Part shown: in pieces, positions 1 through 52,707 of the stretch
Layout: the number at the start of each line of letters is the position of its first letter
Position numbering within the stretch: the stretch's first letter is position 1
Source of the DNA: Candidatus Staskawiczbacteria bacterium
Lineage (GTDB): Bacteria; Patescibacteriota; Minisyncoccia; Minisyncoccales; Staskawiczbacteraceae
Length of the DNA: 52,707 nt
Assembly: GCA_903885445.1 (NCBI GenBank)
Contig: CAISIO010000044.1
Span: 1-52,707 of the forward strand
Reading direction: 5' to 3'
The notes under the pieces: generated by a model
The model's database searches: none
What the model saw: the letters and a program-made list of their open reading frames with translations, nothing else
What the model was told of the DNA's origin: nothing
Program-made: the position numbers and the translations under genes

Positions 1-99
1 ACAAACGCAAAAAGCAAAGAAGAAGGATTGGAATTATATAAACTATTAGGGTTTCCGATGAGAGAGATACCCCTCGGGGCACAAGCAAATAATAAATAG
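1..99 (+). CDS. rplE: 50S ribosomal protein L5, C-terminal end (5' part cut by window edge)
   Basis: Frame 1 reads [32 protein letters not shown], stop TAG 97-99. The tail resembles the L5 C-terminus (E. coli ...SDEEGRALLAAFDFPFRK). It lies directly upstream of rpsN as in spc operons. Confidence 0.7.
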
Positions 100-107
100 A
101 AATAAAC

Positions 108-293
108 ATGGCTAAGACATCACAAGAAGCAAAAGCAAAAATGAAGCCGAAGTTCCCCTCAAGAAAACAGAGGAGATGCTTTAAATGCGGGAGAAGGCAT
201 GGATTTATGAGAAAGTTCGGGCTTTGCAGGATTTGCTTTAGGGAGTTAGCCAACAAAGGAGAAATTCCGGGAATTAAAAAATCATCTTGGTAA
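108..293 (+). CDS. rpsN: 30S ribosomal protein S14, short zinc-binding type Z
   Basis: 61 aa with CFKCG...CRICFRELA (CxxC...CxxC) and a ...GIKKSSW end. Sits between L5 and S8. Confidence 0.95.
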
Positions 294-299
294 AATAAT

Positions 300-689
300 A
301 TGACAGACCCAATTACAGACATGTTAAACCAGATAAAGAACGCGCAAGCTGTTGCAAAAACAGAAGTCGCGGTGCCTTTATCGAAAATTAAAAATGAAAT
401 TGCTATGATTTTGGCCAAGGAAGGATTCGTAGGGGAAGTTAAAAAAACTACAAAAGGCCAGGGCAAGATTATAAAAATTACTTTGAAATACGAAAACGAA
501 GTGCCGGCAATCGCGGGATTTAAAAGAGTTTCAAAGCCGGGACAAAGAATTTATGAAGGATTTGCCGATTTAAGAAAAGTCCGCGGAGGATACGGCTTAT
601 CAATTATTTCAACATCGAAAGGATTAATGACAAATAAGGAAGCAAGATTTAAAAAATTAGGCGGAGAAGTAATCTGCCAGGTTTGGTAA
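300..689 (+). CDS. rpsH: 30S ribosomal protein S8
   Basis: N-terminus MTDPITDMLNQIKNA matches the S8 signature; spc operon order. Confidence 0.95.
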   Translation: MTDPITDMLNQIKNAQAVAKTEVAVPLSKIKNEIAMILAKEGFVGEVKKTTKGQGKIIKITLKYENEVPAIAGFKRVSKPGQRIYEGFADLRKVRGGYGLSIISTSKGLMTNKEARFKKLGGEVICQVW

Positions 690-704
690 TTTAAACACAA
701 AAAC

Positions 705-1253
705 ATGTCACGAATAGGTAAAAAACCAATTGAAATCCCAGAGGGAGTAAAAACGGAAATTTCTGATAAAGAAATTAAGGTTTCCGGCCCGAAAGGAGAA
801 TTAAAGCAAGTAATCCATCGAGAGATTAAAGTTGAAGTAAAAGACGGCAAAATTTTGGTTGCTCCAAAAACAGAGCTTTCAAAGAAAGGAAGGGGATTGT
901 GGGGATTATATAGAGCTTTAATTGCAAACATGGTTACAGGCGTGAGCAAGGGTTTCGAAAAAAAATTGGAAATTGAAGGAGTTGGTTTCAAGGCAAACGT
1001 TGAAGGAAGCAATTTGATTTTAAACCTTGGGTTTACAAATCCTGTTAAAATAGAAAAAATAGACGGAGTGAATTTTGCGGTTGAAAAAAACGTGATTACA
1101 GTTTCGGGAGCCGACAAAGAAAGAGTCGGGCATATTGCCGCATTAATCAGAATACAGAAAAAGGCAGAACCGTATAAAGGAAAGGGAATCAGGTATCAAG
1201 GAGAAATTGTCAGAAGAAAAGAAGGTAAAAAGGTTGTCGCATCATCTAAATAG
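705..1253 (+). CDS. rplF: 50S ribosomal protein L6
   Basis: MSRIGKKPIEIPEGV start, two-domain length (182 aa), operon order. Confidence 0.95.
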   Translation: MSRIGKKPIEIPEGVKTEISDKEIKVSGPKGELKQVIHREIKVEVKDGKILVAPKTELSKKGRGLWGLYRALIANMVTGVSKGFEKKLEIEGVGFKANVEGSNLILNLGFTNPVKIEKIDGVNFAVEKNVITVSGADKERVGHIAALIRIQKKAEPYKGKGIRYQGEIVRRKEGKKVVASSK

Positions 1254-1265
1254 TAAACACACAAC

Positions 1266-1616
1266 ATGTCAGTAAAAAACGACAAAAGAATAAGAAGGCA
1301 TAAAAAGATAAGGTTAAATATGCATGGCACAATGGCCAGGCCAAGGCTTTTCGTGTACCGCTCTAATCAGCATATTTACGCTCAATTGGTTGATGATGAC
1401 AATGCAAAGATATTAATAAGCGCTTCCGACAAGGATTTAAAGGCCAAAAAAGGTGAAAAGAAAACAGACCTTGCAAAAGAAGTCGGAAAATTGATAGCAA
1501 AAACAGCGGCGGAAAATAAGATTACAACGATTGTTTTTGACAGAGGGGGAACAGTTTTTCATGGCAGGGTTAAGGCAGTGGCTGATGGAGCGAGAGAGGG
1601 AGGTTTAATATTTTAA
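1266..1616 (+). CDS. rplR: 50S ribosomal protein L18
   Basis: RRHKKIR...RPRLFVYRSNQHIYAQLVDD motif; ends ...ADGAREGGLIF. Confidence 0.95.
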   Translation: MSVKNDKRIRRHKKIRLNMHGTMARPRLFVYRSNQHIYAQLVDDDNAKILISASDKDLKAKKGEKKTDLAKEVGKLIAKTAAENKITTIVFDRGGTVFHGRVKAVADGAREGGLIF

Positions 1617-1630
1617 TCGTAAATACATAT

Positions 1631-2254
1631 ATGGCAGAAGAAACAAAAAAAACAAATGACGGCTTTGTACCAATTCCTACCGGAGAAACACCCGTTCAAC
1701 AGACTCCAAGAGGAGGATTTGGCGGGCAAGGACAAAGAAACAGCGGCGGATTTGGCCAGCAAAGAAGGCCGGGTTTTGGCAGGGCCGGATTTGGAAGAGA
1801 CAGGCAGAAAGATGAATTCCAGACAAAACTTTTGGATTTAGCCAGGGTTACCAGGGTAACCGGCGGAGGAAAAAGGATGAGTTTTAGAGCTGTTGTGGTT
1901 GCCGGAGACAAAAAAGGGAAAGTTGGAATTGGAATAGATAAAGGAAAAGACGTTTCACAAGCCATTGAAAAGGCCACCAGACGCGCGAAAAAGGACCTAA
2001 TTAGCGTTATTATTGTTGATGGGACTATTCCTCATGAAGTTGAGGCGAAATCAGGACCGGCTGTGATTTTATTGAAACCGCAAATGAAAGGAAGAGGTTT
2101 GGTTGCCGGAGGGGCAGTTAGGACAATTTGTGATTTAGCCGGAATTAAAAACGTTTCTTCAAAAATTCTTTCAGGATCAAAAAATAAATTAAACAATGCC
2201 AGAGCAACGATAGAAGCGTTAAAGAAATTAAAGGCTCCGAAAAAAGCTAAATAG
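1631..2254 (+). CDS. rpsE: 30S ribosomal protein S5 with Gly/Arg/Gln-rich N-terminal extension
   Basis: Core LLDLARVTRVTGGGKRMSFRAVVVAGDKKGKVGIGIDKGKDV is preceded by about 60 aa of RGGFGGQGQRNSGGFGQQRRPGFGRAGFGR. Confidence 0.95.
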   Translation: MAEETKKTNDGFVPIPTGETPVQQTPRGGFGGQGQRNSGGFGQQRRPGFGRAGFGRDRQKDEFQTKLLDLARVTRVTGGGKRMSFRAVVVAGDKKGKVGIGIDKGKDVSQAIEKATRRAKKDLISVIIVDGTIPHEVEAKSGPAVILLKPQMKGRGLVAGGAVRTICDLAGIKNVSSKILSGSKNKLNNARATIEALKKLKAPKKAK

Positions 2255-2260
2255 AAAAAC

Positions 2261-2695
2261 ATGCAAATCCACGAATTAAAACCAAAACATAAAAACAGGA
2301 CTAAAAGGAGAGTCGGCAGAGGAGGAAAGAAAGGAACTTATTCTGGAAAGGGAATAAAAGGACAGAACTCCAGGGCAGGTAGGAAAATGGAGCCGATAAT
2401 CAGGTCTCTCATAAAAAGATATCCTAAATTAAAAGGATACAGGAGTTTTAGATTTGATAATGACTTCGCGGTCGTGAATCTTGATGTTTTGGAAAAAAAC
2501 ACAAAAGACGGTGAAACAATAAATCCGGAAAATTTGATTAAAAAGGGCATAATCAGTAATATAAAAGGAAAGACCCCGAAAGTTAAGATTTTGGGAACCG
2601 GGAAGATCACAAAAAAATTAGTTTTTGAAAATTGCAAAACATCTAAGACCGCGAAAGATGCGATCGAAAAAGCAGGGGGTTCTGTAAAAATTTAA
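2261..2695 (+). CDS. rplO: 50S ribosomal protein L15
   Basis: ELKP...RVGRGGKKGTYSGKGIKGQNSRAG motif. Follows rpsE after a 6-nt gap, so there is no rpmD. Confidence 0.93.
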   Translation: MQIHELKPKHKNRTKRRVGRGGKKGTYSGKGIKGQNSRAGRKMEPIIRSLIKRYPKLKGYRSFRFDNDFAVVNLDVLEKNTKDGETINPENLIKKGIISNIKGKTPKVKILGTGKITKKLVFENCKTSKTAKDAIEKAGGSVKI

Positions 2696-2706
2696 AATAG
2701 TCTCCT

Positions 2707-3984
2707 ATGTGGTACGAAAAAATATTATTTCTATTTAAAAACAAAGAACTTAGAAACAAATTTCTGTTTGTTATTTTTCTTTTCGTCGTTTTTAGATTGG
2801 CGGCAAATGTGCCAATTCCGGGAATTGGCGTTGAAAATTTAAGAAAGTTTTTTGACCAAAACCAGGCTTTTGGTTTGTTAAATTTGTTTACGGGAGGCGC
2901 TTTGAGCAACTTCTCAATTGTCTTGCTCGGACTTGGGCCATATATTACAGCTACAATTATTTTGCAACTTTTAACTATGATTTTTCCGGGTTTGGAAAAG
3001 CTTTACAAAGAGGAGGGAGAGTCTGGCAGGCAGAAATTTAATCAATACTCAAGATTGCTTACTATTCCATTGGCCGCATTTGAGGGCTATGGAATGCTAA
3101 CGGTATTCGCCCGTCAGGGAATTATCTCCGGGCTTTCTTTTCCGGTTATGATATCAGCCATTTTCACGATTACAGCCGGAGCAATGTTTTTAATGTGGAT
3201 TGGAGAAATAATTTCCGAGCAGGGAATGGGCAACGGAATATCGCTTTTGATTTTTGCCGGTATTGTGGCAAGAATGCCAATTAATATTTTCCAGACATTT
3301 GTCACATTCAATGCATCGCAAATCCCGGCGTATTTAGCATTCGTTGTGCTTTCGGTGGTTATAATTGCCGGAGTTGTTTTAATTACGGAAGCCCGCAGAA
3401 ATATTCCAGTTTCCTACGCAAAAAGAGTGAGGGGAATGAAAATGTATGGCGGAGGTTCAACTTATTTACCTTTAAGCGTTAACCCGGCGGGAGTCATGCC
3501 GATTATTTTCGCGTTATCCATACTTTTATTCCCGGGAATGATTGCTAGTTATTTTGGCACATACGCAGGCATGGTTGGAGTTGTGGCCACAAACATAGGG
3601 ACATTTTTCAATAATATTTGGGTGCACGGAGTTTTGTATTTCTTGCTTGTTATTCTTTTTACATATTTCTATACAGCAGTTACTTTTGACCCGAAAACAA
3701 TCGCTGAAAACTTACAAAAAATGGGCGGGTTCGTGCCCGGGGTAAGGCCAGGGCAATCAACTTCTATTTTTGTAAAACACATTTTGAACAGGGTTTTATT
3801 TACCGGAGCTGTATTTTTGGGACTTATTGCCATATTGCCATCCATTGTCGCCGGAGTAACAGGAGTTACGGGATTTACGTTCTTGGTTGGAGGCACATCT
3901 TTGTTAATCGTTGTCAGCGTAGTTTTGGACACAGTAAGGCAAATCAATGCCCAGCTCCAGATGCGCGAATACGAAACTTTCTAA
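2707..3984 (+). CDS. secY: preprotein translocase subunit SecY
   Basis: 425 aa polytopic membrane protein; LNLFTGGALSNFSIVLLGLGPYITATIILQLL motif; sits after rplO. Confidence 0.95.
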   Translation: MWYEKILFLFKNKELRNKFLFVIFLFVVFRLAANVPIPGIGVENLRKFFDQNQAFGLLNLFTGGALSNFSIVLLGLGPYITATIILQLLTMIFPGLEKLYKEEGESGRQKFNQYSRLLTIPLAAFEGYGMLTVFARQGIISGLSFPVMISAIFTITAGAMFLMWIGEIISEQGMGNGISLLIFAGIVARMPINIFQTFVTFNASQIPAYLAFVVLSVVIIAGVVLITEARRNIPVSYAKRVRGMKMYGGGSTYLPLSVNPAGVMPIIFALSILLFPGMIASYFGTYAGMVGVVATNIGTFFNNIWVHGVLYFLLVILFTYFYTAVTFDPKTIAENLQKMGGFVPGVRPGQSTSIFVKHILNRVLFTGAVFLGLIAILPSIVAGVTGVTGFTFLVGGTSLLIVVSVVLDTVRQINAQLQMREYETF

Positions 3985-4001
3985 CATAATAATTTTCCAA
4001 A

Positions 4002-4021
4002 CCGCCGAAAGGCGGTTTTTT
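4002..4021 (+). terminator. intrinsic terminator after secY
   Basis: CCGCC-GAAA-GGCGG hairpin (GNRA loop) followed by TTTTTT. Confidence 0.7.
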
Positions 4022-4033
4022 ATTTGCTAAGGG

Positions 4034-4064
4034 TTGACATTTGGTCAGAAAGATTTATTATTAT
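4034..4064 (+). promoter_or_regulatory. sigma70-like promoter of GC-rich cassette A
   Basis: TTGACA at 4034-4039 and TATTAT at 4059-4064 (19-nt spacer; ATTATT at 17 nt). GC content rises just downstream. Confidence 0.45.
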
Positions 4065-4121
4065 ATCAACACGCAGGTTTCGTTTTTTTGACAACCGCAA
4101 CCCCTTTCGTGAGGCTAAACC

Positions 4122-4640
4122 ATGAGGCTCAACCGAATCTCGGTATTGTTTATTCTTGTAGCCGTAGGCGTCACTCTTCTGTCTGGCGGGCGAATTCAGC
4201 GCTGGGTCGCTGAAGAAGGAGTGATGGCTCAACCGGTAGCTTTGAGCGCCACTAGTACCATCCTCGCAATGGATGGACTCGATGGCAACAGTACAGTGTG
4301 CTATATCCTGACGAAGGAAACCCGGGAGAAGAACGAGTCCGGGTGGATATGGGAGTTTCGTACCTTGGAGAGCGGCAAGGTAAAGTCCGTCTTCATCAAC
4401 CATAGCCAGTTTATGGACAAGAGCCTGCAGAAGAAGCTCGAATCCCTCGGAATTGGTTATGAAAAGGGCATGCTGGGCGGAGGTCTAGCTCCCTCCAAGA
4501 GCAAGTCTGAATTGCTGCCAGTTCCCGGAAGGAAGCTGCTGGCTTTCAAGGTTGGTTCTGACGGCAAGGCTACGACCATCGTAACTAGGCCAGACGGAAC
4601 AATCCGCCGACGTGGGGTTAATTTTGTTACCGCTAATTGA
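4122..4640 (+). CDS. hypothetical N-terminally membrane-anchored or secreted protein on GC-rich cassette A
   Basis: 172-aa ORF. GAGG at 4111-4114 lies 7 nt before the ATG. N-terminal hydrophobic helix RISVLFILVAVGVTLLSGG. G/C-rich codons unlike neighbours. No family recognised. Confidence 0.6.
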   Translation: MRLNRISVLFILVAVGVTLLSGGRIQRWVAEEGVMAQPVALSATSTILAMDGLDGNSTVCYILTKETREKNESGWIWEFRTLESGKVKSVFINHSQFMDKSLQKKLESLGIGYEKGMLGGGLAPSKSKSELLPVPGRKLLAFKVGSDGKATTIVTRPDGTIRRRGVNFVTAN

Positions 4641-4728
4641 TAGCGGCAGGTGCCAAATTCTTTCATCGGATGAGGCGCTCTTTTTTTTGGGAGTAAATTA
4701 TGATATACTTTTAAAATAATTAAAATTT

Positions 4729-5421
4729 ATGGATAAACAAATAATAATTTTGTTCGGGCAACCCGGAGCCGGCAAGGGGACTCAAGCAGAGCTTTTAGTT
4801 GATAAGCTTGGGTTTCATCACTTTGAATCCAGCAAAGTCTTGGAAGCATTTTATAAAAAAGAAGATCCGGAAAAAGTCGTTGTGGCTGACGGAGAAAATT
4901 TTAAAGTTGGCGATGAAATAATCCGTTGGAAAACAGGACTGCTAAACAGCCCAAAGTTTGTTGTTGCTTTATTCTCGCAAAAAATAAAAGACTTGGCTGA
5001 TGAGGGCGAATCAATTGTGTTTTCCGGTTCTCCAAGAACAGCTTATGAGGCGGAGAAAGAAATACCTCTTTTTATAGGGCTTTATGGGCTGGAAAATATA
5101 AAACTTGTAGTTCTTGAAATATCAGCAGAAGCGACTATTTTCAGAAATTCTCACAGAAAGATTTGCGACCTGATGCGACACACAATTTTATTTACCCCGG
5201 AAACAGAAAATCTGACAAAATGTCCTCTTGACGGATCGGATTTAGTTGCCAGAAAAGGTCTTGATGATGTCGAAACAATAAAGAAAAGAATCCAGGTTTT
5301 TCATGACGAAACTTTGCCGGTTTTAGAAATTGCGGAGAGATTTGGTTTGCGCGCTCACAAGATAAATGCCGAGCAAACCGTGGCCGATGTCCATAAAGAC
5401 GTATTGGCCGCAATAAAGTAG
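4729..5421 (+). CDS. adk: adenylate kinase
   Basis: P-loop IILFGQPGAGKGTQAELL; conserved position before map. Confidence 0.9.
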   Translation: MDKQIIILFGQPGAGKGTQAELLVDKLGFHHFESSKVLEAFYKKEDPEKVVVADGENFKVGDEIIRWKTGLLNSPKFVVALFSQKIKDLADEGESIVFSGSPRTAYEAEKEIPLFIGLYGLENIKLVVLEISAEATIFRNSHRKICDLMRHTILFTPETENLTKCPLDGSDLVARKGLDDVETIKKRIQVFHDETLPVLEIAERFGLRAHKINAEQTVADVHKDVLAAIK

Positions 5422-6165
5422 ATGATAACAATAAAAACACCGGAAGAAATTAAAATAATTGCCGAAAGTGGAAAGATTTTGGCTGACGCCATCAGAGAAA
5501 TAGAAAAAATGGCTAAGCCCGGAATTACCACCAGGGAATTAGACAGGACTGCAGAGGCCTTTATTTTGTCTAAGGGCGCAAAGCCGGCTTTTAAGGGCTA
5601 TGAAGGTTTTCCATATGCCTTGTGTGTTTCAGTAAACGAGAATATTGTGCATGGATTTCCTTCGGGCTATGTTTTAAAAGACGGTGATTTATTAAAACTT
5701 GATTTGGGAGTTTTGTATAAAGGATTTAATACTGATATGGCAATAACAGTTGCGGTTGGAAATGTTTCTTTTGAAGCAAGGAGGTTGATGAATGTGACAA
5801 AAAAATCTTTGAGATTAGGAATTAAAAAAGCAAAAATTGGAAACACAATTGGAGACATCGGCAACACCGTACAAAGATTTGTGGAAGACCAGGGTTTTGA
5901 TGTTATCAGGGATTTATGCGGGCACGGAATTGGAAAAAGCGTGCACGAAGATCCGAAAATTCCTAATTTCGGCAAGAGAGGCGGAGGCGAAAAATTAGTT
6001 GAGGGAATGGTAATTTGCATTGAGCCGATGGTTTCAGCAGGGGATTATAACTTAAAAAAATCCGGCGATGGCTATGGTTATGCAACCGCTGACAATTCAC
6101 TGTCAGCTCACTTTGAACACACGATTGCAATTACCAGTCGAGGCCCGCGGATTTTAACAGAATAA
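5422..6165 (+). CDS. map: type I methionine aminopeptidase
   Basis: Motifs VHGFPS, DLGVLYKGFNTDMAITV, GHGIGKSVHEDP and HFEHTIAIT. Confidence 0.95.
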   Translation: MITIKTPEEIKIIAESGKILADAIREIEKMAKPGITTRELDRTAEAFILSKGAKPAFKGYEGFPYALCVSVNENIVHGFPSGYVLKDGDLLKLDLGVLYKGFNTDMAITVAVGNVSFEARRLMNVTKKSLRLGIKKAKIGNTIGDIGNTVQRFVEDQGFDVIRDLCGHGIGKSVHEDPKIPNFGKRGGGEKLVEGMVICIEPMVSAGDYNLKKSGDGYGYATADNSLSAHFEHTIAITSRGPRILTE

Positions 6166-6186
6166 ATTTTATAGTAAAATAAATTT

Positions 6187-6903
6187 ATGAAGAATTTAAT
6201 TGTGGCGAATTGGAAGATGAATCCTAATTCGCAAAAAGAAGCTAAGGACATCTTTGACGCAATAAGGGAGGGCGCTAGAGGGCTTGATGCTGAAGTGGTT
6301 GTCTGTCCGCCGGCTGTTTATTTATATGCTTCTGGGTTTGGCCAAGGAATTATTTCGATGGGCGCCCAAAATGTGCATTTTGAGGACAAGGGGGCCTTTA
6401 CCGGAGAAATTTCGGCCTTAATGATTAAAGATTTGGAAGCTGAATATGTAATAATTGGGCATTCAGAAAGAAGAAAATATTTTGGCGAGACAGACGAGAG
6501 CGTAAATAAGAAAATAAAAAAAGCGCTCGAAGCAGGGTTGAAAATTATTTTCTGCATCGGTGAAACAGCAGAAGAAAGAGACGCCGGAAAGAAAAACGAA
6601 GTTTTGGAAAGACAAGTAAAAATTGGGCTGTTCGGTATTGATAATTTAGAAAATATAAACATAGCTTATGAGCCGGTGTGGGCAATTGGAACCGGAAATA
6701 ATTGCTCGGTTGAGGAAACTAAAGAATCTGTAAATTTTATAAGAAAATTTGTAAAGCCCAAAACAAGAATACTTTACGGAGGCAGTGTGAAAAGTGAAAA
6801 CTCTGGCGGATATATAAAAGATGCCGGAGCGAACGGATTATTGGTAGGTGGTGCATCGCTAAGCGCCGAAGAATTTGTAAAAATAATAAAATCCGCTGAA
6901 TAG
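6187..6903 (+). CDS. tpiA: triosephosphate isomerase
   Basis: Motifs VANWKMN, IIGHSERR, AYEPVWAIGTG and YGGSV. Confidence 0.95.
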   Translation: MKNLIVANWKMNPNSQKEAKDIFDAIREGARGLDAEVVVCPPAVYLYASGFGQGIISMGAQNVHFEDKGAFTGEISALMIKDLEAEYVIIGHSERRKYFGETDESVNKKIKKALEAGLKIIFCIGETAEERDAGKKNEVLERQVKIGLFGIDNLENINIAYEPVWAIGTGNNCSVEETKESVNFIRKFVKPKTRILYGGSVKSENSGGYIKDAGANGLLVGGASLSAEEFVKIIKSAE

Positions 6904-6912
6904 CGGATTTTT
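6891..6912 (+). terminator. intrinsic terminator overlapping the tpiA stop
   Basis: ATCCGC-tgaata-GCGGAT hairpin followed by TTTT. TTGACA at 6915-6920 follows as a likely promoter for the next gene. Confidence 0.55.
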
Positions 6913-6951
6913 AGTTGACATGATTTCGTAATTATTTAAAGATGCGCTTAT

Positions 6952-7482
6952 ATGGAAAATAATGACATATTAACCAGCGGGCATTTTTTTAGCCCCAGCA
7001 AGGGAGATTTGACTTCAGCGGAAGTTATTAAAGATATTTTTGGTTATATGCAGGAAATGCCCGATAAACAGTATGAAGTTATTGTTGGCACAGATTCGCC
7101 TTCGTCCGATAAGCCGTTTTTCCCGATTGCTGTTGTTGTTTTAAGGATAGGGGCCGGAGGAAGGTTTTTCCTGAAAAAAATGCACTATCCGGATTCTTTT
7201 TTGAAAAAGTTTGCCAATGTGCCGACCAATTGGAAGATGCGAATTTTGCAGGAAGTTTATTTGTCTTGCGAGTTGGCTTTGTCTTTGCGCGAAACTTTGG
7301 AAAAAGAGAATAAATTAGGCTCGAAATATTTATTTGAATATATACACGCTGATGTGGGAGAGGTTGGCAAGACAAAAGAAATGATAAAAGAAGTTGTGGG
7401 ACTAATTAAAAGCAGCGGTTTTGAGCCGCGCATAAAACCGCAATCTTTTGCTGCCACAGTGGTGGCAGACAGATATACGTAA
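6952..7482 (+). CDS. YkuK/DUF458-like (RNase H-like fold) protein
   Basis: F.SPSKGDLTSAEV...YEVIVGTDS...IKPQSFAATVVADRYT resembles my memory of B. subtilis YkuK (GTDS core, ...ADRYT end). Confidence 0.65.
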   Translation: MENNDILTSGHFFSPSKGDLTSAEVIKDIFGYMQEMPDKQYEVIVGTDSPSSDKPFFPIAVVVLRIGAGGRFFLKKMHYPDSFLKKFANVPTNWKMRILQEVYLSCELALSLRETLEKENKLGSKYLFEYIHADVGEVGKTKEMIKEVVGLIKSSGFEPRIKPQSFAATVVADRYT

Positions 7483-7504
7483 TCGGGTCAACGCGTTGAC
7501 CCGA
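7483..7504. repeat. 22-nt perfect palindrome (hairpin) right after the stop codon
   Basis: TCGGGTCAACG|CGTTGACCCGA read directly. Confidence 0.8.
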
Positions 7505-7507
7505 TGG

Positions 7508-7527
7508 CCGCCGCAAGGCGGTTTTTT
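7508..7527 (+). terminator. intrinsic terminator
   Basis: CCGCC-GCAA-GGCGG followed by TTTTTT. Same stem and GNRA-loop design as the secY terminator. Confidence 0.7.
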
Positions 7528-7530
7528 GTT

Positions 7531-7553
7531 ACCTGCCTGCCGGCCAGGCAGGT
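7531..7553. repeat. GC-rich hairpin/palindrome, near-copy at 47765-47783
   Basis: ACCTGCCTG-ccggc-CAGGCAGGT (9-bp stem). 7535-7554 matches 47765-47783 except for a 1-nt indel. Confidence 0.75.
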
Positions 7554-7590
7554 TGCGGGATATTATTTTTTGAGGTAAAATATAGAATAC

Positions 7591-9375
7591 ATGAAATCCT
7601 CTGAATTACGGCAGAAATATTTGGATTTTTTCAAAAGCAAAGGGCACAAGATAATTCCCAGCGCTTCTTTGATTCCGGAAAACGACCCAACTGTTTTGTT
7701 TACAACCGCCGGAATGCATCCATTGGTGCCGTATTTGTTGGGAGAAAAACATCCCGAAGGCACAAGGCTAACCGACTCGCAAAAGTGCATAAGGACCGGA
7801 GATATTGACGACGTTGGCGACGACATACATAATACATTTTTTGAAATGCTTGGTAATTGGTCGTTGGGAGATTACTGGAAAGAAGATGCCATAAAATGGT
7901 CGTTTGAATTTATAACAGAAGAATTAAAAATTCCATTGGATAGATTTGCAGTTTCTTGTTTTGCCGGAGATGATGACGCGCCGAAGGATGAGGAATCAGC
8001 AAAAATATGGGAAGGCCTGGGAATTAAAAAAGAAAGAATCGCATTTTTACCAAAAGAGGATAATTGGTGGGGACCGGCCGGAGAAACTGGACCATGCGGT
8101 CCGGACACGGAGATGTTTTATTGGAAATTAAATGACACCCCTGCGCCAAAAAATTTTGACGCAAAAAATAAAAATTGGGTTGAAATCTGGAATGATGTTT
8201 TTATGCAGTATGTGAAAGATAAAGATGGAAATTATAATTTGGCGGCTCAAAAAAATGTTGATACCGGAATGGGGCTGGAAAGAACCTTATCTGTGTTAAA
8301 TGGAAAAGAAAACAGTTACGAAACGGATTTATTTTTGCCGATAATCGAAAAAATTAGCGGGCTGGCGAAGGAAAAATATGAAGGTGAGTATGTAAAAGCA
8401 TACAGAATTATTGCAGACCACATAAAAGCTGCGGTGATGCTCATCGGAGACGACAAAGGCATCGTGCCTTCAAACAAAGACCGAGGTTATGTTTTGCGCA
8501 AATTGATAAGAAGAGCCGTGAGATATTCTGATGTTATTAAAATGAAGTATGGAGAGTTGCAGACGGAATTTGTTTTGGATTCTGTTGTTGACGCTGTTAT
8601 TGAAATATATAAAGACGCGTACCCGGCTTTGTATAAAAACAGGGAAATGATAATCAGCGAAATTTATAAAGAAGAAGTCCAGTTTAGAAGTACGTTGCAA
8701 AAAGGTTTGAGAGAATTTGAATTATTAAGAGCTATAGATGTTATCTCCGGAAAAGATGCTTTTAATCTTTATCAGACCTATGGATTTCCGATTGAGGTGA
8801 CTTTGGAGTTAGCAAAAGAAAAGGGCGTGAAAGTAGATGTCGAAGGATTTAATGAAGAATCGAAAAATCATCAGGATTTGTCGCGAACAGCTTCCGCCGG
8901 AGTGTTTAAAGGAGGATTGGCTGACCATTCAGAACAAACTACAAAATTGCATACAGCGGCGCATTTGATGCTGGCGGGGTTGAGAAAAGTTTTGGGAACG
9001 GAGGCTTACCAAAAGGGAAGTAATATAACCGCCGAAAGATTGAGATTTGATTTTTCTCATAAAGAAAAAATGACCGGTGCACAAATAAAAGATGTGGAAA
9101 ATTTTGTAAATGGTATAATAGAAAAAGACTTGCCTGTTTCGTTTGAAGAAATGACTTTGGACAAGGCCAGAGAAATAAATGCGATGGGAGTTTTCGAATC
9201 AAAGTACGGCGAGAAAGTAAAAGTTTACACGGTTGGTTCGGGTGATAATATTGTCAGCAGGGAAATTTGCGGAGGACCTCACGTGGAAAGAACCGGAGTT
9301 TTAGGTAAATTTAAAATACAAAAAGAAGAAAGCTCCTCTTCAGGAGTTCGGAGAATTAAAGCTATTTTAGAATAA
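7591..9375 (+). CDS. alaS: alanine--tRNA ligase, short form (no C-Ala domain)
   Basis: FFKSKGHKIIPSASLIPENDPTVLFTTAGM and FEMLGNWSLGDYWK. Editing-domain motifs HTAAHLM and CGGPHV. 594 aa. Confidence 0.93.
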   Translation: MKSSELRQKYLDFFKSKGHKIIPSASLIPENDPTVLFTTAGMHPLVPYLLGEKHPEGTRLTDSQKCIRTGDIDDVGDDIHNTFFEMLGNWSLGDYWKEDAIKWSFEFITEELKIPLDRFAVSCFAGDDDAPKDEESAKIWEGLGIKKERIAFLPKEDNWWGPAGETGPCGPDTEMFYWKLNDTPAPKNFDAKNKNWVEIWNDVFMQYVKDKDGNYNLAAQKNVDTGMGLERTLSVLNGKENSYETDLFLPIIEKISGLAKEKYEGEYVKAYRIIADHIKAAVMLIGDDKGIVPSNKDRGYVLRKLIRRAVRYSDVIKMKYGELQTEFVLDSVVDAVIEIYKDAYPALYKNREMIISEIYKEEVQFRSTLQKGLREFELLRAIDVISGKDAFNLYQTYGFPIEVTLELAKEKGVKVDVEGFNEESKNHQDLSRTASAGVFKGGLADHSEQTTKLHTAAHLMLAGLRKVLGTEAYQKGSNITAERLRFDFSHKEKMTGAQIKDVENFVNGIIEKDLPVSFEEMTLDKAREINAMGVFESKYGEKVKVYTVGSGDNIVSREICGGPHVERTGVLGKFKIQKEESSSSGVRRIKAILE

Positions 9376-9404
9376 ATATATATCGCTCCGCTAAATTAAA
9401 ATTT

Positions 9405-10697
9405 ATGGCAAGAAAAATATACGACATAAAGCCGCCAAAAACGGTTAAAAAAGCCGAAAAAGAATTAAAAGAGCCGGTAGCTATCAAAAGGATTAAGCGA
9501 ACCGAGCCAGTACACCAAAGCCGTTATAAAAAAGAAAAACGCCCGGTTTGGGTACCGGTTTCAATTTGCGCACTGATTGTTGTTTTTGTTGTCGGCGTAT
9601 ATCTGTTTATTAAATTGCCAAAAGCCGATATAATTATCTGGCCAAAGGTAGAAACGCTTAGTTTTAAGCAGACTATAACGGCAGATAAGTCTGTTGATTC
9701 AGTTGATACTGTAAAATCCATTATCCCAGCAAAATTTTTGCAGGTAACCAAGACAGGTTCGCAGGATTTTCCGGCAACCGGCAATGCTTCAAATGAGGGA
9801 TATGCCTCCGGCACTATAACAATATACAATAAATTTGATCCGGTCTCGCCGTTTACCTTTAAAGCGGGCACTCGCTTTATATCGGATTCGGGAAAGCTTT
9901 TCGTTGCTTCACAAAAAATTGTAATTCCTGCAGCAAAAAAATCCGGCAGTAAAATTACGCCAGGATCAATCTCTGTGAAGATTCAGGCGGTTGAGGGAGG
10001 GGATGTTTATAATATCGCTCCTTCTAATTTTTCAGTGCCCGGGTTAAAGGGGACAGCGTATTACTATAGTATTTACGCGACATCAACCAGCCCGATGACC
10101 GGCGGTTATGCCGGAAAAGTTAAGAAAGTAACAGACGACGATATTCAGGGGGCAAAGGACGTTTTAACCAAAAAAACAACATCTGACGCAACGGCTGCAT
10201 TGAAAAGCCAGGTTTCGTCTGATTATGTTTTGTTAGATAATTCGATTCTATCTACCGCCACTAGCGCCTCAACAAAAACAAAAGTTGGAACAACCGCAGA
10301 TAATTTTAATTATCAAGTAACCGTTTCTGCCAGCGCTTTAGCCTTTGCCAAAGCCGACCTGGACCAGTTTGCGAAAGATTATGTTGTTTCACAAATACCG
10401 GAGGGAAAAACTTTATTGGATAACAGTTCTAAAATAGATTATTCAGCCGGGTTGGTGGATGTTTCCGGCGGCAAAGCAGTTCTTAATTTGGATTTTTCAT
10501 CAGGCGTCTATCAAAACGTTGATAAAAATTCTTTATCTCTATCAATGCTTGGCGAAAATTACAGCCAGATAGAACAAACAATAAACAGCACTTTAGGTGA
10601 TAATGTTTCTAGGAAGCAAATTAAATTTTGGCCTTTCTGGGTGACCTCTGCCCCAAGAAACCAAAAGGCCGTCACAGTTGAACTGAAATTCCAATAA
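9405..10697 (+). CDS. hypothetical single-pass membrane protein with large extracytoplasmic domain
   Basis: 430-aa ORF. Basic N-terminus, then TM helix VWVPVSICALIVVFVVGVYLFI, then a Ser/Thr-rich domain. Possibly baseplate-J-like, from memory only. Confidence 0.6.
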   Translation: MARKIYDIKPPKTVKKAEKELKEPVAIKRIKRTEPVHQSRYKKEKRPVWVPVSICALIVVFVVGVYLFIKLPKADIIIWPKVETLSFKQTITADKSVDSVDTVKSIIPAKFLQVTKTGSQDFPATGNASNEGYASGTITIYNKFDPVSPFTFKAGTRFISDSGKLFVASQKIVIPAAKKSGSKITPGSISVKIQAVEGGDVYNIAPSNFSVPGLKGTAYYYSIYATSTSPMTGGYAGKVKKVTDDDIQGAKDVLTKKTTSDATAALKSQVSSDYVLLDNSILSTATSASTKTKVGTTADNFNYQVTVSASALAFAKADLDQFAKDYVVSQIPEGKTLLDNSSKIDYSAGLVDVSGGKAVLNLDFSSGVYQNVDKNSLSLSMLGENYSQIEQTINSTLGDNVSRKQIKFWPFWVTSAPRNQKAVTVELKFQ

Positions 10698-10744
10698 AGA
10701 CTTGACCTTTAAAGGATAGTTTGCTAATATATCATTATATACAA

Positions 10745-10978
10745 ATGCCCACAAACGAAGGGAAAAAAGAACAAGTTATAAAGAAAGACGGAAGGGTTAT
10801 AGAGGCTTTACCAAACGCTTTTTTTAAGGTAGTATTAAGCGACGGCAAAGAGATTATGGGATTCCTGTCAGGGAAGATGAGGATGAATAGGATAACTATT
10901 TTACCGGGAGATAAAGTTTCAATTGAGATGAGCCCGTACGACGAAGGTAAGGGAAGAATAGTTTACAGATTAAAATAG
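10745..10978 (+). CDS. infA: translation initiation factor IF-1
   Basis: [44 protein letters not shown]...GRIVYRLK. The ATG at 10745 is preferred over the TTG at 10721. Promoter TTGACC-17-TAATAT lies upstream. Confidence 0.92.
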
Positions 10979-11040
10979 AATTTTATAAGCGAAAACTAAA
11001 AAAGTTTTTTTAGTTTATTTTTTTAATTTTTTCAATATCA

Positions 11041-11157
11041 ATGAAAGTCAAACCATCAATCAGAAAAATATGCGGTGATTGTAAATTCGTCAGGAGAGAG
11101 GGAAGACTTTATGTTATTTGCAAAAAAAATCCTAAACATAAGCAGAGACAAGGTTAA
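11041..11157 (+). CDS. rpmJ: 50S ribosomal protein L36
   Basis: Hand translation gives [38 protein letters not shown]. Too short for the ORF track. Sits between infA and rpsM. Confidence 0.9.
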
Positions 11158-11171
11158 TTATAAATAAAAAC

Positions 11172-11561
11172 ATGCCAAGAATTGCAGGGGTAAACATACC
11201 CGAAAACAAAAGAATAGAAATTTCATTAACTTATATCTACGGAGTTGGAAGGTCTTTGAGCAAGAAAATTTTGGACCAGTTGCAAATAGATATAAACAAG
11301 AAAGCATCTGACTTAACCCCAAAAGAAGTTAACGATTTAAAAGACTTTATAGAAAAGACCTACAAGATTGAAGGAGATTTGAGAAGGCAGATTATGATAA
11401 ACATTAAAAGGTTGAAGGATGTGGGAGCATGGCGCGGATTGAGGCATATAAAAGGATTGCCGGTAAGAGGACAAAGGACAAAGACAAATAATCGGACAGT
11501 AAGAGGAAACGTTAGAAAAACAATCGGCTCTGGAAGAAAACCGGCCGCAACACCAACGTAA
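11172..11561 (+). CDS. rpsM: 30S ribosomal protein S13
   Basis: MPRIAGVNIPENKRIEISLTYIYGVG. Confidence 0.95.
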   Translation: MPRIAGVNIPENKRIEISLTYIYGVGRSLSKKILDQLQIDINKKASDLTPKEVNDLKDFIEKTYKIEGDLRRQIMINIKRLKDVGAWRGLRHIKGLPVRGQRTKTNNRTVRGNVRKTIGSGRKPAATPT

Positions 11562-11570
11562 AATAAAACT

Positions 11571-12044
11571 ATGGGAAAGAAACATATAATAGAAACAAAT
11601 CAAGAGGAACTAATAAAGGAGCAGGAAAAAGTTGACAAGAAAGTCAATAAAGAGGCCGCTCCAGCGGGGACTCCTGCAAAGTTGAACGTAGCCGGAGTGC
11701 AGTCAGGAAAGATTTTTATTTCTTCTTCTTATAACAATACAATTTTAACTCTTACTAATTCCAAGGGACAAGTTTTAGCCTGGAAGTCAGCAGGTTCAGT
11801 TGGATTTAAGGGAACTAAGAAGTCAACATCATTTGCCGCATCAAGAGTTGCTGAAACAATCGCAAACATCTGCAAAAAAATTGGTGTTGTAGATAAGATA
11901 GAAGTCTTGGTAAGGGGAATTGGAGCCGGAAGGGAGTCAGCAGTAAGGACACTTATAACACAAGGATTGAATGTGGTTTCAATAAAAGACGTAACGCCGA
12001 TTCCGCACAACGGATGCAGGCCTAAGAAAGTCAGGAGAGTTTAA
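11571..12044 (+). CDS. rpsK: 30S ribosomal protein S11 (about 30-aa N-terminal extension)
   Basis: GKIFISSSYNNTILTLTNSKGQVLAWKSAGSVGFKGTKKST.FAA. Confidence 0.95.
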   Translation: MGKKHIIETNQEELIKEQEKVDKKVNKEAAPAGTPAKLNVAGVQSGKIFISSSYNNTILTLTNSKGQVLAWKSAGSVGFKGTKKSTSFAASRVAETIANICKKIGVVDKIEVLVRGIGAGRESAVRTLITQGLNVVSIKDVTPIPHNGCRPKKVRRV

Positions 12045-12062
12045 TTTTTATTATCATAGAAC

Positions 12063-12692
12063 ATGCAATACGATCAATGTAAAACTTGCAGACGGTTGGG
12101 GCAAAAACTCTTTTTAAAGGGCGACCGTTGTTTTTCAGCGAAATGCGCCGTGTTAAGAAGGGCGTATGCTCCTGGCTTGCAAAAGAAAAGAAGAGGCGGA
12201 ACTCCGTCGGAATATAAAAAGTCATTGGATGAAAAGCAGACCCTGAAGAAATGGTACGGGATTTCCGAGAGGCAGTTTAAAAGATATGTGAAAGAAACTC
12301 TTGAAAAAATGGGCAAGGTTGACGACGTGTCAGCCGAGCTTATCCGGAGATTGGAAAAAAGATTGGACAATGTTGTTTTTAGATTGGGATTTGCAAAATC
12401 CAGAATACAGGCCCGCCAGATTGTTTCCCACGGGTATCTTCTAATAAACGGAAAGCCGGTTAATATCCCGTCTTATGAAGTTAAAAAAGACGACGTGGTC
12501 GCCATAAAAGAGAATAAGAAAGCAAAGGGCGTATTTAAGGAATTAGCAAGCGAGTTAAAGAGAAAAGAAATACCGGCATGGCTGTCGCTTAACAAAGAAA
12601 AATTAGAATCGAAGACAATCGGCGAGCCGAATTTGGACGAAGTAAAACCGCCGGCAGAAATTTCATTGATATTTGAGTATTATTCAAGATAA
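12063..12692 (+). CDS. rpsD: 30S ribosomal protein S4
   Basis: CKTCRRLGQKLFLKGDRCFSAKC and the S4 domain RLDNVVFRLGFAKSRIQARQIVSHGYLLINGK. Confidence 0.95.
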   Translation: MQYDQCKTCRRLGQKLFLKGDRCFSAKCAVLRRAYAPGLQKKRRGGTPSEYKKSLDEKQTLKKWYGISERQFKRYVKETLEKMGKVDDVSAELIRRLEKRLDNVVFRLGFAKSRIQARQIVSHGYLLINGKPVNIPSYEVKKDDVVAIKENKKAKGVFKELASELKRKEIPAWLSLNKEKLESKTIGEPNLDEVKPPAEISLIFEYYSR

Positions 12693-12777
12693 AAATATAA
12701 GTTAATTTTAGGTTTTAATCGACAGGGTGATTGCCACAAAATGCGGCAGATATCTGCTGGTTAAAAACTAACAAGAA

Positions 12778-13728
12778 ATGATACCTCTCCCATTACCGCC
12801 AAAAATAATTCAAAAGAAGAAAAACCAATCGGTTTTTGAGGTTGAAGGATTGTATCCGGGATACGGCGTTACAGTTGGAAACGCTCTGAGGAGAGTTTTG
12901 TTGTCTTCTTTGCAAGGAGCGGCAATTACAGAAGTTAAGATAAAAGGAGCTCCGCACGAGTTTTCCACAATGCCGGGTGTTTTAGAAGACACCATAATGA
13001 TACTTTTGAATATAAAGAATTTAAGATTTAAAATTTTTGAAGGCGAATCGCAAAAAGTGCAATTGAGCGTTAAAGGAGATAATGACGTGACGGGAAAGGA
13101 TTTTAAATGTCCGTCGCAAATTAAACTTGTAAATCCAGAATTGCATATTGCCACAATTACAGACAAAAAAACAGAGTTAGAAATTGAAATAACAGTTGAA
13201 AAAGGAATTGGGTATGTGCCGAAAGACCAATTTAAACGCCCGGCAGGTTCGCCAAAGCCGGAAATTGGAGCAATCGCGGTTGACGCAATATTTACTCCGA
13301 TAAGAAATGTTAATTTTCAGGTTGAAAATATGCGAGTCGGAGACAGGACAGATTTTGATAAATTAAGTTTGGAAATTGAAACCGACGGCACAATTACTCC
13401 GGAAGAAGCTTTCTATGAAGCTTGCGACATTTTGATGAAGCATTTCAATGTTATTTTTCAGGGCAAAGTCGGCGAGGAGAAAGTGGAAGCGGTAGCTGAA
13501 AAAGTAGCAGAAGGGGAGACTGATGTTGCCAAGTTATTAGTTGAAGATTTGAAATTGACCGGCAGGACGCTCAACGCGCTTGTAAATAACGGAATAAAAA
13601 CTGTCGGCGGAATTACAAAGAAGTCAGAAAAGAGCTTGTCTGAATTGGAAGGGATGGGAGACAAGGCGCTTTCAGAAATAAAAAGAAAATTAAAGAAATT
13701 AGGATTAGAATTAAAAGGCGGAGAATAA
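12778..13728 (+). CDS. rpoA: DNA-directed RNA polymerase subunit alpha
   Basis: GYGVTVGNALRRVLLSSLQGAAIT plus a C-terminal helix-hairpin-helix domain; operon order. Confidence 0.95.
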   Translation: MIPLPLPPKIIQKKKNQSVFEVEGLYPGYGVTVGNALRRVLLSSLQGAAITEVKIKGAPHEFSTMPGVLEDTIMILLNIKNLRFKIFEGESQKVQLSVKGDNDVTGKDFKCPSQIKLVNPELHIATITDKKTELEIEITVEKGIGYVPKDQFKRPAGSPKPEIGAIAVDAIFTPIRNVNFQVENMRVGDRTDFDKLSLEIETDGTITPEEAFYEACDILMKHFNVIFQGKVGEEKVEAVAEKVAEGETDVAKLLVEDLKLTGRTLNALVNNGIKTVGGITKKSEKSLSELEGMGDKALSEIKRKLKKLGLELKGGE

Positions 13729-13729
13729 A

Positions 13730-14080
13730 ATGCGAAAGCTAAACAAAGGCAGAAAATTATCAAGGAGAATCGGGCCAAGGAACGCGCTGTTAAGGGTGCT
13801 GGTCAATAATTTTTTCTTGCACGAAAAAATAAAAACCACTGAGGCAAAAGCAAAAGAATTAAGGTCTATTGCCGAGAAAATGATTACAAAAGCCAAGAAT
13901 GTTGATTTGGCAAACCGCAGAATATTGGCAAGAGACTTAACTCCTAAAATGACAAAAAAAGTTATTGAGGAGATTGCCCCGAAATATTCAGATAGAATGG
14001 GCGGATACACGAGGATTATAAAATTGGGGCCGCGCCACACAGACGGAGCGCATATGGCTATAATTGAGCTTGTTAAATAA
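13730..14080 (+). CDS. rplQ: 50S ribosomal protein L17
   Basis: KLSRRIGPRNALLRVLVNNFFLHEKIKTTEAKAKELR. Confidence 0.95.
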   Translation: MRKLNKGRKLSRRIGPRNALLRVLVNNFFLHEKIKTTEAKAKELRSIAEKMITKAKNVDLANRRILARDLTPKMTKKVIEEIAPKYSDRMGGYTRIIKLGPRHTDGAHMAIIELVK

Positions 14081-14086
14081 AATAGC

Positions 14087-14461
14087 ATGAAAAAAGCAGT
14101 AGAAAAAATACAAAGGAAAATTATCACATTGGATGCGGAAAACAAACCCTTGGGCAGATTGGCTGTCGAGGTTGCTGTTTCGCTTCGCGGGAAAAACAAG
14201 CCCAGCTATGTTCCATATAAAGATATGGGAGACACTGTTATAGTGAAAAATATTGAAAAAATGATTTTTACCGGAAATAAACTGGAAAACAAAAATTATT
14301 TTCATTTCACAGGATACATAGGAAATTTGAAAAAAACAACCTTAAAAGAATTTTTAATTAAGAAGGGCCCTAAAGAAGTTTTAAGAACCGCAGTGATGGG
14401 GATGCTTTGCAAAAATAAATTACGAGCAAAACAAATTAAAAGGTTAAGATTTGAAAAGTAA
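14087..14461 (+). CDS. rplM: 50S ribosomal protein L13
   Basis: LGRLAVEVAVSLRGKNKPSYVPYKDMGDTVIVKN; precedes rpsI. Confidence 0.93.
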   Translation: MKKAVEKIQRKIITLDAENKPLGRLAVEVAVSLRGKNKPSYVPYKDMGDTVIVKNIEKMIFTGNKLENKNYFHFTGYIGNLKKTTLKEFLIKKGPKEVLRTAVMGMLCKNKLRAKQIKRLRFEK

Positions 14462-14462
14462 C

Positions 14463-15050
14463 ATGCCAGAGAAAAAAACAACAACCAAAAAAACAGTGAA
14501 AAAGCCGGAAGAAAAGCCAGCTATTGTTGAAGTTGCAGAAATAAAAGTAGAGATAAAGGCCCCGGTTTATGTTGCTCCACAGGATCCTCTGGAAAAAATT
14601 GAGGACGATAATATTTCAGAGGAAATTGCAAAGGCTATAAAAGAAACAGCCGGCAAGCCCGACAGGTATTTTGAAGCAATCGGAAGAAGGAAAACCGCTG
14701 TTGCAAGGGTAAGGCTTTACACGAAAGGCGACAAGGAATTTATTGTAAACGACCAGCCATACATAAAATATTTCCAGACAACAGAAGACCAGGAGTCCGC
14801 CGTTTGTTCAATGTAAAAAATGAAATGTTTAGATACGTTCAGGGTAACGGTTGTTGTGAAAGGCGGAGGACACAGGGCGCAAGCAGAGGCAATAAGGCAC
14901 GGAACAGCCAGGGTGTTGGTAGATTTCAATGCAAACTTTAGAAAGAGATTGAGAAAAGCAGGTTTCCTAACAAGAGACCCAAGGATGAGAGAAAGAAAGA
15001 AATTCGGACTAAAGAGAGCAAGGAAATCCCCGCAGTGGGCAAAGAGGTAA
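14463..15050 (+). CDS. rpsI: 30S ribosomal protein S9, interrupted by an in-frame TAA at 14814-14816 (two ORFs, same frame)
   Basis: N-part has [19 protein letters not shown]-part has [23 protein letters not shown]...[30 protein letters not shown]. Both ORFs are in one frame, reading ...CSM*KMKC.... YF-to-GGG spacing equals E. coli S9 if the stop counts as one residue. About 60-aa Lys/Glu-rich N-terminal extension. Confidence 0.85.
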
Positions 15051-15063
15051 AGAAATTAAAAAA

Positions 15064-15084
15064 GCCGGCGCAAGCCGGTTTTTT
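15064..15084 (+). terminator. intrinsic terminator after rpsI
   Basis: CCGGC-GCAA-GCCGG followed by TTTTTT. Confidence 0.7.
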
Positions 15085-15085
15085 G

Positions 15086-15113
15086 TTGACTTTTGAATTT
15101 GTTGGAGTAGATT
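15086..15113 (+). promoter_or_regulatory. sigma70-like promoter of GC-rich cassette B
   Basis: TTGACT 15086-15091, 16-nt spacer, TAGATT 15108-15113. Confidence 0.45.
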
Positions 15114-15162
15114 TAAATAAGAACCAAGCCAACCTGGTCTTGTCATTTTGAGGAGACAAACC

Positions 15163-15528
15163 ATGCCAGACAAGTATAGGAGCCGGTTTCGTCCTTTGGG
15201 GCTCTCGGGCACTCCGAGATGTCCGTATTGTGGCCAGCCGATGGTACCGTCAGATGACCATGGCAATTACGCCTGCTTTTGCCAAGGACTGAAGTACTTT
15301 GGCTCTGATAGCGTAGAGTTGAGAACGCCCCGGATTCGGCAGGTGGATACGGCGGGGATGACCAACGCGCAGAAGGCGAAAGTTGACCCGATACATCGGC
15401 TCCATTCTGCGCCAACTGCGGCGGAGCAGAAGCTCCTTGATCTTATGTTGAAGGGGCCTGGAGCTATGGATGACCCGGAGTACACCAAGGCACTTGAGGA
15501 TGTGGCGAAAGAGCGTGGTGGAGGCTGA
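15163..15528 (+). CDS. hypothetical small protein with putative zinc ribbon (cassette B, ORF1)
   Basis: GAGGAG 15150-15155 lies 7 nt before the ATG at 15163 (the ORF-track start 15148 is a TTG). CPYC-x14-CFC motif. 121 aa with G/C-rich codons. Confidence 0.55.
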   Translation: MPDKYRSRFRPLGLSGTPRCPYCGQPMVPSDDHGNYACFCQGLKYFGSDSVELRTPRIRQVDTAGMTNAQKAKVDPIHRLHSAPTAAEQKLLDLMLKGPGAMDDPEYTKALEDVAKERGGG

Positions 15529-15755
15529 TGGATTGGTCCCTTACCAATTTGGAGGAAACTATGCCAGATAACAAGCATTCTGGGTCGACACTTGCGTTGA
15601 CTTTGATCTCGCCTTCGTTGAACGACGAGCCACGCGAAGGGCAAAGGGTTAAACCTCTTGGCCAGAAGACTACAGCCAAGGGCTGGGTCAAAGGACTTTG
15701 TCGCCCTGCATCAAGGGCCAGCCGGCTCAAGAAGCTTGGTGGCGGACCCGTTTAA
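15528..15755 (+). CDS. hypothetical small basic protein (cassette B, ORF2)
   Basis: ATG overlaps the ORF1 stop (TGATG). Alternative start at 15561 sits behind GGAGG 15551-15555. Lys/Arg-rich C-terminus. A weak hairpin plus T7 follows at about 15757-15779. Confidence 0.45.
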   Translation: MDWSLTNLEETMPDNKHSGSTLALTLISPSLNDEPREGQRVKPLGQKTTAKGWVKGLCRPASRASRLKKLGGGPV

Positions 15756-15815
15756 CCACAGCGGGCTGTTTTTTTGCGGATTTGCACAAAATTTTTAAAG
15801 TGATAAAATGTTAGT

Positions 15816-16469
15816 ATGTTAAAAGAGTTGATTGACCAGTTTTATTTAGAGAACCAAAAAAATAAAGAGCAGACAAGATTTTATATAACAGACGCAGGGA
15901 AATGCCCGAGGGCTGTTTTTTTTAAGTTTAAAAATGCTCCGCGCGAGCCGATAGACGCAAGGATTATGCGCATATTTGAGCACGGAGAAAATATACACAG
16001 AAGTATTTTTAATATTTTGTACAGGTTGCGATTGGGAGTGGTCACGGAAATTCCTATTCCATCGCAGGAAATAATTTCCGGAAGGGCGGACGCAATTTTG
16101 TGTATTGGGAATGAAAATTATGTGCTTGATATAAAAAGCATGAACAGTATGATTTTCCGGAAACTTTTAGCTCCCAAAGAAGAAAATGTTTACCAAATAC
16201 AATTATATTTGCACTATTTTAATATCAAAAAAGGCATACTGCTTTACATTGATAAAGACCAGCAGGAAATGAAAGAGTTTTTTGTTGACTACGACGAAGC
16301 GCTTTGCAAATCGCTTTTGGATAAATTCTACGCGCTAAAAGACCAGGTTGAAAAAAATGTCTTGCCTTTACGCTTAGAAGATTACCCGCGCAATTGGCAG
16401 TGCAATTATTGCGCCTTTAAAAAAGTTTGTAAAACGGAACTATGGGAGAATTCTCTCGGACGAGAGTAA
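15816..16469 (+). CDS. Cas4/RecB-like PD-(D/E)xK nuclease with four-Cys cluster, stand-alone
   Basis: GRADAIL...VLDIKS (D...D-x-K) and QIQLYLHY (QxxxY). Cys30 (GKCPR) plus C-terminal CNYC-x5-C is the Cas4/AddB-type Fe-S arrangement. Confidence 0.7.
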   Translation: MLKELIDQFYLENQKNKEQTRFYITDAGKCPRAVFFKFKNAPREPIDARIMRIFEHGENIHRSIFNILYRLRLGVVTEIPIPSQEIISGRADAILCIGNENYVLDIKSMNSMIFRKLLAPKEENVYQIQLYLHYFNIKKGILLYIDKDQQEMKEFFVDYDEALCKSLLDKFYALKDQVEKNVLPLRLEDYPRNWQCNYCAFKKVCKTELWENSLGRE

Positions 16470-17531
16470 AATATTTCCGGTTAGAATATAGATTTTCCCG
16501 TCCTGTCGGTTAAAATATATCTCTGGGGATTTAACGTCGGGGTCTAAAGTTACGGTGTTGATATTCCCGCGGTAGTCGATCTCCGAAATTATAATTTCAT
16601 TTCCGGCCGTGAAAATTATATAGTCATTGTTGAGCCACAAGCAGTTGGCTATTTTTTCCGAAGATTTATAAAGCAGAATATTTTTTGAGCTTGATAAAAG
16701 CGGAAGCAGGGAAACGTAGATGGAGTTGTCGTTATAAAAAATTACGTTTTTATTATCCGGCGAAACTTTTAAATCTTTCAGTGCAGAATATGAATCGTCT
16801 AATTCTTTTGTGGTTGGATTTAAGCGCGATAAACCGCCGTTGTTGTAGACGAAAATGTCATTGGCTCCGGTAATTACTTTATAGGTTCCGGTTTTGATTA
16901 TTTTTAAAGGAGCCGCGGTTAGTTTGGCCGGGACGGCGGAAGGACTGGCTAAATCTGACCTATATAGGAGTCCGTCCGCGCCAAGCCATACAATAGTATT
17001 GTTCTGCTGTGTAAACGCGGCTAATTTTTTAATAATCGGAGTTGACTTTTGGGTGGAGGTTAGCGCGGAATTTTCCGGAACATTGGAGTAGTACAGGTTG
17101 CCGGTTTTTATTACAAATTTATCTTGATTCAAAAACGGCGATTGCGTCTGGTCAGCGATGGTTTGAAAATGGATATTTTTTTTAAATAAGAGCACGTTTT
17201 CTATTTTTGTAACCTGATTTTCCTTAACGGGAAGGGTTTTTAAATAATCATAGTAGCCGGTTTTTTTTACTAAAACCGCGTGGTCTTTCGGCAGCAAGCT
17301 TTGCACAAAAACCGAATTGGAGAATATTCCCGGTTTTTGAACCGCCTTTGAGTCAATAATTATTTGGTCGGCTGCCGGAAAGGTTCGTACATAAATACCT
17401 CCGGTTGCTGTAATTTTTACTTTTTCAAAATCAAATCGATCTCCCATTGAATAAAGCACTAAAACGGGAGCTATAACAAAAAAGCACACCACGCAAACAA
17501 GCAGTATTAACAGCCGAATTTGTTTGGTCAT
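16440..17531 (-). CDS. membrane-anchored PEGA-domain protein with beta-rich C-terminal region
   Basis: N-terminal TM helix, then GGIYVRTFPAADQIIIDSK...AVLVKKTGYYDYLKTLPV (PEGA-like). Its 3' end overlaps the convergent nuclease gene by 30 nt. Confidence 0.65.
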   Translation of the reverse strand: MTKQIRLLILLVCVVCFFVIAPVLVLYSMGDRFDFEKVKITATGGIYVRTFPAADQIIIDSKAVQKPGIFSNSVFVQSLLPKDHAVLVKKTGYYDYLKTLPVKENQVTKIENVLLFKKNIHFQTIADQTQSPFLNQDKFVIKTGNLYYSNVPENSALTSTQKSTPIIKKLAAFTQQNNTIVWLGADGLLYRSDLASPSAVPAKLTAAPLKIIKTGTYKVITGANDIFVYNNGGLSRLNPTTKELDDSYSALKDLKVSPDNKNVIFYNDNSIYVSLLPLLSSSKNILLYKSSEKIANCLWLNNDYIIFTAGNEIIISEIDYRGNINTVTLDPDVKSPEIYFNRQDGKIYILTGNILLSSERILP

Positions 17532-17599
17532 TGGGTTATATTAGCATAAAGTTTTCCCCTTGCAAAGATTATTTTTTTGGATTAAGATAAAACATAATT

Positions 17600-18859
17600 A
17601 TGACGGACAAATTTGTTATAAACGGAGGAAAAACTTTAAAGGGGGAAATTGAGGTCCGGGGGTCTAAAAACTCTGCCGGACCTGCTTTAATTGCGGCGAT
17701 TCTTACAAAAGACGAATGCATTGTTGACAACGTCCCGTTTATTGAAGATATTTCAAATATATTAGAGATTCTAAAAAGCATGGGGATTGAGGTGGAAAAA
17801 ATTGGGGAAGAGAAGGTCAGGGTAAAAGCAGAAAAAGTTGAACCTGGAAAAATTGATTTTGAAAAAGCTTCTAAAACAAGAATTTCCGTTTTGCTTTTCG
17901 GTGCGCTTTTGGGGAGGGTTAAGAACTTTAAAATGCCGCCGCCTGGAGGCGACAGAATAGGGTTGAGACCTATTTCAGTTCAGTTAAGGGCGTTGGAAAA
18001 GCTTGGGGCAAAAATTGAATGGAAAGATAATGGTTACCAGGTAAGTTGCGAAAAATTAAAAGGAAAAGAAATCGTTTTGGAGGAATTTTCCGTAACAGCT
18101 ACTGAAGCCGTAATAATGGCGGCTGTGTTGGCGGAAGGCAGAACAGTTATAAAAGGAGCCGCGGCGGAACCGCACGTGCAGGATTTAGGAGAGATGCTTT
18201 TGAAAATGGGAGCAAAAATCGAGGGCATCGGAACTCATACGATTAAAATTGAAGGAGTTGATAAATTGCACGGATGCACCCACAGCGTAATTCCTGACCC
18301 GATAGAAGCCGGGACGTTTATTGTAATTGGAGCCCTAGCCCCAGGAAAAATTAAAGTGACCGGCGTTAATTTGTCCCATTTGGATTTATTTTTAGCTAAA
18401 TTGGAGGAAATGGGAGTTGAAATGGAAAGGGGAGAAGACTATGTTTTGGTTTCTCATTCGCCGAATTTAAAAGCGACAAAAGTGCAGGCGCTTCCGTATC
18501 CCGGTTTCCCAACAGATTTATTGCCGATAATAATTCCGCTTTTGATTTCAGCAGACGGAAAAAGCCTGGTGCACGACCCTTTGTACGAAAATAGGTTTAA
18601 TTATGTGCAGGAATTAAGAAAAATGGGCGCTGACATTGAAATGGTAGACCCGCACAGGACATTTGTTTTTGGTCCGCGCAAACTTTCTGGCGCAAATATT
18701 GATTCGTGGGATATAAGAGCTGGCGCTTGTTTGGTGATTGCCGCGCTGTCGGCGGAAGGGAAAACAACCATTGAAAACGTCTTCCAAATTGACAGGGGAT
18801 ATGAGAGGATAGAAGAGCGTTTGCAAAAGTTGGGAGCGGATATACAAAGAATAAAATAG
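17600..18859 (+). CDS. murA: UDP-N-acetylglucosamine 1-carboxyvinyltransferase
   Basis: GEIEVRGSKNSAGPALIAAIL. Active-site loop PPGGDRIGLRPI has Asp at the E. coli Cys115 position. 419 aa. Confidence 0.93.
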   Translation: MTDKFVINGGKTLKGEIEVRGSKNSAGPALIAAILTKDECIVDNVPFIEDISNILEILKSMGIEVEKIGEEKVRVKAEKVEPGKIDFEKASKTRISVLLFGALLGRVKNFKMPPPGGDRIGLRPISVQLRALEKLGAKIEWKDNGYQVSCEKLKGKEIVLEEFSVTATEAVIMAAVLAEGRTVIKGAAAEPHVQDLGEMLLKMGAKIEGIGTHTIKIEGVDKLHGCTHSVIPDPIEAGTFIVIGALAPGKIKVTGVNLSHLDLFLAKLEEMGVEMERGEDYVLVSHSPNLKATKVQALPYPGFPTDLLPIIIPLLISADGKSLVHDPLYENRFNYVQELRKMGADIEMVDPHRTFVFGPRKLSGANIDSWDIRAGACLVIAALSAEGKTTIENVFQIDRGYERIEERLQKLGADIQRIK

Positions 18860-18877
18860 AAATTTTGCGAAATTTAT

Positions 18878-19885
18878 ATGTTTAATAATAAAATTGCGAT
18901 AGATTTAGGAACGTGCAATTCTCTTGTCTATGTTCAGGGCAGGGGAGTTGTTTTGTATGAGCCGTCTGTGGTCGCTATTTCTTTAACTGACAACAAAATT
19001 TTGGCGGTTGGAGAAAATGCGAAGGAAATGATTGGCAGAACTCCCGCCGATATAAAAGTTTATAGGCCATTAAAAGACGGCGTTATTGCTGATTACAGAG
19101 TTACGCAGGCGATGTTGCGATATTTTATAAACAAGACTAGCTCAAGATTTAAATTTTTTAAGCCCGAGCTGGTTATTTCTGTCCCTGCCGGAATCACCAG
19201 TACAGAAAGAAGGGCGGTAATTGAGGCGGCGCTTTCCGCCGGAGCAAAGTCAGCTTACGCAGCGAAAGAGCCGATTTTGGCGGCCATTGGAGCGGGTATC
19301 CCGATTAATTCCTGTTCGGGGCATATGATAATCGATATTGGCGGAGGCACATCAGAGGTGGCGGTAATTTCACTTGGAGGAATTGTTACTTGGCATTCTG
19401 TAAGAGTCGCCGGAGATAAAATAGACACAGCTATAGCCGAATACATAAAGAAAAAATATAACCTGGCTATTGGAACGCAATCGGCAGAAGAAATAAAAAT
19501 TAAAATCGGTACAGCGCTTCCGCAAAAGGAATTAAGATATTTGGAAATACAGGGCAGAGATTTAATTTTGGGCTTGCCGAGAACAGTTAAAATTTCCAAC
19601 AACGAGGTTTGCGAAGCCATATCAGATGTTTTGGCTGAAATCATTGTGGCCGTAAAACACGTATTGGCTGAAACTCCGCCGGAACTTTCAGCTGATATAA
19701 TGAACAAGGGAATTATTATGGCCGGCGGAGGGTCGCTATTACCGAAAATTAATGAATTGGTTGCGCAAAGCACAGGAGTCCCTTGTTTCGTGGCCGAAGA
19801 GCCGTTGTTCTGCGTTGTGAAGGGCACTGGAGTAGTTCTCGAAAACCTGGAGGAATACAAAAAAGTTGTTATGTCTAAAAAGTAA
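18878..19885 (+). CDS. mreB: rod shape-determining protein MreB, paralog 1
   Basis: IAIDLGTCNSLVYV, DIGGGTSEVAVISLGG and GIIMAGGGSLL. Confidence 0.9.
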   Translation: MFNNKIAIDLGTCNSLVYVQGRGVVLYEPSVVAISLTDNKILAVGENAKEMIGRTPADIKVYRPLKDGVIADYRVTQAMLRYFINKTSSRFKFFKPELVISVPAGITSTERRAVIEAALSAGAKSAYAAKEPILAAIGAGIPINSCSGHMIIDIGGGTSEVAVISLGGIVTWHSVRVAGDKIDTAIAEYIKKKYNLAIGTQSAEEIKIKIGTALPQKELRYLEIQGRDLILGLPRTVKISNNEVCEAISDVLAEIIVAVKHVLAETPPELSADIMNKGIIMAGGGSLLPKINELVAQSTGVPCFVAEEPLFCVVKGTGVVLENLEEYKKVVMSKK

Positions 19886-20629
19886 ATGTTGATCGGACAT
19901 AAAAAACAGTGGGAATTTCTGAAGAAAAAATTTGAACTGAGCCAGCTTTCTCACGCGTATTTATTTACAGGGGCAGATGGAATTGGAAAAAAGTTTTTTG
20001 CAAAAGAATTACTGGGTCATATCGGCTGTAAATTTCCGGATTTAATGGTTATTGGACCGGAAGACGGGAAGGAAATATCTATTAAAAGAATACGGGAAGC
20101 GCAGAGTTTTCTTTCATACAAGTCTTACAATGGAGGATTCAAAGCGATAATTATAGACGAGGCCGAAAAGATGAATATTGACGCGCAGGATTGTTTTTTG
20201 AAAGATTTGGAAGAACCGAAAGGACAGACCTTAATAATTATGATTTCTTCCAAGCCCGACATGCTTTTGCCAACAATAGCTTCGAGGTGTCAGGTAATGA
20301 AATTTTTCCGGTCGAAAGATTTGCCTTTAAACCCGGAAAAAGCAAAAAAAGAAAAGGAAATTTTGGATAATTTAATGCCGGTAATCAACTCCGGCCTGGC
20401 TGACAAATTTAAATATACAAAAGCCATTGATTTTGAAAAACAGAAACTGGAGGACATATTACAGGTTTTGCAAAAATATTTTCGGCAACAGCTTCTTGAA
20501 AAAATTAATACCAAAGAAGCCGGCAAATTAGTAAGGGTTTTAGAATTAACAGAAGAAATAAATAACAAAATTATTTTCACAAACGCGAATCCTAAACTCG
20601 CGTTAGAGATATTATTAATGGAGCTTTAA
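19886..20629 (+). CDS. holB: DNA polymerase III delta' subunit-like clamp-loader AAA+ protein
   Basis: HAYLFTGADGIGKKFFAKEL, IIDEAEKMNIDAQDCFLKDLEEP and LPTIASRCQ. Confidence 0.8.
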   Translation: MLIGHKKQWEFLKKKFELSQLSHAYLFTGADGIGKKFFAKELLGHIGCKFPDLMVIGPEDGKEISIKRIREAQSFLSYKSYNGGFKAIIIDEAEKMNIDAQDCFLKDLEEPKGQTLIIMISSKPDMLLPTIASRCQVMKFFRSKDLPLNPEKAKKEKEILDNLMPVINSGLADKFKYTKAIDFEKQKLEDILQVLQKYFRQQLLEKINTKEAGKLVRVLELTEEINNKIIFTNANPKLALEILLMEL

Positions 20630-20633
20630 ATAT

Positions 20634-21188
20634 ATGAGTTATAAAGAATTTATTGATCAGGTCAAGCCGGAATTTGAAAAGTCTTTTAAATTTTTAGAAG
20701 GCGAATTGGCGAAAATCAGAACGTCTAGGGCTTCGCCTGCTTTGGTTGAAGATATTGAAGTCAACGCTTTTGGCTCAAAATTTTCGCTTAAGCAATTAGG
20801 AGCGATCTCCACGCCTTCGACAAATCAATTGGTTATACAGCCGTGGGATATTTCGTATATAGAGCCGATAGAAAAGGCAATCGCGCAGTCGGGATTGGGA
20901 ATGTCTTGCGCAGTTGATAAAAATTTAATCAGGCTTAATTTGCCAATGCTTACAGAAGAATATAGATTGGCTTTGGGGAAAACTTTAAATGAAAAAGCCG
21001 AGCAGGCAAAGCAGGTGATGAGAAGGCAAAGAGAAGATACCTGGAATAAAATCCAGGCCGCCCAAAAGGCAAAAGAACTTTCCGAAGACGACAAGTTCCG
21101 CGGAAAAGACGAGCTTCAGAAAGTTGTTGATGATTACCAGGAGAAAATAAAAACTTTGGTTGAGAAAAAGAAAAACGAATTAATTTAA
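20634..21188 (+). CDS. frr: ribosome recycling factor
   Basis: 184 aa; LAKIRTSRASPALVEDIEV... and a coiled C-terminal half typical of RRF. Confidence 0.92.
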   Translation: MSYKEFIDQVKPEFEKSFKFLEGELAKIRTSRASPALVEDIEVNAFGSKFSLKQLGAISTPSTNQLVIQPWDISYIEPIEKAIAQSGLGMSCAVDKNLIRLNLPMLTEEYRLALGKTLNEKAEQAKQVMRRQREDTWNKIQAAQKAKELSEDDKFRGKDELQKVVDDYQEKIKTLVEKKKNELI

Positions 21189-22348
21189 TGATATCTGCAA
21201 TTTTAATTTTTATAGTCGCTTTTCTCAGTTTAATTGCCCTGATGATTATTCATGAATTCGGGCATTTTATTATAGCTAAAAAATTTGGCGTCCGCGTTGA
21301 GGAATTCGGCATTGGTTATCCGCCCAGAATTTTTGGGAAAAAAATTGGAGACACTATTTATTCTGTAAATCTTTTGCCGCTGGGCGCATTTGTTAGAATT
21401 TACGGAGAAGAGGGCGGAGTGGATGATTTAAAGAGCTTTGCAAATCTTAAAATATGGAAAAGAGTTTTGATCGTCATTGGCGGAGTGGCTGCATTTTGGA
21501 TAGCTTCAATAATTATTTTTTCAATTGTGTTTGCAATTGGAGCTGATTTGCCGGTGTCAGATGCAGACGTGGCCGGCTTAACTAACCCGCAGGTTAAAGT
21601 AATCTCGGTTTCCCAAAATTCTCCGGCGGGACAGGCAGGTTTAAGGATTGGCGATACAATAAAGGATATTAAGGTGGGGGAGGTGGTGTTTGGTGGCCCG
21701 GATTTAATGTATAACGAACAGGTTATAAAAATAAATAAAGTTTCTGATTTTCAAAAAATTACAGGCGATAATAAAGGAAAAGAAATAACAATTATTATCG
21801 AACGAAACGGCGCTAAGCTTGATTTTAATTTGACGCCCAGAACTAATCCGCCCGCAGGACAGGGAGCCGTTGGAATTGGATTGGAAAGAATGGCGACTCT
21901 TGTCCAAAAATCAGCGTGGTATATGGCGCCAATTAATGGAGCGGTTTACACCTGGCAGACGACAGTAAATGCTTTAAAAGGCTTGTATATAACTTTTTCG
22001 GGATTATTCGCCGGCAAAGGCGCGCCACAAGGAGCAGAGTTTGCCGGGCCTTTGGGAATTACGGTGTTTTTGGCCAACGCGGCAAGCTATGGAATTGGAT
22101 TCTTTTTGTATTTTATCGGAAGCCTCTCTGTTTTTATTGCCATATTTAATTTGTTTCCAATTCCGGCGTTAGATGGAGGAAAATTGGTATTTCTGTTAAT
22201 TGAAAAAATAAAAGGCAAACCTGTTTCAGTAAAAGTGGAGCAGGGAATTACAGTTGTATTTTTTGTAATCTTAATTTGCCTTTCTCTTTTTATAACCGTG
22301 CGATTCGACATCCCGCGCGTCTGGGACTTTTTCAAAGCGTCGCTTTAA
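21188..22348 (+). CDS. rseP: site-2 (M50) zinc metalloprotease RseP family
   Basis: HEFGHF in TM1, a PDZ-like segment (SPAGQAGLRIGDTI) and NLFPIPALDGG. Confidence 0.9.
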   Translation: MISAILIFIVAFLSLIALMIIHEFGHFIIAKKFGVRVEEFGIGYPPRIFGKKIGDTIYSVNLLPLGAFVRIYGEEGGVDDLKSFANLKIWKRVLIVIGGVAAFWIASIIIFSIVFAIGADLPVSDADVAGLTNPQVKVISVSQNSPAGQAGLRIGDTIKDIKVGEVVFGGPDLMYNEQVIKINKVSDFQKITGDNKGKEITIIIERNGAKLDFNLTPRTNPPAGQGAVGIGLERMATLVQKSAWYMAPINGAVYTWQTTVNALKGLYITFSGLFAGKGAPQGAEFAGPLGITVFLANAASYGIGFFLYFIGSLSVFIAIFNLFPIPALDGGKLVFLLIEKIKGKPVSVKVEQGITVVFFVILICLSLFITVRFDIPRVWDFFKASL

Positions 22349-22372
22349 AAATAATTAGTAATTAATACTAAT

Positions 22373-23611
22373 ATGTTGCAATCTAAACTGTTTAGCAAAA
22401 CAAATAAAAATAAATCGGCGGATGTGGAATCGGTTTCGCATGACTTGCTGACAAGAGGCGGATTTGTGGATCAGCTGATGGCGGGAGTTTACAGTTTTTT
22501 GCCATTGGGATTTAGGGTTTTGAAGAATATTGAAAATATTGTCAGGAAAAATATGGAAGAAGCTGGCGGACAAGAAATTTTAATGCCGGTTTTGCAGCCT
22601 AAAGAAAATTGGTTGAAAACCGGAAGATGGGAAACAATGGATGTACTTTTTAGAATAAAAGGTTCTGGCGATAAAGAATACGCACTTGGCCCGACGCACG
22701 AAGAAGTTGTCTCTCCGCTGGCAAAAAAAGTTATTTTTTCTTATAAAGATTTGCCGCTTTCCGTTTTTCAAATACAAACAAAATTCAGGGATGAGCTAAG
22801 GGCCAAGTCCGGGATTTTGAGGACAAGAGAATTTTTGATGAAAGATATGTATTCATTCCATACAACGCAGGAGGACCAGGAAAAATATTATCAAAAAATT
22901 ATAAAAGTTTATTTTAATATTTTTAAAGAGTTGGGAATTAAAAATAAAACTTATTTGACTTTGTCTAATGGCGGAACCTTTTCAAAGTATTCGCACGAAT
23001 TTCAGATGGTCACAGATGCCGGTGAAGATATAATTTATATCTGCAACAAATGCAAAACGGCGATTAATAAAGAAATAAAAGCGGAAACGCCGGTTTGCCC
23101 AAATTGCAGTTCAGATAGTTTTGAAGAAAAGAAGGCGGTTGAGGTCGGAAATATTTTTCACCTGGGCACAAAATTTTCTTTGCCGTTTGATTTGAAATTT
23201 AAAGACAAGGACGGGTTAGAAAAGCCGGTAATAATGGGTTGTTATGGTTTGGGGATTTCTAGGGCATTGGGAGCTGTTGTAGAGGTTAATAACGACGAAA
23301 GGGGAATCGTGTGGCCGAGAGAAATCGCGCCCTTTGTGGTCCATTTAATTTCAATCGGCGAGGGAAAAGCTAAGGCCACAGCGGAGAAACTTTATCAAGA
23401 ATTGCAAAAAGAAAATATTCAGGTATTATATGATGATAGGCAGGATAAATCTGCCGGAGAAAAATTTGCCGAAGCGGATTTAATTGGTATTCCGTACCGC
23501 GTTGTTGTGTCAGAAAAAACATTGGCAAAAAATTCTGTTGAATTAAAAGAAAGAAGCAAGGGCACTGTGAAGCTGGTGAAAATAAAACAATTAGCGAAAG
23601 CAATTAAATAA
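22373..23611 (+). CDS. proS: proline--tRNA ligase, minimal bacterial type with Zn-ribbon insert instead of INS editing domain
   Basis: AGVYSFLPLGFRVLKNIENIVR, GPTHEEV, FQIQTKFRDELRAKSGILRTREFLMKDMYSFH. Insert CNKC-x17-CPNC. C-terminal anticodon-binding domain. 412 aa. Confidence 0.9.
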   Translation: MLQSKLFSKTNKNKSADVESVSHDLLTRGGFVDQLMAGVYSFLPLGFRVLKNIENIVRKNMEEAGGQEILMPVLQPKENWLKTGRWETMDVLFRIKGSGDKEYALGPTHEEVVSPLAKKVIFSYKDLPLSVFQIQTKFRDELRAKSGILRTREFLMKDMYSFHTTQEDQEKYYQKIIKVYFNIFKELGIKNKTYLTLSNGGTFSKYSHEFQMVTDAGEDIIYICNKCKTAINKEIKAETPVCPNCSSDSFEEKKAVEVGNIFHLGTKFSLPFDLKFKDKDGLEKPVIMGCYGLGISRALGAVVEVNNDERGIVWPREIAPFVVHLISIGEGKAKATAEKLYQELQKENIQVLYDDRQDKSAGEKFAEADLIGIPYRVVVSEKTLAKNSVELKERSKGTVKLVKIKQLAKAIK

Positions 23612-23613
23612 TA

Positions 23614-24675
23614 ATGTTCAAAAAGTTACGTTCATTTTTTTCGATTGATATGGCGATTGATTTGGGCACGGTCAATTCCTTGGTTTATGTAAAGGATAGG
23701 GGGATAATTATAAACGAGCCGTCGGTTGTTGCTGTAAATAATAAAACCGGTCAGATTTTGGCTATCGGCGAGGAAGCAAGGAAAATGATTGGCCGGACGC
23801 CCTCATATATTTCTGCCACCCGTCCGTTGGTTAACGGAGTTATTTCCGACTTTGAGGTGACCGAGCAGATGTTGAAATATTTTATTGAAAAATCAGCCGC
23901 TTCTGCTAAGAAAATTTTTGGTTTGGGTTTTATGCCGCGGGTAATTATCGGCATTCCTTGCGGAGTTACAGAAGTTGAAAGAAAGGCGGTCAGAGACGCG
24001 GCTAAAAACGCAGGAGCCCGTACAGTTTTTCTGATTGAAGAACCGCTGGCTTCAGCTATAGGCGCTAAACTGCCCATTCAGGAAGCCGGTGGAAATTTTA
24101 TTGTTGACATTGGAGGAGGAACAACTGAAGTGGCCGTAATATCTTTGGGAGGAATTGTGGCTTTCAGAAGCTTGCGAGTAGCCGGCGATAAATTAAATGA
24201 TGATATTATTCAGTTTGCGCAAAAGGAATGCAAACTTTTGATTGGAGAAAGAACGGCGGAATCGATTAAAATAAATATCGGTTCTGCCATGCCCATGAAA
24301 GAGAAGAAAGACATGCCGATGCGCGGCAGAAACCTGGTTACAGGATTGCCCGAAGAGGTTGTAATTTTCAATGACGATGTTCAAAGAGCGCTGGATCGGT
24401 CGGTAAAACAAATTATTGCGGCCATAAAAATAACAATTGAGGAGACTCCGCCTGAGTTGCTGGCAGATGTAATGACCAACGGAATTTATTTGGCTGGCGG
24501 AGGGTCTTTATTAAGGGGGCTTGATACTTTAATTTCGAGAGAAACTAAAATGCCATGCAAAATAATCGACGATCCTCTTACCTCGGTTGTGCGCGGGGCC
24601 GGTATTGCTTTAGAAAATATTGAAATGATGGCAGAAGTGATGTCAAAAGATAACGAAGATGATGCTTTGTTTTAA
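23614..24675 (+). CDS. mreB: rod shape-determining protein MreB, paralog 2
   Basis: MAIDLGTVNSLVYV, DIGGGTTEVAVISLGG and GIYLAGGGSLL. Confidence 0.9.
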   Translation: MFKKLRSFFSIDMAIDLGTVNSLVYVKDRGIIINEPSVVAVNNKTGQILAIGEEARKMIGRTPSYISATRPLVNGVISDFEVTEQMLKYFIEKSAASAKKIFGLGFMPRVIIGIPCGVTEVERKAVRDAAKNAGARTVFLIEEPLASAIGAKLPIQEAGGNFIVDIGGGTTEVAVISLGGIVAFRSLRVAGDKLNDDIIQFAQKECKLLIGERTAESIKINIGSAMPMKEKKDMPMRGRNLVTGLPEEVVIFNDDVQRALDRSVKQIIAAIKITIEETPPELLADVMTNGIYLAGGGSLLRGLDTLISRETKMPCKIIDDPLTSVVRGAGIALENIEMMAEVMSKDNEDDALF

Positions 24676-24686
24676 AATATAGTAAT

Positions 24687-24968
24687 ATGATTTCCAAGGA
24701 AGAAGTGTCACATATCGCCAAATTGGCGAGGCTGGAATTGACAGAAAAAGAAAATGAAAAAATGCAGAAAGATTTGTCTGCGATTTTAGATTATTTTAAT
24801 TTGTTGAAAAAAGCGCCTAAGCCGGAAAAAATAGTTAAAAGTAAGGGCGACCTAAGCGCGGCAAGAAAAGATGAGGCAAGCCATAGGGACGCAGGCTTGG
24901 TTGAAAAATTGATGGCCTTGGCGCCGGACAAAAAAGATGGCTATATCAAAGTTAAAGCGATTTTTTAA
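24687..24968 (+). CDS. gatC: Asp/Glu-tRNA amidotransferase subunit C
   Basis: ISKEEVSHIAKLARLELTEKE; 93 aa; precedes gatA. Confidence 0.9.
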   Translation: MISKEEVSHIAKLARLELTEKENEKMQKDLSAILDYFNLLKKAPKPEKIVKSKGDLSAARKDEASHRDAGLVEKLMALAPDKKDGYIKVKAIF

Positions 24969-26371
24969 TGGATTTAACGGAATTTACAATTACGCAAGCT
25001 CACGAAGGCCTTAAGAAAAAGGAGTTTTCTTCGGTTGATTTAACTAAAGCTTATCTGGAAAAAATCAAGAAAAGCGATTTAAATTCTTTTTTATCTTTTG
25101 ATGAGAATTGGGCGATAGAGCAGGCAGGGGAAGCTGACAAGAAAATTGCGAAAGGAGATTTTGGAATGCTTTGCGGAATCCCGTGTTCTATAAAAGACGC
25201 GATTATGGTTGATGGCCAAAAATGTACGGCCGCATCGAAAATTTTAGAAAATTATGTTGCTCCTTACGACGCTACCGTTGTAAAAAAACTTAAAGAAGCG
25301 GGCGCGGTTATATTGGGAAAGACAAATACGGATGAGTTTACGATGGGGGCATCAACGGAAAATTCAGCTTTTGGAGTTACAAAAAATCCGCACGATAAAA
25401 CTCGCGTCGCAGGCGGAAGCTCGGGAGGTTCGGCAGCTTCTGTCGCCGCAAACGAAGCTTGCTATTCTTTGGGTTCTGACACTGGCGGGTCAATAAGATT
25501 GCCGGCGTCTTTTTGCGGAGTTGCAGGATTGTGCCCGACTTACGGATCTGTTTCCAGATACGGTTTAATTGCCCATGCTTCATCACTGGACCAGATTGGC
25601 CCAATGACGAAAAGTGTTGAAGATGCAAAAATAGTTTTCGAGATAATCTCCGGCAAAGATCCTATGGATGCGACCTCGGCAAATTATAAATTCGAGGAGT
25701 CCAAAACGCAGATTAAAGGTTTAAAAATTGGAGTTCCAAAAGAATATTTTGCAGAAGGATTAGATAAAGAAGTTGAAGGAATAATCAGGGATGCTATTAA
25801 AAGAGCGGAAAAAGCGGGAGCGGAGATCGTAGAAATAAGCCTGCCGAATACAAAATACGCAATTGCTTGCTATTATATTATCGTCCCCTCAGAAGCTTCG
25901 GCTAACTTGGCAAGATTTGACGGAATAAGATATGGACTTTCAAAACCTGGAAATGATTTGCTGGACGTTTATGTAAAGAGCAGGGGAGAAGGATTCGGGT
26001 CCGAGCCCAAAAGAAGAATAATGGTGGGAACCCACAGCTTGTCTTCTGGATATTACGACGCTTACTATAAGAAAGCCCAGGAGGTGAGACAGTTAATTAG
26101 AGATGATTTTGCCAAGGTTTTCGAAAAAGTTGATTTGATATTTTGCCCGGTTGCTCCATTCCCTGCATTTAAAATAGGAGAAAAGGTTGATGATCCGCTT
26201 TCAATGTATCTTGTGGATCTTTATACCGGCGCGGTAAAGCTTGCCGGATTGCCGGGGCTTTCGGTGCCAGTGGGAAAAATAAACGGTTTGCCGGTCGGTT
26301 TGCAGATTATCGGAAACCATTTCCAGGAAAATAAAATCCTGTCAGCCGGGATGTGGATAGAGAAGAATTGA
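24968..26371 (+). CDS. gatA: Asp/Glu-tRNA amidotransferase subunit A
   Basis: Amidase signature GGSSGGSAASVA...GSDTGGSIR. Confidence 0.93.
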   Translation: MDLTEFTITQAHEGLKKKEFSSVDLTKAYLEKIKKSDLNSFLSFDENWAIEQAGEADKKIAKGDFGMLCGIPCSIKDAIMVDGQKCTAASKILENYVAPYDATVVKKLKEAGAVILGKTNTDEFTMGASTENSAFGVTKNPHDKTRVAGGSSGGSAASVAANEACYSLGSDTGGSIRLPASFCGVAGLCPTYGSVSRYGLIAHASSLDQIGPMTKSVEDAKIVFEIISGKDPMDATSANYKFEESKTQIKGLKIGVPKEYFAEGLDKEVEGIIRDAIKRAEKAGAEIVEISLPNTKYAIACYYIIVPSEASANLARFDGIRYGLSKPGNDLLDVYVKSRGEGFGSEPKRRIMVGTHSLSSGYYDAYYKKAQEVRQLIRDDFAKVFEKVDLIFCPVAPFPAFKIGEKVDDPLSMYLVDLYTGAVKLAGLPGLSVPVGKINGLPVGLQIIGNHFQENKILSAGMWIEKN

Positions 26372-26479
26372 CGCGATTAAATTTTTTTAATATACTAGTC
26401 TTGTAGTTCTTTTAAGTTCAACTATCTAGAAAATTATCCAATTATCAAAAGCGGACAATTTCCCGGACAGTTGCAGAGT

Positions 26480-26508
26480 AAAAAAGCCTCCTAATAGGGG
26501 GCTTTTTT
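26480..26508. terminator. bidirectional intrinsic terminator (gatA + / tRNA-Ile -)
   Basis: AAAAAA-GCCTCC-taata-GGGGGC-TTTTTT, with an A-tract and a T-tract on either side. Confidence 0.7.
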
Positions 26509-26532
26509 ACATGGAGCACTTTAATTAAATAG

Positions 26533-26604
26533 TGGGCGCGGAAGGAATCGGACCTTCGACCTCTGTCTTATCAGGACAGCGTTCTACCACTAAACTACGC
26601 GCCC
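26533..26604 (-). tRNA. tRNA-Ile (anticodon GAU)
   Basis: The reverse complement folds as a cloverleaf: GGGCGCG acceptor, CTGTC-CTGATAA-GACAG anticodon arm, GAAGG-TCCGATT-CCTTC T arm. No encoded CCA. Confidence 0.85.
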
Positions 26605-26624
26605 AATTTTGGTGATTATTATCG

Positions 26625-26653
26625 ATTTTAGCAGATAATTTCGCATATTGCAA
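26625..26653 (-). promoter_or_regulatory. likely promoter of tRNA-Ile
   Basis: The minus strand reads TTGCAA-17 nt-TAAAAT, ending about 20 nt upstream of the tRNA 5' end. Confidence 0.5.
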
Positions 26654-26714
26654 TGGAGTTATTGTAAGAATTTATTTTTCATTTATAATAAAATAAACTA
26701 ACAAAAAACATTTT

Positions 26715-27773
26715 ATGATATTTATACCAAAGACGTACACAGTAGAAAGCGTAACGTCCGGGCATCCGGATAAAATGTGCGATCAGTTTTCAGATGCGAT
26801 TTTAGACGAATGCTTAAGGCAAGACCCAAACACGCGGGCGGGTATTGAAGCATTCGGAAACCACGGGCTTTTAGTAATTGGTGGAGAAGTTACAACAAAA
26901 GCGGTTTTTAATGCCGAGGAAATTGCATTGAAAGTTTATAAAGACATTGGCTATGAAAAAGAGATGAACACAATAACCGGGATAATTAGACAATCGTCAG
27001 ATATTGCCCAAGGGGTTGATGTTGGAGGCGCAGGAGACCAGGGGATTATGTATGGATATGCCACCGATGAGACTCCTGAGTTTTTGCCTTTTGCGATTGT
27101 AAAGGTCCACGCGCTTGCCAAGGGGCTGGAAGACTTAAGAAAAAATGGGGGCGTTTCATGGTTAAGGCCGGACGGCAAAACGCAAATTACAGTTGAAAAT
27201 GGAAAAGTAAAAACTGTTTTAATAAGCACCCAGCATAGCGAAGACGTGTCTAATGATGAGATAAAGAAAACATTGATAGAGAAACTTATAATGCCGGTCA
27301 TGGGAGATATCTCTGGTGTGGAGATTCTGGTGAATCCAACCGGCAGATTTGTTATTGGAGCCGACGGATTTGAGGCAGATACCGGGTTGACCGGCAGAAA
27401 AATTATGGTCGATACTTACTGCGGGCTGATTCCGCACGGCGGGGGATGTTTTTCCGGCAAAGATCCGACAAAAGTTGATAGATCAGGCGCTTATATGGCA
27501 AGATTTGCGGCCAAAAATTTAGTTGCCAACGGATACGCAAAACAGTGCTTGGTTTCTTTAGCTTATGCAATTGGAAGGGCAGAACCCTTAATGGTGGAAG
27601 CAATAAACGAGAAAGGGGAGAGTATCGCTGATGCCGTAAAAAATAAGTTTGATTTTAAGCCGAAAGCCATAATTGAAAAGCTGAATTTGCGCCAGCCGAT
27701 TTATTTGCAAACCGCAGCTTACGGCCATTTTGGGAAAAACAATTTGCCATGGGAAAAAATTGAAAAAATATAG
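26715..27773 (+). CDS. metK: S-adenosylmethionine synthetase
   Basis: ESVTSGHPDKMCDQFSDAILDE, GAGDQGIMYGYA and GGGCFSGKDPTKVDRSGAY. Confidence 0.92.
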   Translation: MIFIPKTYTVESVTSGHPDKMCDQFSDAILDECLRQDPNTRAGIEAFGNHGLLVIGGEVTTKAVFNAEEIALKVYKDIGYEKEMNTITGIIRQSSDIAQGVDVGGAGDQGIMYGYATDETPEFLPFAIVKVHALAKGLEDLRKNGGVSWLRPDGKTQITVENGKVKTVLISTQHSEDVSNDEIKKTLIEKLIMPVMGDISGVEILVNPTGRFVIGADGFEADTGLTGRKIMVDTYCGLIPHGGGCFSGKDPTKVDRSGAYMARFAAKNLVANGYAKQCLVSLAYAIGRAEPLMVEAINEKGESIADAVKNKFDFKPKAIIEKLNLRQPIYLQTAAYGHFGKNNLPWEKIEKI

Positions 27774-27827
27774 GCGTGTTTCAAAATTTACAAATCAAGA
27801 GTAATATTAAAGAATAACAAAGCGTTT

Positions 27828-28184
27828 ATGTTTTCAAAAATAGATAAAAAAATTTTAGTAATTTTAATAATTGTAATAGCAGTAATTTTGTTCGTCGGTA
27901 TTGGCATATATAAATATATGCCAAGGAATCCGGTTAAAGTGCAAAATATGAGCGGGGGAGCGCAAACAGAGCAAAACGAATCGGCCGTAAATGATCCGAA
28001 GACACAAACATATGCGCAAGGTAATCAGGCGCAAGGCGATATTGGTGGCGGGATATTAAGTATTTGCGTGTCTAAGTGCGGAGATGGTGTTTGTCAAAAA
28101 ACAGATCCAAATTGCGGGAAAAATAATAATTTAAATTGTATTTGCCTGGAAACCACGCAAAATTGTCCGGGCGACTGCAAATAA
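27828..28184 (+). CDS. small membrane-anchored Cys-rich protein
   Basis: N-terminal TM helix ILVILIIVIAVILFVGIGIY. The C-terminal 45 aa hold 10 Cys, with CGDGVC...CPGDC. Confidence 0.6.
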   Translation: MFSKIDKKILVILIIVIAVILFVGIGIYKYMPRNPVKVQNMSGGAQTEQNESAVNDPKTQTYAQGNQAQGDIGGGILSICVSKCGDGVCQKTDPNCGKNNNLNCICLETTQNCPGDCK

Positions 28185-28193
28185 TTTATATTT

Positions 28194-28739
28194 ATGAATT
28201 TTAACAAAGCGATTAAATTATTAGTCAGTATAATAATTTGCGAGCTGGCCGGATTCGCGGGGTCTATTTTTACTACGCCGGAAATAAATAATTGGTATAA
28301 GCTTCTAAACAAACCCGGCTTTAATCCACCCAGCTGGATTTTCGCGCCTGTGTGGACAACAATTTTTATTTTGATGGGGGTTTCTTTATATTTAGTTTGG
28401 GCAAAGAAATTTGTTGTTAAAAATGAATTAAAGCTTTCGAAGAAAAAGGCCTGGAATCCTTGGTCACAAAAATTTTTATACGGCAAATGGCAAAAGGCGA
28501 ATATAATGCTGATCTTCGCAGTCCAGTTGGCGCTGAACGTTGTGTGGTCAATAATATTTTTCGGGTTGCACAATCCGGGAGTAGCTTTTTTTGAATTGCT
28601 TATGCTTTGGGTAGCTATAATTTATACAATTATCAATTTTTATAGGGTTTCGAAAAACGCGGCGTTGCTGCTTTTGCCGTACGTTATATGGGTTTCCTTT
28701 GCCGCTATTTTGAATTATTTTATTTGGATTTTAAATTAA
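28194..28739 (+). CDS. tspO: TspO/MBR tryptophan-rich sensory protein
   Basis: Five TM segments; WYKLLNKPGFNPPSWIFAPVWTTIFILMG motif. Confidence 0.85.
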   Translation: MNFNKAIKLLVSIIICELAGFAGSIFTTPEINNWYKLLNKPGFNPPSWIFAPVWTTIFILMGVSLYLVWAKKFVVKNELKLSKKKAWNPWSQKFLYGKWQKANIMLIFAVQLALNVVWSIIFFGLHNPGVAFFELLMLWVAIIYTIINFYRVSKNAALLLLPYVIWVSFAAILNYFIWILN

Positions 28740-28742
28740 CAT

Positions 28743-28898
28743 ATGCAAAAATATTTTCCTAAAAACGCAAAAAAATTCCAGCAAGAAAAGAAAACATCTA
28801 AAGACACATGGAGTCACGCCGTGAACAGATTCGCGGGCAATGCCGCGCGCTTAGAGCACATAAATGTCAGGAATAAAAATAAGGGCAAAAAAGGATAA
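28743..28898 (+). CDS. possible small basic ORF (51 aa), unsupported by homology
   Basis: Hand translation gives MQKYFPKNAKKFQQEKKTSKDTWSHAVNRFAGNAARLEHINVRNKNKGKKG*. It fills the gap between tspO and the MBL gene. Confidence 0.25.
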   Translation: MQKYFPKNAKKFQQEKKTSKDTWSHAVNRFAGNAARLEHINVRNKNKGKKG

Positions 28899-29673
28899 AA
28901 AAGTAAAAATTATGCCAGCCGAGGTAAAAATTTTAATTAAGGGCTTCACTAATTACGATTCTGTGGGTGAGGCCGGAGCGGAGAAAACTCAGCCGACAAT
29001 CACTCTTGTGCGGGATGGGGATTTAGTAATGGTTGTTGACCCTGGAATTTTGGAGAGCCAACAGGTTTTAGTTGATGCTCTACAAAGCGAAGGACTAACT
29101 CCGGACGATGTTAATGTTGTTTGTGTCACGCATTCTCATCTGGATCATTATAGGAATATAGGAATGTTCCCGGAAGCCAAGGTTCTGGAGTATTTTGGGT
29201 TATGGGACAAAAATACAGTAGAAACCTGGCGGGAAGACTTTACTAAAAATATCAAGATATTGCATACGCCTGGGCACGACTATACTGGAATAACACTTTT
29301 TGTGAATACGGACGAGGGGCGCGTTGCTATATGCGGAGACGTTTTTTGGAAAGAAAATTATCCTAGAGCCGCGAAAGACGATGCTTATGCTTCAAATCCT
29401 GGACGATTGGAAGAAAGCAGAAAAACAATTTTAGAAATGGCAGACTGGGTAATTCCCGGCCACGGCCCGATGTACAAAAATAACCGGACTGGCGCGATTG
29501 CTGAAGATGTGCCAAAACAAAAAGGAGCGGAAATTGCCGTAATATGCAAAAAATGCGGCAGAGGAATGAAGCAGAAAGACAAGTGTTTTTGCAGACCATA
29601 CCTTTGTTTTAATTGTTGCGAATGCGGCTTGGATTGCGATTTGTGTTATTGCAGCCACCAGAAAAAAAAATGA
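28864..29673 (+). CDS. MBL-fold metallo-hydrolase with Cys-rich C-terminal tail
   Basis: THSHLDHY motif and HTPGHD. The last 44 aa contain 13 Cys (CKKCGRG...CFCRPYLCFNCCECGLDCDLCYCSH). The start may instead be the ATG at 28912 (MPAEVKILIKG). Confidence 0.8.
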   Translation: MSGIKIRAKKDKKVKIMPAEVKILIKGFTNYDSVGEAGAEKTQPTITLVRDGDLVMVVDPGILESQQVLVDALQSEGLTPDDVNVVCVTHSHLDHYRNIGMFPEAKVLEYFGLWDKNTVETWREDFTKNIKILHTPGHDYTGITLFVNTDEGRVAICGDVFWKENYPRAAKDDAYASNPGRLEESRKTILEMADWVIPGHGPMYKNNRTGAIAEDVPKQKGAEIAVICKKCGRGMKQKDKCFCRPYLCFNCCECGLDCDLCYCSHQKKK

Positions 29674-30971
29674 GGAAACTATTTTTATTATTTAGCATCG
29701 CTCTATTCTTTTTGGCGGCCGGGCTTGCCTCGGCGCACCAGCCGGAGCTTGTTTATTTGCAATCGGGAGAAGTTCAAATCATTAATCCGGAGGTTTCCCG
29801 GGCGCTTTACGATGAATTAAAGGGCGGTCCGCGGTATTATTTGATAGATTCAGCCAAAGATTTTGATTTATATATAAATCTTCTCGTCCCGGAGGAAGCA
29901 AACAGGGATGGCCGATATTCCGCCGATGTTTTTGATGCTAACGGTGAAAAATTATTTTCTCTAGACGGCTCGTCTTTTGAATGGAAGGAATATTATGAGC
30001 CGTTCGGCAGGGATTATTATTTAAAAGGCCCGGAATTAGACAAACAGGTTCCGGCGGGCAAATATAAAATTGAGGTTTATTCGAAAGACAATTTAGGCAA
30101 ATATGTTTTGGCCGTTGGGAAAACGGAGGCCTTTGATATAAAATCAACCTTAAATGTTTATTGGCAGTTGCCATTGTTAAAGATTACATTTTTTAAAACA
30201 TCGGTTTTGCAATTTTTCTTCACGCCGTTCGGGATAGTTGGCATAGGGTTTATTGGCGGGTTGCTGGTTTTAATCGCCCTAGTTAACTATTTAATCGGGC
30301 TGGCCAAAGAAACCATAAAGCACAATCAGGCCAAGACGCTTCTCTTAACTTCAAGCGGAATGGTTGAGATGAAGGACGAGATAATTAAATTACTGCAGAA
30401 GCCGGCATATGACGTGACGGTAGCTTTTATTATTACTGCCTCAAAGCCCGTGGAAAATTTAGATTATGTAAAAAGAGACTGGACTATTATGCGCGAAGAA
30501 ATGGGTTTTAATATTGAAGAAGTCGACATTGAAGGAAAGAAAGAAGAGGAGGTTCTGAAGCTGCTTGAGCTAAAAGATATCATATACGTAGTAGGCGGAA
30601 ATACTTTTTATTTGTTGAAAGCGATGCGCGAATGCAATTTTGAAAAGGTGATAAGAAAATTATTAAAAGAAGGCAAGGTTTATATCGGCGCTTCGGCCGG
30701 GAGTATTGTTGCCGGGCGTACAATTAAAACAGCCGGCTGGAAAAATGCCGATAAAAACTTTGTAGGATTGAAAGATTTGAGGGGGTTAAACCTGGTGCCA
30801 TTTGATATTTTTGTGCATTACCAGCCCGAACATGACGAAATTATAAAATCCGAAATTAAAAATCCCAGAAAGCGCGCGAAAAAATTAAGAATTTTAACTG
30901 ACCAACAGGCGTTTTTGGTACAGGGCAAGGAAATTGACTTAATTGGCGATGGCGACGCAGTAGTTGTTTAA
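29670..30971 (+). CDS. fusion protein: signal peptide, extracytoplasmic domain, TM segment(s) and peptidase S51 (dipeptidase E)-like domain
   Basis: The ATG at 29670 gives MRKLFLLFSIALFFLAAGLASA|HQP... C-terminal VVGGNTFYLLKAM...YIGASAGSIVAG is an S51-type nucleophile elbow. Start overlaps the upstream stop (ATGA). Confidence 0.7.
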   Translation: MRKLFLLFSIALFFLAAGLASAHQPELVYLQSGEVQIINPEVSRALYDELKGGPRYYLIDSAKDFDLYINLLVPEEANRDGRYSADVFDANGEKLFSLDGSSFEWKEYYEPFGRDYYLKGPELDKQVPAGKYKIEVYSKDNLGKYVLAVGKTEAFDIKSTLNVYWQLPLLKITFFKTSVLQFFFTPFGIVGIGFIGGLLVLIALVNYLIGLAKETIKHNQAKTLLLTSSGMVEMKDEIIKLLQKPAYDVTVAFIITASKPVENLDYVKRDWTIMREEMGFNIEEVDIEGKKEEEVLKLLELKDIIYVVGGNTFYLLKAMRECNFEKVIRKLLKEGKVYIGASAGSIVAGRTIKTAGWKNADKNFVGLKDLRGLNLVPFDIFVHYQPEHDEIIKSEIKNPRKRAKKLRILTDQQAFLVQGKEIDLIGDGDAVVV

Positions 30972-30976
30972 TTTAT

Positions 30977-31198
30977 ATGAAGATTTTTATAAAAGCAAAA
31001 CCAAATTCTAGAGAGGAAAAAGTTGAAAAAATCGACGATTTAAATTACGTCGTTTCTGTAAAAGAACCGCCGATTAAGGGAAAAGCGAATGAAGCAATCA
31101 GAAATGCCTTGGCGGTATATTTTAAAACCGGAACTTCGTGCGTTAAAATTATTTCAGGTTATTCCTCAAGAAACAAAGTAATAGAAATTGTGATATAA
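30977..31198 (+). CDS. DUF167 (YggU-like) protein
   Basis: IKAKPNSREEKV...VSVKEPPIKGKANEAI...ISGYSSRNKVIEI. Confidence 0.75.
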   Translation: MKIFIKAKPNSREEKVEKIDDLNYVVSVKEPPIKGKANEAIRNALAVYFKTGTSCVKIISGYSSRNKVIEIVI

Positions 31199-31204
31199 TA
31201 AAAA

Positions 31205-31420
31205 ATGGAAACAAGAACAATAATACACGGCCACCCAATTTCTCACGACGAAAGCGTGAAGCATGGCATCTATTATCTTTCGCACCAGCTTGACGCCGAT
31301 GAGGCAAAAGTTTTTTTCCGCCAGGCATTTGCCCATGGTTCGGCGGTTTTTGAGGACCATATGGGCCATAAATACGAATTAATTCACAAGGGTGGAGAAT
31401 ACCAATTAGTTGAGCATTAA
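31205..31420 (+). CDS. hypothetical His-rich small protein
   Basis: 71-aa ORF with 9 His, packed tightly after the previous gene. No family recognised. Confidence 0.45.
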   Translation: METRTIIHGHPISHDESVKHGIYYLSHQLDADEAKVFFRQAFAHGSAVFEDHMGHKYELIHKGGEYQLVEH

Positions 31421-31433
31421 AATTATTAATTAA

Positions 31434-31703
31434 ATGGCAATTATAACACTCGTTGTATATTTTTTTGTCGGGGTTGTGCAGGATTTTTTCTTTACAATGA
31501 ATTCAAAGTATATTGCCCAGAATAAAATTGTCCCGGCGGTAATTTACTCCTTTCTCACTGTTTTTATGAACATGCTGGTTTTGTACAGCATTTTAACTGA
31601 CATAAACAACCAGACAAGCATTATTGCAATTGTAGTTTATTCGTTTGGTATTGCCGGCGGAACTTACGTGGCAATGAAGCTCCCCAAATTTAGGAAAAAA
31701 TAA
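31434..31703 (+). CDS. small integral membrane protein
   Basis: 89 aa with three hydrophobic segments, followed by a terminator. Confidence 0.55.
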   Translation: MAIITLVVYFFVGVVQDFFFTMNSKYIAQNKIVPAVIYSFLTVFMNMLVLYSILTDINNQTSIIAIVVYSFGIAGGTYVAMKLPKFRKK

Positions 31704-31723
31704 CATTATTTTTTGTATTTCTC

Positions 31724-31747
31724 CCGGCGCCAAAACGCCGGTTTTTT
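31724..31747 (+). terminator. intrinsic terminator
   Basis: CCGGCG-ccaaaa-CGCCGG followed by TTTTTT. Confidence 0.7.
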
Positions 31748-31807
31748 ATTAAATATCCAAGGGACTTGATTTAATTCTATAAGCAGTTAACATAGAAGGT
31801 AATAAAC

Positions 31808-33505
31808 ATGGCAAAGGAAAAGAAGGTCGCCAAGAAAATTAAAAGGGCTAAGGTTTTAAAACCGACAAAGAGCAGGAAAATTTTGGTTAAGAAAAAAATA
31901 AATAAAATAAAAAAAACCGTTCGGCGAGTTCAGGGCAGGCAAAAAAATAAAATTATAAAGAAGGCTGTTTTGAAAACTAAGCAAAAGAAGGCTGTAAAAA
32001 AATTAGTTAAAAAACTAACTCCAAGAAAGGTTGTTGCTCATAAAGGAAAAAAACATATTACAAGGCGCACGAAAATTAATCCGGCAGAAGAGTTTCCGGC
32101 GCAGTCTTTTTTTAAAGCGAAAATCAAGGTTATCGGAATTGGCGGGGGCGGAGGGTCTATAGTCTCTGAGATTGGCAGGTCGCTTGAAAAAGCAACCTTT
32201 GTTATTGCCGACACAGATGTGCGCGTTTTAAAAAAGAAGTCAGGAATAAAATATTTTTGGTTTGGCCAAGATTTAACGCATGGCTTGGGAACAGGAGTTA
32301 ACGTGGACTTGGCAAAACAAGCCGCAGAGTCTGCTAAAGAAAAAATCAGCAGTATTTTTAAAGACCAGGATATTATAATTTTTGTCGCCTCATTGGGCGG
32401 GGGATTAGGGTCTGGCGCCACGCAGGTTTTTGCGGAAGCAGCAAGAGAATTCGGCGGAATCACTTTTGGCATATTCACAATGCCCTTTAAGTTTGAAGGG
32501 AAGAATAAATATCGCATTGCTCAAAACGCTTTGCGTGCTTTGCGACAGTCGTTGAATGTTTCGCTGGTAATTCCTAACGAAAAGATTTTTAAAGTTATTG
32601 ACGAAACAACGCCAATTACAAACGCCTTTTCAATAGTCAATAAAAGCTTGATGGAATCTTTGGAGAGCTTGATAGACCTGATTTACAACCCGGGGATTAT
32701 AAACATCGATTTCGCTGATTTGCGGACAATTTTAAGAGGCAGGGGAAGTTCGGCCTTTCTAAACACCGTTGAAGAATCGGGAAAAGACAGGATAGAAAAA
32801 ATTTGTGAAAATATTTTTAAGAATCCTCTATTGCAGAGCAGTAATCTTTGCGCCGAGAAAATTTTATTTAATATTTCCGGAGGAGAAAATCTTTCAATGT
32901 TTGAAGTGGAAAAAATCAGCAGCCGCATAGCCGAGCAGAATCAAAAAGCGAAGATTATATTTGGAATCTCCAAAAATCCAAAATTAAAAAATAAAATAAA
33001 AACAACGATCTTGATGACTGGCGGGCAAATCAGTGATGCGGAAGAAGACTTGCCTGCGCATGCGGGAAAAATAGAAGATATAGAGATAAAGCCCGTTTTA
33101 GCCGAAAAAGAAGTTAAGAAAGTTATCGAGCCGGTAAAGGTTGAAACAAAGGCGGAAATTATGGCCACAAAAAAAAGAGAAAAGCCATTGGCGCCGGCGA
33201 GGAAGAAAGAGCCTAAATCCAAAAAGAGAAAAAAACCATTGGTTCCCGTAAAAAAACCGGACAAAAATGCTGAAAAAGCAGTTTCATTTGTTCCTGTTTT
33301 TGAGGTTCCGGTCTCGCCAATTCCCGTATTGGAACAAAGAAGGATTGATGTAATTGAGGCGATGCCAGAATCAGGTAAAAAAACAATCAGGAGAAGCGGC
33401 CTGGAAATCCGTAAAGCCGAAGAGCTTGAGGAAAAAAAGAGATTAGCGCAGGAAAAAGAGTGGGAAATTCCCGCCTTCCTGAGGAAAGTAAAATTTAAGA
33501 GTTAA
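31808..33505 (+). CDS. ftsZ: cell division protein FtsZ with about 100-aa Lys-rich N-terminal extension
   Basis: IKVIGIGGGGGSIVSEI, SLGGGLGSGATQVFAE (variant of GGGTGTG), NIDFADLRTIL and the C-terminal peptide EIPAFLRK. Confidence 0.88.
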   Translation: MAKEKKVAKKIKRAKVLKPTKSRKILVKKKINKIKKTVRRVQGRQKNKIIKKAVLKTKQKKAVKKLVKKLTPRKVVAHKGKKHITRRTKINPAEEFPAQSFFKAKIKVIGIGGGGGSIVSEIGRSLEKATFVIADTDVRVLKKKSGIKYFWFGQDLTHGLGTGVNVDLAKQAAESAKEKISSIFKDQDIIIFVASLGGGLGSGATQVFAEAAREFGGITFGIFTMPFKFEGKNKYRIAQNALRALRQSLNVSLVIPNEKIFKVIDETTPITNAFSIVNKSLMESLESLIDLIYNPGIINIDFADLRTILRGRGSSAFLNTVEESGKDRIEKICENIFKNPLLQSSNLCAEKILFNISGGENLSMFEVEKISSRIAEQNQKAKIIFGISKNPKLKNKIKTTILMTGGQISDAEEDLPAHAGKIEDIEIKPVLAEKEVKKVIEPVKVETKAEIMATKKREKPLAPARKKEPKSKKRKKPLVPVKKPDKNAEKAVSFVPVFEVPVSPIPVLEQRRIDVIEAMPESGKKTIRRSGLEIRKAEELEEKKRLAQEKEWEIPAFLRKVKFKS

Positions 33506-33518
33506 TTTTGTAAAAAAT

Positions 33519-34406
33519 ATGACAGAAGAAACAAAAGAAATAAAAAAAATTATTATTCCGGTGGCAGGATTGGGTACTAGGTTTTTACCTCTTTCCAAGG
33601 TTATTTCGAAAGAATTTTTTCCTTTGGTGGATAAGCCGGCAATCCATTACATAGTTGAGGAAGTAAAAAAATCAGGAATAAAAGAGATAGTCTTTGTAGT
33701 CAGTCCGGGACAGAAAGCGATTTTAAATTATTTCGAAAAGGATTCGGATCTGGAAAAAACGCTGATTAAAAGGAAAAAGGAAAAAATATTAAAAGAGTTG
33801 AAGGATTTTGAGGAAATGTTTCAAGGGATTTCTTTTTCATTCGTAACACAAAAAACACCGCTCGGAGACGGCCATGCGATTTTGCAGGCGGCAAAGCACG
33901 TAAAAGACGAACCGGTAGTTGTATCTTGGGCTGATGATATTATCGACTCGGATGAGCCGGCCATGGCGCAATTGATAAATATTTTTAAAACCTGCAATGC
34001 GCCGGTTGTTGCTTTAAAGCGGGTGCCGATGGAAAAAGTTTCTGCTTACGGCGTTGTTGCCGTAGAAAAAATTGCAAATCATTTATATAAAATAAAAAAA
34101 ATAGTTGAAAAGCCGGAATTGTCAGCTGCTCCGTCCGATCTTGTGATAGTTGGAAGATACGTTTTGACGCCGGAAGTTTTTAAATATCTGAAAAAGTCAG
34201 AGCCGTCGGGAAAAGGAGAAATAATTCTAGCTGAAGTTTTCGATAAAATGCTTTCCGAAGGAAAAATCATTTACGGTTGCGAGCTAAAAGGCGAGTGGCT
34301 TGAGTGCGGAGACAAATTAAAATGGTTAAAATCTTTTTTCTATCTGTCGCTGAAAGACCCAAGATTTAAAGACGAATTACGGCAGTATTTAAAGACAATC
34401 AAATAA
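33519..34406 (+). CDS. galU: UTP--glucose-1-phosphate uridylyltransferase
   Basis: IIPVAGLGTRFLPLSKVISKEFFPLVDKPAIHYIVEE. Confidence 0.88.
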   Translation: MTEETKEIKKIIIPVAGLGTRFLPLSKVISKEFFPLVDKPAIHYIVEEVKKSGIKEIVFVVSPGQKAILNYFEKDSDLEKTLIKRKKEKILKELKDFEEMFQGISFSFVTQKTPLGDGHAILQAAKHVKDEPVVVSWADDIIDSDEPAMAQLINIFKTCNAPVVALKRVPMEKVSAYGVVAVEKIANHLYKIKKIVEKPELSAAPSDLVIVGRYVLTPEVFKYLKKSEPSGKGEIILAEVFDKMLSEGKIIYGCELKGEWLECGDKLKWLKSFFYLSLKDPRFKDELRQYLKTIK

Positions 34407-34427
34407 TTGGTATAATTAGATAATTTT

Positions 34428-35354
34428 ATGATTTACGATTTAATTATTATCGGAGGCGGGCCGGCTGGAATTACTGCCGGAATTTACGCGGGCAGGCAGA
34501 AAATGAAGACGCTTTTGATGACAAAAGAGTTTGGCGGGCAAATGGCTAAAAAAGCCACAGAAATATGTAATTACCCCGGATTCGAAAAAATTTCCGGAGC
34601 CGAGCTTATAGAAAAATTTGTCGGGCATTTGGAAAAGCAGGAATCGGTTGAAATAAAATTTGCAGAAGCTGGAAGAGTTGAAAAAGAAGGCGGTGTTTTT
34701 ACTGTCACAACAACCGAAAACGAAAAAATCCAAAGCAATTCGGTAATTATCGCAACCGGAGCTGATCCAAGGCCGCTGGAAGCAATTGGAGAAAAAGAAT
34801 TTATTGGAAAAGGAGTGGGATATTGCGTTACTTGCGATGGCCCGATTTTTAAAAATAAAACAATTGCGATAGTCGGCGGAGGAAATGCTGGATTTGAGGC
34901 AGCTTTGTTTATGACAAATTACGCCAGTAAGATTTATATTCTGGAATTTGGAACTGAACCGAAAGCAGATCAGGAAAACAAAAATGAAGCCAAGAAATCT
35001 GATAAGATAGAAATTATTACAAATGCGTCGGTAAAGGAAATCAAGGGCGATAAGTTTGTCGGTTCGCTGATTTATCAGGATAATATATCAAAAGAGAATA
35101 AAGAACTGGAAGTGCAGGGAGTTTTTATAGAAATTGGAAGCCAGCCGGCAACTGCTTTAGTAAAAGGACTAGTTGATTTTACAAAGCGCGACGAGATAAT
35201 GGTTGAGTCGGAAACGTTCCAGACAAAAACGCCCGGCCTTTTTGCCGTTGGCGATGACAACTCCGGCCCATACAAACAAATTATCACAGCAGCGGGCGAA
35301 GGATGCAAAGCATCTTTAGCCGCGTATGATTATTTGAGAAAAGTAAAAAATTAA
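34428..35354 (+). CDS. trxB: thioredoxin-disulfide reductase
   Basis: IIIGGGPAGITAGIYAGR, the redox motif CVTCDG, GGGNAGFEAA and FAVGD. Confidence 0.9.
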   Translation: MIYDLIIIGGGPAGITAGIYAGRQKMKTLLMTKEFGGQMAKKATEICNYPGFEKISGAELIEKFVGHLEKQESVEIKFAEAGRVEKEGGVFTVTTTENEKIQSNSVIIATGADPRPLEAIGEKEFIGKGVGYCVTCDGPIFKNKTIAIVGGGNAGFEAALFMTNYASKIYILEFGTEPKADQENKNEAKKSDKIEIITNASVKEIKGDKFVGSLIYQDNISKENKELEVQGVFIEIGSQPATALVKGLVDFTKRDEIMVESETFQTKTPGLFAVGDDNSGPYKQIITAAGEGCKASLAAYDYLRKVKN

Positions 35355-36580
35355 TGAGTAAGATTAAGGAAATAATTGCCAGGGAAATTAAGGATTCACG
35401 GGGAAACCCGGCTGTTGAAGTTGAGTTGGAGACGGAAAAGGGGAGTTTTGTTGCTGGAGTGCCGTCGGGAGCTTCTACCGGGGAAAACGAGGCGTTGGAA
35501 TTGAGAGATGCTGATGGGAAAGGAGTTTCTGAGGCGATTAAAAATGTAAATGAAATTATTGCACCAAAACTGAAAGGCAAAGACGTATTAAATCAAAAGG
35601 AGATAGACGTCTTTTTGGTTAAATTAGATGGGACTGAAAACAAATCTAAGCTTGGAGCGAATGCTGTTTTGGGAGTTTCAATGGCTGTTTGCCGAGCAGG
35701 AGCTGGCGCAAAAAAAGTTTCTTTATATAAACATATACAAGAATTAGCCGAGACAAAGTCACTCGCTGTTCCGCTGGCGATGTTTAATATTTTAGAGGGC
35801 GGAGCGCATGTTCATTTAGAAAAACATTTGGATATCCAGGAATTTATAATTATTCCGGAAAAGAAAACTTTTGCAGAAAATTTAGTTTTATGCAATAAGG
35901 TCTTTCAAAATTTAAAGAAACTTATTGAAGATAATTACGGTCCAACGGAAATGGGAGACGAGGGCGGATTTGCTCCGCAAATTTCTAAAACAGAGCAGGC
36001 TTTATATTTGTTAAAAAATGCTATTGGAACAGACGAAATTAAAATTGCCCTGGATGTTGCCGCTTCGCAGTTTTTTGAGAATGGAAAATATAATTTAGAA
36101 GACAGAGAACTGACAAGGACGGAACTTTTGGAGTTTTTTGCAGGATTGGCCGCCAGTTTTCCTATAATATCGATTGAAGACCCATGCGATGAGACTGACT
36201 GGCAAGGGTTTGAATCTTTTACACAAAAATTGGGAAGTAAAATTATTATTGTTGGAGACGATTTAACAACGACAAATATTAAAAGAATAAAAGAGGCCCA
36301 CAGCAAGAAAGCCTGCAACGGGGTTATTTTGAAATTAAACCAGATTGGGACGGTTGCAGAAACGATTGAGGCGTCTAATTTGGCAAAGTCCTTCGGCTGG
36401 AAGACAATTGTGAGCCATAGAAGCGGAGAAACGATGGATGATTTTATCGCGGATTTGGCAGTTGGTTTGGGAGCAGATTTTTTAAAAGCCGGCTCCCCCG
36501 CAAAACCGGAAAGAATGGCTAAATATCAGAGATTATTACAAATTGAGCAAGAATTAATCAAACAAAATAAGAATGGCTAA
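35354..36580 (+). CDS. eno: enolase
   Basis: SRGNPAVEVEL, GDDLTTTN and SHRSGET. Confidence 0.95.
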   Translation: MSKIKEIIAREIKDSRGNPAVEVELETEKGSFVAGVPSGASTGENEALELRDADGKGVSEAIKNVNEIIAPKLKGKDVLNQKEIDVFLVKLDGTENKSKLGANAVLGVSMAVCRAGAGAKKVSLYKHIQELAETKSLAVPLAMFNILEGGAHVHLEKHLDIQEFIIIPEKKTFAENLVLCNKVFQNLKKLIEDNYGPTEMGDEGGFAPQISKTEQALYLLKNAIGTDEIKIALDVAASQFFENGKYNLEDRELTRTELLEFFAGLAASFPIISIEDPCDETDWQGFESFTQKLGSKIIIVGDDLTTTNIKRIKEAHSKKACNGVILKLNQIGTVAETIEASNLAKSFGWKTIVSHRSGETMDDFIADLAVGLGADFLKAGSPAKPERMAKYQRLLQIEQELIKQNKNG

Positions 36581-37241
36581 ACTTTTTTTATTAAGGCATT
36601 TAAAATCGCAATGGAACTTAGACGACCGCTTTGCCGGCTGGACTGACGGGCCGCTTGCAAAGGACGCAAGTTTGGGAGCGAAGGAATTGGCAGGAAGTTT
36701 TTCAGAGATTGATTTCGACAAAATTTATTGTTCGGCGCTTTTTAGAAACATGGACACGGTCGCCAAGATTTTCGAATATATTCCTGAAAAATATCCATTA
36801 TTTTTTCATTTAGACGGAGGCAAGATGCAGAAATGGGAAAATTACGAAAATCCTAGCGGGAATGAGGTCCACGTTTATGTCACCGAAAAATTAAATGAAA
36901 GATACTACGGTTCTTTGCAGGGAATGAACAAAGAAGAAGTGGTTAAGAAATACGGCGAGGAGCAGGCGAGATTGTGGAGAAGGGGCTTTAATAACGATCC
37001 GCCGGGAGGAGGCGAAGGGTTAGACGAAGTTGTTAAAAGGACTGTTCCTTTCTATAAAAAGTATATAGAGAAAGACCTGGAAGATGGAAAGAATGTTTTG
37101 GTGGTTGCCAGCCATAACAGCTTGAGAGCAGTTGTTAAGTATGTCGAAAATATATCAGACGAGAATATAATTAATTTAGAGTTACCGTTTGGCGCGCTGA
37201 TGAAATATCAATTTGACAACGGCCGATATAATAAAATATAA
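36573..37241 (+). CDS. gpmA: histidine-phosphatase family phosphoglycerate mutase
   Basis: LLRHLKSQWN (variant of RHGxSxWN), ERYYGSLQG and ASHNSLRA. Confidence 0.8.
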   Translation: MAKLFLLRHLKSQWNLDDRFAGWTDGPLAKDASLGAKELAGSFSEIDFDKIYCSALFRNMDTVAKIFEYIPEKYPLFFHLDGGKMQKWENYENPSGNEVHVYVTEKLNERYYGSLQGMNKEEVVKKYGEEQARLWRRGFNNDPPGGGEGLDEVVKRTVPFYKKYIEKDLEDGKNVLVVASHNSLRAVVKYVENISDENIINLELPFGALMKYQFDNGRYNKI

Positions 37242-37282
37242 TAAGCAATTAAATAAAATTATTAAAAATAAAAAATAAAAGC

Positions 37283-38365
37283 ATGCCCAAGTTCAACTTC
37301 GGTTTTTTAAAGAATATAAATAAAAATACCATTCTTGCCGCGATAGCGATTATAGCAATTATTATCACCGGCGGTTTGATTTTTGCCAGTAAAAACCATG
37401 GCTTTTCTTTGCCGACAATTTTTGGCAAGTCCGACGCGGAAATCGGAAAAGCGACTGTTGATTATATCAACAACAACAAGCTTTCGCAGTCTACAGCCTC
37501 TTTAGTGAGCGTGTCGGAAGAGTCGGGGCTGGTTAAAATAAAAATAAAAATAGGTACTAGCCAATTTGACTCGTATGTTACAAAAGACGGGAAATTTTTG
37601 TTCCCGGATGCGACCCAAGCCATCAATATGGCTCCCGTAAAAGGCGGTAAAACAGTCGGCTCGAGCACGGGAAAAACCGCAGAAGAGATAATTGCTTCAA
37701 TTAAGAAAACAGGCACGCCGTCATTGGAAGCATTTATTGTAGCGCGATGCCCATTTGGTTTGCAGATGCAAAGAATGGTTGCCGATGCCGCAAAAAATAT
37801 ACCAAGCCTGGCTAATTATATAAAGATTAGATATATCGGTTCTGTCTCAGGAAATTCCTTGGTTTCAATGCACGGAGACGCAGAGGCAAAGGAAAACCTA
37901 AGGCAAATTTGCATTCGAGAAGAACAGCCCGCAAAATTTTTGGATTATTTATCCTGCCAGATGAAAGCAGCCGGAACGGAAGTAAGTTGTGAAAAATCCA
38001 CGGGCGTAGATTCTGCCAAGCTAAGCGCCTGTATCTCGGCTCCGAGCAGAGGAATAGCTTACGCGCAAAAAGATTTCGACCTGGCAAATAAATACGGAGC
38101 AGAGGGATCGCCAACATTGATTCTGAATGGAGCCGAGGCTCCAGAGTTTACGCCCGACGGCAAGGCGGTATTCGGGAGCAGCAGGTCCTCAGACGAATTG
38201 AAAACAATTGTTTGTGATGCGTCAACAACCGCGCCGGGTTTTTGCTCAACAAAACTAAACACAGCAGAGGCAGCAACTTCTTTTTCAGCAACATACGGCT
38301 CGTCGTCGGCTGCCGCTGCCGGAAATTCCGGAGCCACCGGAGCTAATTGCGCGCCCGCACAATAA
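37283..38365 (+). CDS. membrane-anchored DsbA/thioredoxin-fold-like protein with monothiol CPFG motif
   Basis: N-terminal TM helix. ARCPFG sits where CxxC is expected. GSPTLILNG resembles the cis-Pro loop of DsbA-family proteins. Ala/Ser-rich tail. Confidence 0.45.
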   Translation: MPKFNFGFLKNINKNTILAAIAIIAIIITGGLIFASKNHGFSLPTIFGKSDAEIGKATVDYINNNKLSQSTASLVSVSEESGLVKIKIKIGTSQFDSYVTKDGKFLFPDATQAINMAPVKGGKTVGSSTGKTAEEIIASIKKTGTPSLEAFIVARCPFGLQMQRMVADAAKNIPSLANYIKIRYIGSVSGNSLVSMHGDAEAKENLRQICIREEQPAKFLDYLSCQMKAAGTEVSCEKSTGVDSAKLSACISAPSRGIAYAQKDFDLANKYGAEGSPTLILNGAEAPEFTPDGKAVFGSSRSSDELKTIVCDASTTAPGFCSTKLNTAEAATSFSATYGSSSAAAAGNSGATGANCAPAQ

Positions 38366-38386
38366 TATAGCACTACGCTAAAAACT

Positions 38387-38632
38387 ATGGTAAAAATATA
38401 TTCCACGCCAACTTGCGTGTATTGCAAAACATTAAAGGGCTATTTTAAGAAGAATGCTATAGAATTTGAGGATATTGATATATCCAAAGATGAACAACAA
38501 TTGCAGAAAATGATAAAAGACTCCGGGCAAATGGGGGTGCCAGTTGTTGATATAGACGGAGAAGTTATAGTTGGCTTTGATAAAGTAAAAATTGATACAC
38601 TACTAAAAATAAATCAAATAAAGCATGATTAA
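38387..38632 (+). CDS. glutaredoxin-like protein (NrdH/YruB type)
   Basis: KIYSTPTCVYCKTLKGYF...GVPVVDIDGEVIVGFD. Confidence 0.85.
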   Translation: MVKIYSTPTCVYCKTLKGYFKKNAIEFEDIDISKDEQQLQKMIKDSGQMGVPVVDIDGEVIVGFDKVKIDTLLKINQIKHD

Positions 38633-39626
38633 AATTGCTATAAACGGCTTTGGGCGAATTGGGCGGCAAGTTTTCAAACATATTGAGGGGTCGCACCCGG
38701 ATTTGGAGGTTGTTGCGATAAACGACTTAACAGACACAAAAACCCTGGCTCATCTTTTAAAACACGATTCTACTTACGGAAACTACGGCAAAGAAATAAT
38801 CGCCAAAGAAAAATCAATTATTGTTGCTGGAAAAGAAGTGCCGGTTTTGGCCGAGAAAGATCCGGAAAAACTACCGTGGAAAGATTTGGGCGTAGACATA
38901 GTTTTGGAATGCACCGGATTCTTTACCGATGACGCCGGCGCAAGAAAACATATTAAAGCTGGAGCAAAAAAAGTTATAGTTTCAGCTCCCTGCAAGGATT
39001 TGCCGGGATTTGTTTTAGGTGTTAACGCTGACACGCTTGATATTGGAAAGGTTGACGTGATGGATATGGGTTCTTGTACTACAAATTGTTTAGCTCCAAT
39101 TGCAAAGGTTTTAAATGACGAATTTGGAATTGTAAAAGGTTTTATGACAACGGTTCACAGTTATACAAATGACCAGAAGGTTTTGGATTTGCCTCATAAA
39201 GACTTGAGAAGGGCAAGAGCCGCGGGATTGAACATTATCCCGACTTCAACCGGAGCCGCAAAAGCCATTGGCAAAATGATTCCTGAATTAAACGGAAAAC
39301 TGGACGGAATTTCTATTAGGGTTCCAACGCCGACTGTCTCTGTTTTGGATTTAATTGTTGAAATTAAAAGAGAAACAACAAAAGAAGAAGTGAACGCGGC
39401 ATTCAAAAAGGCTGCTGCCGAAAAAAACTTCAAAAGAATTTTGAGAGTGGAGGACGAACCGTTGGTTTCAATGGATTTTAAAGGCGATACTTATTCCGCC
39501 ATAATTGATTCGGCAGAAACGATGGTAAATGGAAATATGGTAAAAGTTTTGGGCTGGTACGACAACGAATGGGGATATTCTTGCAGGCTCGCGGAATTCG
39601 CGGAGTTTGTGGGGAAAAAATTGTAA
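38625..39626 (+). CDS. gap: type I glyceraldehyde-3-phosphate dehydrogenase
   Basis: KIAINGFGRIGR, SCTTNCLAP and WYDNEWGYS. Confidence 0.95.
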   Translation: MIKIAINGFGRIGRQVFKHIEGSHPDLEVVAINDLTDTKTLAHLLKHDSTYGNYGKEIIAKEKSIIVAGKEVPVLAEKDPEKLPWKDLGVDIVLECTGFFTDDAGARKHIKAGAKKVIVSAPCKDLPGFVLGVNADTLDIGKVDVMDMGSCTTNCLAPIAKVLNDEFGIVKGFMTTVHSYTNDQKVLDLPHKDLRRARAAGLNIIPTSTGAAKAIGKMIPELNGKLDGISIRVPTPTVSVLDLIVEIKRETTKEEVNAAFKKAAAEKNFKRILRVEDEPLVSMDFKGDTYSAIIDSAETMVNGNMVKVLGWYDNEWGYSCRLAEFAEFVGKKL

Positions 39627-39636
39627 GATAAATTAA

Positions 39637-39663
39637 GAAAAACCTCGACGTACGAGGTTTTTT
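39637..39663 (+). terminator. intrinsic terminator after gap
   Basis: AACCTCG-acgta-CGAGGTT followed by TTTT. Confidence 0.7.
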
Positions 39664-39678
39664 GTTGGCGTTGAAACA

Positions 39679-39707
39679 TTGACGCACATATTTTGATATG
39701 TTACTAT
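39679..39707 (+). promoter_or_regulatory. sigma70-like promoter of GC-rich cassette C
   Basis: TTGACG 39679-39684, 17-nt spacer, TACTAT 39702-39707. Confidence 0.5.
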
Positions 39708-39770
39708 ATAGCCGTGTTCAAGGCGATGTTTTTTTGTAAGGTAGTCAGCCCTTTTCGAGGAGACCTGATA

Positions 39771-40046
39771 ATGACGGATATGATGTCGGAAAAAGAGATT
39801 GAGAAATTGGTCATCGAAATCGTCGCTGACCAACTCAACATCGACAAGGACGAGATCAGCCGAGCGTCGCGCTTTGTCGATGACCTGAACATCGATCAAC
39901 TGGACGAGGTGGAGCTGGTGATGGAATTCGAGGACGAATTCGAACTTTCCATCCACAGCGATGAGAAGATACGGGAACTAGGAACAGTTGGGGCGGCCAT
40001 AGACTTCGTCAGAGACGAACTCAAAACTCAGGGCCGGCTGACCTAA
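39771..40046 (+). CDS. acyl-carrier-protein-fold protein lacking the phosphopantetheine-attachment serine (DSL -> DQL)
   Basis: GAGGAG 39757-39762 lies 8 nt before the ATG. FVDDLNIDQLDEVELVMEFEDEFELSIHSDEKIRELGTVGAAIDFV aligns to the ACP core L.ADSLD.VELVM..EEEF...I.D.........V.DAV.YI. The Gln codon CAA is at 39897-39899. 91 aa, very acidic. Confidence 0.7.
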   Translation: MTDMMSEKEIEKLVIEIVADQLNIDKDEISRASRFVDDLNIDQLDEVELVMEFEDEFELSIHSDEKIRELGTVGAAIDFVRDELKTQGRLT

Positions 40047-40069
40047 TAGAGAGCGCGCATTGCGTTGAT

Positions 40070-40104
40070 GCCTTGTTGCAATTTTTGTGGCGAGGCTTTT
40101 TTTT
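40070..40104 (+). terminator. intrinsic terminator of cassette C
   Basis: GCCTTG...CGAGGC hairpin followed by TTTTTTTT. An extended -10 (TGaTATAAT, about 40129-40137) for pduL follows. Confidence 0.55.
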
Positions 40105-40145
40105 GCACTTTTTTGTTTTTTTGTTAGGTGATATAATAATTAAAT

Positions 40146-40730
40146 ATGTTTGGAATAAAAAAGATTAAAGTGCCGATTGAAGTTTCGGCCAGGCATTGCC
40201 ATTTATCAAAAAAAAATTTAGAAACGCTTTTTGGCGTAGGATACGAACTGACAAAAATGAAACAGCTATCACAGCCGTCTGATTTTGCTTGCGAAGAAAC
40301 CGTTGATATACAAGTGGGTTCTAAAAAAATTGAACAAGTTAGGATTGTCGGGCCGTTAAGGGAGCAGACGCAGGTTGAAATATCTTTGTCAGATGCAGTT
40401 GGTTCGGGAGCCGTGCCTCCGATACAATTGTCGGGCGAACTGAATGGAACGGGTTCAGTTGTGATTACAGGCCCTCAAGGCACCGTAGAACTGTCCGAGG
40501 GGTTGATTGTGGCTTTACGGCATATCCATTGTGCGACAAGCGAGGCAGGTAAGCTGGGTTTAAAAAACGGCGCTAAGGTCTCTGTCAAGATTGGCGGTGA
40601 AAGGCCAGTTGTTTTTGAAGGCATTATAGTCAGAGTAAAAGACGATTATGATTTTTCTATGCACATAGACACAGACGAAGGAAACGCCGCCGGAATTAAT
40701 AAAATAGGAGAAGGTTTTATTGTAAAATGA
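40146..40730 (+). CDS. pduL: phosphate acyltransferase PduL
   Basis: VEVSARHCHLS and ALRHIHC (duplicated PduL motif); 194 aa. Confidence 0.85.
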   Translation: MFGIKKIKVPIEVSARHCHLSKKNLETLFGVGYELTKMKQLSQPSDFACEETVDIQVGSKKIEQVRIVGPLREQTQVEISLSDAVGSGAVPPIQLSGELNGTGSVVITGPQGTVELSEGLIVALRHIHCATSEAGKLGLKNGAKVSVKIGGERPVVFEGIIVRVKDDYDFSMHIDTDEGNAAGINKIGEGFIVK

Positions 40731-41767
40731 TATTAGTTTTAAACTGCGGAAGCCAATCTATAAAGTGGAAACTATTTAACGAAAAATTGGAAGTTGCCGA
40801 GGAAGGCAAGCGAGAGGTTTTGAATACGGTTGATTTTGAAAAAATATTACAAGAAGAACTCAACAAAATAGATAGGACAAAATTAGATTTGATAGGACAT
40901 CGGGTTGTCCACGGGAAAGATATTTTTATAGAACCGACAAAAATTACCGAGGAAAATATCGGGAAGTTGGAAGCGTTAAATCATTTGGCGCCGCTGCATA
41001 ATCCTTTTAATATTATGGGAATCAAGGCTTGTCAGAATATTTTTAAAGGAATTCAACAGATAGCGGTTTTTGACACAGAGTTTTTTAAAGACTTGCCGGA
41101 AATTGCTTGTACTTACGCTTTGCCGGAGGAAATAGCTAAAGAGTTTGGATTCAGACGTTATGGTTTTCACGGAATTTCTCACGAATATGTTGCCAAAAAA
41201 GCAGCTGAAAAAATTAAGAAGCCTTTTGGAAAAATTAATATTATAACCTGTCATTTGGGTGGCGGAGCTAGTATTACGGCCATAAAAAGTGGAATAGCAA
41301 TTGATACGTCTATGGGTTTTACGCCGATGGAGGGGTTGGTGATGATGACAAGAGCTGGCGACATAGATTCGGGAATTACCTTAGAGCTTGTAGAAAAATT
41401 TGGTTTAGATAGAACAAAAGATATTTTAAATAAAGAATCCGGTGTTAAGGGAATCTGCGGAGAAGGAGAAATGTTGAAAGTTCTTGAAATGGTTGGGGCG
41501 CCCTATGCGCCGGACGACAAAAAAGCAAGGCTGGCACTGGATGTTTTTGTTTATTCGATTAAAAAATATATCGGGGCCTATTTTGCGATTCTGGGAGGGT
41601 GCGATGTTTTGGTCTTCACCGGATCTATCGGCTCGGGCCTGAAAATTACAAGAGATTTAGTTTGCAAAGATTTAAAAATTCTAAAGAAAACTAAAATATT
41701 CGCGATAGAAACAGACGAAGAATTTGCCATTGCCAGTAAAATCTTGAAGACAAATTTTCGTAAATAA
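40727..41767 (+). CDS. ackA: acetate kinase (short, 346 aa)
   Basis: ILVLNCGSQSIKWKLF, IGHRVVHG, LAPLHNP, AVFDTEFF, YGFHGISHEY and CHLGGGASI. Confidence 0.9.
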   Translation: MILVLNCGSQSIKWKLFNEKLEVAEEGKREVLNTVDFEKILQEELNKIDRTKLDLIGHRVVHGKDIFIEPTKITEENIGKLEALNHLAPLHNPFNIMGIKACQNIFKGIQQIAVFDTEFFKDLPEIACTYALPEEIAKEFGFRRYGFHGISHEYVAKKAAEKIKKPFGKINIITCHLGGGASITAIKSGIAIDTSMGFTPMEGLVMMTRAGDIDSGITLELVEKFGLDRTKDILNKESGVKGICGEGEMLKVLEMVGAPYAPDDKKARLALDVFVYSIKKYIGAYFAILGGCDVLVFTGSIGSGLKITRDLVCKDLKILKKTKIFAIETDEEFAIASKILKTNFRK

Positions 41768-41768
41768 A

Positions 41769-42398
41769 ATGAAGCTGCCAAAAGAAACATTTGTATTTAT
41801 TACCGGTATAATTTGCTCGGGAAAAACAACAGTCATAAATGAACTGCTGCCCAAATTAGATAAAGTTTTTTTGATTGACAAAGATGATATTTCAGACAGC
41901 TTCATGAGGACTCCCGACTTGGAAAGTACAAAGGGGGGTTACGATATTTCCTGGTTTAGTCTGACCGGGCCGAAAATCTCCATAGAAAGCGCGCACTACA
42001 AAGAGTTTATACAAAAGCAGACCTATTACGCCATGATGGAAGTGGCAAAATCTAATCTTAGGTTTGGATATAGCTCCATATTGCAGGGAAACTACACGGG
42101 CCAAATAAAAGATGGTTATTTCCAAAAAGTTGTTCCACATTTCTTAAAAGAAAAAAATATAAGTCCCAGGATAAAAGTTATTTTTTGTTATGCTGACGCT
42201 GGTTTGATTAAAGCGCGAATGCAAGAAAGAGGGGAGCACAGGGATTTGGGCAGATTGGAGGAAAATGCGTTTAAAGAACTGATAAGAAACCAAGAGCTTG
42301 CATATAAAGAAATAAATAAAATAGACCACGTAAAATTAAACGGCGCCAGCCTTGTTTCTGAAAATGTTGAGGCGGCAATTTCATATTTATTAAACTAA
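41769..42398 (+). CDS. P-loop NTPase/kinase-like protein of unknown specificity
   Basis: Walker A ITGIICSGKTT and Walker-B-like VFLIDKDD. 209 aa, packed tightly between ackA and ppsA. Confidence 0.6.
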   Translation: MKLPKETFVFITGIICSGKTTVINELLPKLDKVFLIDKDDISDSFMRTPDLESTKGGYDISWFSLTGPKISIESAHYKEFIQKQTYYAMMEVAKSNLRFGYSSILQGNYTGQIKDGYFQKVVPHFLKEKNISPRIKVIFCYADAGLIKARMQERGEHRDLGRLEENAFKELIRNQELAYKEINKIDHVKLNGASLVSENVEAAISYLLN

Positions 42399-42407
42399 TT
42401 TTAGATT

Positions 42408-44792
42408 ATGGCCGAAAAATCTCAAAAAAATATTTTATGGTATAACGAAGTCGGAATAGCAGATGTTCCGTTGGTTGGAGGAAAAAACGGATCACTTGGA
42501 GAAATGTATGTAAACCTTACCTCTAAAGGAGTCAGTGTGCCTTACGGTTTTGCTCTGACCGCCAGTTTCTACTGGAATTTTATAAATGCCAACGGATTGG
42601 ATAAAATTTTTGCGGACATTTTTAAAGATTTGGATGCGAAAAATTTAAAAAGTTTGCAGGATGCTGGGAAAAAAATAAGAGCCGCGATAGAGGCAGCGAG
42701 TTTTCCCGAAGAGCTAAAAAAAGAGTTAATTTCCGCCTACTCTGAACTGTCAAAAAAATACAACGAAGAAAACACCGATGTGGCTGTAAGGACCTCGGGC
42801 GTTGCCGAGGACGCTCCAAACGCTTCTTTTGCCGGCCAGTTCGAAACATATTTGAATATAAAAGGCGAGGAAAGCCTTTTTGGGGCTGTAAAAAAATGTT
42901 TTATATCTTTTTTCACGGACAGAGCGATTTTTTATAGAGAAGAAATGAAACTTGACCAGTTAAAGACCGGGTTATCTGTAGGCGTGCAGAAAATGGTGCG
43001 GTCTGATTTGGGGGCTTCGGGTATTATGTTTTCTTGCGATACAGAATCAGGTTTTGGCGACGTCGTTTTGATAAACGCGAGTTACGGCCTGGGAGAAAAT
43101 GTTGTACAGGGACAGGTTGAGCCGGACCAATATTATGTTTTTGAAACTACATTAAAGAAAGGATTTAAGCCAATTATTGAGAAGAAAGTCGGTAAGAAAG
43201 AGATAAAGATGATTTACACAGAAAACCCGAAGACGCCGACAAAAAATATTGCTACAACAAAAAAAGAGAGGGAAAGTTTTGTTTTGAGCAATGACGAAAT
43301 TTTATCTTTGGCAAAATGGTCTGTTCTTGTTGAAGACCATTATAAAAAGTCCATGGATATGGAGTGGGCGAAAGACGGCAGGGATGGAAAATTATATATT
43401 GTGCAGGCCAGGCCGGAAACAGTCCAAAGCAAGAAAAATTTAAAGGTTTTAGAGGATTATGTTTTGGATAAAACAAAAGTTGGGAAAGTTTTAGCCAATG
43501 GAATGAGTGTGGGAAGCAAAATCGGTTCGGGAAAGGCAAACAAAATAATGAGCACGAAGGATATAGGACAATTTAAAAAAGGAGAAGTTTTGGTTACAAA
43601 AGCAACCGACCCTGATTGGGTGCCGGCAATGAAATTGGCTTCGGCAATTGTTACAGATTCTGGCGGAAGGACTTGCCACGCGGCAATTGTGGGCAGGGAG
43701 CTTGGAGTGCCGGTAATTGTGGGCTCGGAAACCGGGACAAAGGTTATAAAATCCGGCCAGGAAATTACAATTGACTGCTCACAAGGAGAGGAAGGAAAAG
43801 TTTATGAAGGAATTATTCCCTTTACAATCAAAAAAACGGATATCTCCAATATCGCCAAAACAAAAACAAAAATTTTAATGAATGTCGGCGAGCCGTCAAA
43901 TGCTTTTAATTTGAGTTTTATCCCAAATGACGGAGTTGGTTTGGCCAGGGAAGAATTTATTATTATAAATTCTATAAAAATTCATCCGAACGCTTTGATA
44001 AATTATAAAACATTAAAGCCGGCGTTAAAGAAAAAAATTGATGCAGTGACATTGGGATATGATGACAAAGTGCAGTTTTATATTGATAAGTTGGCCGAAG
44101 GTATTGGGCTAATTGGAGCGGCGTTTTATCCAAAGCCCGTTATCGTAAGGTTTTCCGATTTTAAGACCAACGAATACCGTTCTTTGCTTGGTGGAGAAGC
44201 CTATGAGCCCGAGGAAGAAAACCCAATGATTGGTTTTCGAGGAGCTTCAAGATATTATGACAAAAAATTTAAAGATGCGTTTGTTTTAGAGTGCAGGGCG
44301 ATGGATAAGGTCCGCGGAGAATTTGGCTTGGATAACGTAATTCCAATGGTTCCGTTTTGTAGGACAGTTGACGAAGGTAAAAAAGTTGTGCAGATTATAA
44401 GGGAAAACGGCGTAAAAGGAAAAATTTATGTGATGTGCGAGATTCCCGCAAATGTAATTTTGGCTGAAAAGTTTTTGGAAATTTTTGATGGATTTTCTAT
44501 TGGTTCAAACGATTTAACGCAATTGACATTGGGATTAGACAGGGACAATTCGCAATTATCATCAATTGGAAATGAAAAAAACGAGGCAGTAAAAGAGCTT
44601 ATTGAAGAAGCCATAAAAGTATGCCAGAATAATAACAAATACATCGGCATCTGCGGACAAGGTCCGAGCGATTTCCCGGACTTTGCCCAATTTTTGGTTG
44701 AGCTCGGTATAGAGTCAATTTCCCTAAACCCCGATTCAGTCCTAAAAACCAAGCTCGCCATCGCCGAAACCGAGAAAAAATTAAACAGATAA
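42408..44792 (+). CDS. ppsA: phosphoenolpyruvate synthase
   Basis: LWYNEVGIADVPLVGGKNGSLGEM, the phospho-His motif GGRTCHAAIVGRELGVP and GSNDLTQLTLGLDRD. Confidence 0.93.
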   Translation: MAEKSQKNILWYNEVGIADVPLVGGKNGSLGEMYVNLTSKGVSVPYGFALTASFYWNFINANGLDKIFADIFKDLDAKNLKSLQDAGKKIRAAIEAASFPEELKKELISAYSELSKKYNEENTDVAVRTSGVAEDAPNASFAGQFETYLNIKGEESLFGAVKKCFISFFTDRAIFYREEMKLDQLKTGLSVGVQKMVRSDLGASGIMFSCDTESGFGDVVLINASYGLGENVVQGQVEPDQYYVFETTLKKGFKPIIEKKVGKKEIKMIYTENPKTPTKNIATTKKERESFVLSNDEILSLAKWSVLVEDHYKKSMDMEWAKDGRDGKLYIVQARPETVQSKKNLKVLEDYVLDKTKVGKVLANGMSVGSKIGSGKANKIMSTKDIGQFKKGEVLVTKATDPDWVPAMKLASAIVTDSGGRTCHAAIVGRELGVPVIVGSETGTKVIKSGQEITIDCSQGEEGKVYEGIIPFTIKKTDISNIAKTKTKILMNVGEPSNAFNLSFIPNDGVGLAREEFIIINSIKIHPNALINYKTLKPALKKKIDAVTLGYDDKVQFYIDKLAEGIGLIGAAFYPKPVIVRFSDFKTNEYRSLLGGEAYEPEEENPMIGFRGASRYYDKKFKDAFVLECRAMDKVRGEFGLDNVIPMVPFCRTVDEGKKVVQIIRENGVKGKIYVMCEIPANVILAEKFLEIFDGFSIGSNDLTQLTLGLDRDNSQLSSIGNEKNEAVKELIEEAIKVCQNNNKYIGICGQGPSDFPDFAQFLVELGIESISLNPDSVLKTKLAIAETEKKLNR

Positions 44793-44804
44793 TTTTTGAT
44801 AATT

Positions 44805-45818
44805 ATGTACGATATCATTACGTTTGGGTCAGCGGCTAGGGATATTAACTTAAAATCTAAGGCGTTTAAAATAACAAAAGACGAGAAGGATTTTGTTACC
44901 GGCGAGGGGATTTGCTTGTCTTTGGGGTCTAAAATTGATATTGACGATATAAAATATACTTCCGGAGGCGGCGGGACCAACACTGCCGCTACTTTTGCAA
45001 AACAGGGGTTTAAAACAGCCTTTTGCGGAGCAATTGGAGCTGATGAGGCGGGATTGCATATTGTGAAAGAATTAAGGGCGTTTAGAATTGATGTAAGATT
45101 GTTGCAGAAAAGGAAGGAAAAGGCGACGAATCAGTCTGTTATAATATCCAGCACGGGAGAGGATAGGACTATATTGGCATACAGAGGGGCCTCGGAACTT
45201 TTAGATAAAAATACTATTCCTTGGAATAAGCTAAAAACAAAGTGGATTTATCTAGCGCCCTTGTCTGGTTTATTGTGCGACACTTTTGAAGATATTGTAA
45301 ATTTTGCTTATGAAAATAAAATAAAAATTGCCGTAAATCCGTCGAAACAGCAGTTGTCTTTGCCCGAAGCGCAATTGAAAAGAATTTTTGATAAAATTGA
45401 CATTTTGTTTTTAAACCAGGAGGAGGCATCTTTTTTAACAAAAATTTCTTTTTATAACGAATCTGAAATATTCAAAAAAATAGATGAAATGTGCCACGGA
45501 ATCGCGGTTATGACCAAGGGGGGAGAAGGGGTTACGGCTTCAGACGGGAAATATTTATATTCGGCTATGCCGAATCCTGACAGAAAAATTGTTGATACAA
45601 CGGGCGCGGGAGATTCGTTCGCGTCAGGATTTTTGTCAGATTTTATTCGGTATAACGGCGACATAGAAAAATCAATTCAATTGGGTTTGGCAAACTCGGA
45701 GGCAAACCTTGCGCAGGTCGGAGCTAAAGCCGGGCTTTTGGAAAAAGATTCAAAATTTGTTGGTGTGCCGGTGAGGAAAGAAGAATGCGGAAAAAATAAT
45801 TTGTGTATTCAAAAATAG
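44805..45818 (+). CDS. PfkB-family carbohydrate kinase
   Basis: SGGGGTNTAATFAKQG and DTTGAGDSFASGFL. The ATG at 44805 is preferred over the TTG at 44796. Confidence 0.85.
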   Translation: MYDIITFGSAARDINLKSKAFKITKDEKDFVTGEGICLSLGSKIDIDDIKYTSGGGGTNTAATFAKQGFKTAFCGAIGADEAGLHIVKELRAFRIDVRLLQKRKEKATNQSVIISSTGEDRTILAYRGASELLDKNTIPWNKLKTKWIYLAPLSGLLCDTFEDIVNFAYENKIKIAVNPSKQQLSLPEAQLKRIFDKIDILFLNQEEASFLTKISFYNESEIFKKIDEMCHGIAVMTKGGEGVTASDGKYLYSAMPNPDRKIVDTTGAGDSFASGFLSDFIRYNGDIEKSIQLGLANSEANLAQVGAKAGLLEKDSKFVGVPVRKEECGKNNLCIQK

Positions 45819-45822
45819 ATAT

Positions 45823-46689
45823 ATGACAAATATTAAAAAGTATCTAGAAAAAGCGCAGGAAGAAAAGTGGGCGATGGGGCAGTTTAATTTTTCTGATTTT
45901 ACCCAGATGAAAGCGGTTTGCGAGGCGGCAGTAACCGCAAAGTCACCGGTTATTTTGGGGACCTCGGAAGGTGAAAGTAGGTTTTTCGGCTTACAGGAAG
46001 CCGTGGCCTTGAGAGATGTTTTTAAGAAAAAATTAGGATTGCCGGCTTTCTTGAATTTAGACCACGGAAAAAGCTTTGAATATTTGAAAGAAGCAATTGA
46101 CGCGGGATATGACATGGTGCACTTTGACGGATCAAAATTACCGCTGGAAGAGAATATAAAACTCACAAAAGAAGTTGTAAAATACGCAAAGAAAAAAGGA
46201 GTCACGGTTGAGGGAGAGGTCGGCAGGATAGGAACCGATTCTTCAAAACTTTATTCAGAGAAGTTTGAGATAAAAGAGGAAGATTTAACTAAACCCGACG
46301 AAGCGCAGAGGTTTGTAAAAGAAACGGGAGTTGATTTATTAGCGGTTTCAATTGGAAACTTTCATGGAATTGAAGCTTCGGGAATTGATCCAAACTTAAG
46401 GCTGGATTCGCTCAAACAAATTGCCGGAAAAATAAGCGGAACTGCATTAGTTTTACATGGAGGCTCGGGAACGCCGGAAGACGACATAAGAGAAGCCATA
46501 AAACTTGGAATTATTAAGATAAATATAAATACGGAGATAAGGTTGGCGTTCGCCGGTAACCTCCGCAGGTTCTTGGACAATAATAAAGACGAAATTGTCC
46601 CCTATAAATTTTTACTGGACGCTAAAAATTCAGTTGAAAAGCTCGCCGGCCGCAAGATAGGATTATTCGGCAGCGCCGGCAGGATTTGA
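45823..46689 (+). CDS. fba: class II fructose-bisphosphate aldolase
   Basis: LNLDHGKS, MVHFDGS, VEGEVG and LVLHGGSG. Confidence 0.88.
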   Translation: MTNIKKYLEKAQEEKWAMGQFNFSDFTQMKAVCEAAVTAKSPVILGTSEGESRFFGLQEAVALRDVFKKKLGLPAFLNLDHGKSFEYLKEAIDAGYDMVHFDGSKLPLEENIKLTKEVVKYAKKKGVTVEGEVGRIGTDSSKLYSEKFEIKEEDLTKPDEAQRFVKETGVDLLAVSIGNFHGIEASGIDPNLRLDSLKQIAGKISGTALVLHGGSGTPEDDIREAIKLGIIKININTEIRLAFAGNLRRFLDNNKDEIVPYKFLLDAKNSVEKLAGRKIGLFGSAGRI

Positions 46690-46747
46690 GCGTAACGCTT
46701 TACAATTTCAGGTAAATATACTAATATATAAACATTACAAAATAAAC

Positions 46748-46960
46748 ATGGCTAAGATAAAATTAGAAAGAGAAAAATGCATAGGGTGCGGATCGTGCCA
46801 GGCGCTATGCCCAAAGTATTTTGAGTTAATTGACGATGGAAAATCGCACATCAAAGAGGCAACAAAACAAGATATAGAGGAATTAGAAGTTGAAAAAATA
46901 GAATGCGCAGAGTCGGCCGCAGAGGCATGTCCGTCACAGTGCATTCACATAGAGAAGTAA
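46748..46960 (+). CDS. small single-cluster [4Fe-4S] ferredoxin
   Basis: CIGCGSCQALCP ... AEACPSQCI. Confidence 0.8.
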   Translation: MAKIKLEREKCIGCGSCQALCPKYFELIDDGKSHIKEATKQDIEELEVEKIECAESAAEACPSQCIHIEK

Positions 46961-46969
46961 AAACTATTT

Positions 46970-47638
46970 ATGATCAAATTATCAGCAAAAATTAGAAAAG
47001 AAATGGGCAGAAAGACAAATGCCCTTAAAGAATCCGGCAGAATTCCGGCTGTTGTTTACGGCCACAAAATAAAAAACGTTATGCTGGATGTGGACTACAA
47101 AGAATTTCAGAAGGTTTACAGCAAGGCGGGCGTGAACTCTTTGATTGAGATTGACGTTGATGGAGAGAAAGAAAAAAAGATTGTTCTTGTGCACGACTAT
47201 CAAAGAGACCCGATTTCCGACAAGTTTATACACATTGATTTTTTTGAGACATCGGCGAAAGAAGAAGTTGAGGTGAAAATTCCAATAATTCTTGAAGGAA
47301 CATCTCTGGCGGTAAAAGATTTAGGTGGAACTTTAATTAAAAATATAGCAGAATTGCACGTTAAGGCCTTGCCCCAGAATTTACCGCACGAGATTAGAAT
47401 TTCCATTGACGGGTTGAAAACATTCGCAGACCATATTTTGGTGAAAGATTTGCCTTTGCCAAAAGACGTTAAGGTTTTGGCAAAACCGGAAGAAATTGTT
47501 GTTTCTGTGGCCCAGCCTGCCAAAGTTGAAGAGGAATTAGCAAAAGAAATTGAAGAAAAAGTTGAAGATGTCGAGAAGGTGGAAAAGGAAAAGAAAGTTG
47601 AGGATGTGGTTGAAGAAACGAAAGAAGAGAAAAAATAG
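46970..47638 (+). CDS. rplY: 50S ribosomal protein L25/general stress protein Ctc
   Basis: GRKTNALKESGRIPAVVYG, two-domain length, acidic Glu/Lys tail. Confidence 0.88.
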   Translation: MIKLSAKIRKEMGRKTNALKESGRIPAVVYGHKIKNVMLDVDYKEFQKVYSKAGVNSLIEIDVDGEKEKKIVLVHDYQRDPISDKFIHIDFFETSAKEEVEVKIPIILEGTSLAVKDLGGTLIKNIAELHVKALPQNLPHEIRISIDGLKTFADHILVKDLPLPKDVKVLAKPEEIVVSVAQPAKVEEELAKEIEEKVEDVEKVEKEKKVEDVVEETKEEKK

Positions 47639-47646
47639 AAGATTGA

Positions 47647-47679
47647 AACAGCCCTGTGTAAAAACGGGGTTGTTTTTTT
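47647..47679 (+). terminator. intrinsic terminator after rplY
   Basis: AACAGCCCTG-tgtaaaaa-CGGGGTTGTT (10 bp, 2 G-U) followed by a T-tract. Confidence 0.65.
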
Positions 47680-47711
47680 GGGTAAATAAGCGATAATACA
47701 GATATAATTTG

Positions 47712-49130
47712 ATGAAAAGATATTTATTGTTTTTATTGGTTTTTTGTCTTGCTTGGTTTTGTTTGCCTGCCGGCAGGCAGGTTTTAGCTGAAGACCTGGG
47801 AACGCAATGCGCGGCAATTTCTGAATCAACTACAGGATGCCCTAATGTGAGCGCGGCGGATTGTAAGGTTTTGTTGCAAAAATGCGCGGATTATTACGAC
47901 CAGCAATCAACCCAGCTGGCTGCAGACCTTACAAAAACTTCAGCGCAAAAAAACACTTTACAGAATGCGATTTCGAAACTTAAAAAAAAAATACAGGGGT
48001 TGGAGGCGGATATAAGCAAGGGGAATATTATGGTGAAAGACCTGAATGTGCAAATATCCGACACGCAACTTTCCATAAATAAAACCGCCGAGCAAATAGA
48101 GAGTTCGCAAAATCAGGTTGCAACTATTTTACGATCTGTTTACGAGGAAGATCAAAAGCCCTCGTTTGTTATTATGTTGGAGGGCAATCTTTCTGATTTT
48201 TTCAGCAATTTGGCGTATTTAGACGGGCTTAATTCAAAGGTTAGCGATCTTTTGGATAATACGAAAAATTTAAAGGGATATCTTGAGGCTCAACAGGTGA
48301 AAATGGGCGATAATGTTGACCAGTTGCAAAAAACCATTGCCTTGCAGACATTGCAGAAAAATGAAAATGCAAAAAATCAGCAACAGCAGAATCAGTATCT
48401 AAAACTTACCGAGGCGCAGTACCAACAGCAATTGGCTGATAAAAAAGTTGCCGAACAAAAGTCAGCAAAAATAAAAGCGCAGCTTTTTCAAATGGTTGGA
48501 GTCTCTAAAGTTCCTACATTTGGCGAGGCACTGGTGGTGGCGCAAAATGTTTCGAGTCTGGTAAGTATAAGGCCAGCTTTTCTTTTGGCGATAATAAGTC
48601 AGGAATCGGCAATCGGCCAAAATGTTGGGCAGTGCGTGCTGGTAGACTCAGCCACAGGAGCTGGAAAGAAAATTTCAACAGGAACGGCGATAGCGAGAGT
48701 AATGAAGCCGGGGAGAGATACGGCGCCATTTATACAAATTACGACCGCATTAGGAAAGGATCCATATAACACACCTGTTTCTTGTTGGATACCCGCTTAT
48801 GTGAAGGGCGTACCCACGGGCTGGGGCGGGGCAATGGGGCCGGCGCAATTTATCGCATCAACATGGAATTTATTTGCTGACAGACTAAAAGCTTTGTTAG
48901 GCCAAACCGCCGATCCCTGGGCGATAAGAGACTCTTTCACCGCATCGGCATTATATTTGTCAGATTTGGGCGCTTCCGCACAAACTGCTGCCGCAGAGAG
49001 CAGGGCGGCGGCTAAATATTATGGAGCTGCGGGTGCGTATAACAGCATGGTTATGCGAAGGGCAACCTGCATCCAAACCTTTATTGATAGTGGTACAATG
49101 TCCACCGATTGCCAGAATCTAATTTTTTAA
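47712..49130 (+). CDS. secreted coiled-coil protein with C-terminal lytic-transglycosylase-like domain
   Basis: Signal peptide MKRYLLFLLVFCLAWFCLPAGRQVLA|ED. About 230 aa is Gln/Lys-rich coiled coil. LLAIISQESAIGQNVGQC carries a catalytic E-S-type motif, and ...GAMGPAQFI follows. Confidence 0.7.
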   Translation: MKRYLLFLLVFCLAWFCLPAGRQVLAEDLGTQCAAISESTTGCPNVSAADCKVLLQKCADYYDQQSTQLAADLTKTSAQKNTLQNAISKLKKKIQGLEADISKGNIMVKDLNVQISDTQLSINKTAEQIESSQNQVATILRSVYEEDQKPSFVIMLEGNLSDFFSNLAYLDGLNSKVSDLLDNTKNLKGYLEAQQVKMGDNVDQLQKTIALQTLQKNENAKNQQQQNQYLKLTEAQYQQQLADKKVAEQKSAKIKAQLFQMVGVSKVPTFGEALVVAQNVSSLVSIRPAFLLAIISQESAIGQNVGQCVLVDSATGAGKKISTGTAIARVMKPGRDTAPFIQITTALGKDPYNTPVSCWIPAYVKGVPTGWGGAMGPAQFIASTWNLFADRLKALLGQTADPWAIRDSFTASALYLSDLGASAQTAAAESRAAAKYYGAAGAYNSMVMRRATCIQTFIDSGTMSTDCQNLIF

Positions 49131-49142
49131 TTTTTTGTAAAT

Positions 49143-49169
49143 AAAAAGCAGACGCAACGTCCGCTTTTT
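49143..49169. terminator. bidirectional terminator between convergent genes
   Basis: AAAAA-GCAGACG-caa-CGTCCGC-TTTTT. Confidence 0.55.
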
Positions 49170-49989
49170 ATTTACTTTCTTGTTTGTCGGATTTTTTCAT
49201 AGCCTTTATTATAGGTTCTAAATCTCCATCAACTATTACTTCCAGGTTATGCCATGACTTGTCTATACGGTGGTCTGTGATTCTATTTTGAGGATAATTG
49301 TAGGTTCTAATTTTCTCCGAGCGTTTTGCCCAGCCGATTTGGTCTCGTCTTTCGGCTGTTAATTTGGATAAATCTGATTCTTCTTGCCTTGCCAGAAGTC
49401 GAGCCGCCAAAAGTGTCATGGCCGTTTCTCTGTTTTGTAATTGGTTTCTTTCCGATTGACAGGTTACCACAAGCCCCGATGGTTTATGCGTGATTCTAAT
49501 TGCAGACTCTGTTTTGTTGACATATTGTCCGCCTGGCCCGGATGATTTATATGTATCAACCTGCAAATCTGCCGGATTTATGTTTATTTCGGTTTTTTTA
49601 GGTTTTAGCAAAACCGCCACAGTTGCTGTTGAAGTGTGGACTCTGCCTTGTTTTTCTGTCGCGGGAATTCTTTGAACCCTGTGAACTCCGCCTTCGTTTT
49701 GTAATTCGTCATAAACTCCGGGACCAGCCAATTCAAAAACAATTTCTTTGTATCCGCCAATTGTTGTTCTGTTTGAGTCTATAACTCTTTCTTTCCAGCC
49801 TTTTGTCTGGCCGTACCGTGAATACATTCTGTGCAAATCGCGCGCAAAAAGTCCGGCTTCGTCTCCGCCTTGCCCCGCGCGTATCTCAAGAATCGCAGCC
49901 TGTTTTTCAGTCTTTTCTTCCTCCTCAGGAATCTCCGGCTTATAATTTTTCCAGTCCTCGGCAGTAAATTTTGAGAAATCCTGTTCCAT
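49168..49989 (-). CDS. prfA: peptide chain release factor 1 lacking the N-terminal domain 1
   Basis: LEIRAGQGGDEAGLFARDL, RIPATEKQGRVHTS (the PxT codon-recognition motif of RF1) and SSGPGGQYVNKTESAIRITH (GGQ). 273 aa, against about 360 in E. coli RF1. Confidence 0.85.
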   Translation of the reverse strand: MEQDFSKFTAEDWKNYKPEIPEEEEKTEKQAAILEIRAGQGGDEAGLFARDLHRMYSRYGQTKGWKERVIDSNRTTIGGYKEIVFELAGPGVYDELQNEGGVHRVQRIPATEKQGRVHTSTATVAVLLKPKKTEININPADLQVDTYKSSGPGGQYVNKTESAIRITHKPSGLVVTCQSERNQLQNRETAMTLLAARLLARQEESDLSKLTAERRDQIGWAKRSEKIRTYNYPQNRITDHRIDKSWHNLEVIVDGDLEPIIKAMKKSDKQESK

Positions 49990-50104
49990 AAAAAAATAAT
50001 AGCATAAATCCTTGCTTTTGAAAAGTTATTAGCACAACTATTGCCAGCAATTAAAAAATATGTTAATATTCTAAATATACAAAATTCATATTTAAACCAA
50101 AAAC

Positions 50105-50359
50105 ATGAAAGAGGGAATTCATCCAAAATATTATCCGAAAGCTTCAGTCCGCTGCGCGTGCGGGAATAATTTTACTGTAGGCTCGGCAAAGGAATTTATT
50201 GAGACAGAAGTTTGCGCCAAGTGCCATCCTTTCTATACAAAACAGGAAAAGGTCATGGACACATTAGGAAGAGTTCAGAAGTTTAAGGAAAGAGCATCTA
50301 AAAAATCAGCAACAGTTAAAAGAGTTAAAAATCCAAGAGCAAGGAAAGGAGAAAAATAA
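50105..50359 (+). CDS. rpmE: 50S ribosomal protein L31
   Basis: MKEGIHPKYY...CACGN...CAKCHPFYT. Confidence 0.92.
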   Translation: MKEGIHPKYYPKASVRCACGNNFTVGSAKEFIETEVCAKCHPFYTKQEKVMDTLGRVQKFKERASKKSATVKRVKNPRARKGEK

Positions 50360-50364
50360 TAATA

Positions 50365-50456
50365 GGGGAGTGAAAGTCTTGCCAGCCAGGACTTGTGCCT
50401 CCGGGAAGTTCGCGCTCGCGCCCTTTCTGGTAAGCATACAATCTTCTCAAAAATAA
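50365..50456 (+). promoter_or_regulatory. GC-rich structured leader upstream of rpsB (candidate autoregulatory RNA or uORF)
   Basis: 62 % GC over 71 nt. Hairpin AGTCTTG-ccagc-CAGGACT. Second helix CCGGGAAG/CTTTCTGG enclosing GCG-ctcg-CGC. GGGGAG lies 8 nt before a TTG-initiated 25-codon frame ending TAA directly before the rpsB ATG. Confidence 0.4.
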
Positions 50457-51158
50457 ATGTTAAAAGATATTAAGTTGTCGGTGGAGGAAATGGAAAAGGC
50501 GGGTGTTAATTTTGGGCATAAGGTTTCCAAATTGCATCCTAAAATGAAACAGTATGTTTCGGGCATGAAAAATAACGTGCACCTTTTTGATTTGGAAAAG
50601 ACCGCTAACGAATTGGAAAAGGCATTGGCCTATGTGTCGAGAATTGTTTCTGAAGGAAAATCAATAATTTTTGTTGGCACAAAAATTCAGATGAAGGCAG
50701 TCGTGCAACAGGGAGCGGTAGAATGCGGAGTTCCGTATGTTACAGAAAGATGGCTTGGAGGAACATTTACAAACTTTGAAACAATCCAGAAAAGAGTTAG
50801 TTATTTCAAAGATTTGGAAAGAAAAAAAGAAACCGGAGACTTGGCAAAATATACAAAGAAGGAACAGTTGGATTTTGATAAAGAAATAGCTAAATTAAAG
50901 GTAAAATTTGAGGGAGTGAGAAATATGTCTAAATTGCCCGATGCTGTAATTATCTTCGGATTAGATAAAGATATTACTTGCGCCAGGGAAGCTAAGAGAA
51001 AAGGTATTAAAATTGTTGCGATTGTTGACACAAATGTCAATCCGGATATTGTGGATTATCCAATTCCGGCCAACGATGATGCAATTTCCTCAGTTCGTTA
51101 TATAATGGATACTATAAAGGAGGTTATAATAAATTCAAAAAATACTTCTTCAAAATAA
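50457..51158 (+). CDS. rpsB: 30S ribosomal protein S2
   Basis: EEMEKAGVNFGHKVSKLHPKMKQYV and VDTNVNPDIVDYPIPANDDA. Confidence 0.95.
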   Translation: MLKDIKLSVEEMEKAGVNFGHKVSKLHPKMKQYVSGMKNNVHLFDLEKTANELEKALAYVSRIVSEGKSIIFVGTKIQMKAVVQQGAVECGVPYVTERWLGGTFTNFETIQKRVSYFKDLERKKETGDLAKYTKKEQLDFDKEIAKLKVKFEGVRNMSKLPDAVIIFGLDKDITCAREAKRKGIKIVAIVDTNVNPDIVDYPIPANDDAISSVRYIMDTIKEVIINSKNTSSK

Positions 51159-51742
51159 TGGTAACTATAGACCAAATAAAGCAACTAAGAGAAGAAACAG
51201 GAGTTTCTTTAATAGAAGTAAAAAAAGCGCTGGAGGAATCCAAGGGTGATGCTGAAAAAGCGAGAGATTTATTAAGAATCTGGGGAAAGAAAGTATTCGA
51301 GAAAAAGACATCAAGAGAAACAAAATCCGGTTTGGTAGAAACCTATTTGCACTCAAGCGGGAAAACCGGCGTATTGCTTGATATAAGGTGTGAAACTGAT
51401 TTTGTTGCCAAGGGACCTGATTTTAAGACCTTAGCCCACGAAATTTGCTTGCAGATTGCGGCAATGAAGCCGTTATTTGTTTCCGAAAAAGATATTCCCG
51501 AAGAGCTTTTAGAAAGCGAAAAGAAAATCTACGAGGAACAGACGAAAGAATCAGGAAAGCCGGAAAAAATAGCCAAACAAATAATAGAAGGAAAATTAAG
51601 TAAATATAAAGCAGAAGTTTCCTTGTTGTCGCAGGTTTGGATAAAAGACGATTCCAAAACCATAAAGGGTATCATTGAAGATGCGACAGCAAAAGTGGGG
51701 GAGAAGATTGAGGTTAAGAGATTTGCGAGGTACGAAATATAG
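51158..51742 (+). CDS. tsf: translation elongation factor Ts (short form)
   Basis: IKQLREETGVSLIEVKKALEESKGDAEKA; follows rpsB. Confidence 0.92.
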   Translation: MVTIDQIKQLREETGVSLIEVKKALEESKGDAEKARDLLRIWGKKVFEKKTSRETKSGLVETYLHSSGKTGVLLDIRCETDFVAKGPDFKTLAHEICLQIAAMKPLFVSEKDIPEELLESEKKIYEEQTKESGKPEKIAKQIIEGKLSKYKAEVSLLSQVWIKDDSKTIKGIIEDATAKVGEKIEVKRFARYEI

Positions 51743-51753
51743 TTTCTAATTTT

Positions 51754-52056
51754 ATGGTTGAATTAATTTTCTCTATAATTTTTGTCTTAAGTTTTGGAGG
51801 AGTATTATTTATTTTGGCCAGGAAAATTCCGGTTTTAACTTCGTTGCCGCAAAACGGAACCACAGGCATAAGGAAGCATAGAATTATTTTAAACACAGAG
51901 AATAAAATAAAAGAAGTGGCGGTTTTGTTTGAAAAACAGATATTTTTACACAAATTCTTGTCGTGGGTTAAAGTGATGACATTGAAAATAGAAACAAGGA
52001 TTGATCATAGTTTGCACAAAATAAGAAAAAAAGCTCAGCAAGCAGGAAAAAAATAA
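51754..52056 (+). CDS. hypothetical small membrane protein
   Basis: 100-aa ORF with N-terminal TM helix LIFSIIFVLSFGGVLFILA and a basic tail. Confidence 0.5.
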   Translation: MVELIFSIIFVLSFGGVLFILARKIPVLTSLPQNGTTGIRKHRIILNTENKIKEVAVLFEKQIFLHKFLSWVKVMTLKIETRIDHSLHKIRKKAQQAGKK

Positions 52057-52060
52057 ATTC

Positions 52061-52132
52061 GCCGGTGTAGCTCAGTGGTAGAGCAACGCTTTTGTAAAGC
52101 GTGGGTCGAGGGTTCGAATCCTTTCACCGGCT
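52061..52132 (+). tRNA. tRNA-Thr (anticodon UGU)
   Basis: Cloverleaf with GCCGGTG/CACCGGC acceptor, ACGCT-TTTGTAA-AGCGT anticodon arm and GAGGG-TTCGAAT-CCTTT T arm. Confidence 0.88.
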
Positions 52133-52140
52133 CAAGGGTA

Positions 52141-52168
52141 TTGACAAGGATTTATTTCCGAGTAAGAT
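52141..52168 (+). promoter_or_regulatory. sigma70-like promoter downstream of tRNA-Thr
   Basis: TTGACA 52141-52146, 16-nt spacer, TAAGAT 52163-52168. Confidence 0.5.
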
Positions 52169-52301
52169 GTATAGTACAGGATAGAAAAGTTAATTTAAAT
52201 AAAAAACTAAATTAATTTACACAATTTAAACTTTTGTAAATTTTTATACAAAAGATATAAACAGCCTTCTATAGATATTCTGTAAGAAGGGTGCAAGAAC
52301 G

Positions 52302-52348
52302 TCCGCGAGAGTATTTTAGAAATAGAATATTTTCGCGGGTGTTTTTTT
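52302..52348 (+). terminator. strong intrinsic terminator in the tRNA-Thr/16S spacer
   Basis: A 13-bp stem (52303-52315 with 52326-52338, 2 G-U) followed by gtg and TTTTTTT. Confidence 0.65.
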
Positions 52349-52593
52349 CAGAAAGGACAGTACGGAAAGAAATTTGATAAATAATCCCGCCAAGTTTTTC
52401 AAGAAGGCTTGGCCGGGTAAATAATGAGCCAGATTTTAAAACCATTTTAAAATCTGACAATAAGTAAACAACCATAAATAACCAAAATTAGTTTTTTAAA
52501 GTTGTTTCGAATTAGATTGAAATTTTCAAAAAGAAAAAAGTAAATCACACATTAGTAGTTTATTCTATAGCATAGATTCAAACGTCAAATGTT

Positions 52594-52707
52594 TTATTTG
52601 AGAGTTTGATCCTAGCTCAGGGTGAACGCTGGTAACGTGGATACCGGCATGCAAGTCACGGGGGCCGCAAGGCAACCGGCGAACGGCTTAGTAACACGTG
52701 GGTACAT
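52594..52707 (+). rRNA. rrs: 16S ribosomal RNA, 5' end (continues past window)
   Basis: AGAGTTTGATCCTAGCTCAG at 52601 (universal 8F region), then ...GAACGCTGG...CATGCAAGTC...AGTAACACGTGGGTA. Confidence 0.93.

Follow-up and report, generated by a model that had tools for sequence, protein, structure and literature searches.

Three GC-Rich Cassettes Between Conserved Operons

We analyzed a contig of 52,707 nucleotides (the window) from 'Candidatus Staskawiczbacteria' (Parcubacteria/CPR), in which three segments (approximately 4030-4690, 15085-15775 and 39668-40104) occupy the spaces between secY and adk, rpsI and a nuclease gene, and gap and pduL. With a GC content of 50-57%, they are richer in GC than the window (39.7%), as a preliminary description of the sequence had claimed. 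The three cassettes follow a common order: an upstream intrinsic terminator, a sigma70-like hexamer pair that starts 1-14 nt past the T-tract, a leader, a Shine-Dalgarno (SD) sequence, one or two open reading frames (ORFs) and a hairpin followed by U7-U8. The predicted leaders are 43-57 nt long and the GC content switches there from 0.25-0.29 to 0.44-0.48, confirming the proposed change of composition at the predicted transcription start. Also borne out, as predicted hairpins with U-tracts, was the presence of a terminator in each cassette. The claim of a promoter per cassette held in part: hexamer pairs do follow each T-tract, but promoter-like matches over 20 kb were not in excess (43 observed versus 41.8 in shuffled sequences) and only the cassette 1 promoter (11/12 matching positions) stands out alone, the 9/12 matches not being above chance singly. 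Judged from these signals, the promoters and terminators would be active and the SD sequences used in the cassettes.

The cassette genes also depart from their neighbors in coding properties. The four ORFs have a GC content of 52.5% (4122-4640), 56.6% (15163-15528), 54.9% (15561-15755) and 50.4% (39771-40046), and their third-position GC (GC3) of 0.55-0.67 lies above the 0.28-0.45 of all 63 remaining ORFs in the window, in agreement with the G/C-ending codons described earlier. Scored against the native gene set, their codon adaptation is 5.5-8.4 standard deviations under the native mean. In 3-mer profiles, cassettes 1 and 2 rank with the most deviant windows; the composition of cassette 3 is the mildest of the three. 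A core SD (GAGG or GGAGG) precedes five of five cassette starts versus 4 of 62 native starts (Fisher p = 1e-4, with four cassette ORFs counted). The strong SD noted at every cassette start thus stands out against mostly SD-less native starts, but its "related context" reduces to the common 8-mers AAACCATG and GAGGAGAC, and aligning the contexts gave no significance. Comparison among the three cassettes revealed no common sequence and no terminal repeats, target duplications or attC-like sites. The window does not include the 16S 3' end. The anti-SD is apparently absent in about half of Parcubacteria (PMC9297842); if this lineage is one of them, the cassette SDs would be relics and translation may be poor.

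The secY-adk Cassette

The secY gene is followed by an intrinsic terminator (3999-4023, plus strand, as are all features below; 8-bp stem with 5 GC pairs and a T-tract) that marks the upstream boundary of the first slot. The predicted promoter (TTGACA-16-TATTAT, 4034-4061, GC 0.25) is the best match in the first 20 kb, and its activity is inferred. The predicted leader (4068-4121) rises to a GC of 0.48, lacks a significant fold (z -1.0) or an Rfam match, and carries a GAGG SD (4111-4114) with a predicted anti-SD duplex of -5.7 kcal/mol. It leads into P1 (4122-4640; GC 0.52, GC3 0.60, CAI z -8.4), a 172-aa protein of a rare family with an N-terminal membrane anchor, whose annotated frame scored best in a codon-likelihood test. 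A terminator-like hairpin with U8 (4649-4688) was recovered by fold prediction, its imperfect stem having been missed by the pattern scan, and the adk ATG lies 40 nt past its T-tract.

A search of 1.84 billion representatives identified only two clear relatives of P1, P0061 (47%) and P0063 (32%), in addition to a weak match to a repeat in a YadA-like adhesin. P0061 is encoded in a contig with 56% GC, where an AGGAG-type SD precedes 10 of the 11 genes examined. P0063 comes from another AT-rich genome and resides in a similar cassette (TTGACA-17-TAGTAT, a GC switch and SD-led ORFs) adjoining a lysS gene of 39% GC. In three Staskawiczbacteria genomes, secY and adk are neighbors separated by 0-45 bp; adk directly follows secY in two loci (L018 and L019), and a sibling (L020) keeps the terminator after secY.

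The rpsI-Nuclease Cassette

The second slot begins with the rpsI terminator (15059-15084; 11-bp stem and T6), an equivalent of which is also present in siblings L011 and L013. The predicted promoter (TTGACT-16-TAGATT, 15086-15113, 9/12) has a positional counterpart in both siblings, where a TTGAC or TTTAC -35 element sits just past the rpsI T-tract despite different cargo: an S26 peptidase, a 71-aa ORF and PurM with AGGAG SDs in L011, and PurL and PurM in L013. As in the window, this cargo is GC-elevated. The predicted leader (15120-15162; SD GAGGAG at 15150-15155) has no significant structure (z -0.44).

Two genes follow. P2 (15163-15528, GC 0.57) is a 121-aa ORFan with a zinc-ribbon-like motif (CxxC-x14-CxC). 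It had no homologues in 5.8 billion protein clusters, IMG/VR, Pfam, NCBIfam, PHROGs, PADLOC or PDB, its zinc-ribbon matches being sub-threshold only. P3 (15561-15755; SD GGAGG at 15551-15555) is a basic ORFan of 64 aa, for which database searches gave no homologues; an alternative coupled start at 15528, the choice of the gene callers, extends it to 75 aa. The two genes have a start context in common, AAAC(C/T)ATGCCAGA(C/T)AA. In the codon-likelihood test the annotated frame of P2 scored best, narrowly, and that of P3 ranked top, though the coding evidence was weak. The cassette terminator (15741-15774) overlaps the end of the P3 ORF, and the nuclease ATG lies 41 nt past its T-tract.

The gap-pduL Cassette and Its Serine-Less ACP

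An intrinsic terminator with a 10-bp stem (39638-39664) follows gap and forms the upstream boundary of the third slot; a terminator also comes after gap in 14 of 15 sibling loci examined. The scan assigned it to the minus strand; its stem is palindromic and the T6 follows on the plus strand. The predicted promoter (TTGACG-17-TACTAT with a TG element, 39679-39707, 9/12) is partly conserved in the diverged locus L016 and resembles one that heads different cargo in L043. Downstream are a predicted leader (39714-39770; SD GAGGAG at 39757-39762) with no significant structure (z +1.0), the single gene of the cassette (39771-40046) and a terminator with a 12-bp stem and T8 (40070-40104). The sequence from 40105 (GCACTTTTTTGT) matches the one immediately downstream of the gap terminator in L029, a sibling whose site is empty, so that the insert spans approximately 39668-40104. 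Among 19 metagenomic loci with both gap and pduL, 12 have only 66-283 bp between the two genes. In the remaining seven, unrelated DNA of 0.6-2.8 kb, richer in GC than the locus around it, encodes radical SAM, HEAT-repeat and membrane proteins or ORFans. No ACP-like gene, the kind carried by cassette 3, was present in any of the 19; a diverged orthologue of cassette 3 occupies the same site in L016.

The gene encodes an acidic protein of 91 aa that matches acyl carrier protein (ACP) profiles (TIGR00517, 8e-20; PF00550, 1e-6) and ACPs in PDB (3e-14) yet reads DQL in place of DSL, having lost the phosphopantetheine serine. When aligned with 14 canonical DSL ACPs, this protein and its orthologue P0023 (DEI) were the only ones missing the serine. 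The glutamates at +5 and +11 from the former serine are kept. A dN/dS of 0.10 against L016 indicates purifying selection, and the dS to the orthologue in a sister strain is 0.75. The nearest relative is a Phycisphaeraceae-type acpP (66% amino acid and 78% nucleotide identity) that adjoins fabF in a contig of 64% GC. By sequence, the cassette gene derives from a Planctomycetota-type acpP.

Recurrence of the Junctions and Recombination Between Strains

Contigs from other samples and assemblers (L001-L008 and L009-L010) match the window at 98-100% and cover rpsI-cassette 2-nuclease and cassette 1-adk. Together with the diverged L016 orthologue, these independent assemblies (at least four samples, two assemblers) support five of the six cassette junctions. 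The sixth, between secY and cassette 1, is present in the window contig only, as L009 and L010 begin at 4035 and 4047. Comparisons with the window revealed recombination mosaics. L003 shows 16 differences across 14879-14978 and matches the window throughout 14979-15734; L009 and L010 are free of differences over 4035-4877 and then accumulate 18 and 10, respectively, within 4878-5001. Cassettes 1 and 2 are 100% identical beside flanks that are about 15% different. In L016, identity is about 80-85% up to the stop codon of the ACP-like gene and then 100% into pduL over the aligned stretch. The contigs in which an identical cassette meets a divergent flank measure just 0.6-1 kb and could be strain chimeras; still, an identical tract of at least 149 nt between strains 15% apart needs recombination.

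Origin of the Cassettes

These results make it likely that the cassettes are three independently acquired, moron-like accessory units that settled in inter-operon slots and spread among strains by homologous recombination. The preliminary description had regarded them as foreign units for autonomous expression, and both parts find support: their composition is foreign, the ACP-like gene and P1 have relatives of donor type, the same sites in relatives lack the cassettes (secY and adk are adjacent; the other two slots are empty or hold other GC-elevated, partly SD-led cargo), and a predicted promoter, SD and terminator give each cassette the appearance of autonomy. Its picture of units parked behind housekeeping terminators is correct in that the upstream terminators are present, but is better read as survival in permissive terminator-promoter gaps with cargo that differs by lineage. 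Each slot is the short spacer from the intrinsic terminator of one conserved operon to the near-leaderless promoter of the next. The incoming DNA probably came from GC-richer, SD-using donors, retaining its foreign GC, codon usage and SD-led starts because amelioration has not yet happened. Each unit is probably transcribed from the AT-rich, sigma70-type promoter just after the upstream terminator, and its own terminator would provide insulation so that the flanking essential operons keep their expression. The slots are probably hot spots whose cargo differs between lineages, with movement between co-existing strains via homologous recombination through the conserved flanks. How the units were first inserted, and what their proteins do, we infer. 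Cassette 1 likely produces a protein of the cell surface, anchored in the membrane by its N terminus; cassette 2, a two-gene unit, a zinc-ribbon protein and a small basic protein; and cassette 3 an acidic ACP derivative that would be unable to carry acyl groups and is most likely a protein-binding module. Searches found no donor for P2 or P3, and the near-total lack of P1-P3 relatives among billions of proteins is odd for ordinary transfer from well-sampled GC-rich bacteria. This rarity hints at an unsampled mobile gene pool.

The orientation, layout and SD-led starts common to the three cassettes could suggest a single functional system split over three loci, whether obtained as a whole or co-selected, as the preliminary description proposed. 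In L066, a P1-family gene and a small ORF rich in Cys (CxxC/CxC) form one transcription unit, an arrangement that loosely recalls the pairing of P1 with P2, yet that ORF has no similarity to P2. The layout also heads unrelated cargo in sibling genomes, the loci of P1 relatives contain no P2, P3 or ACP homologue, and a survey of 42 pduL loci turned up none of the four proteins. Since the cassettes differ in age (dS 0.75 for the ACP-like orthologue versus complete identity of cassettes 1 and 2 beside divergent flanks) and no cassette's homologue was found beside another's, a single functional set is unsupported and we regard it as very unlikely. We consider it very unlikely that the cassettes are remnants of a prophage or mobile element, be it true phage morons, integron cassettes or transposon cargo. 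The layout fits the definition of a moron, PHROGs includes ACP families classed as moron/auxiliary metabolic genes (phrog_5934, 1.5e-13), and a locus with a P1 relative (L021) carries ParE/RHH and a helicase with phage-family matches; however, the window ORFs scanned include no integrase, transposase or phage structural genes, the cassettes lack the repeats, duplications and attC-like sites of such elements as well as a common sequence, IMG/VR holds no relatives, and the flanking ribosomal and glycolytic operons are syntenic in relatives.

In AT-rich genomes, a GC-rich island that has a promoter and terminator to itself is a classic signature of a non-coding RNA gene. The cassettes, with their predicted signals, fit this pattern and, particularly in cassette 2, where ORFs just as long (125 aa) lie on the opposite strand and P2 and P3 are without homologues, the ORFs could be by-products of high GC. 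This explanation is nonetheless highly improbable: cassette 3 is coding by ACP homology and dN/dS, the P1 family is conserved as protein, an SD stands at proper spacing before every ORF, the annotated frame was the best for all four ORFs in the codon-likelihood test, and Rfam matches in the window at gathering score were limited to tRNAs and 16S, with none in cassette 1 at a relaxed threshold either. Most improbable of all is an artefact, whether assembly chimera, contamination or an engineered or in-silico insertion, despite the very tidy promoter-SD-ORF-terminator modules, their sharp composition boundaries and the one junction backed by the window contig alone. The other five junctions recur across samples and assemblers, which excludes such an origin for them; cassette 3 has a naturally diverged orthologue under purifying selection at the same site; analogous natural cassettes are found in unrelated metagenomes; and plasmid or viral matches were not found.

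Comparison With Known Systems

The cassettes come close to phage morons, which are defined by their own promoter, a factor-independent terminator and deviant GC (Juhala/Hendrix; Cumby et al., 2012, PMC3594210). In both cases, a gene or small unit with its own (here predicted) promoter and terminator has been inserted so as to separate genes that neighbor each other in relatives, and a GC content unlike that of the neighbors implies horizontal transfer. Unlike morons, the cassettes belong to the chromosome of a cell, where ribosomal, secretion and glycolytic operons flank them and no phage genes are nearby. As in integrons, small, often ORFan and mostly single-gene units occupy defined sites that have a resident promoter, as in the rpsI slot, where the promoter is conserved in position and the cargo varies; in contrast to integrons, there is no attC-like element, integrase or array, and the cassettes bring their own predicted terminators and, in slots 1 and 3, promoters.

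The serine-less ACP has a parallel in the mitochondrial ACP of Plasmodium, which lost the conserved serine and is Ppant-independent (Falekun et al., 2021, PMC8547962). In both, the ACP fold stays under selection after serine loss, the organism or compartment concerned lacks fatty-acid synthesis, and the glutamates at +5 and +11 are retained. They differ in that phenylalanine replaces the serine in Plasmodium and glutamine or glutamate in the cassette 3 protein and its orthologue, and in that the latter is bacterial and horizontally acquired from a Planctomycetota-like acpP.

Horizontal gene transfer and genomic islands are common in Patescibacteria, where acquired stretches are short (about 0.9 kb on average) and in many cases novel or of ambiguous phylogeny (Gios et al., 2025, PMC12455944). 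The cassettes, as short horizontally acquired DNA in the streamlined genome of an ultra-small CPR bacterium, are an instructive rather than unprecedented case. What they resolve beyond those islets are terminator-promoter slots, the conservation of promoters in these slots and the presence of donor-type SDs in a recipient that is itself SD-less, along with cargo turnover and inter-strain recombination at the base-pair level.

Composition and layout of the cassettes

CPR bacteria (Patescibacteria) have tiny, strongly streamlined genomes, and the three cassettes of the window give a base-pair view of one route of gene gain in them: they are a real, clean case of moron-like, horizontally acquired units in a CPR chromosome. 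The window, a complete public contig of 52.7 kb, has a GC content of 39.7 % and its genes, nearly all on the + strand, include the spc/alpha ribosomal operons, secY, adk, map, alaS, murA, mreB, gatCA, eno, gap, pduL and ackA. Its Cas4-like nuclease is a member of a 90 % cluster named 'Candidatus Staskawiczbacteria', and the closest adk was found in three genomes, all Staskawiczbacteria MAGs. A tRNA gene (52061-52132) precedes the 16S rRNA gene, present as its 5' end only (52594-52707), the contig stopping 114 nt into the gene. The cassettes hold four ORFs: P1 between secY and adk (4122-4640, 52.5 % GC; 172 aa, membrane-anchored), P2 and P3 between rpsI and the nuclease gene (15163-15528, 56.6 % GC, and 15561-15755, 54.9 % GC), and an acyl carrier protein (ACP)-like ORF between gap and pduL (39771-40046, 50.4 % GC). 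Their GC3 is 0.55-0.67, as opposed to 0.28-0.45 in every other ORF of the window, and their codon adaptation, scored against the native set, falls 5.5-8.4 SD below the native mean. Thus, the three segments singled out as GC-rich in the preliminary description are compositional outliers by GC, GC3 and codon adaptation alike. With GC-rich genes as the training set, a codon-likelihood test ranked the annotated frame best in all four ORFs, with a narrow margin for P2 and P3.

The single layout attributed to the three units was also confirmed. In each, the upstream conserved gene ends with an intrinsic terminator, a -35/-10 pair lies 1-14 nt past its T-tract, and the promoter region (GC 0.25-0.29) gives way to a predicted leader of 43-57 nt in which GC jumps to 0.44-0.48. 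A GAGG, GAGGAG or GGAGG element then stands 5-8 nt upstream of the ATG, and the ORF or ORFs are followed by a hairpin and U7-U8. The next native ATG follows the T-tract of the cassette terminator at 40, 41 and 41 nt (4689-4728, 15775-15815 and 40105-40145). The promoters and factor-independent terminators are sequence predictions in all three cassettes, and promoter matches of 9/12 occur at chance frequency: promoter-like matches were no commoner in 20 kb (43) than in shuffled sequence (41.8). Only the predicted promoter of cassette 1 (11/12) is striking on its own. The promoter and start region of cassette 3 (39679-39722) resembles positions ~1300-1345 of a relative locus, L043 (ATTGAC ... 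ATATGnTA..AT.TAGCCGTG), which head a radical-SAM cassette in the gap-pduL slot of another lineage; the two may share a promoter module with different cargo. Two other stretches of about 49-50 % GC, 48521-49121 (3' part of ORF 47709-49130) and 37871-38441 (ORF 37283-38365), lie inside long ORFs that have no Pfam match and no SD, promoter or terminator layout.

Translation starts

A Shine-Dalgarno (SD) core precedes 5/5 cassette starts versus 4/62 native starts, where it is poorly spaced, in agreement with the initial claim of strong SDs on the cassettes and mostly SD-less native starts. The related SD context also claimed held for shared 8-mers and extended no further. Native first genes appear leaderless, with TATAAT 8-10 nt upstream of the ATG in the window and in three sibling loci (L022, L025 and L029). 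That native genes hardly ever carry an SD fits anti-SD loss as well as SD-independent initiation; an anti-SD motif is found in only 48 % of Parcubacteria (Tsurumaki et al., PMC9297842), and SD-led genes in an otherwise SD-ignoring genome bear on this reported loss in about half of the group. Contigs sharing the last protein of the window, used to reach the 16S 3' end, were only 559 bp long, and the sibling loci carried no rRNA. A prfB frameshift site as a proxy for a functional anti-SD was dropped, the release factor at 49168-49989 being a short RF1 and not RF2. This 273-aa protein is encoded on the minus strand, which carries just one other gene in the window; it has an RF1-type PAT motif together with PCRF and RF-1 domains, and lacks the N-terminal domain.

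Folding of the cassette leaders gave z-scores of -1.0 to +1.0, i.e. no significant structure. Rfam gathering scores were reached in the whole window by tRNAs and 16S only, and at E<1 cassette 1 returned nothing but a chance match on the secY terminator. Given neither significant folding nor an Rfam match, the leaders were rejected as riboswitches, thermometers or attenuators. At 4110-4134 a 13-nt tandem duplication (TGAGGCTAAACC + A + TGAGGCTCAACC) straddles the start codon of P1, so that the ORF opens with codons that copy the SD region. P2 (15158-15173) and P3 in its 64-aa form (15556-15571) have a common start context, AAAC(C/T)ATGCCAGA(C/T)AA, and both begin Met-Pro-Asp. This shared context speaks for 15561 as a genuine P3 start in addition to the coupled ATG at 15528.

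Products of cassettes 1 and 2

P1 had no match in a word-indexed search of 5.8 billion clusters, and scanning 1.84 billion representatives in full with HMMER recovered two clear relatives. One (P0061, 47 % to P1) is on a contig of 56 % GC; of 11 genes examined there, 10 carry an SD of the AGGAG type, with GC3 values of 0.62-0.90. The other (P0063, 32 %) is on a contig of an AT-rich genome (L066), where a TTGACA-17-TAGTAT promoter faces a lysS gene of 39 % GC. Past this promoter GC rises to 0.55-0.61 across an SD-led, Cys-rich 77-aa ORF, an SD-led P1-family gene and a T-run. The L066 unit (540-1443, promoter included) is the cassette architecture of the window in another AT-rich genome. Its P1-family gene encodes 171 aa from the ATG at 851, the start set by the gene caller being 30 nt too late. 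The Cys-rich ORF has no similarity to P2 and was rejected as a relative.

P1 has a hydrophobic anchor at its N-terminus and, in addition, a ~120-aa conserved domain with the motifs Y-I-x-T-K-E-T-R, Q-F-M-D and L-G-I-G-Y-E-K-G-M, and we infer that it is surface-exposed. AF2 models (pLDDT 41 from the single sequence and 59 from a 3-sequence alignment) were too poor for fold assignment and found nothing in the PDB with Foldseek (best E 0.09, TM below 0.3). A match to a YadA-like repeat (29 % identity), which occurs 12 times in a Paraburkholderia adhesin, was treated as weak because repetition inflates the E-value. The 121-aa P2 has a CxxC-x14-CxC motif and sub-threshold zinc-ribbon matches only. 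P3 (64 aa) is small and basic, with a start context that duplicates that of P2. Neither had a detectable relative in any search. PADLOC gave no match below E = 0.04 for the four cassette proteins, and a defence or TA role was rejected on this negative search.

A serine-less ACP in cassette 3

The 91-aa product of cassette 3 is an unambiguous ACP homologue, scoring 71.3 bits against NF002148 (cutoff 71), 70.4 against TIGR00517 (cutoff 70.45) and 29 against PF00550 (cutoff 20.8), and matching ACPs in the PDB at 3e-14. The phosphopantetheine serine of the D-S-L motif, kept in 14/14 other homologues in the alignment, is missing from the window protein (D-Q-L) and from its orthologue P0023 (D-E-I). 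The Gln of the window protein aligns with the modified residue of 7pdi and replaces the phosphopantetheine Ser; thus, the protein is not a carrier. CPR bacteria are expected to lack fatty-acid synthesis. The acidic helix II is kept, including Glu at +5 and +11.

The closest protein is P0023 (84 %), followed by canonical acpP proteins. The best canonical cluster (66 % aa), annotated Phycisphaeraceae (Planctomycetota), derives from a contig of 64 % GC where acpP immediately precedes a fabF-like gene; over 135 nt this contig aligns to the window at 78 %. Cassette 3 and the P0023 locus (L016) are ~80 % identical in the gap flank, ~50 % in the leader and ~85 % in the ORF (dS 0.75, dN 0.077, dN/dS 0.10), and in the aligned stretch 100 % identical from the ACP-like stop codon into pduL. 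This makes cassette 3 an old acquisition that evolves under purifying selection, beside a recent recombination tract.

Junctions and recombination between strains

An artefactual or engineered origin had to be excluded. Exact look-ups recovered P1 from two more contigs and P2 from eight, all matching the window at 98-100 % and built by two assemblers from further samples of the same project. They cover the junctions from rpsI into cassette 2, from cassette 2 into the nuclease gene and from cassette 1 into adk, and L016 carries a naturally diverged orthologue of cassette 3 at the same site. The exclusion is thus borne out by independent contigs and by the L016 orthologue, together with the lack of plasmid and viral matches, save at one point: the junction of the secY terminator with the cassette-1 promoter was seen solely in the window, because the two contigs that carry P1 (L009 and L010) start at 4035 and 4047. 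A plasmid or vector origin was discarded, no plasmid or vector sequence being matched. Two public contigs end in Illumina adapter (AGATC... and P5 primer; L003 859-863 and L017 1-47), and nt 1-46 of L001 are unrelated to the window; such contig-end artefacts are to be left aside in the reading of the junctions. The S9 gene rpsI (ORFs 14451-14816 and 14820-15050) is broken by an in-frame TAA at 14814-14816. The codon is AAA (Lys) in L002, a near-identical contig from another sample, and the siblings' S9 is a single ORF of 173-188 aa. The TAA reflects an error of the consensus or of sequencing, or else a population variant truncating an essential protein.

The near-identical contigs also inform the age of the insertions. 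L003 differs from the window at 16 positions in 14879-14978, 15 of them third codon positions, and at none in 14979-15734. Similarly, L009 and L010 have no differences in 4035-4877, followed by 18 and 10, respectively, in 4878-5001. Cassettes 1 and 2 look recent. Identical cassettes beside diverged flanks reflect either a second strain (~15 % diverged) or short contigs that are strain chimeras. Even if the contigs are chimeric, strains ~15 % diverged must have recombined recently to share 149 nt or more without a difference. The proposal that the cassettes form one functional set gained no support, no co-occurrence being found among homologues of the three units.

Insertion sites in relatives

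In three Staskawiczbacteria genomes (L018-L020) secY and adk overlap or are at most 45 bp apart, so the spacer of 744 bp in the window is lineage-specific. Among 19 metagenomic loci that keep both gap and pduL, 12 have just 66-283 bp between the two genes and, where read, the gap terminator is followed directly by the pduL promoter. The other seven carry unrelated inserts of 0.6-2.8 kb, on either strand and with a GC of 0.40-0.50, above the locus average, that encode a radical-SAM protein, HEAT-repeat proteins, membrane proteins and ORFans. The ACP-like gene was absent from all 19; a 101-aa ORF in the insert of one relative locus (L027) had no Pfam match and was rejected as ACP-like. Because the native GCACTTTTTTGT follows the gap terminator in the empty site of L029 and the cassette terminator in the window, the insert spans ~39668-40104. 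In one relative locus (L011) the rpsI-nuclease slot is occupied by an S26 peptidase, a 71-aa ORF and PurM, and in another (L013) by PurL and PurM. This cargo is GC-elevated (0.44-0.53), with AGGAG-type SDs on the L011 genes. A TTGAC or TTTAC -35 element lies directly past the rpsI T-tract at an identical position in the three lineages (window, L011 and L013).

The position behind housekeeping terminators is thus real, and the slots vary among relatives; the cassettes had been described as parked there, for which a permissive gap is the better reading. On the explanation that fits best, the spacer from a terminator to the next promoter is the one place that accepts an insulated unit without harm to essential operons, and it behaves as a recombination hot spot. 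On this reading, foreign single-gene units land in such terminator-to-promoter spacers, ahead of a near-leaderless native promoter and each insulated by its own terminator, and recombination through the core-gene flanks drives their turnover and their spread to co-existing strains. A broader reading, which we consider improbable, is that Staskawiczbacteria, and perhaps other Parcubacteria, maintain dedicated post-terminator 'expression slots', some with a resident promoter, that swap GC-rich, SD-led, mostly ORFan cassettes from a shared unsampled mobile gene pool. If so, the slots would be an integrase-free functional analogue of the integron, SD-led starts would be the sign of a translation regime distinct from that of the host's own SD-less or leaderless genes, and the occurrence of the very rare P1 family in the same architecture in the unrelated, AT-rich L066 would reflect the shared pool.

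Comparison with known systems

For Patescibacteria, horizontal gene transfer is on record, with genomic islands as well as genes transferred singly (~0.9 kb) (PMC12455944). To these the cassettes add the micro-architecture of the slots, donor-type SDs in an SD-less host, mosaics from inter-strain recombination and a Ser-less bacterial ACP. The features of horizontal acquisition present are anomalous composition and patchy presence among close relatives; a nearest relative in a distant lineage was found for the ACP-like gene and P1 only. A viral origin was rejected: the IMG/VR search was negative, PHROGs matched the ACP only, and L021, a contig holding a P1 relative, has no phage hallmark genes. 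Unlike integron cassettes, the units came with no attC and no integrase. No inverted-repeat element common to the cassettes was found, nor any recombinase among the window ORFs scanned; a search for shared repeats, target-site duplications and attC-like sites returned only T-runs and 8-12-mers in common.

The cassettes share with phage morons (PMC3594210) a composition deviating from the neighbours (GC 0.50-0.57 versus 0.40; CAI z -5.5 to -8.4) and insertion between otherwise adjacent genes, as seen at secY-adk (L018-L020) and gap-pduL (12 loci). Morons are further defined by an own promoter and terminator, which in the cassettes are sequence predictions. In contrast to morons, they lie outside any phage, with no phage gene found near the cassettes and no relative of theirs in IMG/VR, and are flanked by syntenic housekeeping operons. 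The ACP-like protein has a separate parallel in the Ser-less ACP of Plasmodium mitochondria, which binds Isd11-Nfs1 (PMC8547962). By analogy, the dN/dS of 0.10 and the retained acidic helix II of the window protein suggest a protein-binding role, and this Ser-less yet conserved bacterial ACP parallels the Ppant-independent ACP of apicomplexan mitochondria.

What the first reader, a model, noticed from the sequence alone, without database searches (positions are those of the whole stretch)
15086..15780. Cassette B: GC-rich bicistronic unit (Zn-ribbon protein plus small basic protein) behind rpsI
Seen: this is the most GC-rich segment of the window. A TTGACT-16-TAGATT promoter and a GAGGAG SD precede ORF1 (121 aa from 15163). 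ORF1 carries CPYC-x14-CFC, a plausible zinc ribbon, followed by an Ala/Lys/Asp-rich helical-looking tail. ORF2 overlaps the ORF1 stop (TGATG), and a second candidate start at 15561 lies behind GGAGG. The two candidate starts share ATGCCAGAYAA (MPDK.. and MPDN..). ORF2 is short (64-75 aa) and Lys/Arg-rich at its C-terminus. The pairing of a small coupled Zn-ribbon protein with a basic protein is reminiscent of toxin-antitoxin or regulator pairs. I recognise no family. A stand-alone Cas4-like nuclease lies immediately downstream under its own promoter.
Basis: partly seen in the sequence, partly recalled or inferred. Interest (0 to 1): 0.65.

Follow-up and report, generated by a model that had tools for sequence, protein, structure and literature searches.

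The report
Orphan-family zinc-ribbon gene beside solo-Cas4
The GC-rich stretch behind rpsI is a real, self-contained accessory gene unit in a tiny uncultured (CPR) bacterium: its first gene belongs to an undescribed family of small zinc-binding proteins that repeatedly sits right in front of a stand-alone Cas4-like nuclease, while the second "gene" has no relatives and no predicted fold, so this is not a toxin-antitoxin pair.

Summary
Window 15086-15780 is the most GC-rich stretch of a 39.7 % GC Candidatus Staskawiczbacteria (CPR) contig.

**ORF1 (15163-15528) is a genuine gene.**
- An exhaustive HMMER search found 58 relatives, the best 59 % identical.
- The family is under purifying selection (dN/dS 0.1-0.3).
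- It has a confident AlphaFold model: a C4 zinc ribbon plus a helical domain with no PDB or viral-library match.
- No Pfam, NCBIfam, PHROG or PADLOC model covers it.

**Where the family sits.**
- In 9 distinct assemblies, window included, plus one truncated copy, the homologue lies in the same slot, directly upstream of the conserved solo-Cas4-like gene.
- Other cargo (restriction-modification, AIPR) inserts between rpsI and it.
- About 20 other copies lie elsewhere in CPR genomes, and at least one lies on an archaeal contig. Several are near restriction-modification, AbiE, integrase or Mu-Gam genes.
- The rpsI-cas4 gap is empty in some relatives and holds unrelated genes in others, so it is an insertion hot spot.

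**ORF2 (15528/15561-15755).** It has no homologue, is absent from all homologous loci and has no predicted fold. Its long-form start is lost in a sister allele.

The toxin-antitoxin reading is not supported. Function remains inferred. Interest is moderate.

The parts
15059..15084 (+). Intrinsic terminator of rpsI. It marks the left border of the variable slot.
   Evidence: An 11-bp stem plus T-run. Loose ends of other strains' contigs begin at 15050-15100.
15086..15113 (+). Sigma-70-like promoter of the cassette (TTGACT-16-TAGATT).
   Evidence: It matches 9 of 12 consensus positions. This is a consensus match only; transcription was not tested because no RNA run is available.
15150..15155 (+). 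Shine-Dalgarno sequence GAGGAG for ORF1.
   Evidence: Read directly from the sequence. The other two GC-rich cassettes of the window have the same layout.
15163..15528 (+). ORF1, 121 aa. It has a C4 zinc ribbon (C20, C23, C38, C40, with DDHG between the knuckles), then a linker, then a 60-residue helical domain. It belongs to an uncurated CPR/DPANN protein family.
   Evidence: - 58 homologues at E<=1e-3.
- 15 of 17 family-conserved residues are kept.
- dN/dS in the family is 0.10-0.30.
- The AlphaFold model has pLDDT 83.4.
- Codon-position GC is 0.61/0.48/0.61.
15528..15755 (+). ORF2 candidate, 75 aa, or 64 aa from the ATG at 15561 behind GGAGG. It is basic, an orphan, and has no predicted fold. 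Its status as a gene is unresolved.
   Evidence: - No homologue was found.
- The single-sequence AlphaFold model has pTM 0.14 and no secondary structure.
- Codon-position GC is flat.
- Its frame scores best of six with a codon table trained on GC-rich ORF1 homologues, and an ORF of this length is rare in shuffles.
- Allele L040 has a 1-nt insertion that removes the ATG at 15528.
15747..15775 (+). Terminator-like hairpin plus T7 run that closes the cassette. The ORF2 stop codon lies in its stem.
   Evidence: Detected. It is the positional equivalent of the terminator that follows ORF1 homologues in 8 other loci.
15781..15809 (+). Extended -10 promoter of the solo-Cas4-like gene (native sequence).
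   Evidence: Detected. It is homologous to the promoter directly behind the rpsI terminator in empty-site relatives L009 and L023.
15816..16469 (+). Stand-alone Cas4-like PD-(D/E)xK Fe-S nuclease. It is the conserved right-hand neighbour.
   Evidence: - PHROG 1706 matches at 4.5e-32 and a PADLOC Cas4 model at 2e-15. TIGR00372 scores 55 bits, below its 65-bit cut-off.
- It is 77-96 % identical across Staskawiczbacteria.

Best explanation
The segment 15086-15780 is a self-contained accessory expression unit with its own promoter, strong ribosome-binding site, ORF1 and terminator. It sits in a variable slot between the rpsI terminator and the promoter of a conserved stand-alone Cas4-like nuclease gene, in a lake-water Candidatus Staskawiczbacteria (CPR/Patescibacteria) genome.

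**Shown.**
- ORF1 is a real, selected protein-coding gene. It belongs to an undescribed family of roughly 100-140-aa proteins. The family pattern is YWDxTD, then CPxCG-x7-DDHGRF-x-CxC (a four-Cys zinc ribbon), then IPQVDT, then IPPINRLHxxPTxAE, then a C-terminal helical domain.
- The family occurs in CPR bacteria, and at least one member lies on an archaeal contig that encodes a TATA-binding protein.
- In Staskawiczbacteria the family member repeatedly occupies the position immediately upstream of solo-cas4, while other cargo is stacked between rpsI and it.
- Related genomes have the slot empty or filled with unrelated genes.
- Co-occurring strains with a diverged rpsI carry an identical cassette. 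A mosaic allele also exists.

**Inferred.**
- The unit moves and is replaced by homologous recombination through the conserved flanking genes, not by an element-encoded recombinase.
- Its GC excess comes partly from amino-acid composition (first and second codon positions) and partly from a recently imported allele (GC3 of 0.61 against about 0.4 in host genes).
- The protein acts as a small, usually acidic, zinc-ribbon binding factor in the sphere of DNA defence and repair. It most plausibly modulates, or partners with, a nuclease such as the adjacent solo-Cas4. I give this functional step about 30 %.

**ORF2.** It is not part of a conserved module. It is either a young lineage-specific basic peptide or an untranslated 3' region, roughly even odds. 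The confidence value refers to the structural and evolutionary statement, not to the molecular function.
For: **ORF1 is a real gene.**
- Exhaustive phmmer found 58 hits at E<=1e-3 and 26 at E<=1e-10.
- A profile search found 59 proteins down to E=5e-45.
- The conserved Cys, Asp, His and Gly columns are seen in both alignments.
- dN/dS is 0.10-0.30 in seven of the eight pairs with an estimable dS, and 0.301 in the eighth.
- AlphaFold gives pLDDT 83.4 and pTM 0.60.

**The family is uncurated.**
- Only generic zinc-ribbon noise appears in Pfam, PHROGs, NCBIfam and PADLOC.
- PDB sequence and fold searches find nothing better than E=0.06 and 0.6. The viral structure library gives nothing better than E=1.0.

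**Same slot next to cas4.** This arrangement is seen in L029/30, L035, L038, L042, L044/45, L051, L069 and L072, with a truncated copy in L084. Restriction-modification or AIPR cargo lies between rpsI and the homologue in L044 and L069.

**Variable slot.** The rpsI-to-cas4 gap is 65-80 nt in L009 and L023. In six other relatives it is 176-2833 nt: no credible gene in L015, unrelated ORFs in the other five.

**Recent exchange between strains.**
- L003 has 16 synonymous differences in rpsI 14879-14978, then none across 15000-15734.
- Logan contigs show many flanks that are 80-90 % identical, but only one version of the cassette.
- L040 is a mosaic allele.

**Composition.** Codon-position GC values are.

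**Neighbours elsewhere.** They include restriction-modification genes, AbiEi/AbiEii, AIPR, an integrase, Mu Gam and a TATA-binding protein.
Against: - No transcription or translation data exist for this organism.
- The link between ORF1 and cas4 may be one ancestral placement inherited vertically. ORF1 and Cas4 pairwise identities correlate only weakly (r=0.22, Mantel p=0.13). The family tree is too poorly resolved to tell single from repeated arrivals.
- Eight relatives keep cas4 without any ORF1 homologue, and about 20 homologues have no cas4 nearby. A physical partnership is therefore not obligatory.
- Each gene has its own promoter and terminator, so they are not co-transcribed.
- The window's copy lacks the family's N-terminal YWDxTD motif and is basic (pI 8.4), whereas the family median is 5.1.
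- One co-occurring allele carries a stop at Cys38. This could mean the gene is dispensable, or it could be a contig error.
- No recombination junction or donor was identified.
Confidence: 0.6

Rival explanations
1. ORF1 and ORF2 form a translationally coupled two-gene module: a toxin-antitoxin pair, or a regulator with its partner.
For: - ORF1's stop and ORF2's start overlap (TGATG). A second start lies behind GGAGG. ORF2 is small and basic.
- ORF2's frame scores best of six, and an ORF of its length is rare in shuffles.
- A few homologous loci also carry a tightly following small ORF (L041, L050, L057).
Against: - ORF2 has no homologue anywhere that was searched.
- The downstream small ORFs in other loci are unrelated to ORF2 and to each other, apart from the near-identical pair L039/L043.
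- Nine loci run from the ORF1 stop straight to a terminator.
- No toxin-antitoxin or defence HMM hits either protein.
- ORF2 has no predicted fold.
- The overlapping ATG is destroyed in allele L040.
Confidence: 0.05
2. ORF1 is an old, vertically inherited functional partner of the solo-Cas4-like nuclease, such as an accessory subunit or inhibitor. It is not hot-spot cargo, and the adjacency reflects function.
For: - Ten loci keep the homologue 80-190 nt upstream of cas4 (287 nt in the window). This holds even when 2-4 kb of other cargo is inserted between rpsI and it.
- The window's copy groups with other copies from the same slot: L042, L035, L044 and L041.
- Solo-Cas4 is over-represented in CPR and DPANN genomes and its role is unknown (PMC5704561, read). 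The ORF1 family likewise occurs in CPR genomes, with at least one copy on an archaeal contig.
Against: - All adjacent cases share one synteny block, so they may count as a single evolutionary event.
- Eight relatives have cas4 without ORF1.
- About 20 homologues have no cas4 within 4-5 kb.
- The two genes are separate transcription units.
- The co-divergence signal is weak.
Confidence: 0.2
3. The GC-rich block is a structured non-coding RNA, and the ORFs are by-products of its GC content.
For: - GC-rich islands in AT-rich genomes are often RNA genes.
- Long ORFs are frequent in this block on both strands.
- The longest frame is not significant against shuffles.
Against: - No Rfam family matches at E<=1 within the cassette.
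- Folding z-scores are -1.75 and -0.98, neither significant.
- ORF1 has protein-level homologues that keep conserved residues through synonymous changes, with low dN/dS.
Confidence: 0.02
4. The segment is an assembly chimera or contamination from a GC-richer organism.
For: - Composition differs sharply from the flanks.
- Depth over the cassette (3-5) is lower than the summed depth over the flanks.
Against: - Eight independent ENA contigs from several samples, plus Logan contigs, cross both junctions with 0-1 differences.
- Homologues lie in the same slot in other published MAGs.
- The lower depth is explained by several strains sharing the flanks but not the cassette.
Confidence: 0.01

Closest known systems
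Single-gene accessory islets in chromosomal integration hot spots between core genes, including phage-style 'moron' units (promoter-gene-terminator)
   Same: - It is a self-contained promoter, ribosome-binding site, ORF and terminator unit, inserted between a housekeeping terminator and the next gene's promoter.
- Close relatives show presence/absence and content polymorphism at the site.
- Composition is atypical for the host.
- Co-occurring strains with diverged flanks carry an identical copy.
   Different: - It is not inside a prophage.
- No recombinase, att site or significant flanking repeat was found.
- The family member is retained at this slot across many species, so it behaves more like a long-term resident than a random insertion.
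Small stand-alone zinc-ribbon proteins: generic Zn_ribbon Pfam clans, the TFS/RPB9-type ribbon, the NudC ribbon, and Lar-like restriction-alleviation proteins
   Same: - It has a CPxCG ... CxC four-Cys knuckle pair, predicted as a beta-ribbon.
- Weak, sub-threshold hits go to several ribbon models.
   Different: - No model reaches its cut-off.
- The conserved DDHGRF tip, the IPQVDT/IPPINRLH linker and the 60-residue helical C-terminal domain have no counterpart in Pfam, the PDB or BFVD.
Solo-Cas4 of CPR and DPANN genomes (Hudaiberdiev et al. 2017, PMC5704561), as the conserved neighbour
   Same: The adjacent 217-aa protein has the Cas4-type PD-(D/E)xK core and the Cys pattern. No cas1, cas2 or CRISPR array is nearby. 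It is strongly conserved in the lineage.
   Different: - It scores below the TIGR00372 cut-off (55 against 65 bits).
- The passages of that paper read here mention no zinc-ribbon neighbour. The paper was not read in full.
Type II toxin-antitoxin pairs
   Same: Two small, overlapping ORFs on one transcript, one of them basic.
   Different: There is no conserved pairing, no toxin or antitoxin domain, and the second ORF is an orphan without a predicted fold.

Membership tests
Type II toxin-antitoxin module | Two adjacent genes conserved together as a pair across genomes | tested here: not met
   ORF2 is absent from all roughly 60 loci that carry ORF1 homologues. Downstream small ORFs, where present, are unrelated to it.
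Type II toxin-antitoxin module | At least one partner matches a known toxin or antitoxin domain | tested here: not met
   Pfam, NCBIfam, PHROGs and PADLOC give no hit at E<=0.01 for ORF1. ORF2 has no hit at all.
Type II toxin-antitoxin module | Toxicity of one partner and rescue by the other | not testable with these tools
   This needs expression in a laboratory strain.
Zinc-ribbon fold (superfamily level) | Two Cys knuckles (CxxC ... CxC/CxxC) on a beta-hairpin pair | tested here: met
   C38 is invariant and C20, C23 and C40 are at least 90 % conserved among 48 sequences. Short strands are predicted at 36-38 and 44-46 around the second knuckle, with pLDDT 83-87 for residues 21-40. Metal binding itself was not tested.
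New CPR/DPANN 'DDHGRF' small-protein family (defined here) | Conserved columns P18, C20, C23, M27, D31, D32, H33, G34, R35, F36, C38, C40, Q60, K71, R79, P84, T85, E88 | tested here: met
   The window's ORF1 keeps all of these except R35N and F36Y. It lacks the N-terminal YWDxTD motif.
Lar-like restriction alleviation protein (phrog_6422) | Significant match to the family profile | tested here: not met
   Only 1 of 30 members matched, at E=0.034. The window's protein did not match.
Moron-like or hot-spot accessory cassette | Own promoter and terminator, inserted between two otherwise adjacent host genes | tested here: met
   Consensus promoter and terminator matches are present. Empty sites in L009 and L023 join the rpsI terminator directly to the cas4 promoter. 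Promoter activity itself was not tested.
Moron-like or hot-spot accessory cassette | Location within a prophage or other mobile element | tested here: not met
   The flanks are ribosomal-protein genes and murA/mreB housekeeping genes. The family is absent from IMG/VR, INPHARED phages and PLSDB plasmids.
Cas4 (TIGR00372/PF01930), for the neighbour gene | Profile score above the curated cut-off | tested here: not met
   TIGR00372 scores 55.1 against a cut-off of 65. PF01930 scores 21.4 against 22.7. PHROG 1706 matches at 4.5e-32 and PADLOC Cas4 at 2e-15. It is best called Cas4-like or solo-Cas4-like.
Rfam structured RNA | Covariance-model match or significant folding energy | tested here: not met
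   No hit lies within the cassette. Folding z-scores are -1.75 and -0.98.

The most novel reading that the evidence does not exclude
The 'DDHGRF' zinc-ribbon proteins may be a dedicated partner, regulator or inhibitor of the enigmatic solo-Cas4 nucleases of ultra-small symbionts (CPR bacteria, and perhaps DPANN archaea).
- Their C-terminal helical surface would evolve fast: 12 non-synonymous against 8 synonymous codon changes between two co-occurring alleles.
- The cause would be an arms race or partner-matching interaction.
- If so, this small gene would give the first experimental handle on what solo-Cas4 does in organisms that lack CRISPR.
Probability: 0.15. Interest if true: 0.65.

Novelty: new variant of a known kind. 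Interest (0 to 1): 0.38.

Why it matters
**What it adds.**
- It defines a protein family that no curated database describes. The family has more than 60 clusters (representatives at 50-90 % identity), occurs in CPR bacteria and on at least one archaeal contig, and has a confident predicted structure whose C-terminal domain has no known analogue.
- It ties that family by position to solo-Cas4, a nuclease known to be over-represented in small-genome symbionts and still without a function.
- It documents, for one concrete slot (rpsI to cas4), how streamlined CPR genomes take up and exchange single-gene units without any visible mobility gene.

**What it does not add.** There is no new mechanism and no toxin-antitoxin system. 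Half of the proposed 'bicistron' is probably not a conserved gene.

Tried and rejected
**RNA.** Rfam with the E-value threshold on 14000-17000 and with gathering thresholds on the whole window gave nothing in the cassette. Folding of the whole cassette and of the ORF2 part was not significant.

**Word-index protein searches.** ORF1 and ORF2 each found only themselves. Only the exhaustive search found the family.

**Curated protein libraries.** Pfam, PHROGs, PADLOC and NCBIfam gave only sub-threshold generic zinc-ribbon hits.

**Structure.**
- PDB sequence-profile search: best E=0.06.
- Foldseek against the PDB and BFVD: best E=0.6 and 1.0.
- AlphaFold of ORF2 gave no fold, but this was a single-sequence run and so is weak evidence.

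**Mobile-element collections.** The IMG/VR scan, INPHARED tblastn and blastn, and PLSDB tblastn gave no match.

**Flanking repeats.** I tested whether the cassette's 3' end is a degenerate copy of the rpsI 3' end plus terminator (a possible att-like duplication). The local-alignment score was reached by 5.8 % and 1.6 % of shuffles, driven largely by T-runs. I did not accept it.

**Phylogeny.**
- In the family tree, only 1 of 29 inner branches is strongly supported, so single and multiple arrivals at the cas4 slot cannot be told apart.
- The mirror-tree test of ORF1 against Cas4 gave r=0.22, p=0.13.

**Neighbour census.** A census of 36 neighbour proteins from other contexts found no recurrent partner beyond a general defence and mobile-element flavour.

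**RNA-seq.** No runs are available.

Full report
**1. What is there.**

The window is a 39.7 % GC contig. Its ribosomal-protein genes are most like those of Candidatus Staskawiczbacteria, a lineage of Parcubacteria within the CPR/Patescibacteria. It comes from lake-water metagenomes.

The stretch 15151-15800 has the highest GC of the window: 0.58 in 200-nt windows and 0.51 in the 500-nt profile.
- the rpsI terminator at 15059-15084;
- TTGACT-16-TAGATT at 15086-13 of that span, that is 15086-15113;
- GAGGAG at 15150-15155;
- ORF1 at 15163-15528 (121 aa, CPYC-x14-CFC);
- ORF2 from the TGATG overlap at 15528, or from 15561 behind GGAGG;
- a hairpin plus T7 run at 15747-15775;
- the extended -10 promoter and the Cas4-like gene at 15816-16469.

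The two candidate starts share 14 of 16 nt.

**2. It is not an artefact.**
- Eight independent ENA contigs (L001-L008) carry the identical ORF1 in the same context and cover 14801-15940 with 0-2 differences. The exception is L003.
- Logan contigs from four runs also cross the junctions.
- L003 has 16 differences, all synonymous, all inside rpsI 14879-14978, and then none over about 750 nt of cassette.
- When contigs are laid at 80 % likeness or more, the flanks show many strain variants that are 80-90 % identical. The cassette exists in one version only. Loose ends of other strains begin at 15050-15100 and 15780-15803, which are the cassette borders.

So several related strains share rpsI and cas4. 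Only some carry this unit, and it has recently crossed strain boundaries.

**3. ORF1 is a real gene of an uncurated family.**

*Searches.*
- The word-index search found nothing but itself.
- The exhaustive HMMER search found 58 proteins at E<=1e-3 and 26 at E<=1e-10. The best is 59 % identical over residues 16-118.
- A profile search returned 59 more clusters, down to E=5e-45.

*Family consensus.* MGYWDATD..GG.GP.CP.CG..M.P.DDHGRF.CFC...IPQVDT.GM.DEEKA.IPPINRLH..PT.AE...L...GP.AMDDPEY..A..AL..ER.
- M27, D31 and C38 are invariant.
- P18, C20, C23, D32, H33, G34, R35, F36, C40, Q60, K71, R79, P84, T85 and E88 are at least 90 % conserved.
- The window's protein keeps all of these except R35N and F36Y, but has a diverged N-terminus.

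*Selection.* Pairwise dN/dS within the family is 0.10-0.30.

*Codon-position GC.* The window's gene has 0.61/0.48/0.61. Homologues have GC1 of about 0.6 and GC2 of about 0.47 nearly everywhere, but GC3 ranges from 0.16 to 0.67 in hosts of 0.30-0.46 GC. Part of the GC excess is therefore amino-acid composition. The rest, the high GC3, varies from copy to copy, as expected if copies differ in how long they have resided in AT-rich genomes.

*Structure.* AlphaFold with 48 sequences gives mean pLDDT 83.4 and pTM 0.60. It predicts a ribbon around the Cys pairs and a helical domain (residues 60-120) at pLDDT of about 97.

*No curated model.* Neither Foldseek (PDB, BFVD) nor PDB profile search finds anything significant. 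Pfam, PHROGs, PADLOC and NCBIfam give only sub-threshold generic zinc-ribbon hits.

*Not viral or plasmid-borne.* The family is absent from IMG/VR, INPHARED phages and PLSDB plasmids.

*Charge.* Most members are acidic (median pI 5.1). The window's copy has pI 8.4.

**4. Genomic context of the family.**

*In Staskawiczbacteria.* The order rplQ-rplM-rpsI-[gap]-cas4-like-p363(-)-murA is conserved. The gap varies:
- 65 nt in L009 and 80 nt in L023, where the rpsI terminator abuts the cas4 promoter;
- 176 nt in L015;
- 757-2833 nt in L020, L013, L014, L017 and L021, holding unrelated genes such as a Fic-like protein and proteins that by eye resemble AIR synthases.

*ORF1 homologues in this slot.* Homologues occupy it in L029/L030/L062, L035, L038, L042, L044/L045, L051, L069 and L072, with a truncated copy in L084. 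L041, L049 and L056 lie behind rpsI on contigs that end too early to show the downstream gene.
- Where extra cargo is present, it lies between rpsI and the homologue. L044 carries a D12 methyltransferase plus a 255-aa protein. L069 carries a methyltransferase plus an AIPR protein.
- The homologue itself stays 80-190 nt upstream of cas4.
- In each of these loci the ORF1 stop is followed by a terminator and then the conserved cas4 promoter.

*Other contexts.* About 20 further homologues lie elsewhere, with no recurrent neighbour. Neighbours include:
- restriction-modification genes (L032, L036);
- AbiEi/AbiEii (L059);
- a tyrosine recombinase (L043);
- Mu Gam (L054);
- HD and NYN proteins (L053);
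- a TATA-binding protein in L071, so that contig is archaeal.

*Phylogeny.* The family tree is poorly resolved. The window's copy groups (SH-aLRT 84) with the slot copies L042, L035, L044 and L041 and with three copies from elsewhere. ORF1 and Cas4 identities correlate only weakly (r=0.22, p=0.13).

**5. ORF2.**

*Against ORF2 being a conserved gene.*
- No homologue was found in the word-index search, in any fetched locus or in plasmids.
- The cassette DNA has no blastn match in the phage collection.
- Codon-position GC is flat, 0.53/0.52/0.56.
- There is no predicted secondary structure, with pTM 0.14 from a single-sequence run.
- It is absent from all homologous loci, where the spacer is 83-187 nt against 287 nt here.
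- In allele L040 a 1-nt insertion turns TGATGG into TGATTGG and removes the overlapping start.

*For ORF2 being translated.*
- Its frame scores best of six with a codon table from GC-rich ORF1 homologues (-4.08 against -4.22 for the next best).
- An ATG-started ORF of 64 aa or more arises in 1.9 % of shuffles, and one of 75 aa or more in 0.3 %.
- The 15561 start has a good GGAGG.
- The only variant seen in it (15722 C>T, run X5) is synonymous.

I leave ORF2 at roughly even odds of being translated. Either way it is lineage-specific.

**6. Allele L040.**

A contig from the same lake series is 94.6 % identical over 523 nt. It is identical for the first 250 nt of ORF1 except TGC>TGA at Cys38. It then has 26 differences in 15414-15523, which amount to 8 synonymous and 12 non-synonymous codon changes. 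P84, T85 and E88 are preserved through synonymous changes.

This is a mosaic allele produced by recombination within the gene. The C-terminal helices differ mainly by charge changes. The stop codon may be real or a contig error.

**7. Interpretation.**

*Shown.* The segment is a real, selected, family-level conserved small zinc-ribbon gene in a variable slot beside solo-cas4. It has its own expression signals and has been exchanged between strains.

*Inferred.*
- Mobility is by homologous recombination through the highly conserved flanks. rpsI's C-terminal part is 84-95 % identical and Cas4-like is 77-96 % identical across species. No recombinase or significant flanking repeat was seen.
- The function is a binding or modulating factor connected with DNA nucleases and defence. 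This rests on position next to solo-Cas4, repeated restriction-modification, Abi and Gam neighbours, acidity, and a fast-changing helical surface. That step is weak, at about 30 %.

Hudaiberdiev et al. (PMC5704561, read) report that solo-Cas4 is over-represented in CPR and DPANN genomes and that its function is unknown. That is why the association is worth testing.

*Other readings.* The toxin-antitoxin reading fails its defining tests. The ncRNA and misassembly readings are excluded.

**8. Relation to earlier notes of this scan.**

Other agents described GC-rich, promoter-to-terminator single-gene cassettes in this genome as moron-like. My results for this cassette agree on layout and on slot polymorphism, which I tested independently. 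They add that this cassette's gene is a long-term resident family of that slot, not a one-off import from a distant phylum.

**9. Limits.**
- No RNA data were available.
- All function statements are inference.

Noticed in passing
window 14814-14816: rpsI carries an in-frame TAA; 14451-14816 and 14820-15050 are one frame. A 99.8 %-identical contig from the same lake (L002) reads AAA (Lys) there, and so do all Logan contigs laid at that position. The stop is therefore probably a consensus or assembly error, or a very recent variant, and not recoding.
   Followed up: partly
window 15816-16469 and loci L009-L084: The stand-alone Cas4-like protein is 77-96 % identical across Staskawiczbacteria species. 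Ribosomal protein L13 in those species is only 59-89 % identical, and the neighbouring 363-aa protein 34-72 %. This is unusually strong conservation for a gene of unknown role.
   Followed up: partly
L035:5915-5994, L038:5921-6000, L041:55-134, L029:5921-6000: Four loci with ORF1 homologues share a 5'-UTR motif, GCACyTGAAAAATTTA followed by a UCCGA-loop-UCGGA hairpin, upstream of the ribosome-binding site. No compensatory changes were seen, and the window's leader lacks it.
   Followed up: partly
window 4030-4690, 15086-15780, 39670-40110: The three GC-rich cassettes of the window share one layout. A host terminator is followed by a TTGAC(A/T/G) promoter, a leader of about 55 nt, 'ttt(c)GAGG(AG)' 7-8 nt before the ATG, the ORF and a T-run terminator.
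   Followed up: no
L071 (Ga0272442_10006333) 3234-3584: A family member (35 % identical) lies 100 nt from a TATA-binding-protein gene, that is, on an archaeal contig (probably DPANN, 33 % GC). The family therefore crosses the bacteria/archaea boundary among small-genome symbionts.
   Followed up: partly
L040 (ERZ27313550 k141_224164) versus window 15414-15523: This is a mosaic ORF1 allele in the same lake. The 5' 250 nt are identical apart from a TGA at Cys38. The last 110 nt are about 24 % diverged, with many charge-changing replacements in the C-terminal helices.
   Followed up: yes
L013, L014, L017, L020, L021 (gap between rpsI and cas4): The same slot holds unrelated cargo in other species: a 235-aa Cys-rich protein, 377-388-aa proteins that by eye resemble AIR synthases, a small protein that resembles a signal peptidase, and a 376-aa protein that resembles Fic. 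These resemblances were judged by eye only. Most of this cargo is GC-richer than its host.
   Followed up: no
L073 (Ga0172364_10004724) 196-645: A 149-aa ORF of 62 % GC sits on a 34 % GC contig and carries only the family's zinc-ribbon half at its C-terminus. L075, L079, L084 and L086/87 also carry ribbon-only versions, so the two halves of the protein can occur separately.
   Followed up: no

What the first reader, a model, noticed from the sequence alone, without database searches (positions are those of the whole stretch)
39679..40104. Cassette C: acidic ACP-fold protein whose phosphopantetheine serine is replaced by Gln
Seen: the 91-aa ORF behind TTGACG-17-TACTAT and GAGGAG aligns well to the acyl carrier protein core: ...FVDDLNID-Q-LDEVELVMEFEDEFELSIHSDEKIRELGTVGAAIDFV. 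The invariant Ser of the DSL motif is encoded as CAA (39897-39899), which is two substitutions away from any Ser codon. A single sequencing error therefore does not explain it. Established: the DSL serine is the only 4'-phosphopantetheine attachment site, so this protein cannot carry acyl groups. Inference: it is an apo-locked ACP used as a protein-protein interaction module or an acidic decoy. It sits in a genome type generally reported to lack fatty-acid synthesis. It is one of the three GC-rich cassettes.
Basis: partly seen in the sequence, partly recalled or inferred. Interest (0 to 1): 0.7.

Follow-up and report, generated by a model that had tools for sequence, protein, structure and literature searches.

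The report
Serine-less ACP gene in CPR bacterium
A tiny, lipid-scavenging type of bacterium picked up an acyl carrier protein gene from a planctomycete, lost the one serine that lets the protein carry anything, and still keeps the gene under strong selection, so the protein probably now works only by binding other proteins.

Summary
ORF 39771-40046 (91 aa) is a full-length AcpP homologue (NCBIfam AcpP E 4e-20; AF2 four-helix fold, pLDDT 86). Gln43 (CAA 39897-39899) sits exactly on the phosphopantetheine serine.

The window is from Candidatus Staskawiczbacteria (Parcubacteria/CPR). The gene is a GC3-rich (0.67 against 0.35-0.44) single-gene cassette with its own promoter, Shine-Dalgarno and terminator, inserted between gap and pduL. 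About 20 relatives with the same synteny lack it.

Its nearest relatives (up to 66-70% identity) are housekeeping AcpPs of Phycisphaerae (Planctomycetota), which lie in plsX-fabHDG-acpP-fabF operons. Among 15 billion proteins only one orthologue exists. It is syntenic and carries Glu at the serine site.

dN/dS between the two is 0.10 (p = 5e-9). Helix II is invariant, while the serine site and the loop II/helix III region are remodelled.

Best reading: a horizontally acquired ACP that cannot be modified at the canonical site and is kept as a binding-only protein. This resembles apicomplexan mitochondrial ACP. The partner is unknown.

A second, very divergent ACP-like ORF (Asp at the serine site) occupies the same spacer in another lineage. 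That match is weak.

Verdict: new variant of a known kind, moderate interest.

The parts
39638..39662 (+). Intrinsic terminator of gap (AAAAACCTCG-ACGTA-CGAGGTTTTT). Native sequence that forms the left border of the insertion.
   Evidence: Perfect 10-nt inverted repeat. Relatives with empty sites have a terminator at the same place.
39663..40104 (+). Inserted GC-rich single-gene cassette (about 440 bp). Absent from all syntenic relatives except L001.
   Evidence: The gap-pduL spacer is 66-75 bp in L089, L092 and L096 but 520 bp here. GC is 0.52 against a genome mean of 0.40.
39679..39707 (+). Sigma-70-type promoter TTGACG-17-TACTAT with a TGn extended -10.
   Evidence: L001 has TTGTCG-17-TATATT with TGn at the same position, although the surrounding 100 nt are only 47% identical.
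39757..39762 (+). Shine-Dalgarno GAGGAG, 8 nt before the ATG.
   Evidence: Native genes in the window show no Shine-Dalgarno motif in the 25 nt upstream; the three GC-rich cassettes do.
39771..40046 (+). ORF for the 91-aa serine-less ACP homologue (pI 4.1). The orthologue starts at the position of Met4/Met5.
39897..39899 (+). CAA = Gln43, at the position of the phosphopantetheine-attachment Ser of the DSL motif.
39909..39941 (+). Helix II core V47-F57 (VELVMEFEDEF). Invariant in all 25 aligned sequences. This is the recognition helix of ACPs.
   Evidence: Invariant columns. Helix 46-57 in the AF2 model.
39942..39980 (+). Remodelled loop II/helix III (ELSIHSDEKIREL). It has a one-residue insertion and replaces residues that are at least 90% conserved in canonical relatives (P, E, A, E, K, I).
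   Evidence: nearly invariant columns broken only by P0001 and P0002. (differences between the two orthologues concentrate here).
40070..40104 (+). Terminator-like hairpin plus T8 that closes the cassette.
   Evidence: This stretch is 100% identical in L001.

Best explanation
The gene is a horizontally acquired housekeeping-type acpP. The donor lineage is Planctomycetota, class Phycisphaerae.

It was inserted as a self-contained transcription unit (promoter, Shine-Dalgarno, ORF, terminator) into the gap-pduL spacer of a Candidatus Staskawiczbacteria (Parcubacteria/CPR) genome. That spacer is an insertion hot spot.

In this lineage the phosphopantetheine serine has been replaced (Gln here, Glu in the only orthologue). 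The neighbouring Ala and Thr and the loop II/helix III region, which frames the prosthetic-group and acyl entrance, were remodelled.

The protein can therefore not be loaded at the canonical site and cannot shuttle acyl groups. It is nevertheless kept under strong purifying selection with an unchanged acidic helix II.

So it most likely works stoichiometrically, by docking through helix II onto one or more partner proteins as a structural or regulatory subunit. This is how apicomplexan mitochondrial ACP (Ser replaced by Phe) works with Isd11-Nfs1, and how E. coli AcpP stimulates MukB equally in apo and holo forms.

Shown: homology, fold, missing serine, foreign origin, presence/absence polymorphism, purifying selection, conserved promoter elements.

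Inferred: no modification in vivo, a binding-only function, and the existence of a partner, whose identity is unknown.
For: Family and fold:
- AcpP profile matches at E 4e-20.
- AF2 model with pLDDT 85.8 shows four helices. Foldseek top hits are all AcpP structures, target-normalised TM-score (TMt) about 0.8.
- Gln43 aligns on the Ser column.

Origin:
- The best 80 loci from the scan of the GTDB species-representative genomes (genome contigs) are all Planctomycetota, mostly Phycisphaerae, at 51-66% identity.
- The closest cluster (P0003, 66-70% identity) is named Phycisphaeraceae.
- These relatives lie in plsX-fabH-fabD-fabG-acpP-fabF operons.
- Nucleotide similarity of up to 78% is confined to the ORF.
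- GC3 is 0.68, between the host genome (0.35-0.44) and Phycisphaerae acpP (0.78-0.96).

Recipient and insertion:
- SecY is 92-94% identical to Ca. Staskawiczbacteria.
- grx-gap-pduL-ackA synteny is conserved in about 20 metagenomic relatives, none of which has an ACP. Clean empty sites exist.

Rarity and selection:
- Only one orthologue (P0002/L001) turned up, both in the word-index search of 5.8e9 clusters and in the exhaustive search of 1.84e9 representatives.
- It is syntenic, with NIDEID against NIDQLD here.
- dN/dS = 0.10 from 15 non-synonymous and 26 synonymous differences; binomial p = 5e-9.
- Helix II residues 47-57 are invariant. The Glu residues at +5 and +11 from the Ser site are retained (criterion from PMC8547962).
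- The promoter hexamers, their spacing and the TGn are conserved although the leader has diverged.

Context and precedent:
- No fab, acpS or pls gene was found among the window ORFs scanned.
- CPR are reported to lack lipid synthesis and ACP synthase (PMC7242380; PMC12455944).
- Prosthetic-group-independent ACP functions are documented in PMC8547962 and PMC8602292.
Against: - No partner was identified. Nothing in the neighbourhood points to one. Relatives run gap-pduL-ackA without the gene, so the location looks like a permissive site rather than an operon.
- Only two sequences exist, so the selection estimate rests on one pair.
- The rest of the genome is unseen, so a PPTase, fab genes or a second canonical ACP cannot be excluded.
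- The residue at the serine site is not fixed (Gln or Glu), so it may be merely tolerated rather than functional.
- Expression is inferred from sequence signals only.
Confidence: 0.6

Rival explanations
1. Host-directed decoy. The protein mimics the ACP of the donor lineage, possibly the CPR cell's host. Because it is dead at the serine, it would act as a competitive, non-productive ligand of host ACP-dependent enzymes (FAS II, PlsX, LpxA and others), for example to perturb or tap host lipid metabolism.
For: - Closest relatives are housekeeping AcpPs of one specific lineage, the Phycisphaerae.
- The helix II docking surface is unchanged relative to those donors.
- Glu or Gln at the serine site, and Thr46 changed to Glu, add or keep polar and negative character where the phosphodiester would sit.
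- CPR are thought to take lipids from other cells (PMC7242380; PMC12455944).
Against: - There is no signal peptide or recognisable secretion tag: the ORF starts directly with helix I.
- There is no evidence that Phycisphaerae host this organism.
- Helix III, which also contacts many ACP client enzymes, is remodelled.
Confidence: 0.12
2. The serine was already lost in the donor. The CPR acquired a pre-existing serine-less ACP paralogue, related to the lipoprotein-type Ser-to-Glu ACP-like proteins P0134 and P0140, rather than disarming a housekeeping acpP itself. This concerns the history of the gene and is compatible with the binding-only function.
For: - P0134 and P0140 carry DLKADELDQVELVMELED, with Glu at the Ser site and the Thr also replaced.
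- Neighbour-joining (NJ) trees group them with P0001 and P0002 in 62 of 100 bootstraps.
Against: - Support falls to 42 of 100 when motif columns 41-46 are removed.
- P0001 is 70% identical to canonical P0003 but only 51-53% identical to P0134 and P0140.
- P0134 and P0140 have about 50-aa lipoprotein-like leaders that are absent here.
Confidence: 0.15
3. Functionless passenger: a recently transferred acpP fragment that is decaying in a genome that cannot use it.
For: - Very narrow distribution (two contigs).
- It lies in a hot spot that carries assorted unrelated inserts in relatives.
- The catalytically essential residue is lost.
Against: - dN/dS is 0.10 at dS about 0.75, p = 5e-9.
- The ORF is intact in both lineages, and the promoter elements and terminator are conserved.
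- Helix II is invariant.
Confidence: 0.08
4. It is still a carrier, with the prosthetic group attached elsewhere. One candidate is the new Ser63, in H-S-D here and D-S-D in the orthologue, created by the loop insertion just before helix III. Another is an unknown modification of Gln or Glu.
For: Ser63 is present in both orthologues, where canonical relatives have Pro. In P0002 it is flanked by Asp on both sides, which is superficially like the DSL motif.
Against: - Known PPTases recognise the Ser at the N-terminus of helix II (established knowledge).
- No PPTase was found in the window.
- CPR are reported to lack ACP synthase.
- No precedent is known to me.
Confidence: 0.03
5. Artefact: a sequencing or assembly error, or a chimeric contig joining planctomycete and CPR DNA.
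For: L001 is 100% identical to the window downstream of 40043 but only about 80-85% identical upstream. At least one of the two contigs may therefore be a strain chimera.
Against: - Two independent assemblies show the same gap-ACP-pduL junctions and both lack the Ser, with different codons (CAA and GAG).
- The change needs at least two substitutions.
- The cassette lies between native CPR terminator and promoter sequences.
- GC3 is intermediate, not planctomycete-like.
Confidence: 0.02

Closest known systems
Bacterial housekeeping AcpP (type II FAS acyl carrier protein; TIGR00517/NF002148), specifically that of Phycisphaerae (Planctomycetota)
   Same: - Full-length sequence homology: 56-70% identity, and 71.3 bits on NF002148 against a cutoff of 71.
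- The same four-helix fold.
- An identical helix II (VELVMEFEDEF).
- A similar size and an acidic pI.
   Different: - Ser of the DSL motif replaced by Gln (Glu in the orthologue).
- Ala41 changed to Ile and Thr46 to Glu.
- One-residue insertion and rewritten loop II/helix III.
- C-terminal extension.
- Not in a plsX-fab operon: it is a stand-alone cassette in a CPR genome.
Apicomplexan mitochondrial ACP (P. falciparum mACP with Ser replaced by Phe113; Toxoplasma and Babesia variants with Cys or Gly) - PMC8547962
   Same: - An ACP homologue that cannot be phosphopantetheinylated.
- Retained in a compartment or organism without FAS II and its PPTase.
- The helix II Glu residues at +5 and +11 from the Ser site are kept.
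- The function, demonstrated there and inferred here, is protein binding.
   Different: - That protein is eukaryotic, vertically inherited and essential, with a known partner (the LYR protein Isd11 with Nfs1) and a hydrophobic replacement residue that inserts into the partner.
- This one is bacterial, horizontally acquired and strain-specific, with a polar or acidic replacement and no LYR-type partner known in bacteria.
Prosthetic-group-independent AcpP-MukB interaction in E. coli (PMC8602292)
   Same: A bacterial precedent that ACP can act as a protein cofactor: apo- and holo-AcpP stimulate the MukB ATPase equally.
   Different: - There it is a moonlighting role of the normal, Ser-containing AcpP.
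- MukBEF is not expected in CPR, and no such gene was seen in the window.
Phage 'morons' / autonomous accessory gene cassettes
   Same: - A single ORF with its own sigma-70 promoter and intrinsic terminator.
- Base composition unlike the flanks.
- Inserted between two conserved genes.
- Present or absent among close relatives.
   Different: - It lies on a CPR chromosome, not a prophage.
- No phage genes are nearby.
- The PHROG ACP match (E 1.5e-13) is weaker than the bacterial AcpP match.

Membership tests
Acyl carrier protein, AcpP type (PF00550 / TIGR00517 / NF002148) | Sequence match to the family profile over the full length | tested here: met
   NF002148 at 71.3 bits (cutoff 71). TIGR00517 at 70.4 bits (cutoff 70.45, marginally below). 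PF00550 at 29 bits (cutoff 20.8)..
Acyl carrier protein, AcpP type (PF00550 / TIGR00517 / NF002148) | Four-helix ACP fold | tested here: met
   AF2 pLDDT 85.8 with helices 7-22, 46-57, 66-70 and 73-86. Foldseek top 50 hits are all ACP chains, target-normalised TM-score (TMt) 0.74-0.87.
Acyl carrier protein, AcpP type (PF00550 / TIGR00517 / NF002148) | Conserved Ser of the D-S-L motif as the 4'-phosphopantetheine attachment site | tested here: not met
   Gln43 (CAA) occupies the column. The orthologue has Glu..
Acyl carrier protein, AcpP type (PF00550 / TIGR00517 / NF002148) | Genomic association with FAS II or lipid genes (plsX, fabH, fabD, fabG, fabF) | tested here: not met
   The neighbours are grx, gap, pduL and ackA. 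None of the window ORFs scanned is a fab, pls or acpS gene. Donor-type relatives do sit in the fab operon.
Acyl carrier protein, AcpP type (PF00550 / TIGR00517 / NF002148) | A cognate holo-ACP synthase (AcpS/Sfp) in the genome, and actual acyl carriage | not testable with these tools
   Only 52.7 kb of the genome is available. The window's own contig is not in the look-up collection. The literature says CPR lack ACP synthase (PMC7242380).
Phosphopantetheine-independent ACPs (apicomplexan mACP type) | Attachment Ser replaced by a residue that cannot be modified, in an otherwise conserved ACP | tested here: met
Phosphopantetheine-independent ACPs (apicomplexan mACP type) | Retained under selection despite loss of the carrier function | tested here: met
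   dN/dS 0.10, p = 5e-9, from one orthologue pair.
Phosphopantetheine-independent ACPs (apicomplexan mACP type) | Helix II acidic residues used for partner docking retained (Glu at +5 and +11 from the Ser position) | tested here: met
   E48 and E54 are present and invariant. The criterion is taken from PMC8547962.
Phosphopantetheine-independent ACPs (apicomplexan mACP type) | Binds an LYR-motif protein (Isd11) and stabilises the cysteine desulfurase Nfs1 | not tested
   No LYR-family or cysteine desulfurase gene was seen in the window.
Autonomous accessory cassette (moron-like) | Own promoter and terminator, deviant composition, presence/absence polymorphism between conserved flanking genes | tested here: met
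   The same architecture holds for cassettes A and B.
Integron gene cassette | attC recombination site at the 3' end, a promoterless ORF, and an integrase or attI nearby | tested here: not met
   The inverted-repeat scan found only the two terminator hairpins. The ORF has its own promoter. No integrase was found among the window ORFs scanned.

The most novel reading that the evidence does not exclude
Staskawiczbacteria repeatedly capture ACP genes from other bacteria into the gap-pduL hot spot and 'disarm' them at the attachment serine. Examples would be Gln or Glu here and Asp in the unrelated, opposite-strand ACP-like ORF P0326 of another lineage. The dead carriers would serve as host-mimicking ligands that interfere with, or tap, the lipid-synthesis machinery of the cells these lipid-auxotrophic epibionts live on.
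Probability: 0.07. Interest if true: 0.85.

Novelty: new variant of a known kind. Interest (0 to 1): 0.55.

Why it matters
ACP is the textbook example of a protein whose function is its prosthetic group. The only studied exception is the apicomplexan mitochondrial ACP.

This would be a bacterial counterpart with a clear history: a foreign housekeeping acpP, in an organism without fatty-acid synthesis, that lost the serine, rebuilt the prosthetic-group entrance and kept the docking helix under purifying selection.

It gives a natural 'apo-locked' ACP for asking what ACP does besides carrying acyl groups. It also points to a possible donor-recipient (perhaps host-symbiont) link between Phycisphaerae and a Parcubacteria lineage. 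Finally, it exposes a class of small, self-expressed, GC-rich foreign cassettes in a CPR genome that otherwise lacks Shine-Dalgarno sequences.

Its weight is limited by rarity (two sequences) and by the unknown partner.

Tried and rejected
- Looking up the window's own proteins (ACP, PduL, GAPDH) in the contig index returned nothing. The source genome could therefore not be scanned for acpS or fab genes.
- Sequencing error or alternative alignment: rejected. Three alignments agree, and the orthologue has a different non-Ser codon.
- Phage origin: the PHROG ACP match is weaker than the bacterial AcpP match.
- Integron cassette: no attC-like repeat was found and the ORF has its own promoter.
- Structured leader RNA: no Rfam match in 39500-40300 reached its gathering score; the best was E 0.15.
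- Common leader shared by cassettes A, B and C: the alignment is gappy, about 58% identical and AT-rich, and L001's leader differs. I treat this as shared architecture, not homology.
- Operon link to pduL-ackA: rejected as the main reading. About 20 relatives lack the gene, and other relatives carry unrelated inserts at the same place.
- Second ACP-like ORF (P0326): Pfam finds nothing and the single-sequence AF2 model is uninformative at pLDDT 41. It has no homologues in 5.8e9 clusters. It stays 'probable' on NCBIfam E 2.5e-5, hhalign E 2.6e-4, and being the only extra hit of an ACP HMM among 2156 six-frame segments.
- Common ancestry with the lipoprotein-type Ser-to-Glu ACPs: bootstrap support is 62, falling to 42 without the motif columns, so it is unresolved.
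- Supplementary tables of PMC12455944 searched for the reported acpP transfer into Patescibacteria: no hit in the files held.

Full report
**1.

The + strand carries an ORF from ATG 39771 to TAA 40044-40046, encoding 91 aa. GAGGAG (39757-39762) lies 8 nt upstream of the start.

A promoter-like site, TTGACG-17-TACTAT with a TGn extension, is at 39679-39707. A terminator-like hairpin at 40070-40096 is followed by T8.

Codon 43 is CAA (39897-39899). The nearest serine codon is two substitutions away.

The protein matches AcpP profiles over its full length. NF002148 gives E 4e-20 at 71.3 bits against a cutoff of 71. TIGR00517 gives 70.4 against 70.45. Pfam PP-binding gives 29 bits against 20.8.

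phmmer against PDB aligns '...FVDDLNIDQLDEVELVM...' to '...FVDDLGADSLDTVELVM...', which puts Gln43 on the attachment serine. In an alignment of 245 ACP domains from the best database hits, that column is Ser in 212.

An AlphaFold2 model (pLDDT 85.8) has the four ACP helices, with Gln43 just before helix II. All of the top Foldseek hits in the PDB are ACP chains (target-normalised TM-score, TMt, about 0.8).

**2. The genome and where the gene sits**

SecY of the window is 92-94% identical to proteins named Candidatus Staskawiczbacteria, which belongs to the Parcubacteria group of the Patescibacteria/CPR.

The window holds ribosomal-protein operons and a glycolysis and acetate-fermentation set. 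That set includes TIM, enolase, PGM, GAPDH, PduL, AckA, a PEP-utilising enzyme, PfkB and FBA. No fab, pls or acpS gene was found among the ORFs scanned.

CPR bacteria are reported to be unable to make membrane lipids and to lack ACP synthase (PMC7242380; PMC12455944).

The ORF is compositionally foreign. Its GC3 is 0.67, against 0.29-0.45 for the native genes.

It is one of three such units. The others are 4122-4640 and 15163-15528, the latter followed by a small second ORF. All three start with a TTGAC-type promoter directly after a terminator. All three carry a GAGG(AG) Shine-Dalgarno, although the native genes of this genome show no Shine-Dalgarno motif in the 25 nt upstream.

**3. Origin**

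A scan of 185,579 species genomes returned 80 best loci. All are Planctomycetota, mostly Phycisphaerae, at 51-66% identity.

The closest protein cluster (P0003, 66-70% identical) is annotated Phycisphaeraceae.

These relatives are ordinary housekeeping AcpPs in plsX-fabH-fabD-fabG-acpP-fabF clusters.

Nucleotide similarity of up to 78% is confined to the ORF.

GC3 of the CPR copies (0.68-0.69) lies between the CPR background and the Phycisphaerae genes (0.78-0.96).

An acpP transfer from other prokaryotes into Patescibacteria has been listed before, without comment on the serine (PMC12455944).

**4. Distribution**

Only one close homologue was found, both by the word-index search of 5.8 billion clusters and by an exhaustive phmmer search of 1.84 billion representatives. 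This is P0002, at 84% identity and E 6e-37. The next hits are canonical ACPs.

Its contig (L001, 1.1 kb) has the same gap-ACP-pduL arrangement.

P0002 has Glu (GAG) at the serine site and Ile for the following Leu (NIDEID against NIDQLD). It shares the Ala-to-Ile and Thr-to-Glu changes, the one-residue insertion before helix III and the C-terminal extension.

The serine was therefore already gone in the common ancestor of the two.

**5. A cassette in a hot spot**

Using PduL as a probe, I fetched 42 metagenomic loci. About 20 of them show grx-gap-pduL-ackA synteny, and none encodes the ACP.

Several have a 66-75 bp spacer made of the gap terminator and the pduL promoter, which represents an empty site.

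Others carry unrelated GC-rich inserts of 0.6-2.8 kb at the same place. These include a radical-SAM protein, HEAT-repeat and membrane proteins, and a pair of homologous 103- and 115-aa ORFs.

Position next to pduL-ackA is therefore better read as a permissive insertion site than as an operon link.

Cassette A is likewise absent from the closest relative, where secY directly abuts adk.

**6. Is the gene alive?**

Between the two orthologues there are 26 synonymous and 15 non-synonymous differences. This gives dS 0.75, dN 0.077 and dN/dS 0.10. Under neutrality that split has p = 5e-9.

All of this divergence postdates the loss of the serine.

The constraint has a pattern. Helix II (V47-F57) is invariant in all 25 aligned sequences.

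The columns that are at least 90% conserved and broken only by the serine-less pair fall in two patches. One is residues 41-46, around the attachment site. The other is residues 58-70, loop II and helix III, which in canonical ACPs frame the prosthetic-group and acyl entrance. The differences between the two orthologues concentrate in those same patches.

The promoter's -35 element, 17-nt spacing, TGn and -10 element are kept in L001, although the surrounding 100 nt are only 47% identical.

**7. Mechanism**

Shown: a foreign AcpP, lacking its only canonical attachment site, is maintained by selection with its docking helix intact.

Inferred: it is not modified in vivo, and it acts by binding one or more partners.

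There are two precedents. Plasmodium mitochondrial ACP (Ser replaced by Phe) binds Isd11-Nfs1 without a prosthetic group, and it keeps the helix II glutamates at +5 and +11. Both are present here as E48 and E54 (PMC8547962). E. coli MukB is stimulated equally by apo- and holo-AcpP (PMC8602292).

I put 0.6 on this binding-only reading, with the partner unknown.

A host-directed decoy is a more specific and more speculative version (0.12). The donor-like helix II and the polar or acidic replacements fit it, but there is no export signal and helix III is changed.

The lower-ranked rivals are:
- A decaying passenger (0.08). This is contradicted by the dN/dS value.
- A relocated attachment site at the new Ser63 (0.03).
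- An artefact (0.02).

**8. Open points**

(a) A 101-aa ORF (P0326) lies on the opposite strand of a 1-kb GC-rich insert in the same gap-pduL spacer of a more distant lineage. It weakly but consistently resembles ACP:
- NCBIfam AcpP at E 2.5e-5, plus three further AcpP models.
- An ACP as the top PDB hit.
- hhalign at E 2.6e-4.
- It is the only additional hit of an ACP HMM among 2156 six-frame segments of all the CPR DNA fetched.

Asp aligns with the serine.

Against this, Pfam finds nothing, the single-sequence AF2 model is uninformative, and the ORF has no homologues. If it is real, two independent serine-less ACPs at one hot spot would raise the interest markedly.

(b) Other serine-less ACP-like proteins exist in metagenomes: the lipoprotein-type P0134 and P0140 with DELD, and the third domain of an Alistipes protein. 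Whether the first two share ancestry with the CPR pair is unresolved. Bootstrap support is 62, or 42 without the motif columns.

(c) L001 is 100% identical to the window from 40043 onward but only about 80-85% identical upstream. This is either a recombination breakpoint inside the cassette or a strain chimera in one of the assemblies.

**9. Verdict**

The 'interaction module or decoy' part is plausible but untested.

It is a new variant of a known kind, a prosthetic-group-independent ACP that is here bacterial, horizontally acquired and strain-specific. Interest is moderate at 0.55.

Noticed in passing
window 3985-4728 (ORF 4122-4640): Cassette A. This is a 744-bp insert between secY and adk containing a terminator, a TTGACA-16-TATTAT promoter, a GAGG Shine-Dalgarno and a GC-rich ORF. 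The ORF is 172 aa (GC3 0.60), has a hydrophobic N-terminus and gives no Pfam, PHROG or NCBIfam match. In the closest relative (L137, SecY 94% identical) the secY stop directly abuts the adk ATG.
   Followed up: partly
window 15086-15775 (ORFs 15163-15528 and about 15562-15755): Cassette B. It sits after rpsI and its terminator. It has a TTGACT-16-TAGATT promoter, a GAGGAG Shine-Dalgarno, a 121-aa Cys-rich ORF (GC 0.56), a second small Shine-Dalgarno-led ORF and a terminator. No family match was found.
   Followed up: partly
window, 25 nt upstream of all called starts: The native genes have AT-rich upstream regions without a Shine-Dalgarno motif. The three GC-rich cassettes do carry one, so they bring foreign-style translation signals.
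   Followed up: partly
L093/L094 (= L131:2810-3115), gap-pduL spacer of a related lineage: A 101-aa orphan ORF (P0326, GC3 0.69) lies on the opposite strand with its own TTGACA promoter. It is weakly ACP-like, with Asp at the serine position (FDADDFDRFTLGSEIEDRF). It appears as an identical sequence in 8 contigs from several samples.
   Followed up: partly
L099, L109, L095, L102 and L110, between gap and pduL: The gap-pduL spacer is an insertion hot spot carrying unrelated GC-rich inserts of 0.6-2.8 kb. These include homologous 103- and 115-aa ORFs (L109, L099), a 209-aa membrane protein (L095), HEAT-repeat and coiled-coil proteins (L102), and a radical-SAM protein with two other ORFs (L110).
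   Followed up: partly
window 40043 / L001 476: There is a sharp identity break between the window and L001. Identity is about 80-85% through the gap 3' end, leader and ACP ORF, then 100% over the remaining 635 bp (terminator, pduL promoter, pduL). This is either recombination between strains or a chimeric assembly.
   Followed up: partly
window 39652-39667 and 40090-40108: The cassette is bracketed by similar terminator 3' halves: CGAGGTTTTTTG on the left and CGAGGCTTTTTTTTG on the right. Cassettes A and B show a comparable left/right resemblance (AGGCGGTTTTTT and AGGCGCTCTTTTTTTT; AGCCGGTTTTTT and AGCGGGCTGTTTTTTT). This could be a target duplication or just generic terminator features.
   Followed up: no
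P0134, P0140, P0086 (database proteins, not in the window): Metagenomic ACP-like proteins with lipoprotein-type leaders carry Glu in place of the attachment Ser (DLKADELDQVELVMELED). An Alistipes-type lipoprotein has three ACP domains, and the third has Asp-Glu in place of Asp-Ser. Serine-less, probably extracytoplasmic ACP domains therefore appear to recur in bacteria.
   Followed up: partly
window 14451-15048 (stop at 14814-14816): rpsI (ribosomal protein S9, with a Lys-rich N-terminal extension) is interrupted by an in-frame TAA (...[23 protein letters not shown]...) next to an A6 run. It could be a sequencing error, a split gene or readthrough.
   Followed up: no
window 2254-2261: rpsE is followed directly by rplO with no rpmD (L30) between them. 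As I recall, absence of L30 is typical of CPR genomes.
   Followed up: no
window 31808-33505: The FtsZ homologue has a Lys/Arg-rich N-terminal extension of about 100 aa before the tubulin/FtsZ GTPase domain, which starts at residue 105.
   Followed up: no
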